From positions 9,734,001 to 9,798,000 of the forward strand of contig OZ024745.1 in the NCBI GenBank assembly GCA_964016885.1: a stretch of 64,000 nt of DNA. The letters run 5' to 3'. Shown here piece after piece: positions 1-64,000 of the stretch. The notes beneath the pieces were generated by a model. It was not told where the DNA came from, searched no databases, and worked only from the letters and a program-made list of their open reading frames with translations. The stretch comes from Eledone cirrhosa. Taxonomy: Eukaryota. The translations under genes and the position numbers were made by a program. Every line of letters starts with the position of its first letter. The first letter of the stretch is position 1.

Positions 1-162
1 AGTTTCAGAAGATCCCGTTAAGGGTGAAAGCAGCGATTCTTTGCTTAAACTTTAATCTGTTATTTTAATAAATATTTGCTCTATGGTTCTTATATATTTG
101 ATCTATATTTATCCTTATCGAGCCCTCTTTGGATTTTAGTCTTCAAATTTATTATTATTACT

Positions 163-211
163 ATATATATATATATATGTATATAGATAGATATATGTGT
201 ATATATGTGTG

Positions 212-244
<33 letters not shown>

Positions 245-309
245 GTATGTATATATATATACATATGTATGTATATATATATATACATATATATATAATA
301 TATATATAT
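163..309. repeat. (TA)n/(TG)n compound microsatellite
   Basis: Directly visible dinucleotide run. Confidence 0.95.
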
Positions 310-427
310 GTTAGTGAACGTAGAGTATCTACTGCGAGTTTGGTGGTTTCTGCTAGTTACCTTTTGAGAAGAGGTAACTAGCAGAAACGACTTAGCTTGT
401 AGTAGACACTCTACTTTCACTGATATA
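307..427. other. Long imperfect inverted repeat / hairpin (~59-bp arms, 3-nt loop)
   Basis: Positions pair as i + j = 734. Perfect 17-bp core GTTTCTGCTAGTTACCT/AGGTAACTAGCAGAAAC. As + strand RNA there are 4 true mismatches and 7 G-U pairs. Confidence 0.92.
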
Positions 428-494
428 CCCACTCTACATGTATTGAGTACTTCTTTCATTTGTAGTCTTCCTAGTCCCAGTAACACAGACTATC

Positions 495-687
495 AATATA
501 TAATTATATAATATATATATAATTTATATATAATATATATAATATATAATTTATAAATAATGTATATATATATTATATAATATATATAAATAATTTATAT
601 ATATTATATAATATATATATAATTTATATATAATATATTATCTATAAATATATTATATATAAATTATATAATATATATATTATATAG

Positions 688-718
<31 letters not shown>

Positions 719-1047
719 ATATATATATACATTATATAATATATATATTATATAATATATATATTATATAATATATACATTATATAATATATATATTATA
801 TAATATATATATTATATAATGTATATATATATAATATATATTATATAATATATATATACATTATATATATTATATAATATATATATATATATATAATATA
901 TTATATTATATATATACATTATATAATATATATATATATATATATAATATATATATATACATTATATAATATATATATATACATTATATAATATATATAT
1001 ATATATTATATAATATTATATATATATTATATAATATATATATATAA
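495..1047. repeat. AT-rich low-complexity tract ((TA)n with TATTATATAA motifs)
   Basis: Almost entirely A/T over ~550 bp. Confidence 0.95.
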
Positions 1048-1309
1048 TGAATCTCAATCAATGATTATCAGTTGGCAGGAGTTGAGCAGTAGACAGATAT
1101 GTACATTGGTTAACATGAAGAAATATAACATTAGTAATCTTGCTTCTGTTCTTATTGTTATTGCTGTTGTTGTTGTTGTTGTGTGAGAGTCAAGTCGATG
1201 AATAGAATCAAAATAATAAGAAATTTCAAGGAGGTGATGGTAAGTTGGACCTCTTGCAGATGCGGAAAATACTTGCAAAATATTAATCTATCATAGCAGA
1301 CTGTTGGTT

Positions 1310-1321
1310 TCAAGCCCAGAC
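1310..1321 (-). CDS. GNB5: GNB5-like terminal coding exon (VWA-stop); 3' UTR continues toward position 1
   Basis: Minus strand reads TTTCTCCTTTCCAG|GTC TGG GCT TGA: a strong acceptor followed by exactly the conserved Gbeta5 C-terminus VWA*, in phase with the previous exon. Confidence 0.88.
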   Translation of the reverse strand, partial: VWA

Positions 1322-1480
1322 CTGGAAAGGAGAAATAATTGAGTAAAAGTGAATATCCACAATATGGCTGAAATAATGTACTTGGATAGCTGGTTTATTG
1401 GACTTTCCAACAGTGGGTGTCTTATAAAAAGTGGTACTCAATTGGCAAGCAAATATGGTGCTTCAGGGCAGTGACTTACC

Positions 1481-1673
1481 TCATCACTGTTTTACGTCCG
1501 TTCTTCCATGCTAGCATGGGTTAGACGGGTTGTCCTGTTGTGGGCAGTGTCTGGTCGGCTGACCATGCCTTGCTCATACAGGAACTGATTTTGGCTTGAT
1601 TTCTACAGCTGGATGTCTTTCCTACCACCAACCTCATTTACAGTGAGTGCTGGGTGCTTTTTTTCTGTGGCGC
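1481..1673 (-). mobile_element. Dispersed retroposon segment with RTE-type 3' tail (SINE 3' half or LINE 3' region)
   Basis: Minus strand ends ...CCGTCTAACCCATGCTAGCATGGAAGAACGGACGTAAAACAGTGATGA. Similar tails occur at 25171-25220, 27870-27915 and 29397-29445; the body is colinear with 25171-25892. Confidence 0.75.
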
Positions 1674-1939
1674 CTACACCTTTTTATGCAGCTGTCATCC
1701 TTCATACGCATCACATGTCCATACCAACGCAACCGCCTCTCCTGCACACAGCATATAATTCCTCTTATGCTCAGTCTCTCTCTCAATTCATTTCTGCTTT
1801 GCCGTTAGCGTATATTACTATTACACATCCATCGGAGCATGCAGGCTTCGTTTCTCTCTAATCTACGCAAGTCTTCCACCTTCAGTGCACAGGTCTCACT
1901 ACCATGTAACATAGCTGTTCGTATACACACATCATACAT
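1674..1939 (-). mobile_element. Decayed RTE-clade LINE fragment (region C-terminal to the RT core)
   Basis: Translates YDVCIRTAMLHGSETCALKVEDLRRLERNEACMLRWMC...*...ERRLRWYGHVMRM. LxGSET(W) and RLRWxGHVxRM are typical RTE ORF motifs; one internal stop. Confidence 0.88.
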
Positions 1940-2185
1940 ACTAAATATAGTAGGGTTTCACATACGTAATATACAGTGAATTGAAGAATTATCTAAGCCA
2001 TTATTTATAAAAAAAACAAAAAAAATAAAACAAGCAAGGATTTAACGCTAATAATATCAATAGATCAACATGTTAATAGATCAACAGGATAAACAATACA
2101 GACAATGCTAATTATAAAGAATTGGAAAAATGGCTATCAGTTGATTTGATGGGAATTAACTCTTGTTTATTGTATTTTGACTTGA

Positions 2186-5100
2186 TTTCTACAGCTGGCT
2201 GTCCTTCCTATTACCAACCACATTACAGTGTGGACTGGGAGACAGGTTTCTACAGCTGGCTGTCCTTCCTAACACCAACCACACTACAGTGTGGACTGGG
2301 AGACAGGTATCTACAGCTGGCTGTCCTTCCTAACACCAACCACATTACAGTGTGGACTGGGAGACAGGTTTCTACAGCTGGCTGTCCTTGCTAACACCAA
2401 CCACATTACAGTGTGGACTGGGAGACAGGTATCTACAGCTGGCTGTTCTTCCTAACACCAACCACACTACAGTGTGGACTGGGAGAAAGGTATCTACAGC
2501 TGGCTGTCCTTCCTAACACCAACCACATTACAGTGTGGACTGGGAGACAGGTTTCTACAGCTGGCTGTCCTTCCTAACACCAACCAACTACAGTGTGGAC
2601 AGGGAGAAAGGTTTCTACAGCTGGCTGTCCTTCCTAACACCAACCACACAACAGTGTGGACTGGGAGACAGGTATCTACAGCTGGCTGTCCTTCCTAACA
2701 CCAACCACACTACAGTGTAGACTGGGAGAAAGGTATCTACAGCTGGCTGTCCTTCCTAACACCAACCACACTACAGTGTGGACTGGGAGACAGGTTTCTA
2801 CAGCTGGCTGTCCTTCCTAACACCAACCACACAACAGTGTGGACTGGGAGACAGGTATCTACAGCTGGCTGTCCTTCCTAACACCAACCACACTACAGTG
2901 TGGACTGGGAGACAGGTTTCTACAGCTGGCTGTCCTACCTAACACCAACCACATTACAGTGTGAACTGGGAGACAGGTTTCTACAGCTGGCTGTCCTTCC
3001 TAACACCAACCACACTACAGTGTGGACTGGGAGAAAGGTATCTACAGCTGGCTGTCCTTCCTAACACCAACCACATTACAGTGTGGACTGGGAGAAAGGT
3101 ATCTACAGCTGGCTGTCCTTCCTAACACCAACCACACTACAGTGTGGACTGGGAGAAAGGTATCTACAGCTGGCTGTCCTTCCTAACACCAACCACACTA
3201 CAGTGTGGACTGGGAGACAGGTTTCTACAGCTGGCTGTCCTTCCTAACACCAACCACATTACAGTGTGGACTGGGAGACAGGTTTCTACAGCTGGCTGTC
3301 CTTCCTAACACCAACCAACTACAGTGTGGACAGGGAGAAAGGTTTCTACAGCTGGCTGTCCTTCCTAACACCAACCACACAACAGTGTGGACTGGGAGAC
3401 AGGTATCTACAGCTGGCTGTCCTTCCTAACACCAACCACACTACAGTGTAGACTGGGAGAAAGGTATCTACAGCTGGCTGTCCTTCCTAACACCAACCAC
3501 ACTACAGTGTGGACTGGGAGACAGGTTTCTACAGCTGGCTGTCCTTCCTAACACCAACCACACAACAGTGTGGACTGGGAGACAGGTATCTACAGCTGGC
3601 TGTCCTTCCTAACACCAACCACACTACAGTGTGGACTGGGAGACAGGTTTCTACAGTTGGCTGTCCTACCTAACACCAACCACATTACAGTGTGAACTGG
3701 GAGACAGGTTTCTACAGCTGGCTGTCCTTCCTAACACCAACCACACTACAGTGTGGACTGGGAGAAAGGTATCTACAGCTGGCTGTCCTTCCTAACACCA
3801 ACCACATTACAGTGTGGACTGGGAGAAAGGTATCTACAGCTGGCTGTCCTTCCTAACACCAACCACACTACAGTGTGGACTGGGAGACAGGTTACTACAG
3901 CTGGCTATCCTTCCTAACACCAACCACACTACAGTGTGGACTGGGAGACAGGTTTCTACAGCTGGCTGTCCTTCCTAACACCAACCACACTACAGTGTGG
4001 ACTGGGAGAAAGGTATCTACAGCTGTCTGTCCTTCCTAACACCAACCACACAACAGTGTGGACTGGGAGACAGGTATCTACAGCTGGCTGTCCTTCCTAA
4101 CACCAACCACACAACAGTGTGGACTGGGAGACAGGTATCTACAGCTGGCTGTCCTTCCTAACACCAACCACACTACAGTGTGGACTGGGAGAAAGGTATC
4201 TACAGCTGGCTGTCCTTCCTAACACCAACCACATTACAGTGTGGACTGGGAGACAGGTATCTACAGCTGGCTGCCCTTCCTAACACCAACCACACTACAG
4301 TGTGGACTGGGAGAAAGGTATCTACAGCTGGCTGTCCTTCCTAACACCAACCACACTACAGTGTGGACTGGGAGACAGTTTTCTACGGCTGGCTGTCCTT
4401 CCTAACACCAACCACATTACAGTGTGGACTGGGAGACAGGTATCTACAGCTGGCTGTCCTTCCTAACACCAACCACACTACAGTGTGGACTGGGAGAAAG
4501 GTATCTACAGCTGGCTGTCCTTCCTAACACCAACCACACTACAGTGTGGACTGGGAGAAAGGTTTCTACAGCTGGCTGTCCTTCCTAACACCAACCACAT
4601 TACAGTGTGGACTGGGAGACAGTTTTCTACAGCTGGCTGTCCTTCCTAACACCAACCACATTACAGTGTGGACTGGGAGACAGGTATCTACAGCTGGCTG
4701 TCCTTCCTAACACCAACCACACTACAGTGTGGACTGGGAGAAAGGTATCTACAGCTGGCTGTCCTTCCTAACACCAACCACACTACAGTGTGGACTGGGA
4801 GACAGGTTTCTACAGCTGGCTGTCCTTCCTAACACCAACCACATTACAGTGTGGACTGGGAGACAGGTATCTACAGCTGGCTGTCCTTCCTAACACCAAC
4901 CACACTACAGTGTGGACTGGGAGAAAGGTATCTACAGCTGGCTGTCCTTCCTAACACCAACCACACTACAGTGTGGACTGGGAGACAGGTTTCTACAGCT
5001 GGCTGTCCTTCCTAACACCAACCACACTACAGTGTGGACTGGGTGACAGGTTTCTACAGCTGGCTGTCCTTCCTAACACCAACCACATTACAGTGTGGAC

Positions 5101-8100
5101 TGGGAGAAAGGTATCTACAGCTGGCTGTCCTTCCTAACACCAACCACACTACAGTGTGGACTGGGTGACAGGTTTCTACAGCTGGCTGTCCTTCCTAACA
5201 CCAACCACACTACAGTGTGGACTGGGTGACAGGTTTCTACAGCTGGCTGTCCTTCCTAACACCAACCACACTACAGTGTGGACTGGGTGACAGGTATCTA
5301 CAGCTGGCTGTCCTTCCTAACACCAACCACACTACAGTGTGGACTGGGTGACAGGTTTCTACAGCTGGCTGTCCTTCCTAACACCAACCACATTACAGTG
5401 TGGACTGGGAGACAGGTTTCTACAGCTGGCTGTCCTTCCTAACACCAACCACACTACAGTGTGGACTGGGAGACAGGTTTCTACAGCTGGCTGTCCTTCC
5501 TAACACCAACCACACTACAGTGTGGACTGGGTGACAGGTTTCTACAGCTGGCTGTCCTTCCTAACACCAACCACACTACAGTGTGGACTGGGAGAAAGGT
5601 ATCTACAGCTGGCTGTCCTTCCTAACACCAACCACACTACAGTGTGGACTGGGAGACAGGTTTCTACAGCTGGCTGTCCTTCCTAACACCAACCACACTA
5701 CAGTGTGGACTGGGTGACAGGTTTCTACAGCTGGCTGTCCTTCCTAACACCAACCACATTACAGTGTGGACTGGGAGAAAGGTATCTACAGCTGGCTGTC
5801 CTTCCTAACACCAACCACACTACAGTGTGGACTGGGTGACAGGTTTCTACAGCTGGCTGTCCTTCCTAACACCAACCACACTACAGTGTGGACTGGGTGA
5901 CAGGTTTCTACAGCTGGCTGTCCTTCCTAACACCAACCACACTACAGTGTGGACTGGGTGACAGGTATCTACAGCTGGCTGTCCTTCCTAACACCAACCA
6001 CACTACAGTGTGGACTGGGTGACAGGTTTCTACAGCTGGCTGTCCTTCCTAACACCAACCACATTACAGTGTGGACTGGGAGACAGGTTTCTACAGCTGG
6101 CTGTCCTTCCTAACACCAACCACACTACAGTGTGGACTGGGAGACAGGTTTCTACAGCTGGCTGTCCTTCCTAACACCAACCACACTACAGTGTGGACTG
6201 GGTGACAGGTTTCTACAGCTGGCTGTCCTTCCTAACACCAACCACATTACAGTGTGGACTGGGAGAAAGGTATCTACAGCTGGCTGTCCTTCCTAACACC
6301 AACCACACTACAGTGTGGACTGGGTGACAGGTTTCTACAGCTGGCTGTCCTTCCTAACACCAACCACACTACAGTGTGGACTGGGTGACAGGTTTCTACA
6401 GCTGGCTGTCCTTCCTAACACCAACCACACTACAGTGTGGACTGGGTGACAGGTATCTACAGCTGGCTGTCCTTCCTAACACCAACCACACTACAGTGTG
6501 GACTGGGTGACAGGTTTCTACAGCTGGCTGTCCTTCCTAACACCAACCACATTACAGTGTGGACTGGGAGACAGGTATCTACAGCTGGCTGTCCTTCCTA
6601 ACACCAACCACACTACAGTGTGGACTGGGAGAAAGGTATCTACAGCTGGCTGTCCTTCCTAACACCAACCACATTACAGTGTGGACTGGGAGACAGGTAT
6701 CTACAGCTGGTTGCCCTTCCTAACACCAACCACATTACAGTGTGGACTGGGAGAAAGGTATCTACAGCTGGCTGTCCTTCCTAACACCAACCACACTACA
6801 GTGTGGACTGGGAGAAAGGTATCTACAGCTGGCTGTCCTACCTAACACCAACCACACTACAGTGTGGACTGGGAGACAGGTATCTACAGCTGGCTGTCCT
6901 ACCTAACACCAACCACATTACAGTGTGGACTGGGAGACAGGTTTCTACAGCTGGCTGTCCTACCTAACACCAACCACACCACAGTGTGGACTGGGAGACA
7001 GGTATCTACAGCTGGCTGTCCTTCCTAACACCAACCACATTACAGTGTGGACTGGGAGACAGGTTTCTACAGCTGGCTGTCCTACCTAACACCAACCACA
7101 TTACAGTGTGGACTGGGAGACAGGTATCTACAGCTGGCTGTCCTACCTAACACCAACCACATTACAGTGTGGACTGGGAGACAGGTTTCTACAGCTGGCT
7201 GTCCTTCCTAACACCAACCACATTACAGTGTGGACTGGGAGACAGGTATCTACAGCTGGCTGCCCTTCCTACCACCAACCACATTACAGTGTGGACTGGG
7301 AGACAGGTATCTACAGCTGGCTGTCCTTCCTAACACCAACCACATTACAGTGTGGACTGGGAGAAAGGTATCTACAGCTGGCTGTCCTTCCTAACACCAA
7401 CCACACAACAGTGTGGACTGGGAGACAGGTATCTACAGCTGGCTGTCCTTCCTAACACCAACCACACTACAGTGTGGACTGGGAGACAGGTATCTACAGC
7501 TGGCTGTCCTTCCTAACACCAACCACACTACAGTGTGGACTGGGAGAAAGGTATCTACAGCTGGCTGTCCTTCCTAACACCAACCACACTACAGTGTGGA
7601 CTGGGAGAAAGGTTTCTACAGCTGGCTGTCCTTCCTAACACCAACCACATTACAGTGTGGACTGGGAGACAGGTTTCTACAGCTGGCTGTCCTTCCTAAC
7701 ACCAACCACATTACAGTGTGGACTGGGAGACAGGTATCTACAGCTGGCTGTCCTTCCTAACACCAACCACACTACAGTGTGGACTGGGAGAAAGGTATCT
7801 ACAGCTGGCTGTCCTTCCTAACACCAACCACACTACAGTGTGGACTGGGAGACAGGTTTCTACAGCTGGCTGTCCTTCCTAACACCAACCACATTACAGT
7901 GTGGACTGGGAGACAGGTATCTACAGCTGGCTGTCCTTCCTAACACCAACCACACTACAGTGTGGACTGGGAGAAAGGTATCTACAGCTGGCTGTCCTTC
8001 CTAACACCAACCACATTACAGTGTGGACTGGGAGACAGGTATCTACAGCTGGCTGTCCTTCCTAACACCAACCACACTACAGTGTGGACTGGGAGAAAGG

Positions 8101-11100
8101 TATCTACAGCTGGCTGTCCTTCCTAACACCAACCACATTACAGTGTGGACTGGGAGACAGGTATCTACAGCTGGCTGCCCTTCCTAACACCAACCACATT
8201 ACAGTGTGGACTGGGAGAAAGGTATCTACAGCTGGCTGTCCTTCCTAACACCAACCACACTACAGTGTGGACTGGGAGAAAGGTATCTACAGCTGGCTGT
8301 CCTACCTAACACCAACCACACTACAGTGTGGACTGGGAGACAGGTATCTACAGCTGGCTGTCCTACCTAACACCAACCACATTACAGTGTGGACTGGGAG
8401 ACAGGTATCTACAGCTGGCTGTCCTTCCTAACACCAACCACATTACAGTGTGGACTGGGAGACAGGTTTCTACAGCTGGCGGTCCTACCTAACACCAACC
8501 ACATTACAGTGTGGACTGGGAGACAGGTATCTACAGCTGGCTGTCCTACCTAACACCAACCACACTACAGTCAGGACTGGGAGACAGGTTTCTACAGCTG
8601 GCTGTCCTTCCTAACACCAACCACATTACAGTGTGGACTGGGAGACAGGTATCTACAGCTGGCTGTCCTTCCTAACACCAACCGCATTACAGTGTGGACT
8701 GGGAGACAGGTTTCTACAGCTGGCTGTCCTTCCTAACACCAACCACACTACAGTGTGGACTGGGAGACAGGTTTCTACAGCTGGCTGTCCTTCCTAACAC
8801 CAACCACATTACAATGTGGACAGGGAGACAGGTATCTACAGCTGGCTGCCCTTCCTAACACCAACCACACTACAGTGTGGACTGGGAGACAGGTTTCTAC
8901 AGCTGGCTGTCCTTCCTAACACCAACCACATAACAGTGTGGACTGGGAGAAAGGTATCTACAGCTGGCTTTCCTTCCTAACACCAACCACATTACAGTGT
9001 GGACTGGGAGAAAGGTATCTACAGCTGGCTGTCCTTCCTAACACCAACCACATTACAGTGTGGACTGGGAGACAGGTTTCTACAGCTGGCTGTCCTTCCT
9101 AACACCAACCACACTACAGTGTGGACTGGGAGTCAGGTATCTACAGCTGGCTGTCCTTCCTAACACCAACCACACTACAGTGTGGACTGGGAGACAGGTA
9201 TCTACAGCTGGCTGTCCTTCCTAAGACCAACCACACTACAGTGTGGACTGGGAGACAGGTATCTACAGCTGGCTGTCCTTCCTAACACCAACCACACTAC
9301 AGTGTGGACTGGGAGACAGGTATCTACAGCTGGCTGTCCTTCCTAACACCAACCACATTACAGTGTGGACTGGGAGACAGGTATCTACAGCTGGCTGTCC
9401 TTCCTAACACCAACCACACTACAGTGTGGACTGGGAGACAGGTATCTATAGCTGGCTGTCCTTCCTAACACCAACCACACTACAGTGTGGACTGGGAGAC
9501 AGGTATCTACAGCTGGCTGTCCTTCCTAAGACCAACCACACTACAGTGTGGACTGGGAGACAGGTATCTACAGCTGGCTGTCCTTCCTAACACCAACCAC
9601 ACTACAGTGTGGACTGGGAGACAGGTATCTACAGCTGGCTGTCCTTCCTAACACCAACCACACTACAGTGTGGACTGGGAGACAGGTATCTACAGCTGGC
9701 TGTCCTTCCTAACACCAACCACATTACAGTGTGGACTGGGAGACAGGTATCTACAGCTGGCTGTCCTTCCTAACACCAACCACACTACAGTGTGGACTGG
9801 GAGACAGGTTTCTACAGCTGGCTGTCCTTCCTAACACCAACCACACTACAGTGTGGACTGGGAGAAATGTATCTAAAGCTGGCTGTCCTTCCTAACACCA
9901 ACCACATTACAGTGTGGACTGGGAGACAGGTTTCTACAGCTGGCTGTCCTACCTAACATCAACCACACTACAGTGTGGACTGGGAGAAAGGTATCTACAG
10001 CTGGCTGTCCTTCCTAACACCAACCACATTACAGTGTGGACTGGGAGACAGGTATCTACAGCTGGCTGTCCTTCCTAACACCAACCACACTACAGTGTGG
10101 ACTGGGAGACAGGTATCTACAGCTGGCTGTCCTTGCTAACACCAACCACACTACAGTGTGGACTGGGAGAAAGGTATCTACAGCTGGCTGTCCTTCCTAA
10201 CACCAACCACATTACAGTATGGACTGGGAGACAGGTATCTACAGCTGGCTGTCCTACCTAACACCAACCACACTACAGTGTGGACTGGGAGAAAGGTATC
10301 TACAGCTGGCTGTCCTTCCTAACCCCAACCACATTACAGTGTGGACTGGGAGAAAGGTATCTACAGCTGGCTGTCCTTCCTAACACCAACCACATTACAG
10401 TGTGGACTGGGAGACAGGTATCTACAGCTGGCTGTCCTTCCTAACACCAACCACACTACAGTGTGGACTGGGAGACAGGTATCTACAGCTGGCTGTCCTT
10501 GCTAACACCAACCACACTACAGTGTGGACTGGGAGAAAGGTTTCTACAGCTGGCTGTCCTTTCTAACACCAACCACATTACAGTGTGGACTGGGAGATAG
10601 GTATCTACAGCTGGCTGTCCTACCTAACACCAACCACACTACAGTGTGGACTGGGAGAAAGGTATCTACAGCTGGCTGTCCTTCCTAACACCAACCACAC
10701 TACTGTGTGGACTGGGAGAAAGGTATCTACAGCTGGCTGTCCTTGCTAACACCAACCACACTACAGTGTGGACTGGGAGAAAGGTATCTACAGCTGGCTG
10801 TCCTTCCTAACACCAACCACATTACAGTGTGGACTGGGAGAAAGGTATCTACAGCTGGCTGTCCTTCCTAACACCAACCACATTACAGTGTGGACTGGGA
10901 GAAAGGTATCTACAGCTGGCTGTCCTTCCTAACACCAACCACATTACAGTGTGGACTGGGAGACAGGTTTCTACAGCTGGCTGTCCTTCCTAACACCAAC
11001 CACACTACAGTGTGGACTGGGAGACAGGTATCTACAGCTGGCTGTCCTTCCTAACACCAACCACATTACAATGTGGACTGGGAGAAAGGTATCTACAGCT

Positions 11101-14100
11101 GGCTGTCCTTCCTAACACCAACCACACTAGAGTGTGGACTGGGAGACAGGTTTCTACAGCTGGCTGTCCTACCTAACACCAACCACACTACAGTGTGGAC
11201 TGGGAGACAGGTTTCTACAGCTGGCTGTCCTTCCTAACACCAACCACATTACAGTGTGGACTGGGAGACAGGTTTCTACAGCTGGCTGTCCTTCCTAACA
11301 CCAACCACACTACAGTATTGACCGGGAGACAGGTATCTACAGCTGGCTGTCCTTCCTAACACCAACCACATTACAGTGTGGACTGGGAGACAGGTATCTA
11401 CAGCTGGCTGTCCTTCCCAACACCAACCACACTACAGTGTGGACTGGGAGACAGGTATCTACAGCTGGATGTCCTTCCTAACACCAACCACATTACAATG
11501 TGGACTGGGAGAAAGGTATCTACAGCTGGCTGTCCTTCCTAACACCAACCACATTACAGTGTGGACAGGGAGACAGGTATCTACAGCTGGCTGTCCTTCC
11601 TAACACCAACCACATTACAGTGTGGACTGGGAGACAGGTATCTACAGCTGGCTGTCCTTCCTAACACCAACCCCACAACAGTGTGGACTGGGAGACAGGT
11701 ATCTACAGCTGGCTGTCCTTCCTAACACCAACCACACTACAGTGTGGACTGGGAGACAGGTATCTACAGCTGGCTGTCCTTCCTAACACCAACCACACTA
11801 CAGTGTGGACAGGGAGACAGGTATCTACAGCTGGCTGTCCTTCCTAACACCAACCACACTACAGTGTGGACTGGGAGACAGGTATCTACAGCTGGCTGTC
11901 CTTCCTAACACCAACCACATTACAGTGTGGACTGGGAGACAGGTTTCTACAGCTGGCTGTCCTTCCTAACACCAACCACACTACAGTGTGGACTGGGAGA
12001 CAGGTATCTACAGCTGGCTGTCCTTCCTAACACCAACCACATTACAGTGTGGACTGGGAGAAAGGTATCTACAGCTGGCTGTCCTTCCTAACACCAACCA
12101 CACTACAGTATTGACTGGGAGACAGTTTTCTACAGCTGGCTGTCCTTCCTAACACCAACCACACTACAGTGTGGACTGGGAGACAGGTATCTACAGCTGG
12201 CTGTCCTTCCTAACACCAACCACACTACAGTGTGGACTGGGAGAAAGGTATCTACAGCTGGCTGTCCTTCCTAACACCAACCACATTACAGTGTGGACTG
12301 GGAGAAAGGTTTCTACAGCTGGCTGTCCTTCCTAACACCAACCACATTACAGTGTGGACTGGGAGACAGGTTTCTACAGCTGGCTGTCCTTCCTAACACC
12401 AACCACATTACAGTGTGGACTGGGAGACAGGTATCTACAGCTGGCTGTCCTTCCTAACACCAACCACACTACAGTGTGGACTGGGAGAAAGGTATCTACA
12501 GCTGGCTGTCCTTCCTAACACCAACCACACTACAGTGTGGACTGGGAGACATGTTTCTACAGCTGGCTGTCCTTCCTAACACCAACCACATTACAGTGTG
12601 GACTGGGAGACAGGTATCTACAGCTGGCTGTCCTTCCTAACACCAACCACACTACAGTGTGGACTGGGAGAAAGGTATCTACAGCTGGCTGTCCTTCCTA
12701 ACACCAACCACACTACAGTGTGGACTGGGAGACAGGTTTCTACAGCTGGCTGTCCTTCCTAACACCAACCACATTACAGTGTGGACTGGGAGACAGGTAT
12801 CTACAGCTGGCTGTCCTTCCTAACACCAACCACACTACAGTGTGGACTGGGAGAAAGGTATCTACAGCTGGCTGTCCTTCCTAACACCAACCACACTACA
12901 GTGTGGACTGGGAGACAGGTTTCTACAGCTGGCTGTCCTTCCTAACACCAACCACATTACAGTGTGGACTGGGAGACAGGTATCTACAGCTGGCTGTCCT
13001 TCCTAACACCAACCACACTACAGTGTGGACTGGGAGAAAGGTATCTACAGCTGGCTGTCCTTCCTAACACCAACCACATTACAGTGTGGACTGGGAGACA
13101 GGTATCTACAGCTGGCTGTCCTTCCTAACACCAACCACATTACAGTGTGGACTGGGAGAAAGGTATCTACAGCTGGCTGTCCTTCCTAACACCAACCACA
13201 CTACAGTGTGGACTGGGAGAAAGGTATCTACAGCTGGCTGTCCTACCTAACACCAACCACACTACAGTGTGGACTGGGAGACAGGTATCTACAGCTGGCT
13301 GTCCTACCTAACACCAACCACATTACAGTGTGGACTGGGAGACAGGTTTCTACAGCTGGCTGTCCTACCTAACACCAACCACACTACAGTGTGGACTGGG
13401 AGACAGGTATCTACAGCTGGCTGTCCTTCCTAACACCAACCACATTACAGTGTGGACTGGGAGACAGATTTCTACAGCTGGCGGTCCTACCTAACACCAA
13501 CCACATTACAGTGTGGACTGGGAGACAGGTATCTACAGCTGGCTGTCCCACCTAACACCAACCACACTACAGTCAGGACTGGGAGACAGGTTTCTACAGC
13601 TGGCTGTCCTTCCTAACACCAACCACATTACAGTGTGGACTGGGAGACAGGTATCTACAGCTGGCTGTCCTTCCTAACAACAACCACACTACAGTGTGGA
13701 CTGGGAGACAGGTTTCTACAGCTGGCTGTCCTTCCTAACACCAACCACATTACAATGTGGACAGGGAGACAGGTATCTACAGCTGGCTGTCCTTCCTAGC
13801 ACCAACCACATTACAGTGTGGACTGGGAGAAAGGTATCTACAGCTGGCTGTCCTTCCTAACACCAACCACATTACAGTGTGGACTGGGAGACAGGTTTCT
13901 ACAGCTGGCTGTCCTTCCTAACACCAACCACACTACAGTGTGGACTGGGAGTCAGGTATCTACAGCTGGCTGTCCTTCCTAACACCAACCACACTACAGT
14001 GTGGACTGGGAGACAGGTTTCTACAGCTGGCTGTCATTCCCAACACCAACCACACTACAGTGTGGACTGGGAGACAGGTATCTACAGCTGGCTGGCCTTC

Positions 14101-17100
14101 CTAACACCAACCACATTACAATGTGGACTGGGAGAAAGGTATCTACAGCTGGCTGTCCTTCCTAACACCAACCACATTACAGTGTGGACTGGGAGACAGG
14201 TATCTACAGCTGGCTGTCCTTCCTAACACCAACCACACTACAGTGTGGACTGGGAGACAGGTATCTATAGCTGGCTGTCCTTCCTAACACCAACCACACT
14301 ACAGTGTGGACTGGGAGACAGGTATCTACAGCTGGCTGTCCTTCCTAACACCAACCACACTACAGTGTGGACTGGGAGACAGGTATCTACAGCTGGCTGT
14401 CCTTCCTAACACCAACCACATTACAGTGTGGACTGGGAGACAGGTATCTACAGCTGGCTGTCCTTCCTAACACCAACCACACTACAGTGTGGACTGGGAG
14501 ACAGGTTTCTACAGCTGGCTGTCCTTCCTAACACCAACCACACTACAGTGTGGACTGGGAGAAATGTATCTACAGCTGGCTGTCCTTCCTAACACCAACC
14601 ACATTACAGTGTGGACTGGGAGACAGGTTTCTACAGCTGGCTGTCCTACCTAACACCAACCACACTACAGTGTGGACTGGGAGAAAGGTATCTACAGCTG
14701 GCTGTCCTTCCTAACACCAACCACATTACAGTGTGGACTGGGAGACAGGTATCTACAGCTGGCTGTCCTTCCTAACACCAACCACATTACAGTGTGGACT
14801 GGGAGACAGGTATCTACAGCTGGCTGTCCTTGCTAACACCAACCACACTACAGTGTGGACTGGGAGAAAGGTATCTACAGCTGGCTGTCCTTCCTAACAC
14901 CAACCACATTACAGTATGGACTGGGAGACAGGTATCTACAGCTGGCTGTCCTACCTAACACCAACCACACTACAGTGTGGACTGGGAGAAAGGTATCTAC
15001 AGCTGGCTGTCCTTCCTAACACCAACCACATTACAGTGTGGACTGGGAGAAAGGTATCTACAGCTGGCTGTCCTTCCTAACACCAACCACATTACAGTGT
15101 GGACTGGGAGACAGGTATCTACAGCTGGCTGTCCTTCCTAACACCAACCACACTACAGTGTGGACTGGGAGACAGGTATCTACAGCTGGCTGTCCTTGCT
15201 AACACCAACCACACTACAGTGTGGACTGGGAGAAAGGTTTCTACAGCTGGCTGTCCTTCCTAACACCAACCACATTACAGTGTGGACTGGGAGATAGGTA
15301 TCTACAGCTGGCTGTCCTACCTAACACCAACCACACTACAGTGTGGACTGGGAGAAAGGTATCTACAGCTGGCTGTCCTTCCTAACACCAACCACACTAC
15401 TGTGTGGACTGGGAGAAAGGTATCTACAGCTGGCTGTCCTTGCTAACACCAACCACACTACAGTGTGGACTGGGAGAAAGGTATCTACAGCTGGCTGTCC
15501 TTCCTAACACCAACCACATTACAGTGTGGACTGGGAGAAAGGTATCTACAGCTGGCTGTCCTTCCTAACACCAACCACATTACAGTGTGGACTGGGAGAA
15601 AGGTATCTACAGCTGGCTGTCCTTCCTAACACCAACCACATTACAGTGTGGACTGGGAGACAGGTTTCTACAGCTGGCTGTCCTTCCTAACACCAACCAC
15701 ACTACAGTGTGGACTGGGAGACAGGTATCTACAGCTGGCTGTCCTTCCTAACACCAACCACATTACAATGTGGACTGGGAGAAAGGTATCTACAGCTGGC
15801 TGTCCTTCCTAACACCAACCACATTACAGTGTGGACTGGGAGACAGGTATCTACAGCTGGCTGTCCTTCCTAACACCAACCACATTACAGTGTGGACTGG
15901 GAGACAGGTATCTACAGCTGGCTGTCCTTCCTAACACCAACCACACTACAGTGTGGACTGGGAGACAGGTTTCTACAGCTGGCTGTCCTACCTAACACCA
16001 ACCACACTAGAGTGTGGACTGGGAGACAGGTTTCTACAGCTGGCTGTCCTACCTAACACCAACCACACTACAGTGTGGACTGGGAGACAGGTTTCTACAG
16101 CTGGCTGTCCTTCCTAACACCAACCACATTACAGTGTGGACTGGGAGACAGGTTTCTACAGCTGGCTGTCCTTCCTAACACCAACCACACTACAGTATTG
16201 ACTGGGAGACAGGTATCTACAGCTGGCTGTCCTTCCTAACACCAACCACATTACAGTGTGGACTGGGAGACAGGTATCTACAGCTGGCTGTCCTTCCCAA
16301 CACCAACCACACTACAGTGTGGACTGGGAGACAGGTATCTACAGCTGGATGTCCTTCCTAACACCAACCACATTACAATGTGGACTGGGAGAAAGGTATC
16401 TACAGCTGGCTGTCCTTCCTAACACCAACCACATTACAGTGTGGACAGGGAGACAGGTATCTACAGCTGGCTGTCCTTCCTAACACCAACCACATTACAG
16501 TGTGGACTGGGAAACAGGTATCTACAGCTGGCTGTCCTTCCTAACACCAACCCCACAACAGTGTGGACTGGGAGACAGGTATCTACAGCTGGCTGTCCTT
16601 CCTAACACCAACCACACTACAGTGTGGACTGGGAGACAGATATCTACAGCTGGCTGTCCTTCCTAACACCAACCACACTACAGTGTGGACAGGGAGACAG
16701 GTATCTACAGCTGGCTGTCCTTCCTAACACCAACCACACTACAGTGTGGACTGGGAGACAGGTATCTACAGCTGGCTGTCCTTCCTAACACCAACCACAT
16801 TACAGTGTGGACTGGGAGACAGGTTTCTTCAGCTGGCTGTCCTTCCTAACACCAACCACACTACAGTGTGGACTGGGAGACAGGTATCTACAGCTGGCTG
16901 TCCTTCCTAACACCAACCACATTACAGTGTGGACTGGGAGAAAGGTATCTACAGCTGGCTGTCCTTCCTAACACCAACCACACTACAGTATTGACTGGGA
17001 GACAGGTTTCTACAGCTGGCTGTCCTTCCCAACACCAACCACACTACAGTGTGGACTGGGAGAAAGGTATCTACAACTGGCTGTCCTTCCTAACACCAAC

Positions 17101-20100
17101 CACATTACAGTGTGGACTGGGAGACAGGTTTCTACAGCTGGCTGTCCTTCCTAACACCAACCACACTACAGTGTGGACTGGGAGAAAGGTATCTACAGCT
17201 GGCTGTCCTTCCTAACACCAACCACATTACAGTGTGGACTGGGAGAAAGGTATCTTCAGCTGGCTGTCCTTCCTAACACCAACCACATTACAGTGTGGAC
17301 TGGGAGACAGGTATCTACAACTGGCTGTCCTTCCCAACACCAACCACACTACAGTGTGGACTGGGAGACAGGTATCTACAGCTGGCTGTCCTTCCTAACA
17401 CCAACCACACTACAGTGTGGACTGAGAGACAGGTATCTACAGCTGGCTGTCCTTCCTAACACCAACCACATTACAGTGTGGACTGGGAGAAAGGTATCTA
17501 CAGCTGGCTGTCCTTCCTAACACCAACCACATTACAGTGTGGACTGGGAGACAGGTATCTACAACTGGCTGTCCTTCCCAACACCAACCACACTACAGTG
17601 TGGACTGGGAGACAGGTATCTACAGCTGGCTGTCCTTCCTAACACCAACCACACTACAGTGTGGACTGAGAGACAGGTATCTACAGCTGGCTGTCCTTCC
17701 TAACACCAACCACATTACAGTGTGGACTGGGAGAAAGGTATCTACAGCTGGCTGTCCTTCCTAACACCAACCACATTACAGTGTGGACTGGGAGACAGGT
17801 TTCTACAGCTGGCTGTCCTTCCTAACACCAACCACATTACAGTGTGGACTGGGAGACAGGTTTCTACAGCTGGCTGTCCTTCCTAACACCAACCAACTAC
17901 AGTGTGGACTGGGAGACAGGTATCTACAGCTGGCTGTCCTTCCTAACACCAACCACACTACAGTGTGGACAGGGAGAAAGGTTTCTACAGCTGGCTGTCC
18001 TTCCTAACACCAACCACACTACAGTGTGGACTGGGAGACAGGTTTCTACAGCTGGCTGTCCTTCCTAACACCAACCACACTACAGTGTGGACTGGGAGAC
18101 AGGTTTCTACAGCTGGCTGACCTTCCTAACACCAACCACACTACAGTGTGGACTGGGAGACAGGTTTCTACAGCTGGCTGTCCTTCCTAACACCAACCAC
18201 ACTACAGTGTGGACTGGGAGACAGGTATCTACAGCTGGCTGTCCTTCCTAACACCAACCACACTACAGTGTGGACAGGGAGAAAGGTTTCTACAGCTGGC
18301 TGTCCTTCCTAACACCAACCACACTACAGTGTGGACTGGGAGACAGGTTTCTACAGCTGGCTGTCCTTCCTAACACCAACCACACTACAGTGTGGACTGG
18401 GAGACAGGTTTCTACAGCTGGCTGTCCTTCCTAACACCAACCACATTACAGTGTGGACTGGGAGACAGGTTTCTACAGCTGGCTGTCCTTCCTAACACCA
18501 ACCACACTACAGTGTGGACTGGGAGACAGGTTTCTACAGCTGGCTGTCCTTCCTAACACCAACCACATTACAGTGTGGACTGGGAGACAGGTTTCTACAG
18601 CTGGCTGTCCTTCCTAACACCAACCACACTACAGTGTGGACTGGGAGACAGGTTTCTACAGCTGGCTGTCCTTCCTAACACCAACCACACTACAGTGTGG
18701 ACTGGGAGACAGGTTTCTACAGCTGGCTGTCCTTCCTAACACCAACCACATTACAGTGTGGACTGGGAGACAGGTTTCTACAGCTGGCTGTCCTTCCTAA
18801 CACCAACCACACTACAGTGTGGACTGGGAGACAGGTTTCTACAGCTGGCTGTCCTTCCCAACACCAACCACATTACAGTGTGGACTGGGAGAAAGGTATC
18901 TACAACTGGCTGTCCTTCCTAACACCAACCACATTACAGTGTGGACTGGGAGACAGGTTTCTACAGCTGGCTGTCCTTCCTAACACCAACCACATTACAA
19001 TGTGGACTGGGAGAAAGGTATCTACAGCTGGCTGTCCTTCCTAACACCAACCACACTACAGTGTGGACTGGGAGACAGGTATCTACAGCTGGCTGTCCTT
19101 CCTAACACCAACCACATTACAATGTGGACTGGAAGAAAGGTATCTACAGCTGGCTGTCCTTCCTAACACCAACCACACTACAGTGTGGACTGGGAGACAG
19201 GTATCTACAGCTGGCTGTCCTTCCTAACACCAACCACACTACAGTGTGGACTGGGAGACAGGTATCTACAGCTGGCTGTCCTTCCTAACACCAACCACAC
19301 TACAGTGTGGACTGGGAGACAGGTATCTACAGCTGGCTGTCCTTCATAACACCAACCACATTACAGTGTGGACTGGGAGACAGGTATCTACAGCTGGCTG
19401 TCCTTCCTAACACCAACCACACTACAGTGTGGACTGGGAGACAGGTTTCTACAGCTGGCTGTCCTTCCCAACACCAACCACACTACCGTGTGGACTGGGA
19501 GACAGGTTTCTACAGCTGGCTGTCCTTCCCAACACCAACCACATTACAGTGTGGACTGGGAGACAGGTATCTACAGCAGGCTGTCCTTCCTAACACCAAC
19601 CACACTACAGTGTGGACTGAGAGACAGGTATCTACAGCTGGCTGTCCTCCCTAACACCAACCACATTACAGTGTGGACTGGGAGAAAGGTATCTACAGCT
19701 GGCTGTCCTTCCTAACACCAACCACATTACAGTGTGGACTGGGAGACAGGTTTCTACAGCTGGCTGTCCTTCCTAACACCAACCACACTACAGTGTGGAC
19801 TGGGAGACAGGTTTCTACAGCTGGCTGTCCTTCCTAACACCAACCAACTACAGTGTGGACTGGGAGACAGGTATCTACAGCTGGCTGTCCTTCCTAACAC
19901 CAACCACACTACAGTGTGGACAGGGAGAAAGGTTTCTACAGCTGGCTGTCCTTCCTAACACCAACCACACTACAGTGTGGACTGGGAGACAGGTTTCTAC
20001 AGCTGGCTGTCCTTCCTAACACCAACCACACTACAGTGTGGACTGGGAGACAGGTTTCTACAGCTGGCTGACCTTCCTAACACCAACAACACTACAGTGT

Positions 20101-23100
20101 GGACTGGGAGACAGGTTTCTACAGCTGGCTGTCCTTCCTAACACCAACCACACTACAGTGTGGACTGGGAGACAGGTATCTACAGCTGGCTGACCTTCCT
20201 AACACCAACCACACTACAGTCTGGACAGGGAGAAAGGTTTCTACAGCTGGCTGTCCTTCCTAACACCAACCACACTACAGTGTGGACTGGGAGACAGGTT
20301 TCTACAGCTGGCTGTCCTTCCTAACACCAACCACACTACAGTGTGGACTGGGAGACAGGTTTCTACAGCTGGCTGTCCTTCCTAACACCAACCACATTAC
20401 AGTGTGGACTGGGAGACAGGTTTCTACAGCTGGCTGTCCTTCCTAACACCAACCACATTACAGTGTGGACTGGGAGACAGGTATCTACAGCTGGCTGTCC
20501 TTCCTAACACCAACCACACTACAGTGTGGACTGGGAGACAGGTTTCTACAGCTGGCTGTCCTTCCTAACACCAACCACACTACAGTGTGGACTGGGAGAC
20601 AGGTATCTACAGCTGGCTGTCCTTCCTAACACCAACCAACTACAGTGTGGACTGGAAGACAGGTATCTACAGCTCTACAGCTGGCTGTCCTTCCTAACAC
20701 CAACCACACTATAGTGTGGACTGGGAGACAGGTTTCTACAGCTGGCTGTCCTTCCTAACACCAACCACACTACAGTGTGGACTGGGAGACAGGTTTCTAC
20801 AGCTGGCTGTCCTTCCCAACACCAACAACACTACAGTGTGGACTGGGAGAAAGGTATCTACAACTGGCTGTCCTTCCTAACACCAACCACATTACAGTGT
20901 GGACTGGGAGACAGGTTTCTACAGCTGGCTGTCCTTCCTAACACCAACCACATTACAATGTGGACTGGGAGAAAGGTATCTACAGCTGGCTGTCCTTCCT
21001 AACACCAACCACACTACAGTGTGGACTGGGAGACAGGTATCTACAGCTGGCTGTCCTTCCTAACACCAACCACATTACAATGTGGACTGGGAGAAAGGTA
21101 TCTACAGCTGGCTGTCCTTCCTAACACCAACCACACTACAGTGTGGACTGGGAGACAGGTATCTACAGCTGGCTGTCCTTCCTAACACCAACCACACTAC
21201 AGTGTGGACTGGGAGACAGGTATTTACAGCTGGCTGTCCTTCCTAACACCAACCATACTACAGTGTGGACTGGGAGACAGGTATCTACAGCTGGCTGTCC
21301 TTCCTAACACCAACCACATTACAGTGTGGACTGGGAGACAGGTATCTACAGCTGGCTGTCCTTCCTAACACCAACCACACTACAGTGTGGACTGGGAGAC
21401 AGGTTTCTACAGCTGGCTGTCCTTCCCAACACCAACCACACTACAGTGTGGACTGGGAGACAGGTTTCTACAGCTGGCTGTCCTTCCCAACACCAACCAC
21501 ATTACAGTGTGGACTGGGAGACAGGTATCTACAGCTGGCTGTCCTTCCTAATACCAACCACACTACAGTGTGGACTGAGAGACAGGTATCTACAGCTGGC
21601 TGTCCTTCCTAACACCAACCACATTACAGTGTGGACTGGGAGAAAGGTATCTACAGCTGGCTGTCCTTCCTAACACCAACCACATTACAGTGTGGACTGG
21701 GAGACAGGTTTCTACAGCTGGCTGTCCTTCCTAACACCAACCACACTACAGTGTGGACTGGGAGACAGGTTTCTACAGCTGGCTGTCCTTCCTAACACCA
21801 ACCAACTACAGTGTGGACTGGGAGACAGGTATCTACAGCTGGCTGTCCTTCCCAACACCAACCACACTACAGTGTGGACTGGGAGACAGGTTTCTACAGC
21901 TGGCTGTCCTTCCCAACACCAACCACATTACAGTGTGGACTGGGAGACAGGTATCTACAGCTGGCTGTCCTTCCTAATACCAACCACACTACAGTGTGGA
22001 CTGAGAGACAGGCATCTACAGCTGGCTGTCCTTCCTAACACCAACCACATTACAGTGTGGACTGGGAGAAAGGTATCTACAGCTGGCTGTCCTTCCTAAC
22101 ACCAACCACATTACAGTGTGGACTGGGAGACAGGTTTCTACAGCTGGCTGTCCTTCCTAACACCAACCACACTACAGTGTGGACTGGGAGACAGGTTTCT
22201 ACAGCTGGCTGTCCTTCCTAACACCAACCAACTACAGTGTGGACTGGGAGACAGGTATCTACAGCTGGCTGTCCTTCCTAACACCAACCACACTACAGTG
22301 TGGACAGGGAGAAAGGTTTCTACAGCTGGCTGTCCTTCCTAACACCAACCACACTACAGTGTGGACTGGGAGACAGGTTTCTACAGCTGGCTGTCCTTCC
22401 TAACACCAACCACACTACAGTGTGGACTGGGAGACAGGTTTCTACAGCTGGCTGACCTTCCTAACACCAACAACACTACAGTGTGGACTGGGAGACAGGT
22501 TTCTACAGCTGGCTGTCCTTCCTAACACCAACCACACTACAGTGTGGACTGGGAGACAGGTATCTACAGCTGGCTGTCCTTCCTAACACCAACCACACTA
22601 CAGTGTGGACAGGGAGAAAGGTTTCTACAGCTGGCTGTCCTTCCTAACACCAACCACACTACAGTGTGGACTGGGAGACAGGTTTCTACAGCTGGCTGTC
22701 CTTCCTAACACCAACCACATGACAGTGTGGACTGGGAGACAGGTTTCTACAGCTGGCTGTCCTTCCTAACACCAACCACATTACAGTGTGGACTGGGAGA
22801 CAGGTATCTACAGCTGGCTGTCCTTCCTAACACCAACCACACTACAGTGTGGACTGGGAGACAGGTTTCTACAGCTGGCTGTCCTTCCTAACACCAACCA
22901 CACTACAGTGTGGACTGGGAGACAGGTTTCTACAGCTGGCTGTCCTTCCTAACACCAACCACACTACAGTGTGGACTGGGAGACAGGTATCTACAGCTGG
23001 CTGTCCTTCCTAACACCAACCAACTACAGTGTGGACTGGAAGACAGGTATCTACAGCTCTACAGCTGGCTGTCCTTCCTAACACCAACCACACTACAGTG

Positions 23101-23407
23101 TGGACAGGGAGACAGGTTTCTACAGCTGGCTGTCCTTCCTAACAGCAACCACACTACAGTGTTGACTGGGAGACAGGTTTCTACAGCTGGCTGTCCTTCC
23201 TAACACCAACCACGTTACAGCGTGGACTGGGAGAAAGGTATCTACAGCTGGCTGTCCTTCCTAACACCAACCACACTACAGTGTTGACTGGGAGACAGGT
23301 ATCCACAGCTGGCTGTCCTTCCTAACACCAACCACATTACAGTGTGGACTGGGAGACAGGTATCTACAGCTGGCTGTCCTTCCTAACACCAACCACATTA
23401 CAGTGTG
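2186..23407. repeat. 61-bp satellite array, ~348 monomers, inside the last GNB5 intron
   Basis: Consensus TACAGTGTGGACTGGGAGA(C/A)AGGT(A/T)TCTACAGCTGGCTGTCCTTCCTAACACCAACCACA(C/T), head-to-tail. Copy number is span/61. Confidence 0.99.
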
Positions 23408-23800
23408 ACTATATTTATTTTTCTTAGAAACATCTACACACACTCTCATAACCAAACACATAACAAAGAAAATGTATATAATATCGTATGTATGTGTATA
23501 TTTGCATATAATACAGTATGTATATGTGTATATAATACAGAGTGAGCATAAAATATTTCCCTGATCATATAATACCATATCTCAGATACTATTTGAGATT
23601 TTACTTTTTCATTGTTTTAATTTATAAATTTCAAGTTTAAAGTTTTTCTGAACATGTTTGATATTTTCTCTTCTACAGGAAGTAGTTGTAATATTCTTAA
23701 TGAAGGTTTAATATACTTAATGAATGTTTATAATGAAGGAAAGACTTTATTCTCTCTCTGTATATGAGAGCATATGTGTATGTTTGTATATAATACTAAC

Positions 23801-23967
23801 CTTCAGTGTGTAATCCCAGCTACCAGTACACAGAGCTGTACCATCAGGTGATACACCAAGACAACTAACACGATTTTCATGACCGTACAATACACATATA
23901 CGGTTGCTCTTCAGGACGTCCCATATATTTACAGTATAATCGTTATATCCAGTAAATAGTAATCGAC
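23801..23967 (-). CDS. GNB5: GNB5-like penultimate coding exon
   Basis: (G)[55 protein letters not shown]. Acceptor TATAG, donor GTTAGT; 167 nt, ends phase 0. Confidence 0.95.
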
Positions 23968-24331
23968 CTATACACCAGAGAGAAAAACCCATAGTAAGGA
24001 ATATGATTGAAGGAAAAGACAATTAAATAAACATAAATAATTATTAGAATTTAATCAAAATATTAAACAATTTAGTCAGATATTAAAGAGAGACATCATA
24101 TTTTGTAGGTTTTAGATAATAGAAAATAATTTATTTTCAGAAAGATAAAAATAATAATAATAATAAATCATTGTGTACAATGCTCAGATGCATTACTAAG
24201 TTGTAAGATTCATTATGAAAAATCATTTGATAAAATTATATTTATTGATGGATGGAACCAGTGAATGACTATTTATTCTATAAATATGGGATGTAATTAA
24301 AATTTTCCAAACTCCCCAAATGGATACTTAC

Positions 24332-24428
24332 CACTTAATGAGAATCCTACAGAGTTACAACCAAAAATAATGCTTTCTTTTTTATAGCAATTTACTTCTC
24401 GGTCAGCTCGTAAATCAAACAAACGACA
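24332..24428 (-). CDS. GNB5: GNB5-like coding exon
   Basis: [33 protein letters not shown], matching Gbeta5 [23 protein letters not shown]. Acceptor TTTTGCAG, donor GTAAGT; 97 nt. Confidence 0.94.
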
Positions 24429-24596
24429 CTGCAAAAAGAAATATTTTTTTGACATAAGTCTTCTTACAAGTAAGACTGCAAATTGCTGGGTAGATTAGGT
24501 ATTAGGTCTGTAGTTTCTATCAAGTAACAGAACTGTTGTCTTCTCAGTCTAGGTCTAACCAATAGGCTAAACTCAGATAGAATAGAAACTGTTGTC

Positions 24597-24923
24597 CAGA
24601 GGTTCTCAAAATAGGGGCTACTACCCCCTGGGGGCATTGAGAAGGTCCAAGGGGGCGCTGGGCCTAAGGAGTCGCTACAGATGATATAATAATATATTAA
24701 ATATCAATTGATACATATTATAAATATAGTGAAATAAAAAATATATAATATTTATTTATACATAGTATATATATTATTTATTATATATAGATTAACAATT
24801 TTATTTATCATATATTATTTACAATTTGCATGTAGGTAGTTCTTGCTAGAAATAGGGGTGAGGACTCTGAGGTTATTATGTGGCCGTAGGTGGGGCATGA
24901 CTCAAAAAGTTTGAGAACCTCTG
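24597..24923. mobile_element. hAT-like MITE
   Basis: Perfect 14-bp TIR CAGAGGTTCTCAAA...TTTGAGAACCTCTG with G/C-rich subtermini and an AT-rich interior; no clean 8-bp TSD. Confidence 0.8.
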
Positions 24924-25005
24924 TCATAGTCTGAGTCTAACCAATAGACTAAACCCAGACAGAATAGAAAAATAGAAGATGAAGGAAAGAAAGCAAGTGG
25001 TTTAC

Positions 25006-25146
25006 CGTTGCATCATCAGAACCAGTAGCAAATGCATCTCCACTGGGATAGAACCTGACTGAATTGATGTCATTTTCATGGCCTTCAAATACTTGGGTAC
25101 ATTCACCAGTTCTTATGTCCCATATCATTGCAACTTTATCACAACC
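25006..25146 (-). CDS. GNB5: GNB5-like coding exon
   Basis: [47 protein letters not shown]. Acceptor TTTCACAG, donor GTAAA; 141 nt; lies within ORF 24949..25182. Confidence 0.95.
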
Positions 25147-25170
25147 CTGTGAAATATAGAGAGAAGATAT

Positions 25171-25892
25171 CATCATCATCACTGTTTAACATCTATACTC
25201 TATGTTCCCATAGGTTAGACAAGCTGTCATGTTACGTGGATAATCAGGTCAGCTGACCATATCATGCTCATATATCAAGTCAGCTGACCACATCTTGCTC
25301 ATATATCAGGTCAGGTGACCACATCTTGCTCATATATCAGGTCAGCTGACCACATCTTGCTCATATATCAGGTCAGGTGACCACATCTTGCTCATATATC
25401 AGGTCAGCTGACCATATCTTGCTCATATATCAGGTCAGGTGACCACATCTTGCTCATATATCAGGTCAGCTGACCACATCTTGCTCATATATCAGGTCAG
25501 CTGACCACATCTTGCTCATATATCAGGTCAGGTGACCACATCTTGCTCATATATCAGGTCAGCTGACCACATCTTGCTCATATAAGGTCAGCTGACCACA
25601 TCTTGCTCATATATCAGGTCAGCTGACCACATCTTGCTCATATATCAAGTCAGGTGACCACATCTTGCTCATATATCAGGTCAGCTGACCATATTTTGCT
25701 CATATATCAGGTCAGCTGACCATATTTTGCTCATATATCAGGTCACCTGACCACATCTTGCTCAGATGCTCTGTTTTTAACTTGGTCTTCTATGGTTTGA
25801 TACTTCTTCTAATGCCAACCATTTCATGGCAAGGTTTGTTGTCTCATGACACCTAACAGAGTGTACTAGGAGCTTTTTTCATGGTACCAGCA
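25171..25892 (-). mobile_element. Second copy of the same RTE-tailed element, internally expanded by the 31-bp minisatellite
   Basis: On + it reads (CAT)n-CACTGTTTAAC...GGTTAGAC...[GGTCAGCTGACC array]...TTCTATGG...CTAATGCCAACC...GTGTACTAGGAGCTTTTTTCATGGTACCAGCA, in the same order as 1481-1673. Confidence 0.75.
25244..25764. repeat. 31-bp minisatellite, ~17 copies
   Basis: Unit TCAGGTCAG(C/G)TGACCACATCTTGCTCATATA; contains the 12-bp palindrome GGTCAGCTGACC. Confidence 0.97.
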
Positions 25893-26125
25893 TTAATACC
25901 TTATAAGGTTGACTGAGTGATTTTAAATACAGCTTGGCAATAATTAATAGATTATAAGTATGTATTTCTATTTAATCTTATATATTTGTTATATGACAAT
26001 AAAAATGCTTTTTCTTTATTGAAAAAAAATACATTTATGTCTACAGAATAATATTTTCTGGAAAGAAATCTGTTTTTATTTATTTATTTTTATCCCCACC
26101 CGAAAAAAATTAAAAAAGTACTTAC

Positions 26126-26269
26126 TCCGGATACAAACTGGTTTCCAGTTTCTGAAGGGGAAAGATCAATGCTCATAACATCTCCAGCATGTCCATGAAA
26201 ACTCTGAATCAATTGGCCACTTTCAACATCCCACAATGCACATGTGCTGTCTCCACTTCCTGTGAGAAT
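26126..26269 (-). CDS. GNB5: GNB5-like coding exon
   Basis: [48 protein letters not shown]; the PSETGN motif is characteristic of Gbeta5 rather than Gbeta1-4. AG/GTAAG boundaries; 144 nt. Confidence 0.95.
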
Positions 26270-26480
26270 CTATTTAAAATATATATATATATATATATCA
26301 TATATTACTTTACATATTTTATATGAAAATCTTTTTTCAAAATTTTATTTTTATCAGATAAATTATGGATTATAGTTTAAAATATAACTCAAATCTCAAA
26401 ACTATATTCTATCCTTAAATGGTATATTAAGTTGTGTTAAGTAACTGAAATACATAAAGTTATATCTGTATATAATAAAT

Positions 26481-26598
26481 AATTGTTTCTACTTTTGGCA
26501 CAAGGCCAGCAATTATCCCAGTGTATTACTGGTACTTTATTTTATCGACCCCCCTTAAGGATGAAAGGCAAAGTTAACCTCGGCAGGATTTGAACTCA
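26481..26598 (-). mobile_element. 5'-truncated copy of the same SINE
   Basis: Highly similar to 27107-27222; retains box B GAGTTCAAATCC and lacks the box A head. Confidence 0.8.
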
Positions 26599-26707
26599 AT
26601 AATGAAATATATATATATCTGTAAAAGGTAACCAGAAATAAAAACACAATCAGTACAGTATATGGAAGGGATATATTAGGTTAACGCTTGATATAGCAGG
26701 AAGACGG

Positions 26708-26743
26708 TCTTAACGTTTCGGACGCTAGTCCTTTATCAGAAGA
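26708..26743 (-). ncRNA. Minimal type-I hammerhead ribozyme-like motif (Penelope-type), core variant G8A
   Basis: Minus strand reads UCUU-CUGAUAA-A-GGAC-UAGC-GUCC-GAAAC-GUU-AAGA: stem I UCUU/AAGA, stem II GGAC/GUCC, GAAA box, and palindromic AACGUU in place of stem III. Confidence 0.65.
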
Positions 26744-27109
26744 AAGAATGAGAAATAAGATAGACTGAGGGGATAGGTGGGTTGGAATTGGAAATATATA
26801 TATACAGAATAAAGGTAATCAAGACTGTGTAACTGTATATATAAATTTACATATTTTTAGTATATAGATATGTAGACATGCTAAATATATGTATTTCCCT
26901 GTAAATTGAAGAAAATAATAAATATCTTTAATCAATTTTCAAACTTAGTGTGGTTCCAAAATATCTCAGTTAACCAATAAAGAAGGGAGCCTGCATCTCA
27001 ATAATCTTCCTGGACCCTACCAAGTTCTTAGAAAGGCTGATAACCTGTCAGATTCTCTAACATATAATACCAGCACTCTGGAGGATGTCATCATGATAAT
27101 GATGATAAT

Positions 27110-27297
27110 TGTTTCTACTATTGGCACAAGGCCAGCAATTACCCAGTGTATTACTGGTACTTTATTTTATCGACCTCGTAAGGATGAAAGGCAAAGTTAA
27201 CCTTGGCGGGATTTGAATTCAGAATGGCAAGGGCCGTAACTCTATGCGTCAAAGCATGGCGTCCGACCCTCTACCGATACTGCCAATTCACTGCCCT
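27110..27297 (-). mobile_element. tRNA-derived SINE with a Meta-domain-like core, near full length
   Basis: Box A-like TGGCAGTATCGG, box B-like GAATTCAAATCC, core GCCTTTCATCCTTACGAGGTCGATAAAATAAAGTACCAG. Flanked by the direct repeat ATGATAATGATGATAAT (27093-27109 and 27298-27314). Confidence 0.82.
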
Positions 27298-27446
27298 ATG
27301 ATAATGATGATAATGATGGTTGGCAATGTAAATCAAGGAAACTAGAAAGTCATATTATTTGATGGGAACTTACATTCCTATCTGTGATGTTTGCTATATT
27401 ATTAAAGGATTATTCTATAAAGAAATCTTACTGTTGACCACCTTAC

Positions 27447-27573
27447 CTGTTGGTCAGATGTGGTAAATGTGCAACATGACAAATAACTGGTATGTGTAGC
27501 AACTGCTTTCTTTTTAGTGGCAGGATCTTCATCCAAACTTAGTGGGTAAATGGTGCATTTGTTGTCCAGACCT
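27447..27573 (-). CDS. GNB5: GNB5-like coding exon
   Basis: First base completes the Gly codon, then [42 protein letters not shown]. Acceptor TATGCAG, donor GTAAG; 127 nt, phase-compatible with neighbours. Confidence 0.93.
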
Positions 27574-27749
27574 CTGCATAAAGATAGACAAAGTATTTAA
27601 GAGTGACAGCCCTAAATGTTGATGTGAAATAAGAGATGAAGAGAGAAAAATGATGAAGTATATTAACAGTGGTTAGAGCATAATAATTAAATAGATGAGC
27701 ATCACATTTAAGAGAAGATTTGTTTTTCATTGATAATGGAAGGAAGCCG

Positions 27750-27915
27750 CAATAGTGGAAGACTGAGAAAGACTTGAACAGAGATGGTTAAAGCTGATCT
27801 CAAAACACTGAACCTTACAGAGGAGATGATGATGGAATGTTGTGAGTGGAGGGATGTTGTGCTGGAAAGGACTCATCCAAAACATGCAGACATGGAAAGG
27901 ATGGATCTTTAATTA
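27750..27915 (+). mobile_element. RTE LINE 3' end fragment
   Basis: Translates GRLRKT*TEMVKADLKTLNLTEEMMMECCEWRDVVLERTHPKHADMER, a degenerate GRPRKTW...D....L...W RTE C-terminus that runs into the shared tail motif. Confidence 0.75.
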
Positions 27916-28257
27916 ACAAATCTATTACACACACTTTATAGACTTTTATGTGCTTTCAGAAATGTTTGGGCTAAATGTATTAATGTGGTTTGTGATTAGC
28001 TTTAATTAATGTTTGAGAAATGGCAGCAGTTATGGTTGCATGGTTAATGATATAACCATTCTAACTTGTAGGACTCAATCTTGCGCATGGCCAACTATAC
28101 CTAAAATACTAGTGAGTGAATAGGGAAGTTGTGTTGGGAACAACAATGTCAGAAGTCTCCACCATTAGACTTCTGTGAATAGTTAATATAACACAATAAG
28201 TTTTCCTTGCATTGGTAGCTAAATGATGTGTAGATAGGGAGAAGGAAAGATGGTTGA

Positions 28258-28439
28258 AGGTTTTTTTGTTGAAAAACTGATGGAGTTGCTTTTCCATATA
28301 ACATTCAGCTTTAACCATGGTAGAAGTGGCCAGGCGAAGTCTTGTCAGTGTCTCTGACCAGAGATCTGCTGTCTTTTGTTAGAGTGGACCCTAGCTACTT
28401 GAAGGTGTCCACTTCTTCAAGTCTTGCTCCTTTGAACAT
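28258..28439 (-). mobile_element. Decayed RTE LINE reverse-transcriptase fragment
   Basis: LEEVDTFK*LGSTLTKD (FKYLGS motif with Y->stop), then frameshifted RLRLATSTMVK and LNVIWKSNSISFSTK. Confidence 0.8.
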
Positions 28440-28644
28440 GAGAGTAGATAGGGAGAAGCAAAGGGGGTCAAAACCAGTGTTGGTGCTAGTGCCAGTGTAC
28501 AGATACAAACTCACCATGGTATGTCAGACTGATATTTTATTCACTTGGCCATAGTTACTGTAGAAATAAATAAAGTTATAAACATCCTAGAAAATACAAT
28601 GTCCACATAGATTGACCCTCTTCTAACTAGTCTAAAGTCTGTCT

Positions 28645-28900
28645 CAAGCCCAGAGGCTCATCAGGCTGGTGTTTATCCTGGTTTCTGTGGTACTAAGTGA
28701 CTGAGAGTACAAGACTTCCCCTTGGACAGGATGTCAGTCCATCTCAGGGTTAAACCCCTAGCTACTGTTGAGATTCATTTTCAGCAGAGTATATTGGCGT
28801 AACTTGAAATGAAATGTTTTTCTCAAGAAAACAACATACAACCCAGTCCAGGAATTGAACCCACGACATTATGATTGTAAGTCAAACAGCCTTACCACTA
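28645..28900 (-). mobile_element. Old tRNA-derived SINE of a second family (CORE-like)
   Basis: Minus strand: TAGTGGTAAGG (box A-like), GGGTTCAATTCC (box B), TGTTGTTTTCTTGAGAAAAACATTT (CORE-like), GGACTGACATCCTGTCCAAGGGG. Family assignment is from recalled consensus motifs, not a search. Confidence 0.6.
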
Positions 28901-29011
28901 ACAACTAGGAGAAACATCAACTATTTAACGTGACATATTAAGACTGAAGCTGAAGTACAGTGATTAATTGTGTAACGATTAAGTAAAATATTTCATAAAA
29001 ACAGGTTTGTA

Positions 29012-29302
29012 AATTCAAATGTTTATAGTATCTTTACTGGTGTATAGATTGTTGTGAAAAGTTAGAGTAAAGACTTGAATTTTTAATGTGATGCAGTCAT
29101 AGAGCTGTTTTGTACTTTTCAAGATTGACTTTCTAATGTGGTTTCATGTGATTTGTTAATTCAAATGTTTATAGAATATTTACTATTGGACAGATCATTG
29201 AAAATTTGCAGTATTAAATAAAGAATCTGATTATTAATGTGATGCAGTCATAATGCTATTTTGTAGTTTTTCAAGAATATCTTTCTAATGTGGTTTCATG
29301 TG
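29012..29302. repeat. Diverged two-copy tandem duplication, ~146-bp period
   Basis: AATTCAAATGTTTATAG, TTAATGTGATGCAGTCATA and CTTTCTAATGTGGTTTCATGTG each occur twice in the same order (copies start at 29012 and 29158). Confidence 0.85.
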
Positions 29303-29545
29303 GTACAGGACATTAAGAATTAAAGGAATATATAAAATACCTTGATAAAAATTTATTTCAAGTCTTCAGAAATGTCAGGTAGAAAAAGCAAATACAAACC
29401 ATTCTAGTGTGGAAAAATGGACATTAAACTGTGATGATGATGATGAAGGAGATATTCTTTAAACAAATGTATTTACAAGTAAAATTTTACTATTTGTGAG
29501 GATTGAAAGATGGGTAAATTAAATCGCCATGCTTAACCTTCTTAA

Positions 29546-29747
29546 TCCTTTAGCATTTAAACCATCGTATCCGGCCAGAATTCTCTCACCTTTTTCTGTT
29601 CAAACCGGCTGTAACCGGCTGCTCATACTGATGTTACGGTATTGTTCTCAAAATAAACAATATCAAAATGTTATAGATAATGTGTGAGATAATGTGTTTA
29701 CCGCGAAAATATAATAGTAAACATAGAGCAATATAAATGCTAAAGGG
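29546..29747. mobile_element. piggyBac-like MITE
   Basis: TTAA|TCCTTTAGCATTTA...TAAATGCTAAAGGG|TTAA: 14-bp TIR with one mismatch and a TTAA target duplication. Confidence 0.82.
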
Positions 29748-29845
29748 TTAATACCAACCTGCCTGAAACTGTCCTTGTTTTAATATTAAACAAACTGCCC
29801 ATTTTGAAATGCTCAAAAATAACAGTGTGTATCTGGTTTAGAATA

Positions 29846-29960
29846 CAGTGGAACCTCGGTTCACAAACAACCTTGGTTCACAAACACCTCTCATCATGAA
29901 CAAATTGGTTCATGAACATAAAACATCTCTGGTGACAAATGTTGTCTTGAGAAACAAACA
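29846..29960 (+). mobile_element. pogo/Tigger-like DNA transposon terminal fragment
   Basis: TA|CAGTGGAACCTCGGTTCACAAAC with subterminal GGTTCA(C/T) repeats; the opposite TIR was not found. Confidence 0.6.
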
Positions 29961-30078
29961 CAGAAGCCAGCAACAATGGTTAGTGACAAGTTGGGAGTAT
30001 CGGCAGGAAAGCATCACTTGCTGTGTAGTTAGTTATTATGGTGATATCTGTTTTTCAAGAAAGTGATTCAAGGGCTGT

Positions 30079-30378
30079 TTGAAAAAATCCCTTGGTGCCT
30101 GTCATATAGACCATCACCAGTGGTCCACCATAGCTGAGAACCATGACATCTCAAGATCAACCATGGTGTCTCTTCCTTTGAAAACATCTGCAGAGCCACT
30201 CTCAAGGACAAAAGGCACAGGAGGAAGAACCACAACACCTAGTCATCAAACCCAGGCATCCAGTTGCAGCCATGCCTGCCTATCCCACATGGGCCTGAAC
30301 AGCCACAAGCGTGCCTTGAGTCAACATGGACCACCTGCTTCATAATCTTCGTTCACGAAGACAAGCCATGATGATGAT
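30079..30378 (+). mobile_element. 3' end of a different RTE LINE with degenerate C-terminal zinc finger and (GAT)n tail
   Basis: LKKSLGACHIDHHQWSTIAEN..., frameshifted SFENICRATLKDKRHRRKN, then CSHACLSHMGLNSHKRA; ends AATCTTCGTTCACGAAGACAAGCCATGATGATGAT. Confidence 0.8.
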
Positions 30379-30485
30379 TGCAGTAAAGCAACTGCACCCC
30401 CCGCTCTTCCCAATTTATATTTTTGAATCTTGTTTTCAAATTTGTCGTTGTTTATTGAAACAAATCCTTTGAAACGAGAACTTAC

Positions 30486-30562
30486 CCACAAGCCACTACA
30501 GTTCCTGAAGGTCCATAAGCACAAGCCATCACCCATGTTGTTGGCATGGTAACTGCATGCTC
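30486..30562 (-). CDS. GNB5: G-protein beta-5 (GNB5-like) coding exon, most 5' exon found in the window
   Basis: Translates [26 protein letters not shown](G), matching Gbeta5 [20 protein letters not shown]. Acceptor TTTTCTAG, donor GTAAG; 77 nt, ends phase 2. Confidence 0.93.
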
Positions 30563-30682
30563 CTAGAAAAAGAAGAGAAAAAATCACTAGATATCATTCT
30601 CATAAAGCAACAGGCTTAGGTTTCCCAAAAATGCATTCAAAGGGGAACTATTTCTTTTAATATTTCACAGATAACTTGTGGT

Positions 30683-30735
30683 TCATTGGCAGAATTGGTA
30701 GAGTGTCAGATAAAGTGTCATTGTGGTATTAGTCC
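30683..30735 (+). mobile_element. SINE 5' head fragment (box A region)
   Basis: ATTGGCAGAATTGGTAGAGTGTCAGA resembles ATTGGCAGTATCGGTAGAGGGTCGGA of the SINE at 27110-27297. Confidence 0.55.
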
Positions 30736-30741
30736 TGATAG

Positions 30742-31622
30742 GTAAATATGAGATGTGACTTATACATGAGTAAATATGAGATGTGACTTGTACATGAGTA
30801 AATATGAGATGTGACTTGTACATGAGTAAATATGAGATGTGACTTATACATGAGTAAATGTGAAATATAACTTATACATGAGTAAATATGAGATGTGACT
30901 TATACACGAGTAAATATGAGATGTGACTTATACATGAGTAAATATGAGATGTGACTTATACATGAGTAAATATGAGATGTGACTTGTACATGAGTAAATA
31001 TGAGATGTGACTTGTACATGAGTAAATATGAGATGTGACTTATACATGAGTAAATGTGAAATATAACTTATACATGAGTAAATATGAGATGTGACTTATA
31101 CACGAGTAAATATGAGATGTGACTTATACATGAGTAAATATGAGATGTGACTTATACATGAGTAACAATGAAATATAACTTATACATGAGTAAATATGAG
31201 ATGTGACTTATACATTAGTAAATATGAGATGTGACTTATACACGAGTAAATATGAGATGTGACTTATACATGAGTAAATATGAGATGTGACTTATACATG
31301 AGTAAATATAAGATGTGAGTTATACACGAGTAAATATAAGATGTGAGTTATACACGAGTAAATATGAGATGTGAGTTATACACGAGTAAATATGAAATAT
31401 AACTTATACATGAGTAAATATGAGATGTGACTTATACATTAATAAATATGAGATGTGACTTATACACGAGTAAATATGAGATGTGACTTATACATGAGTA
31501 AATATGAGATGTGACTTATACATGAGTAAATATGAAATGTAACTTATACATGAGTAAATATGAGATGCGACTTATACATGAGTAAATATGAGATGTGACT
31601 TATACATGAATAAATATGAGAT
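30742..31622. repeat. 28-bp minisatellite, ~31 copies
   Basis: Unit GAGTAAATATGAGATGTGACTTATACAT; one variant monomer recurs 196 bp (7 units) apart (30861 and 31057). Confidence 0.97.
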
Positions 31623-32919
31623 TATCTAATAATTATTAAAGAAGTTTACTACTAAACAAATATTTCCATGCAACAAATCTTTTGTTAAAATATTAGTTCT
31701 CCTCCAGTTTTATCATAACTACACTGTTGTCTTTCTGCCTAGTCTTAACATATTTCTTGAGTCACACCAAGACAGTACAGTTTTATGTATAAACAAGGTT
31801 GTTAGATATAAATCTGTTGATAGATTTGAATATCAATGTAGTTTAGTTGAAGCAGTGGCAGTGTAGTGAAATTATTCTTCTGTGAACTTTGGCATGGTAA
31901 ATGCCAGAAATGATCATATTTTCTTATATGCCATATTGGTCAACAACAATAGATGACAACTAGGAGAATATAAAAGTTACACAGTCCCACTCTCTCAGAC
32001 TTTGGTTGTGAGTAACTGCTATGTCAGTAGGTTAGGGAATATACATCTCTACATTTACCCATTCAATCTGTCTCTAATACATCTTGCTACATCTAAATAT
32101 ATGTATATTCAAAGAAAATACTCTCCTTCAGTGTCAACTTTATATTGTAGTCATATGTTTGTGAAAGCAGGCTTATAATTATCAAGTTTTGTATATTTCT
32201 GTTGTGTTAATGTCTGTTGTATGGATTCATTGAATTCATACAAGACATTAAAATCTATAATTCTTACAGAATTAAAATATACACAAATAATATATACAAT
32301 AGTTAACAAATATATAAGATTAGAGAAAAACGACCATCAATTCACTACCAAGTGTGATAATCGGCCGAAAATCATAAGGGTCAACGGAACACTTTGAGGC
32401 AAGCCAACACGTTCGCGACATTAGCACGGGCAATGGCGAGGCTGAGACGTTGAAACAGCCAGGGACCTTCACGGGCATCACCTGACACCTCGGCAAGCCG
32501 CCAGCGATGACAAAATACATTTTTTCCGTGGGACAATTATATATCATTTGAAAGTTCAGGATGTGAAGTTTCTTCTCATGCCAGATCCCCTTAATCACCC
32601 TCGTATTTCCACCCATTTACAACATTTATTCCAATTTTGCTTTTGACCGCTGAACTGCGCTAATTCTTGTTCAATATGCTGGAGCACTATAACTCAATTT
32701 GTATTGAAAATGGTACAGCCATGAAGGACTTTGTTTTTGCTTTTTTGATATAAAAAAATCTATTGGGTTAGGTCAGATAAACGTTATGAAAAATAAAAGT
32801 GAACATTTTATTATTTTTCACTTAGAAAAAAACATATTTTCTTCCAGATTTTTATACAAGAAAGAAAATTTTCTGGCAAATCTGTCGAAGAGATGCCAGC
32901 ACCAAGTCAATATGAGAGA

Positions 32920-35078
32920 TAGGTGGTAGTACTGGTGTCAATAAAACACACCCAGTCGTCCGTTAGGTGGTAGTACTGGTGTCACAATAAAACACTCAGT
33001 CGTCCCTGTTAGGTGATAGTACTGGTGTCACAATAAAACACACCCAGTCCTCCCTGTTAGGTGGTAGTACTGGTGTCACAATAAAACACACCCAGTCCTC
33101 CCTGTTAGGTGATAGTACTGGTGTCACAATAAAACACACCCAGTCCTCCCTGTTAGGTGATAGTACTGGTGTCACAATAAAACACACCCAGTCCTCCCTG
33201 TTAGGTGGTAGTACTGGTGTCACAATAAAACACACCCAGTCCTCCCTGTTAGGTGATAGTACTGGTGTCACAATAAAACACACCCAGTCCTCCCTGTTAG
33301 GTGGTAGTACTGGTGTCACAATAAAACACTCAGTCATCCCTGTTAGGTGGTAGTACTGGTGTCACAATAAAACACACCCAGTCGTCCGTTAGGTGGTAGT
33401 ACTGGTGTCACAATAAAACACACCCAGTCGTCCCTGTTAGGTGGTAGTACTGGTGTCACAATAAAACACACCCAGTCCTCCCTGTTAGGTGGTAGTACTG
33501 GTGTCACAATAAAACACACCCAGTCCTCCCTGTTAGGTGGTAGTAGTGGTGTCACAATAAAACACTCAGTCATCCCTGTTAGGTGGTAGTACTGTTGTCA
33601 CAATAAAACACACCCAGTCTTCCTTGTTAGGTGGTAGTACTGGTGTCACAATAAAACACACCCAGTCGTCCCTGTTAGGTGGTAGTACTGGAGTCACAAT
33701 AAAACACACCCAGTCCTCCCTGTTAGGTGGTAGTACTGGTGTCACAATAAAACACACCGAGTCCTCCCTGTTAGGTGGTAGTACTGGTGTCACAATAAAA
33801 CACACCCAGTCCTCCCTGTTAGGTGGTAGTACTGGTGTCACAATAAAACACACCCAGTCCTTGTTAGGTGGTAGTACTGGTGTCACAATAAAACACACCC
33901 AGTCCTTGTTAGGTGGTAGTACTGGTGTCACAATAAAACACACCCAGTCCTTGTTAGGTGGTAGTACTGGTGTCACAATAAAACACACCCAGTCTTCCCT
34001 GTTAGGTGGTAGTACTGGTGTCACAATAAAACACTCAGTCATCCCTGTTAGGTGGTAGTACTGGTGTCACAATAAAACACACCCAGTCCTCCCTGTTAGG
34101 TGGTAGTACTGGTGTCACAATAAAACACTCAGTCATACCTGTTAGGTGGTAGTACTGGTGTCACAATAAAACACTCAGTCATACCTGTTAGGTGGTAGTA
34201 CTGGTGTCACAATAAAACACACCCAGTCCTCCTTGTTAGGTGGTTGTACTGGTGTCACAATAAAACACACCCAGTCCTCCTTGTTAGGTGGTAGTACTGG
34301 TGTCACAATAAAACACACCGAGTCCTCCCTGTTAGGTGGTAGTACTGGTGTCACAATAAAACACACCCAGTCCTCCCTGTTAGGTGGTAGTACTGGTGTC
34401 ACAATAAAACACTCAGTCATACCTGTTAGGTGGTAGTACTGGTGTCACAATAAAACACACCCAGTCCTCCTTGTTAGGTGGTAGTACTGGTGTCACAATA
34501 AAACACACCGAGTCCTCCCTGTTAGGTGGTAGTACTGGTGTCACAATAAAACACCCAGTCCTCCCTGTTAGGTGGTAGTACTGGTGTCACAATAAAACAC
34601 ACCCAGTCCTCCCTGTTAGGTGGTAGTACTGGTGTCACAATAAAACACACCCAGTCCTCCCTGTTAGGTGGTAGTACTGGTGTCACAATAAAACACTCAG
34701 TCATACCTGTTAGGTGGTAGTACTGGTGTCACAATAAAACACACCCAGTCCTCCCTGTTAGGTGGTAGTACTGGTGTCACAATAAAACACACCCAGTCCT
34801 CCCTGTTAGGTGGTAGTACTGGTGTCACAATAAAACACACCGAGTCCTCCCTGTTAGGTGGTAGTACTGGTGTCACAATAAAACACACCCAGTCCTCCCT
34901 GTTAGGTGGTAGTACTGGTGTCACAATAAAACACACCCAGTCCTCCCTGTTAGGTGGTAGTACTGTTGTCACAATAAAACACTCAGTCATACCTGTTAGG
35001 TGGTAGTACTGGTGTCACAATAAAACACACCCAGTCCTCCCTGTTAGGTGGTAGTACTGTTGTCACAATAAAACACAC
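32920..35078. repeat. 48-bp minisatellite, ~45 copies
   Basis: Unit GTTAGGTGGTAGTACTGGTGTCACAATAAAACACACCCAGTCCTCCCT; produces the 16-aa periodic ORFs on both strands. Confidence 0.98.
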
Positions 35079-35192
35079 TAGTGATGATGATGATTGTGGT
35101 GAACAAAACTTTTAAAAAAGTCAAAAGTGGACTATTACAAAAAGAAGTTTGGTGATCCCTGGTCTAGTGGGGGAGGTGACATCCAGCACCAC

Positions 35193-38100
35193 ACCACTGT
35201 CTGTCTACACTACCACCACTGTCTGTCTACACTACCACTGGGTGGGAGCAGCACCACCACCACCACTGTCTGTCTACACTACCACTGGGTGGGGGCAGCA
35301 CCACCACCACTGTCTGTCTACACTACCACTGGGTGGGAGCAGCACCACCACCACTGTCTGTCTACACTACCACTGGGTGGGGGCAGCACCACCACCACCA
35401 CTGTCTGTCTACACTACTACTGGGTGGGAGCAGCACCACCACCGTCTGTCTACACTACCACTGGGTGGGAGCACCACCACCACTGTCTGTCTACACTACC
35501 ACTGGGTGGGAGCAGCACCACCACTGTCTGTCTACACTACCACTGGGTGGGAGCACCACCACCACTGTCTGTCTACACTACCACTGGGTGGGAGCAGCAC
35601 CACCACTGTCTGTCTACACTACCACTGGGTGGGAGCAGCACCACCACCACTGTCTGTCTACACTACCACTGGGTGGGAGCAGCACCACCACCACTGTCTG
35701 TCTACACTACCACTGGGTGGGAGCAGCACCACCACTGTCTGTCTACACTACCACTGGGTGGGAGCAGCACCACCACTGTCTGTCTACACTACCACTGGGT
35801 GGGAGCACCACCACCACCACTGTCTGTCTACACTACCACTGGGTGGGAGCAGCACCACCACCACTGTCTGTCTACACTACCACTGGGTGGGACCACCACC
35901 ACCACCACTGTCTGTCTACACTACCACTGGGTGGGAGCAGCACCACCACCACTGTCTGTCTACACTACCACTGGGTGGGAGCAGCACCACCACCACTGTC
36001 TGTCTACACTACCACTGGGTGGGAGCAGCACCACCACCACCACCACTGTCTGTCTACACTACCACTGGGTGGGAGCAGCACCACCACCACTGTCTGTCTA
36101 CACTACCACTGGGTGGGAGCAGCACCACCACCACCACCACTGTCTGTCTACACTACCACTGGGTGGGAGCAGCACCACCACCACTGTCTGTCTACACTAC
36201 CACTGGATGGGAGCAGCACCAACACCACTGTCTGTCTACACTACCACTGGGTGGGAGCAGCACCACCACCACTGTCTGTCTACACTACCACTGGGTGGGA
36301 GCAGCACCACCACCACCACCACTGTCTGTCTACACTACCACTGGGTGGGAGCAGCACCACCACCACTGTCTGTCTACACTACCACTGGATGGGAGCAGCA
36401 CCACCACCACCACTGTCTGTCTACACTACCACTGGCTGGGAGCACCACCACCACTGTCTGTCTACACTACCATGGGTGGGAGCAGCACCACCACCACCAC
36501 TGTCTGTCTACACTACCACTGGCTGGGAGCACCACCACCACCACCACTGTCTGTCTACACTACCACTGGGTGGGAGCAGCACCACCACCACTGTCTGTCT
36601 ACACTACCACTGGGTGGGAGCAGCACCACCACCACCACCACTGTCTGTCTACACTACCACTGGGTGGGAGCAGCACCACCACCACTGTCTGTCTACACTA
36701 CCACTGGGTGGGAGCAGCACCACCACCACCACCACTGTCTGTCTACACTACCACTGGGTGGGAGCAGCACCACCACCACTGTCTGTCTACACTACCACTG
36801 GATGGGAGCAGCACCACCACCACCACTGTCTGTCTACACTACCACTGGCTGGGAGCACCACCACCACTGTCTGTCTACACTACCATGGGTGGGAGCAGCA
36901 CCACCACCACCACTGTCTGTCTACACTACCACTGGCTGGGAGCACCACCACCACCACCACTGTCTGTCTACACTACCACTGGGTGGGAGCAGCACCACCA
37001 CCACTGTCTGTCTACACTACCACTGGGTGGGAGCAGCACCACCACCACCACCACTGTCTGTCTACACTACCACTGGGTGGGAGCAGCACCACCACCACTG
37101 TCTGTCTACACTACCACTGGGTGGGAGCAGCACCACCACCACCACCACTGTCTGTCTACACTACCACTGGGTGGGAGCAGCACCACCACCACTGTCTGTC
37201 TACACTACCACTGGATGGGAGCAGCACCACCACCACTGTCTGTCTACACTACCACTGGGTGGGAGCAGCACCACCACCACCACTGTCTGTCTACACTACC
37301 ACTGGGTGGGAGCAGCACCACCACCACTGTCTGTCTACACTACCACTGGGTGGGAGCAGCACCACCACCACTGTCTGTCTACACTACCACTGGGTGGGAG
37401 CAGCACCACCACCACTGTCTGTCTACACTACCACTGGGTGGGAGCAGCACCACCACCACCACTGTCTGTCTACACTACCACTGGGTGGGAGCACCACCAC
37501 CACTGTCTGTCTACACTACCACTGGGTGGGAGCAGCACCACCACCACTGTCTGTCTACACTACCACTGGGTGGGAGCAGCACCACCACCACTGTCTGTCT
37601 ACACTACCACTGGGTGGGAGCAGCACCACCACCACTGTCTGTCTACACTACCACTGGGTGGGAGCAGCACCACCACCACTGTCTGTCTACACTACCACTG
37701 GGTGGGAGCAGCACCACCACCACTGTCTGTCTACACTACCACTGGCTGGGAGCACCACCACCACTGTCTGTCTACACTACCACTGGGTGGGAGCAGCACC
37801 AACACCACTGTCTGTCTACACTACCACTGGGTGGGAGCACCACCACCACTGTCTGTCTACACTACCACTGGGTGGGAGCAGCACCACCACCACCACTGTC
37901 TGTCTACACTACCACTGGGTGGGAGCAGCACCACCACCACCACTGTCTGTCTACACTACCACTGGGTGGGAGCAGCACCACCACCACTGTCTGTCTACAC
38001 TACCACTGGGTGGGAGCACCACCACCACTGTCTGTCTACACTACCACTGGGTGGGAGCAGCACCACCACCACTGTCTGTCTACACTACCACTGGGTGGGA

Positions 38101-41100
38101 GCAGCACCACCACCACTGTCTGTCTACACTACCACTGGGTGGGAGCAGCACCAACACCACTGTCTGTCTACACTACCACTGGGTGGGAGCACCACCACCA
38201 CTGTCTGTCTACACTACCACTGGGTGGGAGCAGCACCAACACCACTGTCTGTCTACACTACCACTGGGTGGGAGCACCACCACCACCACTGTCTGTCTAC
38301 ACTACCACTGGATGGGAGCAGCACCACCACCACCACTGTCTGTCTACACTACCACTGGGTGGGAGCAGCACCACCACCACTGTCTGTCTACACTACCACT
38401 GGGTGGGGGCAGCACCACCACCACTGTCTGTCTACACTACCACTGGGTGGGAGCAGCACCACCACCACCACTGTCTGTCTACACTACCATGGGTGGGGGC
38501 AGCACCACCACCACTGTCTGTCTACACTACCACTGGCTGGGAGCACCACCACCACTGTCTGTCTACACTACCACTGGCGGGGAGCACCACCACCACTGTC
38601 TGTCTACACTACCACTGGGTGGGAGCACCACCACCACCACTGTCTGTCTACACTACCACTGGATGGGAGCAGCACCACCACCACCACTGTCTGTCTACAC
38701 TACCACTGGGTGGGAGCAGCACCACCACCACTGTCTGTCTACACTACCACTGGGTGGGAGCAGCACCACCACCACTGTCTGTCTACACTACCACTGGGTG
38801 GGAGCAGCACCACCACCACCACTGTCTGTCTACACTACCACTGGGTGGGGGCAGCACCACCACCACTGTCTGTCTACACTACCACTGGGTGGGAGCAGCA
38901 CCACCACCACCACTGTCTGTCTACACTACCATGGGTGGGGGCAGCACCACCACCACTGTCTGTCTACACTACCACTGGGTGGGAGCAGCACCACCACCAC
39001 TGTCTGTCTACACTACCACTGGGTGGGAGCAGCACCACCACCACTGTCTGTCTACACTACCACTGGGTGGGAGCAGCACCACCACCACTGTCTGTCTACA
39101 CTACCACTGGGTGGGAGCAGCACCACCACCACTGTCTGTCTACACTACCACTGGCTGGGAGCACCACCACCACTGTCTGTCTACACTACCACTGGGTGGG
39201 AGCAGCACCACCACCACTGTCTGTCTACACTACCACTGGCTGGGAGCACCACCACCACTGTCTGTCTACACTACCATGGGTGGGGGCAGCACCACCACCA
39301 CTGTCTGTCTACACTACCACTGGCTGGGAGCACCACCACCACTGTCTGTCTACACTACCACTGGGTGGGAGCAGCACCACCACCACTGTCTGTCTACACT
39401 ACCACTGGGTGGGAGCAGCACCACCACCACTGTCTGTCTACACTACCACTGGGTGGGAGCAGCACCACCACCACCACTGTCTGTCTACACTACCACTGGG
39501 TGGGGGCAGCACCACCACCACTGTCTGTCTACACTACCACTGGGTGGGAGCAGCACCACCACCACCACTGTCTGTCTACACTACCATGGGTGGGGGCAGC
39601 ACCACCACCACTGTCTGTCTACACTACCACTGGCTGGGAGCACCACCACCACTGTCTGTCTACACTACCACTGGGTGGGAGCAGCACCACCACCACTGTC
39701 TGTCTACACTACCACTGGATGGGAGCAGCACCACCACCACCACTGTCTGTCTACACTACCACTGGGTGGGAGCAGCACCAACACCACTGTCTGTCTACAC
39801 TACCACTGGATGGGAGCAGCACCACCACTACTGTCTGTCTACACTACCACTGGGTGGGGGCAGCACCACCACCACTGTCTCTCTACACTACCACTGGGTG
39901 GGAGCAGCACCACCACCACCACTGTCTGTCTACAATACCACTGGGTGGGAGCAGCACCACCACTACTGTCTGTCTACACTACCACTGGGTGGGAGCAGCA
40001 CCACCACTACTGTCTGTCTACACTACCACTGGGTGGGAGCACCACCACCACTGTCTGTCTACACTACCACTGGCTGGGAGCACCACCACCACCACCACTG
40101 TCTGTCTACACTACCACTGGGTGGGAGCAGCACCACCACCACTACTGTCTGTCTACAATACCACTGGGTGGGAGCACCACCACTACTGTCTGTCTACACT
40201 ACCACTGGGTGGGAGCACCACCACTACTGTCTGTCTACACTACCACTGGGTGGGAGCACCACCACTACTGTCTGTCTACAATACCACTGGGTGGGAGCAC
40301 CACCACCACTGTCTGTCTACACTACCACTGGGTGGGAGCACCACCACTACTGTCTGTCTACACTACCACTGGGTGGGAGCACCACCACCACTGTCTGTCT
40401 ACACTACCACTGGCTGGGAGCACCACCACCACCACCACTGTCTGTCTACACTACCACTGGGTGGGAGCAGCACCACCACCACTACTGTCTGTCTACAATA
40501 CCACTGGGTGGGAGCACCACCACTACTGTCTGTCTACACTACCACTGGGTGGGAGCACCACCACTACTGTCTGTCTACACTACCACTGGGTGGGAGCACC
40601 ACCACTACTGTCTGTCTACACTACCACTGGGTGGGAGCACCACCACCACTGTCTGTCTACACTACCACTGGGTGGGAGCAGCACCACCACCACCACTGTC
40701 TGTCTACACTACCACTGGCTGGGAGCACCACCACCACCACCACTGTCTGTCTACACTACCACTGGGTGGGAGCAGCACCACCACCACTGTCTGTCTACAC
40801 TACCACTGGGTGGGAGCAGCACCACCACCACCACTGTCTGTCTACACTACCACTGGCTGGGAGCACCACCACCACCACCACTGTCTGTCTACACTACCAC
40901 TGGGTGGGAGCAGCACCACCACCACTGTCTGTCTACACTACCACTGGGTGGGAGCAGCACCACCACCACCACTGTCTGTCTACACTACCACTGGGTGGGA
41001 GCAGCAGCACCACCACCACTGTCTGTCTACACTACCACTGGCTGGGAGCACCACCACCACCACCACTGTCTGTCTACACTACCACTGGGTGGGAGCAGCA

Positions 41101-44100
41101 CCACCACCACTGTCTGTCTACACTACCACTGGGTGGGAGCAGCACCACCACCACCACTGTCTGTCTACACTACCACTGGGTGGGAGCACCACCACCACCA
41201 CTGTCTGTCTACACTACCACTGGGTGGGAGCAGCACCACCACCACCACTGTCTGTCTACACTACCACTGGGTGGGAGCACCACCACCACCACCACTGTCT
41301 GTCTACACTACCACTGGGTGGGAGCACCACCACCACTGTCTGTCTACACTACCACTGGGTGGGAGCACCACCACCACCACTGTCTGTCTACACTACCACT
41401 GGGTGGGAGCACCACCACCACCACTGTCTGTCTACACTACCACTGGGTGGGAGCAGCACCAACACCACTGTCTGTCTACACTACCACTGGGTGGGAGCAG
41501 CACCACCACCACCACTGTCTGTCTACACTACCACTGGGTGGGAGCAGCACCACCACCACCACTGTCTGTCTACACTACCACTGGGTGGGAGCAGCACCAC
41601 CACCACCACTGTCTGTCTACACTACCACTGGGTGGGAGCACCACCACCACCACTGTCTGTCTACACTACCACTGGGTGGGAGCACCACCACCACCACCAC
41701 TGTCTGTCTACACTACCACTGGCTGGGAGCACCACCACCACCACCACTGTCTGTCTACACTACCACTGGGTGGGAGCACCACCACCACCACCACTGTCTG
41801 TCTACACTACCACTGGGTGGGAGCACCACCACCACTGTCTGTCTACACTACCACTGGGTGGGAGCACCACCACCACCACTGTCTGTCTACACTACCACTG
41901 GGTGGGAGCACCACCACCACCACTGTCTGTCTACACTACCACTGGGTGGGAGCAGCACCAACACCACTGTCTGTCTACACTACCACTGGGTGGGAGCAGC
42001 ACCACCACCACCACTGTCTGTCTACACTACCACTGGGTGGGAGCACCACCACCACCACTGTCTGTCTACACTACCACTGGGTGGGAGCACCACCACCACC
42101 ACTGTCTGTCTACACTACCACTGGGTGGGAGCAGCACCACCACCACCACTGTCTGTCTACACTACCACTGGGTGGGAGCACCACCACCACCACCACTGTC
42201 TGTCTACACTACCACTGGCTGGGAGCAGCACCACCACCACCACTGTCTGTCTACACTACCACTGGGTGGGAGCACCACCACCACCACCACTGTCTGTCTA
42301 CACTACCACTGGCTGGGAGCACCACCACCACCACCACTGTCTGTCTACACTACCACTGGGTGGGAGCACCACCACCACCACCACTGTCTGTCTACACTAC
42401 CACTGGGTGGGAGCACCACCACCACTGTCTGTCTACACTACCACTGGGTGGGAGCACCACCACCACCACTGTCTGTCTACACTACCACTGGGTGGGAGCA
42501 CCACCACCACCACTGTCTGTCTACACTACCACTGGGTGGGAGCAGCACCAACACCACTGTCTGTCTACACTACCACTGGGTGGGAGCAGCACCACCACCA
42601 CCACTGTCTGTCTACACTACCACTGGGTGGGAGCACCACCACCACCACTGTCTGTCTACACTACCACTGGGTGGGAGCACCACCACCACCACTGTCTGTC
42701 TACACTACCACTGGGTGGGAGCAGCACCACCACCACCACTGTCTGTCTACACTACCACTGGGTGGGAGCAGCACCACCACCACCACTGTCTGTCTACACT
42801 ACCACTGGCTGGGAGCAGCACCACCACCACCACTGTCTGTCTACACTACCACTGGCTGGGAGCAGCACCACCACCACTGTCTGTCTACACTACCACTGGG
42901 TGGGAGCAGCACCACCACCACTGTCTGTCTACACTACCACTGGGTGGGAGCAGCACCACCACCACCACTGTCTGTCTACACTACCACTGGGTGGGAGCAG
43001 CACCACCACCACCACTGTCTGTCTACACTACCACTGGGTGGGAGCAGCACCACCACCACTGTCTGTCTACACTACCACTGGGTGGGAGCAGCACCACCAC
43101 CACCACTGTCTGTCTACACTACCACTGGGTGGGAGCAGCACCACCACCACCACTGTCTGTCTACACTACCACTGGGTGGGAGCAGCACCACCACCACCAC
43201 TGTCTGTCTACACTACCACTGGGTGGGAGCAGCACCACCACCACCACTGTCTATCTACACTACCACTGGGTGGGAGCAGCACCACCACCACCACTGTCTG
43301 TCTACACTACCACTGGGTGGGAGCAGCACCACCACCACCACTGTCTGTCTACACTACCACTGGATGGGAGCAGCACCACCACCACCACTGTCTATCTACA
43401 CTACCACTGGGTGGGAGCAGCACCACCACCACTGTCTGTCTACACTACCACTGGGTGGGAGCAGCACCACCACCACCACTGTCTATCTACACTACCACTG
43501 GGTGGGAGCAGCACCACCACCACCACTGTCTATCTACACTACCACTGGGTGGGAGCAGCACCACCACCACTGTCTGTCTACACTACCACTGGGTGGGAGC
43601 AGCACCACCACCACCACTGTCTGTCTACACTACCACTGGGTGGGAGCACCACCACCACCACTGTCTGTCTACACTACCACTGGGTGGGAGCAGCACCACC
43701 ACCACCACTGTCTGTCTACACTACCACTGGGTGGGAGCAGCACCACCACCACCACTGTCTGTCTACACTACCACTGGGTGGGAGCAGCACCACCACCACC
43801 ACTGTCTGTCTACACTACCACTGGGTGGGAGCAGCACCACCACCACCACTGTCTGTCTACACTACCACTGGGTGGGAGCACCACCACCACCACTGTCTGT
43901 CTACACTACCACTGGCTGGGAGCAGCACCACCACCACCACTGTCTATCTACACTACCACTGGGTGGGAGCAGCACCACCACCACCACTGTCTGTCTACAC
44001 TACCACTGGGTGGGAGCAGCACCACCACCACCACTGTCTATCTACACTACCACTGGCTGGGAGCACCACCACCACCACCACTGTCTGTCTACACTACCAC

Positions 44101-47100
44101 TGGCTGGGAGCAGCACCACCACCACCACTGTCTATCTACACTACCACTGGGTGGGAGCAGCACCACCACCACCACTGTCTGTCTACACTACCACTGGCTG
44201 GGAGCAGCACCACCACCACCACTGTCTATCTACACTACCACTGGGTGGGAGCAGCACCACCACCACCACTGTCTGTCTACACTACCACTGGCTGGGAGCA
44301 GCACCACCACCACCACTGTCTATCTACACTACCACTGGGTGGGAGCAGCACCACCACCACCACTGTCTGTCTACACTACCACTGGGTGGGAGCAGCACCA
44401 CCACCACCACTGTCTGTCTACACTACCACTGGGTGGGAGCACCACCACCACCACTGTCTGTCTACACTACCACTGGCTGGGAGCAGCACCACCACCACCA
44501 CTGTCTATCTACACTACCACTGGGTGGGAGCAGCACCACCACCACCACTGTCTGTCTACACTACCACTGGGTGGGAGCAGCACCACCACCACCACTGTCT
44601 GTCTACACTACCACTGGGTGGGAGCACCACCACCACCACTGTCTGTCTACACTACCACTGGCTGGGAGCAGCACCACCACCACCACTGTCTGTCTACACT
44701 ACCACTGGGTGGGAGCAGCACCACCACCACCACTGTCTGTCTACACTACCACTGGGTGGAGCAGCACCACCACCACCACTGTCTGTCTACACTACCACTG
44801 GGTGGGAGCAGCACCACCACCACCACTGTCTGTCTACACTACCACTGGCTGGGAGCAGCACCACCACCACCACTGTCTATCTACACTACCACTGGGTGGG
44901 AGCAGCACCACCACCACCACTGTCTGTCTACACTACCACTGGGTGGGAGCAGCACCACCACCACCACTGTCTGTCTACACTACCACTGGCTGGGAGCAGC
45001 ACCACCACCACCACTGTCTATCTACACTACCACTGGGTGGGAGCAGCACCACCACCACCACTGTCTGTCTACACTACCACTGGGTGGGAGCAGCACCACC
45101 ACCACCACTGTCTGTCTACACTACCACTGGGTGGGAGCACCACCACCACCACTGTCTGTCTACACTACCACTGGGTGGGAGCAGCACCAACACCACTGTC
45201 TGTCTACACTACCACTGGGTGGGAGCAGCACCACCACCACTGTCTGTCTACACTACCACTGGGTGGGAGCAGTACCACCACCACTGTCTCTCTACACTAC
45301 CATGGGTGGGGGCAGCACCACCACCACCACTGTCTCTCTACACTACCATGGGTGGGAGCAGCACCACCACCACCACTGTCTGTCTACACTACCACTGGGT
45401 GGGAGCACCACCACCACCACCACTGTCTGTCTACACTACCACTGGCTGGGAGCACCACCACCACCACTGTCTCTCTACACTACCATGGGTGGGGGCAGCA
45501 CCACCACTGTCTGTCTACACTACCACTGGGTGGCAGCACCACCACCACCACTGTCTGTCTACACTACCACTGGGTGGGAGCAGCACCACCACCACCACTG
45601 TCTGTCTACACTACCACTGGGTGGGAGCACCACCACCAGCACTGTCTCTCTACACTACCACTGGGTGGGAGCAGCACCACCACCACTGTCTGTCTACACT
45701 ACCACTGGGTGGGAGCAGCACCACCACCACCACTGTCTGTCTACACTACCACTGGCTGGGAGCACACCACCACCACCACTGTCTGTCTACACTACCACTG
45801 GGTGGGAGCACCACCACCACCACCACTGTCTGTCTACACTACCACTGGGTGGGAGCAGCACCACCACCACCACTGTCTGTCTACACTACCACTGGGTGGG
45901 GAGCAGCACCACCACCACCACTGTCTGTCTACACTACCACTGGGTGGGAGCACCACCACCACCACCACTGTCTGTCTACACTACCACTGGGTGGGAGCAG
46001 CACCACCACCACCACTGTCTGTCTACACTACCACTGGGTGGGAGCACCACCACCACCACCACTGTCTCTCTACACTACCACTGGGTGGGAGCAGCACCAC
46101 CACCACCACTGTCTGTCTACACTACCACTGGGTGGGAGCACCACCACCACCACTGTCTGTCTACACTACCACTGGGTGGGAGCAGCACCACCACCACTGT
46201 CTGTCTACACTACCACTGGGTGGGAGCAGCACCACCACCACCACTGTCTGTCTACACTACCACTGGGTGGGAGCAGCACCACCACCACCACTGTCTGTCT
46301 ACACTACCACTGGGTGGGAGCAGCACCACCACCACCACTGTCTGTCTACACTACCACTGGGTGGGAGCACCACCACCACCACCACTGTCTGTCTACACTA
46401 CCATGGGTGGGGGCAGCACCACCACCACCACTGTCTGTCTACACTACCACTGGGTGGGAGCAGCACCACCACCACTGTCTGTCTACACTACCATGGGTGG
46501 GGGCAGCACCACCACCACCACTGTCTGTCTACACTACCACTGGCTGGGAGCACCACCACCACTGTCTGTCTACACTACCACTGGGTGGGAGCACCACCAC
46601 CACCACCACTGTCTGTCTACACTACCACTGGCTGGGAGCACCACCACCACTGTCTGTCTACACTACCACTGGCTGGGGAGCACCACCACCACTGTCTGTC
46701 TACACTACCACTGGGTGGGGGCAGCACCACCACCACCACTGTCTGTCTACACTACCACTGGATGGGAGCAGCACCACCACCACCACTGTCTGTCTACACT
46801 ACCACTGGGTGGGAGCAGCACCACCACCACTGTCTGTCTACACTACCATGGGTGGGGGCAGCACCACCACCACCACTGTCTGTCTACACTACCACTGGCT
46901 GGGAGCACCACCACCACTGTCTGTCTACACTACCACTGGGTGGGGGCAGCACCACCACCACCACTGTCTGTCTACACTACCACTGGGTGGGAGCAGCACC
47001 ACCACCACTGTCTGTCTACACTACCACTGGCTGGGAGCACCACCACCACCACCACTGTCTGTCTACACTACCACTGGGTGGGAGCAGCACCACCACCACT

Positions 47101-50100
47101 GTCTGTCTACACTACCATGGGTGGGGGCAGCACCACCACCACCACTGTCTGTCTACACTACCACTGGCTGGGAGCACCACCACCACCACCACTGTCTGTC
47201 TACACTACCACTGGGTGGGAGCACCACCACCACCACTGTCTCTCTACACTACCACTGGGTGGGAGCAGCACCACCACCACTGTCTGTCTACACTACCACT
47301 GGGTGGGAGCACCACCACCACCACCACTGTCTGTCTACACTACCACTGGGTGGGAGCAGCACCACCACCACCACTGTCTATCTACACTACCACTGGGTGG
47401 GAGCAGCACCACCACCACCACTGTCTGTCTACACTACCACTGGCTGGGAGCACCACCACCACCACTGTCTGTCTACACTACCACTGGGTGGGAGCAGCAC
47501 CACCACCACCACTGTCTGTCTACACTACCACTGGGTGGGAGCACCACCACCACCACTGTCTGTCTACACTACCACTGGGTGGGAGCAGCACCACCACCAC
47601 CACTGTCTGTCTACACTACCACTGGGTGGGAGCAGCACCACCACCACCACTGTCTGTCTACACTACCACTGGGTGGGAGCACCACCACCACCACTGTCTG
47701 TCTACACTACCACTGGGTGGGAGCAGCACCACCACCACCACTGTCTGTCTACACTACCACTGGGTGGGAGCACCACCACCACCACTGTCTGTCTACACTA
47801 CCACTGGGTGGGAGCAGCACCACCACCACCACTGTCTATCTACACTACCACTGGGTGGGAGCAGCACCACCACCACCACTGTCTGTCTACACTACCACTG
47901 GCTGGGAGCACCACCACCACCACCACTGTCTGTCTACACTACCACTGGGTGGGAGCACCACCACCACCACTGTCTGTCTACACTACCACTGGCTGGGAGC
48001 ACCACCACCACCACCACTGTCTGTCTACACTACCACTGGGTGGGAGCACCACCACCACTGTCTGTCTACACTACCACTGGGTGGGAGCAGCACCAACACC
48101 ACTGTCTGTCTACACTACCACTGGGTGGGAGCAGCACCACCACCACCACTGTCTGTCTACACTACCACTGGGTGGGAGCACCACCACCACCACTGTCTGT
48201 CTACACTACCACTGGCTGGGAGCACCACCACCACCACCACCACTGTCTGTCTACACTACCACTGGGTGGGAGCACCACCACCACCACTGTCTGTCTACAC
48301 TACCACTGGGTGGGAGCAGCACCACCACCACCACTGTCTGTCTACACTACCACTGGGTGGGAGCACCACCACCACCACTGTCTGTCTACACTACCACTGG
48401 GTGGGAGCAGCACCACCACCACCACTGTCTGTCTACACTACCACTGGCTGGGAGCAGCACCACCACCACCACTGTCTGTCTACACTACCACTGGGTGGGA
48501 GCAGCACCACCACCACTGTCTGTCTACACTACCACTGGGTGGGAGCACCACCACCACTGTCTGTCTACACTACCACTGGCTGGGAGCACCACCACCACCA
48601 CCACTGTCTGTCTACACTACCACTGGGTGGGAGCAGCACCACCACCACTGTCTGTCTACACTACCACTGGGTGGGAGCACCACCACCACTGTCTGTCTAC
48701 ACTACCACTGGCTGGGAGCACCACCACCACCACCACTGTCTGTCTACACTACCACTGGCTGGGAGCAGCACCACCACCACCACTGTCTGTCTACACTACC
48801 ACTGGGTGGGAGCAGCACCACCACCACTGTCTGTCTACACTACCACTGGGTGGGAGCACCACCACCACTGTCTGTCTACACTACCACTGGCTGGGAGCAC
48901 CACCACCACCACCACTGTCTGTCTACACTACCACTGGGTGGGAGCACCACCACCACCGTCTGTCTACACTACCACTGGGTGGGAGCAGCACCACCACCAC
49001 CACCACTGTCTGTCTACACTACCACTGGGTGGGAGCAGCACCACCACCACTGTCTCTCTACACTACCACTGGGTGGGAGCAGCACCACCAACACCACTGT
49101 CTGTCTACACTACCACTGGGTGGGAGCAGCACCAACACCACCACTGTCTGTCTACACTACCACTGGGTGGGAGCACCACCACCACTGTCTGTCTACACTA
49201 CCACTGGGTGGGAGCACCACCACCACTGTCTGTCTACACTACCACTGGGTGGGGGCAGCACCACCACCACCACTGTCTCTCTACACTACCATGGGTGGGG
49301 GCAGCACCACCACCACCACTGTCTGTCTACACTACCACTGGGTGGGAGCAGCACCACCACTGTCTGTCTACACTACCACTGGGTGGGAGCAGCACCACCA
49401 CCACCACTGTCTGTCTACACTACCACTGGGTGGGAGCAGCACCACCACCACTGTCTGTCTACACTACCACTGGCTGGGAGCACCACCACCACCACTGTCT
49501 CTCTACACTACCATGGGTGGGGGCAGCACCACCACTGTCTGTCTACACTACCACTGGGTGGCAGCACCACCACCACCACTGTCTGTCTACACTACCACTG
49601 GGTGGGAGCAGCACCACCACCACTGTCTGTCTACACTACCACTGGGTGGGAGCAGCACCACCACCACCACTGTCTGTCTACACTACCACTGGCTGGGAGC
49701 ACCACCACCACCACCACTGTCTGTCTACACTACCACTGGGTGGGAGCAGCACCACCACCACCACTGTCTGTCTACACTACCACTGGGTGGGAGCAGCACC
49801 ACCACCACCACTGTCTGTCTACACTACCACTGGATGGGAGCACCACCACCACCACTGTCTGTCTACACTACCACTGGGTGGGAGCAGCACCACCACCACT
49901 GTCTGTCTACACTACCATGGGTGGGGGCAGCACCACCACCACCACTGTCTGTCTACACTACCACTGGGTGGGAGCAGCACCACCACCACTGTCTGTCTAC
50001 ACTACCATGGGTGGGGGCAGCACCACCACCACCACTGTCTGTCTACACTACCACTGGCTGGGAGCACCACCACCACTGTCTGTCTACACTACCACTGGGT

Positions 50101-53100
50101 GGGAGCACCACCACCACCACCACTGTCTGTCTACACTACCACTGGCTGGGAGCACCACCACCACTGTCTGTCTACACTACCACTGGGTGGGAGCACCACC
50201 ACCACCACCACTGTCTGTCTACACTACCACTGGGTGGGAGCACCACCACCACTGTCTGTCTACACTACCACTGGCTGGGAGCACCACCACCACTGTCTGT
50301 CTACACTACCACTGGGTGGGGGCAGCACCACCACCACCACTGTCTGTCTACACTACCACTGGCTGGGAGCACCACCACCACCACTGTCTGTCTACACTAC
50401 CACTGGGTGGGAGCAGCACCACCACCACTGTCTGTCTACACTACCATGGGTGGGGGCAGCACCACCACCACCACTGTCTGTCTACACTACCACTGGGTGG
50501 GAGCAGCACCACCACCACTGTCTGTCTACACTACCATGGGTGGGGGCAGCACCACCACCACCACTGTCTGTCTACACTACCACTGGCTGGGAGCACCACC
50601 ACCACCACCACTGTCTGTCTACACTACCACTGGGTGGGAGCACCACCACCACCACTGTCTCTCTACACTACCACTGGGTGGGAGCAGCACCACCACCACT
50701 GTCTGTCTACACTACCACTGGCTGGGAGCACCACCACCACCACCACTGTCTGTCTACACTACCACTGGGTGGGAGCACCACCACCACCACTGTCTCTCTA
50801 CACTACCACTGGGTGGGAGCAGCACCACCACCACTGTCTGTCTACACTACCACTGGCTGGGAGCAGCACCACCACCACCACTGTCTGTCTACACTACCAC
50901 TGGGTGGGAGCAGCACCACCACCACCACTGTCTGTCTACACTACCACTGGGTGGGAGCACCACCACCACCACTGTCTGTCTACACTACCACTGGGTGGGA
51001 GCAGCACCACCACCACCACTGTCTGTCTACACTACCACTGGGTGGGAGCAGCACCACCACCACCACTGTCTGTCTACACTACCACTGGGTGGGAGCAGCA
51101 CCACCACCACCACTGTCTGTCTACACTACCACTGGATGGGAGCACCACCACCACCACTGTCTGTCTACACTACCACTGGGTGGGAGCAGCACCACCACCA
51201 CTGTCTGTCTACACTACCATGGGTGGGGGCAGCACCACCACCACCACTGTCTGTCTACACTACCACTGGGTGGGAGCAGCACCACCACCACTGTCTGTCT
51301 ACACTACCACTGGGTGGGAGCAGCACCACCACCACTGTCTGTCTACACTACCATGGGTGGGGGCAGCACCACCACCACCACTGTCTGTCTACACTACCAC
51401 TGGCTGGGAGCACCACCACCACTGTCTGTCTACACTACCATGGGTGGGAGCAGCACCACCACCACCACTGTCTGTCTACACTACCACTGGCTGGGAGCAC
51501 CACCACCACCACCACTGTCTGTCTACACTACCACTGGGTGGGAGCAGCACCACCACCACTGTCTGTCTACACTACCATGGGTGGGGGCAGCACCACCACC
51601 ACCACTGTCTGTCTACACTACCACTGGCTGGGAGCACCACCACCACTGTCTGTCTACACTACCATGGGTGGGGGCAGCACCACCACCACCACTGTCTGTC
51701 TACACTACCACTGGGTGGGAGCACCACCACCACCACTGTCTGTCTACACTACCACTGGCTGGGAGCACCACCACCACCACCACTGTCTGTCTACACTACC
51801 ACTGGCTGGGAGCACCACCACCACCACCACTGTCTGTCTACACTACCACTGGGTGGGAGCAGCACCACCACCACCACTGTCTGTCTACACTACCACTGGC
51901 TGGGAGCACCACCACCACCACCACTGTCTGTCTACACTACCACTGGGTGGGAGCAGCACCACCACCACTGTCTGTCTACACTACCATGGGTGGGGGCAGC
52001 ACCACCACCACCACTGTCTGTCTACACTACCACTGGCTGGGAGCACCACCACCCACTGTCTGTCTACACTACCATGGGTGGGGGCAGCACCACCACCACC
52101 ACTGTCTGTCTACACTACCACTGGGTGGGAGCACCACCACCACCACTGTCTGTCTACACTACCACTGGCTGGGAGCACCACCACCACCACCACTGTCTGT
52201 CTACACTACCACTGGCTGGGAGCACCACCACCACCACCACTGTCTGTCTACACTACCACTGGGTGGGAGCACCACCACCACCACTGTCTGTCTACACTAC
52301 CACTGGGTGGGAGCAGCACCACCACCACTGTCTGTCTACACTACCACTGGCTGGGAGCACCACCACCACCACCACTGTCTGTCTACACTACCACTGGGTG
52401 GGAGCAGCACCACCACCACTGTCTGTCTACACTACCATGGGTGGGGCAGCACCACCACCACCACTGTCTGTCTACACTACCACTGGCTGGGAGCACCACC
52501 ACCACCACCACTGTCTGTCTACACTACCACTGGGTGGGAGCAGCACCACCACCACTGTCTGTCTACACTACCATGGGTGGGGGCAGCACCACCACCACCA
52601 CTGTCTGTCTACACTACCACTGGCTGGGAGCACCACCACCACCACCACTGTCTGTCTACACTACCACTGGCTGGGAGCACCACCACCACCACCACTGTCT
52701 GTCTACACTACCACTGGGTGGGAGCAGCACCACCACCACTGTCTGTCTACACTACCATGGGTGGGGGCAGCACCACCACCACCACTGTCTGTCTACACTA
52801 CCACTGGCTGGGAGCACCACCACCACCACCACTGTCTGTCTACACTACCATGGGTGGGGGCAGCACCACCACCACCACTGTCTGTCTACACTACCACTGG
52901 GTGGGAGCACCACCACCACCACTGTCTGTCTACACTACCACTGGGTGGGAGCAGTACCACCACCACTGTCTGTCTACACTACCACTGGGTGGGAGCAGCA
53001 CCACCACCACTGTCTGTCTACACTACCACTGGGTGGGAGCAGCACCACCACCACTGTCTGTCTACACTACCACTGGGTGGGAGCACCACCACCACCACCA

Positions 53101-56100
53101 CTGTCTGTCTACACTACCACTGGGTGGGAGCAGCACCACCACCACCACTGTCTGTCTACACTACCACTGGCTGGGAGCACCACCACCACCACCACTGTCT
53201 GTCTACACTACCACTGGGTGGGAGCACCACCACCACCACCACTGTCTGTCTACACTACCACTGGGTGGGAGCACCACCACCACCACCACTGTCTGTCTAC
53301 ACTACCACTGGGTGGGAGCACAACCACCACTGTCTGTCTACACTACCACTGGCTGGGAGCACCACCACCACCACTGTCTGTCTACACTACCACTGGCTGG
53401 GAGCACCACCACCACCACCACTGTCTGTCTACACTACCACTGGGTGGGAGCACCACCACCACCACCACTGTCTGTCTACACTACCACTGGGTGGGAGCAC
53501 CACCACCACCACCACTGTCTGTCTACACTACCACTGGGTGGGAGCACAACCACCACTGTCTGTCTACACTACCACTGGGTGGGAGCAGCACCACCACCAC
53601 TGTCTGTCTACACTACCACTGGGTGGGAGCAGCACCACCACCACCACTGTCTGTCTACACTACCACTGGGTGGGAGCAGCACCACCACCACTGTCTGTCT
53701 ACACTACCACTGGGTGGGAGCACCACCACCACCACCACTGTCTGTCTACACTACCACTGGGTGGGAGCACAACCACCACTGTCTGTCTACACTACCACTG
53801 GGTGGGAGCAGCACCACCACCACCACTGTCTGTCTACACTACCACTGGGTGGGAGCAGCACCACCACCACTGTCTGTCTACACTACCACTGGGTGGGAGC
53901 ACCACCACCACCACCACTGTCTGTCTACACTACCACTGGGTGGGAGCACAACCACCACTGTCTGTCTACACTACCACTGGCTGGGAGCACCACCACCACC
54001 ACCACTGTCTGTCTACACTACCACTGGGTGGGAGCACCACCACCACCACCACTGTCTGTCTACACTACCACTGGGTGGGAGCACCACCACCACCACCACT
54101 GTCTGTCTACACTACCACTGGGTGGGAGCACAACCACCACTGTCTGTCTACACTACCACTGGCTGGGAGCACCACCACCACCACCACTGTCTGTCTACAC
54201 TACCACTGGGTGGGAGCAGCACCACCACCACCACTGTCTGTCTACACTACCACTGGGTGGGAGCAGCACCACCACCACTGTCTGTCTACACTACCACTGG
54301 GTGGGAGCACCACCACCACCACCACTGTCTGTCTACACTACCACTGGGTGGGAGCACAACCACCACTGTCTGTCTACACTACCACTGGGTGGGAGCAGCA
54401 CCACCACCACCACTGTCTGTCTACACTACCACTGGGTGGGAGCAGCACCACCACCACCACTGTCTGTCTACACTACCACTGGGTGGGAGCAGCACCACCA
54501 CCACTGTCTGTCTACACTACCACTGGCTGGGAGCACCACCACCACCACCACTGTCTGTCTACACTACCACTGGGTGGGAGCACCACCACCACCACCACTG
54601 TCTGTCTACACTACCACTGGGTGGGAGCACCACCACCACCACCACTGTCTGTCTACACTACCACTGGGTGGGAGCAGCACCACCACCACCACTGTCTGTC
54701 TACACTACCACTGGGTGGGAGCAGCACCACCACCACTGTCTGTCTACACTACCACTGGGTGGGAGCACCACCACCACCACCACTGTCTGTCTACACTACC
54801 ACTGGCTGGGAGCACCACCACCACCACCACTGTCTGTCTACACTACCACTGGGTGGGAGCAGCACCACCACCACTGTCTGTCTACACTACCACTGGCTGG
54901 GAGCACCACCACCACCACCACTGTCTGTCTACACTACCACTGGGTGGGAGCAGCACCACCACCACCACTGTCTGTCTACACTACCACTGGGTGGGAGCAG
55001 CACCACCACCACTGTCTGTCTACACTACCACTGGCTGGGAGCACCACCACCACCACCACTGTCTGTCTACACTACCACTGGATGGGAGCACCACCACCAC
55101 CACCACTGTCTGTCTACACTACCACTGGATGGGAGCACCACCACCACCACCACTGTCTGTCTACACTACCACTGGGTGGGAGCACCACCACCACCACCAC
55201 TGTCTGTCTACACTACCACTGGCTGGGAGCACCACCACCACCACCACTGTCTGTCTACACTACCACTGGATGGGAGCACCACCACCACCACCACTGTCTG
55301 TCTACACTACCACTGGATGGGAGCACCACCACCACCACCACTGTATGTCTACACTACCACTGGGTGGGAGCACCACCACCACCACCACTGTCTGTCTACA
55401 CTACCACTGGATGGGAGCACCACCACCACCACCACTGTCTGTCTACACTACCACTGGGTGGGAGCACCACCACCACCACCACTGTCTGTCTACACTACCA
55501 CTGGATGGGAGCACCACCACCACCACCACTGTCTGTCTACACTACCACTGGGTGGGAGCACCACCACCACCACCACTGTCTGTCTACACTACCACTGGAT
55601 GGGAGCACCACCACCACCACCACTGTCTGTCTACACTACCACTGGATGGGAGCACCACCACCACCACCACTGTCTGTCTACACTACCACTGGATGGGAGC
55701 ACCACCACCACCACCACTGTCTGTCTACACTACCACTGGGTGGGAGCACCACCACCACCACCACTGTCTGTCTACACTACCACTGGATGGGAGCACCACC
55801 ACCACCACCACTGTCTGTCTACACTACCACTGGATGGGAGCACCACCACCACCACCACTGTCTGTCTACACTACCACTGGATGGGAGCACCACCACCACC
55901 ACCACTGTCTGTCTACACTACCACTGGGTGGGAGCACCACCACCACCACCACTGTCTGTCTACACTACCACTGGATGGGAGCACCACCACCACCACCACT
56001 GTCTGTCTACACTACCACTGGATGGGAGCACCACCACCACCACCACTGTCTGTCTACACTACCACTGGATGGGAGCACCACCACCACCACCACTGTCTGT

Positions 56101-59100
56101 CTACACTACCACTGGGTGGGAGCACCACCACCACCACCACTGTCTGTCTACACTACCACTGGATGGGAGCACCACCACCACCACCACTGTCTGTCTACAC
56201 TACCACTGGGTGGGAGCACCACCACCACCACCACTGTCTGTCTACACTACCACTGGATGGGAGCACCACCACCACCACCACTGTCTGTCTACACTACCAC
56301 TGGGTGGGAGCACCACCACCACCACCACTGTCTGTCTACACTACCACTGGCTGGGAGCACCACCACCACCACCACTGTCTGTCTACACTACCACTGGATG
56401 GGAGCACCACCACCACCACCACTGTCTGTCTACACTACCACTGGGTGGGAGCAGCACCACCACCACCACTGTCTGTCTACACTACCACTGGGTGGGAGCA
56501 GCACCACCACCACTGTCTGTCTACACTACCACTGGCTGGGAGCACCACCACCACCACCACTGTCTGTCTACACTACCACTGGGTGGGAGCACCACCACCA
56601 CCACCACTGTCTGTCTACACTACCACTGGGTGGGAGCAGCACCACCACCACCACTGTCTGTCTACACTACCACTGGCTGGGAGCACCACCACCACCACCA
56701 CCGTCTGTCTACACTACCACTGGGTGGGAGCAGCACCACCACCACTGTCTGTCTACACTACCACTGGCTGGGAGCACCACCACCACCACCACCGTCTGTC
56801 TACACTACCACTGGGTGGGAGCACCACCACCACTGTCTGTCTACACTACCACTGGGTGGGAGCACCACCACCACTGTCTGTCTACACTACCACTGGGTGG
56901 GAGCACCACCACCACCGTCTGTCTACACTACCACTGGGTGGGAGCACCACCACCACTGTCTGTCTACACTACCACTGGGTGGGAGCAGCACCACCACCAC
57001 TGTCTGTCTACACTACCACTGGGTGGGAGCACCACCACCACCGTCTGTCTACACTACCACTGGGTGGGAGCACCACCACCACCACCACCGTCTGTCTACA
57101 CTACCACTGGGTGGGAGCAGCACCACCACCACCACTGTCTGTCTACACTACCACTGGGTGGGAGCACCACCACCACTGTCTGTCTACACTACCACTGGGT
57201 GGGAGCAGCACCACCACCACTGTCTGTCTACACTACCACTGGGTGGGAGCACCACCACCACCACCACTGTCTGTCTACACTACCACTGGGTGGGAGCAGC
57301 ACCACCACCACCACTGTCTGTCTACACTACCACTGGGTGGGAGCACCACCACCACCGTCTGTCTACACTACCACTGGGTGGGAGCACCACCACCACCGTC
57401 TGTCTACACTACCACTGGCTGGGAGCACCACCACCACCACCACTGTCTGTCTACACTACCACTGGGTGGGAGCAGCACCACCACCACTGTCTGTCTACAC
57501 TACCACTGGCTGGGAGCACCACCACCACCACCACTGTCTGTCTACACTACCACTGGGTGGGAGCAGCACCACCACTGTCTGTCTACACTACCACTGGGTG
57601 GGAGCAGCACCACCACCACCACTGTCTGTCTACACTACCACTGGGTGGGAGCACCACCACCACCACCACTGTCTGTCTACACTACCACTGGGTGGGAGCA
57701 CCACCACCACCACCACTGTCTGTCTACACTACCACTGGGTGGGAGCACAACCACCACTGTCTGTCTACACTACCACTGGGTGGGAGCAGCACCACCACCA
57801 CCACTGTCTGTCTACACTACCACTGGGTGGGAGCAGCACCACCACCACCACTGTCTGTCTACACTACCACTGGCTGGGAGCACCACCACCACCACCACTG
57901 TCTGTCTACACTACCACTGGGTGGGAGCAGCACCACCACCACTGTCTGTCTACACTACCATGGGTGGGGGCAGCACCACCACCACCACTGTCTGTCTACA
58001 CTACCACTGGGTGGGAGCAGCACCACCACCACCACTGTCTGTCTACACTACCACTGGCTGGGAGCACCACCACCACCACCACTGTCTGTCTACACTACCA
58101 CTGGGTGGGAGCAGCACCACCACCACCACTGTCTGTCTACACTACCACTGGCTGGGAGCACCACCACCACCACCACTGTCTGTCTACACTACCACTGGGT
58201 GGGAGCAGCACCACCACCACCACTGTCTGTCTACACTACCACTGGGTGGGAGCAGCACCACCACCACTGTCTGTCTACACTACCATGGGTGGGGGCAGCA
58301 CCACCACCACCACTGTCTGTCTACACTACCACTGGGTGGGAGCACCACCACCACCACCACTGTCTGTCTACACTACCACTGGGTGGGAGCACCACCACCA
58401 CCACCACTGTCTGTCTACACTACCACTGGGTGGGAGCACAACCACCACTGTCTGTCTACACTACCACTGGCTGGGAGCACCACCACCACCACCACTGTCT
58501 GTCTACACTACCACTGGGTGGGAGCAGCACCACCACCACTGTCTGTCTACACTACCACTGGGTGGGAGCAGCACCACCACCACTGTCTGTCTACACTACC
58601 ACTGGCTGGGAGCACCACCACCACCACTGTCTGTCTACACTACCACTGGGTGGGAGCAGCACCACCACCACTGTCTGTCTACACTACCACTGGGTGGGAG
58701 CACAACCACCACTGTCTGTCTACACTACCACTGGATGGGAGCAGCACCAACACCACTGTCTGTCTACACTACCACTGGGTGGGAGCAGCACCAACACCAC
58801 TGTCTGTCTACACTACCACTGGGTGGGAGCAGCACCACCACCACTGTCTGTCTACACTACCACTGGGTGGGAGCAGCACCACCACCACTGTCTATCTACA
58901 CTACCACTGGGTGGGAGCAGCACCACCACCACTGTCTGTCTACACTACCACTGGGTGGGAGCACCACCACCACCACTGTCTGTCTACACTACCACTGGGT
59001 GGGAGCAGCACCACCACCACTGTCTGTCTACACTACCATGGGTGGGGGCAGCACCACCACCACCACTGTCTGTCTACACTACCACTGGCTGGGAGCACCA

Positions 59101-62100
59101 CCACCACCACTGTCTGTCTACACTACCACTGGGTGGGAGCAGCACCACCACCACTGTCTGTCTACACTACCATGGGTGGGGGCAGCACCACCACCACCAC
59201 TGTCTGTCTACACTACCACTGGGTGGGAGCACCACCACCACCACCACTGTCTGTCTACACTACCACTGGCTGGGAGCACCACCACCACCACCACTGTCTG
59301 TCTACACTACCACTGGGTGGGAGCAGCACCACCACCACTGTCTGTCTACACTACCACTGGCTGGGAGCACCACCACCACCACCACTGTCTGTCTACACTA
59401 CCACTGGGTGGGAGCAGCACCACCACCACTGTCTGTCTACACTACCACTGGCTGGGAGCACCACCACCACCACCACTGTCTGTCTACACTACCACTGGGT
59501 GGGAGCAGCACCACCACCACTGTCTGTCTACACTACCACTGGCTGGGAGCACCACCACCACCACCACTGTCTGTCTACACTACCACTGGGTGGGAGCAGC
59601 ACCACCACCACTGTCTGTCTACACTACCACTGGCTGGGAGCACCACCACCACCACCACTGTCTGTCTACACTACCACTGGCTGGGAGCACCACCACCACC
59701 ACCACTGTCTGTCTACACTACCACTGGGTGGGAGCAGCACCACCACCACTGTCTGTCTACACTACCACTGGCTGGGAGCACCACCACCACCACCACTGTC
59801 TGTCTACACTACCACTGGCTGGGAGCACCACCACCACCACCACTGTCTATCTACACTACCACTGGGTGGGAGCAGCACCACCACCACTGTCTGTCTACAC
59901 TACCATGGGTGGGGGCAGCACCACCACCACCACTGTCTATCTACACTACCACTGGGTGGGAGCAGCACCACCACCACCACTGTCTGTCTACACTACCACT
60001 GGGTGGGAGCAGCACCACCACCACTGTCTGTCTACACTACCACTGGGTGGGAGCAGCACCACCACCACTGTCTGTCTACACTACCACTGGGTGGGAGCAC
60101 CACCACCACCACCACTGTCTGTCTACACTACCACTGGCTGGGAGCACCACCACCACCACCACTGTCTATCTACACTACCACTGGGTGGGAGCAGCACCAC
60201 CACCACTGTCTGTCTACACTACCATGGGTGGGGGCAGCACCACCACCACCACTGTCTATCTACACTACCACTGGGTGGGAGCAGCACCACCACCACCACT
60301 GTCTGTCTACACTACCACTGGGTGGGAGCAGCACCACCACCACTGTCTGTCTACACTACCACTGGGTGGGAGCAGCACCACCACCACTGTCTGTCTACAC
60401 TACCACTGGCTGGGAGCACCACCACCACCACCACTGTCTGTCTACACTACCACTGGGTGGGAGCAGCACCACCACCACTGTCTGTCTACACTACCACTGG
60501 CTGGGAGCACCACCACCACCACCACTGTCTGTCTACACTACCACTGGCTGGGAGCACCACCACCACCACCACTGTCTGTCTACACTACCACTGGGTGGGA
60601 GCAGCACCACCACCACTGTCTGTCTACACTACCACTGGCTGGGAGCACCACCACCACCACTGTCTGTCTACACTACCACTGGGTGGGAGCAGCACCACCA
60701 CCACTGTCTGTCTACACTACCATGGGTGGGGGCAGCACCACCACCACCACTGTCTGTCTACACTACCACTGGCTGGGAGCACCACCACCACCACCACTGT
60801 CTGTCTACACTACCACTGGGTGGGAGCACCACCACCACCACCACTGTCTGTCTACACTACCACTGGGTGGGAGCACCACCACCACCACTGTCTGTCTACA
60901 CTACCACTGGGTGGGAGCAGCACCACCACCACTGTCTGTCTACACTACCACTGGGTGGGAGCAGCACCACCACCACTGTCTGTCTACACTACCACTGGGT
61001 GGCAGCAGCACCACCACCACTGTCTGTCTACACTACCATGGGTGGGGGCAGCACCACCACCACCACTGTCTGTCTACACTACCATGGGTGGGGGCAGCAC
61101 CACCACCACTGTCTGTCAACACTACCACTGGGTGGCAGCAGCACCACCACCACTGTCTGTCTACACTACCATGGGTGGCGGCAGCACCACCACCACTGTC
61201 TGTCTACACTACCATGGGTGGCGGCAGCACCACCACCACTGTCTGTCTACACTACCACTGGGTGGGAGCAGCACCACCACCACTGTCTGTCTACACTACC
61301 ACTGGGTGGCAGCAGCACCACCACCACCACTGTCTGTCTACACTACCACTGGGTGGCAGCAGCACCACCACCACTGTCTGTCTACACTACCATGGGTGGG
61401 GGCAGCACCACCACCACTGTCTGTCTACACTACCACTGGGTGGCAGCAACACCACCACCACTGTCTGTCTACACTACCATGGGTGGGAGCACCACCACCA
61501 CCACTGTCTGTCTACACTACCACTGGGTGGGAGCAGCACCACCACCACTGTCTGTCTACACTACCACTGGGTGGGAGCAGCACCACCACCAACACAGTCT
61601 GTCTACACTACCACTGGGTGGGAGCACCACCACCACCACCACTGTCTGTCTACACTACCACTGGGTGGGAGCAGCACCACCACCACTGTCTGTCTACACT
61701 ACCACTGGATGGGAGCAGCACCACCACCACCACTGTCTGTCTACACTACCACTGGGTGGGAGCAGCACCACCACCACTGTCTGTCTACACTACCACTGGG
61801 TGGGAGCAGCACCACCACCACCACTGTCTGTCTACACTACCACTGGATGGGAGCAGCACCACCACCACCACTGTCTGTCTACACTACCACTGGGTGGGAG
61901 CAGCACCACCACCACTGTCTGTCTACACTACCACTGGGTGGGAGCAGCACCACCACCACCACTGTCTGTCTACACTACCACTGGATGGGAGCACCACCAC
62001 CACCACTGTCTGTCTACACTACCACTGGGTGGGAGCACCACCACCACCACTGTCTGTCTACACTACCACTGGGTGGGAGCAGCACCACCACCACTGTCTG

Positions 62101-63531
62101 TCTACACTACCACTGGGTGGGAGCAGCACCACCACCACTGTCTGTCTACACTACCACTGGGTGGGAGCAGCACCACCACCACTGTCTGTCTACACTACCA
62201 CTGGGTGGGAGCAGCACCACCACCACTGTCTGTCTACACTACCACTGGGTGGGAGCAGCACCACCACCACCACTGTCTGTCTACACTACCACTGGGTGGG
62301 AGCAGCACCACCACCACTGTCTGTCTACACTACCACTGGGTGGGAGCAGCACCACCACCACTGTCTGTCTACACTACCACTGGGTGGGAGCAGCACCACC
62401 ACCACTGTCTGTCTACACTACCACTGGGTGGGAGCAGCACCACCACCACTGTCTGTCTACACTACCACTGGGTGGGAGCAGCACCACCACCACCACTGTC
62501 TGTCTACACTACCACTGGGTGGGAGCAGCACCACCACCAACACAGTCTGTCTACACTACCACTGGGTGGGAGCACCACCACCACCACCACTGTCTGTCTA
62601 CACTACCACTGGGTGGGAGCAGCACCACCACCACCACTGTCTGTCTACACTACCACTGGGTGGGAGCAGCACCACCACCACTGTCTGTCTACACTACCAC
62701 TGGGTGGGAGCAGCACCACCACCACTGTCTGTCTACACTACCACTGGGTGGGAGCAGCACCACCACCACTGTCTGTCTACACTACCACTGGGTGGCAGCA
62801 GCACCACCACCACCACTGTCTGTCTACACTACCACTGGGTGGCAGCAGCACCACCACCACTGTCTGTCTACACTACCATGGGTGGGGGCAGCACCACCAC
62901 CACTGTCTGTCTACACTACCACTGGGTGGCAGCAACACCACCACCACTGTCTGTCTACACTACCACTGGGTGGGAGCAGCACCACCACCACTGTCTGTCT
63001 ACACTACCACTGGGTGGGAGCACCACCACCACCACTGTCTGTCTACACTACCACTGGGTGGGAGCAGCACCACCACCACTGTCTGTCTACACTACCACTG
63101 GGTGGGAGCAGCACCACCACCAACACAGTCTGTCTACACTACCACTGGGTGGGAGCACCACCACCACCACCACTGTCTGTCTACACTACCACTGGGTGGG
63201 AGCAGCACCACCACCACCACTGTCTGTCTACACTACCACTGGGTGGGAGCAGCACCAACACCACTGTCTGTCTACACTACCACTGGGTGGGAGCAGCACC
63301 ACCACTGTCTGTCTACACTACCACTGGGTGGGAGCAGCACCACCACCACTGTCTGTCTACACTACCACTGGGTGGGAGCAGCACCACCACCACCACCACT
63401 GTCTGTCTACACTACCACTGGGTGGCAGCAGCACCACCACCACTGTCTGTCTACACTACCACTGGGTGGGAGCAGCACCACCACCACCACCACTGTCTGT
63501 CTACACTACCACTGGGTGGGGGCAGCACCAA

Positions 63532-63536
<5 letters not shown>
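35193..63536. repeat. 41-50-bp (commonly 44/47) satellite array, ~28.3 kb, roughly 630 units
   Basis: Unit TGTCTGTCTACACTACCACTGGGTGGGA(GCA)1-2(CCA)n-C; length varies mostly in 3-bp steps through the internal (CCA)n and (GCA)n microsatellites. Confidence 0.99.

Positions 63537-63594
<58 letters not shown>
63536..63594. repeat. (CTA)n microsatellite, ~19 units
   Basis: Pure ACT run directly closing the large array. Confidence 0.97.
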
Positions 63595-63814
63595 AATAAT
63601 GAGTCAGTGAGTGTATAACAGAGAGAGAGAGAAGTGGGAAAGAGATGAGAGAGAGAGGGGTGACATGGGGTGAGAGGGAAGGGAGAGGGTAGAGTGTGTT
63701 TAATTATCTATTTATCATATTTATTAAAAAGAAGGAGGAGCAACTGTTCAGGAAATAGAACAGTTTAGAAAGTTAATTGGAGGGGAATGACAAATGGTAA
63801 GGTACCGTTAGGAA

Positions 63815-64000
63815 TGGTAGTGCTGGTAGTGTTGGTGGTAGTGTTGGTGGTAGTGCTGGTAGTGTTGGTGGTGGTGGTAGTGTTGGTGGTGGTGGTGGTA
63901 GTGTTGGTGGTGGTGCTGGTAGTGTTGGTGGTGGTGGTAGTGTTGGTGGTGGTGGTGGTAGTGTTGGTGGTAGTGCTGGTAGTGTTGGTGGTGGTGGTAG
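63815..64000. repeat. G/T-rich compound repeat with a 60-bp period, running off the window end
   Basis: Blocks starting at 63841, 63901 and 63961 are near-identical GTGTTGGTGGT(A/G)GTGCTGGTAGTGTTGGTGGTGGTGGTAG... Confidence 0.9.

What the first reader, a model, noticed from the sequence alone, without database searches (positions are those of the whole stretch)
1481..35095. One retroposon family appears to have seeded three different tandem arrays at this locus
Seen: consecutive segments of the element at 1481-1673 correspond to separate arrays. (a) CTGGTCGGCTGACCATGCCTTGCTCATA (1551-1578) matches the 31-bp unit, and that array is still embedded in element copy 25171-25892. (b) 1600-1655 matches the 61-bp unit. 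(c) The reverse complement of 1648-1675 and 25863-25892 (CTGGTACCATGAAAAAAGCTCCTAGT; GCCACAGAAAAAAAGCACCCAGC) resembles CTGGTGTCACAATAAAACACACCCAGT in the 48-bp unit, and that array is followed by the element-type GTGATGATGATGA tail (35081) in the matching orientation. Each amplified segment contains a palindrome or hairpin. Inference: a structured, satellite-prone retroposon acting as a recurrent source of intronic arrays. Link (c) is the weakest.
Basis: partly seen in the sequence, partly recalled or inferred. Interest (0 to 1): 0.75.

Follow-up and report, generated by a model that had tools for sequence, protein, structure and literature searches.

The report
Retroposon tail seeds three intronic satellites
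Three long tandem-repeat arrays in the introns of a G-protein beta gene match pieces of one common jumping-gene tail, and two of them likely grew from short repeats that an older form of the element already carried, a known route to satellite DNA in a genome that turns many kinds of sequence into such arrays.

Summary
The 61-, 31- and 48-bp units each match the 3' module shared by an RTE-like LINE and a tRNA-headed SINE (0 of 1000 shuffles each). The 28- and 47-bp arrays do not. All lie in introns of a G-beta-5-like gene. The copy at 1481 is not the source. The 48- and 61-bp units fit an older subfamily that already carries 48-bp tandems and a 61-bp dimer with one fixed junction. The 31-bp junction occurs only here and in this locus's duplicate. 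Elsewhere 9 of 11 assessable 48-bp arrays and 8 of 10 61-bp arrays still sit in element flanks. Two parts of the interpretation fail. Hairpins are not general. The family as a whole is not enriched: 3 of 79 arrays in a random 1.39 Mb, against 3.4% expected (p=0.51). This is the known LTR12/Ogre/squamate-sSat route. The scan noted 48-bp arrays from this tail before, on other DNA.

The parts
1481..1938 (-). 5'-truncated young RTE-like LINE copy: end of the ORF (1674-1938, broken), internal deletion of about 230 bp, then the 3' module with GAT tail (1481-1679). Not the parent of the arrays.
   Evidence: 96% to the young consensus, 79% to the older one
2172..2187 (-). 16-nt remnant of the element sequence that follows the last 61-bp unit in the dimer subfamily
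   Evidence: alignment; beyond it the flank is not significant
2188..23407 (-). 61-bp array, about 348 copies, 95% matches; fills 21.2 of the 22.5 kb last intron; unit boundaries as in the older subfamily's built-in 61-bp dimer
25170..25925 (-). old element copy (77% to the older-subfamily consensus once the array is collapsed) that hosts the 31-bp array
25243..25764 (-). 31-bp array, 17 copies, local duplication with a junction found nowhere else; the consensus unit holds a perfect 12-bp palindrome
32920..35078 (+). 48-bp array, about 46 copies, from the module's built-in 44-50-bp tandem; 42 of 48 identical to the older subfamily's unit
35081..35093 (+). GAT tail right after the 48-bp array; likely the same copy's tail after loss of about 240 bp in between (inferred)
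23799..23965 (-). exon of the G-beta-5-like host gene; the next exon ends near 1319, so the 61-bp array is in the last intron
   Evidence: spliced contigs and their loose end, translation, PDB hits
24330..24428 (-). host gene exon
   Evidence: joints with CT..AC ends in X1, X2, X8
25006..25146 (-). host gene exon, on the 3' side of the 31-bp array's intron
26125..26267 (-). host gene exon, on the 5' side of the 31-bp array's intron
27447..27573 (-). host gene exon
30486..30564 (-). host gene exon; the next upstream exon was found by translation about 7 kb beyond the window end, which puts the 28-, 48- and 47-bp arrays in one intron of about 40 kb (inferred, no spliced contig laid across it)
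30742..31622 (.). 28-bp array, not from this module (control)
35208..63541 (.). 47-bp array, about 627 copies, not from this module (control)

Best explanation
The 61-, 31- and 48-bp arrays match segments of the 3' module of an RTE-like retroposon clan, and each likely grew in place from its own old inserted copy by ordinary DNA-level unequal exchange or slippage. Shown: the module carries 44-50-bp tandems in dispersed copies, and an older, low-copy subfamily also carries a 61-bp unit two or three times with one fixed junction. Inferred: retrotransposition scattered these ready-made tandems, and the 48- and 61-bp arrays are such seeds that ran away and were homogenised locally. The 31-bp array instead likely began as a one-off duplication inside the copy at 25170-25925, perhaps helped by its 12-bp palindrome. 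Three at one locus likely reflects a very common module in a genome with a high general rate of array growth, not a special property of this gene.
For: Units match the module, controls do not. All 11 single-match junction loci fetched from C1 are element copies: 8 dimers, 1 trimer, 1 with 5 units, 1 broken just after the junction. The junction shares only about 1 nt of exact microhomology between the unit's two ends (read), so repeated independent duplication at the same bases is unlikely. Array consensus units from different loci differ as much (81% for ten 61-bp arrays, 82% for fifteen 48-bp arrays) as dispersed dimer units do (80%), while units within an array are 90-94% alike. Element flanks persist at 8 of 10 other 61-bp arrays (both sides at 4) and 9 of 11 assessable 48-bp arrays; L107 holds a 48- and a 61-bp array in one copy. 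The 31-bp junction has 28 matches, all here or in the duplicate locus; a 30-bp array of the same segment on C12 has other breakpoints. On C1, 2 of 14 exact-junction loci have 5 or more units, against a background of about 0.8-1.2% per segment of that size (p = 0.005-0.012). Copy numbers differ between the two 99.99% identical versions of this locus: 45.7 against 67.7 units (48 bp) and about 21.2 against 26.1 kb (61 bp).
Against: The window's own 61- and 48-bp arrays keep almost no parental flank (scores 14, 14 and 20 against shuffled maxima of 28, 24 and 28), so growth in place is inferred for them from other loci. A 6.4-kb, 98% identical piece of the 61-bp array lies 0.4 Mb away, inverted, with no element flanks (L105), so arrays also move as DNA. 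The window's 61-bp unit is only 80-84% like the dimer unit and lacks the exact junction motif. The other arrays were found with the window's units as queries and only 38-40 candidates were scored per search, so the set is biased to these periods. The C1 test rests on 14 loci, and exact matching favours arrays. In the random sample even the 48-bp segment alone is not significantly enriched (2 of 79 against 0.95%, p=0.17), and no 61-bp junction was present (0 of 139 stretches). The expansion mechanism itself was not tested.
Confidence: 0.8

Rival explanations
1. One reading: hairpins or palindromes in the element cause repeated de novo duplication, which makes the whole family satellite-prone.
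For: The 31-bp unit has a perfect 12-bp palindrome and folds better than shuffles (z = -2.45). A second, independent 30-bp array covers the same segment (L266), found among 4 candidate loci fetched.
Against: The 61- and 48-bp units do not fold unusually (z = -1.39, -0.43), and no 50-nt window of the older consensus goes below z = -1.63. No family-wide enrichment (3 of 79, p=0.51; 2 of 53, p=0.54). The 61-bp junction is shared by dispersed dimers.
Confidence: 0.08
2. The arrays are members of dispersed satellite families that came from the element once each and then spread as array fragments (circles, repair or segmental copying), landing here without a local parent copy.
For: The window's 61- and 48-bp arrays lack clear flanks, as do L101, L102, L105 and L109. 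L105 is a relocated piece of the window's 61-bp array.
Against: Most arrays keep element flanks in register, and arrays differ from each other as much as old dispersed copies do. The 61-bp array here ends in the 16-nt exit sequence of the element, and the 48-bp array in a GAT tail. It cannot apply to the 31-bp array.
Confidence: 0.09
3. Reverse-transcriptase slippage or rolling made the long arrays at insertion.
For: The units come from the 3' end, which is copied first, and the master's own dimer probably arose in this way (inference).
Against: Units within arrays are far more alike (90-94%) than old dispersed copies are to their consensus (80-89%), so growth or homogenisation came after the host copy had aged. 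Copy number differs between two near-identical versions of the locus. About four fifths of random arrays match no dispersed repeat in the sample (15 of 79 do).
Confidence: 0.03

Closest known systems
Human TE-derived minisatellites from LTR12 and L1PA (Ahmed and Liang 2012, PMC3389668; passages seen)
   Same: Tandems already present in the element's consensus were spread by transposition and give hotspots (about 19% of 7,276 TE-derived repeats); TE-derived repeats then expand by local duplication. They report 23% of human minisatellites as TE-derived; here 15 of 79 (19%) match a dispersed repeat within the sample.
   Different: The human Alu-derived repeats average about 2.3-2.4 units; here arrays reach hundreds of units and over 20 kb, and the source is an RTE-like LINE/SINE tail.
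SINE-derived satellites (sSats) of squamates (Vassetzky et al. 2023, PMC10702118; abstract, passages and whole Discussion seen)
   Same: Arrays of a SINE segment with the SINE's own end kept on one side, up to 1000 units, a range from internal duplications to long arrays, and favoured primary duplications.
   Different: [quoted passage not shown] Their long loci homogenise between loci; here loci stay about 81% alike.
Pea PisTR-A satellite from tandem repeats in the Ogre 3' UTR (as summarised in the review PMC9659126, passages and section 6 seen; the original paper was not read)
   Same: Satellite amplified from tandem repeats already in a retrotransposon's 3' UTR.
   Different: Ogre is an LTR element in a plant; here a non-LTR module gives many separate locus-specific arrays with at least three different units.
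RTE-clade LINEs and RTE-derived bipartite SINEs, including Ceph-SINEs (Kojima 2018, PMC5786205; parts 2 and 3 of 5 seen)
   Same: A tRNA-headed SINE and LINEs share the 3' module and microsatellite tail.
   Different: Whether this module is the RTE 5'-UTR-derived half of the Ceph domain was not tested; the sequences are in figures and supplements that I did not open.

Membership tests
TE-derived minisatellite/satellite (criteria of PMC3389668) | unit at least 70% similar to a TE consensus | tested here: met
   61 bp 51 of 61, 48 bp 42 of 48, 31 bp 26 of 31 to the best consensus; 0 of 1000 shuffles
TE-derived minisatellite/satellite (criteria of PMC3389668) | array overlaps a TE copy in position | tested here: inconclusive
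   met for the 31-bp array; only a 16-nt remnant for the 61-bp and a GAT tail for the 48-bp array
LTR12/Ogre type: tandem pre-built in the element and spread by transposition | dispersed copies already carry the unit two or more times with the same junction | tested here: met
   61 bp: 10 of 11 junction loci fetched hold 2-5 units; 48 bp: several tandem units in many dispersed copies
LTR12/Ogre type: tandem pre-built in the element and spread by transposition | the same for the 31-bp unit | tested here: not met
   junction pattern matches only this locus and its duplicate, 28 of 28 matches
Squamate-type sSat | tandem of a SINE segment with a terminal unit that runs on into the element's end | tested here: met
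   9 of 11 assessable 48-bp arrays run on into the downstream element; 8 of 10 61-bp arrays keep a flank on at least one side
Squamate-type sSat | subtelomeric preference | not tested
   positions hint at ends and small chromosomes; no test run
Squamate-type sSat | homogenisation between long loci | tested here: not met
   between-locus identity 81-82%, like dispersed copies at 80%
RTE-clade LINE | one ORF with AP endonuclease and reverse transcriptase, about 1000 aa | tested here: met
   copy L253 has an endonuclease domain (PF14529, E 4.8e-8) upstream of RT-like frames; most of 106 homologues carry PF00078, many at about 1000 aa. The reading of 'craniofacial development protein 2-like' hits as RTE-derived is recalled.
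RTE-clade LINE | reverse-transcriptase tree places it in the RTE clade | not tested
   no named reference set fetched; 'RTE-like' is the label used
RTE-clade LINE | short tandem-repeat 3' tail and 5' truncation | tested here: met
   GAT tails and variable 5' ends in L001-L030 and random-sample copies
   1 of 3 units (31 bp) passes z = -2
   3 of 79, p=0.51; a two- to three-fold excess is not excluded

The most novel reading that the evidence does not exclude
A low-copy retroposon subfamily planted the same 61-bp dimer at hundreds of unrelated sites, and about a tenth or more of those seeds grew into arrays, roughly ten times the genome's background. That is a natural replicated experiment: same seed, same age class, many addresses, outcomes from 2 to about 350 units. 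It would let one measure how much the first duplication limits satellite birth and how chromosomal position sets the growth rate.
Probability: 0.45. Interest if true: 0.55.

Novelty: new member of a known kind. Interest (0 to 1): 0.35.

Why it matters
Satellites born from transposon segments are well described (PMC3389668, PMC9659126, PMC10702118), so the finding is not a new kind of system. What is useful is that one locus shows both routes side by side: growth of a tandem inherited from the element (48, 61 bp) and a fresh local duplication (31 bp). The 61-bp dimer subfamily gives a fixed, datable seed for measuring satellite birth rates. The background also matters: complex arrays of 5 or more units cover 12.8% of a random 1.39 Mb, about 130,000 arrays by extrapolation, and they inflate this gene's introns to 22 and about 40 kb. 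Three paper searches on octopus or cephalopod tandem arrays listed no paper on this module's arrays; I saw listings only, and subscription papers and Repbase are not covered.

Tried and rejected
Rfam scan of 1-35300: no family at gathering score. The 1481 copy as direct parent: rejected, it is young (96% to the young consensus) and the 48- and 61-bp units fit the older subfamily better. The 28- and 47-bp arrays as further products: rejected (no hits among the masked random loci). Copy-specific bases in first against last 61-bp units as proof of an inherited dimer: not used, the tallies are mixed and CpG decay could give both states. Enrichment with a threshold of 3 copies gave 10 of 145 (p=0.028), but 6 of the 10 have under 5 units and are mostly the module's built-in tandems, so I did not count this as array seeding. 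One of the 3 module-matching arrays in the 79 (L239, 31 bp, z=5.1) is a weak match; without it the count is 2 of 79. A direct genome-wide count of adjacent 61-bp junction pairs was not obtained, so the number of 61-bp arrays is a lower bound (11 known with the exact junction: 7 fetched, 4 from the listing). No run on record as RNA was listed; the spliced contigs come from runs whose kind is guessed or unknown. Pfam gave no family for three shorter ORF pieces. PMC9068888 has no passage on satellites or tandem repeats (term search only); PMC13282606 part 1 of 3 gave only general repeat content. One of 140 random stretches did not exist, and contigs C16, C27 and the small unplaced contigs are not in the sample.
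Full report
Setting. The window is G000:C5:9734001-9798000 in a 3.0-Gb animal genome. TRF shows five complex arrays: 61 bp (2188-23407), 31 bp (25243-25764), 28 bp (30742-31622), 48 bp (32920-35078) and 47 bp (35208-63541).

Host gene. Contigs of runs X1, X2 and X8 join three minus-strand exons with CT..AC intron ends, and further pieces of X1 and X8 mark three more. The exons translate to a WD40 G-protein beta subunit. One exon scores E about 1e-34 against G-beta-5 chains and about 1e-29 to 1e-30 against single G-beta-1 chains; three higher rows are a two-stretch construct and repeat proteins. The loose end before 23799 resembles window 1291-1320 (by eye), where the frame ends VWA-stop, so the 61-bp array and the 1481 element are in the last intron. 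The 31-bp array lies between exons 25006-25146 and 26125-26267. Two upstream exons were found by translation about 7 and 9 kb past the window end, so the 48-bp array is intronic too; that last step has no spliced contig behind it.

The element. The copy at 1481 is longer than stated: 1481-1679 is the 3' module and 1674-1938 is the end of a reverse-transcriptase ORF, with about 230 bp deleted between them. A longer copy, L253, carries an endonuclease domain and its homologues are mostly endonuclease-RT proteins, many near 1000 aa. I call it RTE-like; no tree was made. The same module ends a tRNA-headed SINE (the tRNA-head label is recalled). It is common: 248 profile hits, 3.4% of non-tandem DNA in 139 random 10-kb stretches.

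Check of the three links. Each unit was scored in all rotations against two module consensuses, with 1000 dinucleotide shuffles: 61 bp z=23.9, 31 bp z=8.5, 48 bp z=10.2, none reached by a shuffle. The 28- and 47-bp units were reached by 406 and 155.

Where the units come from. Searches with the window's units found many other arrays of the same periods (40 of 395 and 38 of 1720 candidates scored). I fetched 14 loci from the 48-bp search and 16 from the 61-bp search; ten of the latter held 61-bp arrays of 5 or more units. Nine of 11 assessable 48-bp arrays run on into the rest of the element, and 8 of 10 61-bp arrays keep element flank on at least one side. The nine 61-bp arrays away from C5 end their units at the same junction. 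An exact 19-nt junction pattern has 1157 matches in the genome, at 14 loci on C1. I fetched the 11 single-match C1 loci: 8 dimers, 1 trimer, 1 with five units, 1 broken after the junction. Of 9 loci picked by the subfamily's start motif, 2 of 6 assessable were multimers. So an older subfamily carried one to four 48-bp units, then two or three 61-bp units, then the middle and tail. A consensus of the 8 dimers fits the window's 48-bp unit at 42 of 48 and the 61-bp unit at 51 of 61, better than the 1481 copy does (37 of 48 gapped, 48 of 61); for the 31-bp unit the three references are alike (24-26 of 31). The 31-bp junction matches only this locus and its duplicate, so it is a local event; a 30-bp array of the same segment on C12 has different breakpoints.

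Growth in place. Consensus units of different arrays are 81-82% alike, as dispersed dimer units are (80%), while units inside an array are 90-94% alike. This fits separate expansions from aged copies. Against it, the window's own 61- and 48-bp arrays have lost nearly all flank, and a 98% identical 6.4-kb piece of the 61-bp array lies inverted at C5:10.155 Mb with no element flank. A second version of the whole locus at C5:1.3 Mb differs by 1 base in 10,000 yet has 67.7 instead of 45.7 48-bp units and about 26.1 instead of 21.2 kb of 61-bp array: the arrays still change length, or assemble unevenly.

Hairpins: only the 31-bp unit stands out (z=-2.45); 61 and 48 bp do not. Enrichment: TRF covers 31.6% of the random sample. 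Of 79 complex arrays with 5 or more units and 200 bp or more, 3 match the module (one weakly), as expected from its 3.4% share (p=0.51); 15 of 79 match some dispersed repeat, from several other families. The 95% interval reaches 10.7%, so a modest excess is possible. At the sampled rate, 2-6 stretches of 35 kb in the genome would hold three such arrays by chance, so this locus is unusual but not beyond chance for a scan. The one sign of real proneness is the dimer subfamily: 2 of 14 C1 loci have 5 or more units against about 1% background (p=0.005-0.012, optimistic because exact matching favours arrays), and 11 arrays with the exact junction are known against about 95 loci extrapolated from C1.

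Mechanism. Shown: homology, intronic position, pre-built tandems in dispersed copies, a private 31-bp junction, locus-specific homogenisation. Inferred: that the dimer was inherited from a source element, that growth was by unequal exchange or slippage, and that the 48-bp array's tail is its own after a deletion.

Comparison and verdict. The route is described for human LTR12 and L1PA (PMC3389668, passages), pea Ogre 3' UTR repeats (review PMC9659126, passages and section 6) and squamate sSats (PMC10702118, abstract, passages, Discussion). Supplements were not opened; those of PMC5786205 could settle whether the module is the Ceph domain. Earlier scan notes on this genome report 48-bp arrays from the same tail and a genome-wide array nursery; they are unreviewed, and I reached my reading before seeing them. 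New member of a known kind; interest 0.35.

Noticed in passing
G000:C5:1.285-1.340 Mb (L002, L270, L271, L274) against window 1-41000: The G-beta-5-like locus is present twice on C5, 8.4 Mb apart, 99.9-99.99% identical outside the arrays but with different array lengths: a false duplication of two haplotypes or a very recent segmental duplication.
   Followed up: partly
L105 2094-8453 (G000:C5:10.155-10.161 Mb): A 104-unit piece of the window's 61-bp array, 98% identical, inverted, 0.4 Mb away, with unrelated flanks: arrays move as DNA.
   Followed up: partly
L111-L249 (139 random 10-kb stretches): 31.6% of bases are TRF-covered and 12.8% lie in complex arrays of 5 or more units, nearly each with its own unit; six stretches are filled end to end by one complex array.
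   Followed up: partly
L152 2252-2738 and L161 3801-4661: Two separate arrays (70 and 72 bp) come from the same segment of another dispersed repeat (24-25 loci in the sample), so recurrent seeding is not limited to this module.
   Followed up: no
L176 5176-10000, L190 3863-4173, L214 7552-8760: Arrays from a SINE head region (60 bp), another SINE (45 bp) and LINE coding sequence (80 bp); origins read from matches to many dispersed loci and by eye.
   Followed up: no
L107 1-4146 (G000:C28:106.865 Mb): One element copy holds a 48-bp array (41 or more units) followed by a 61-bp array (34 units) and then the normal 3' end.
   Followed up: partly
window 35208-63541: The largest array (47 bp, 28 kb) starts 130 bp after the 48-bp array, is rich in CAC triplets and has no match to the module or to dispersed repeats in the sample; origin unexplained.
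   Followed up: partly
window 26478-26598 and 27096-27291: Two copies of a different, very abundant SINE-like repeat in introns, heavily covered by contigs of X8 and X1.
   Followed up: no
L219 6398-6954: A 139-bp unit spanning two 48-type repeats and the core of the module, 4 copies: a further period from the same tail.
   Followed up: no
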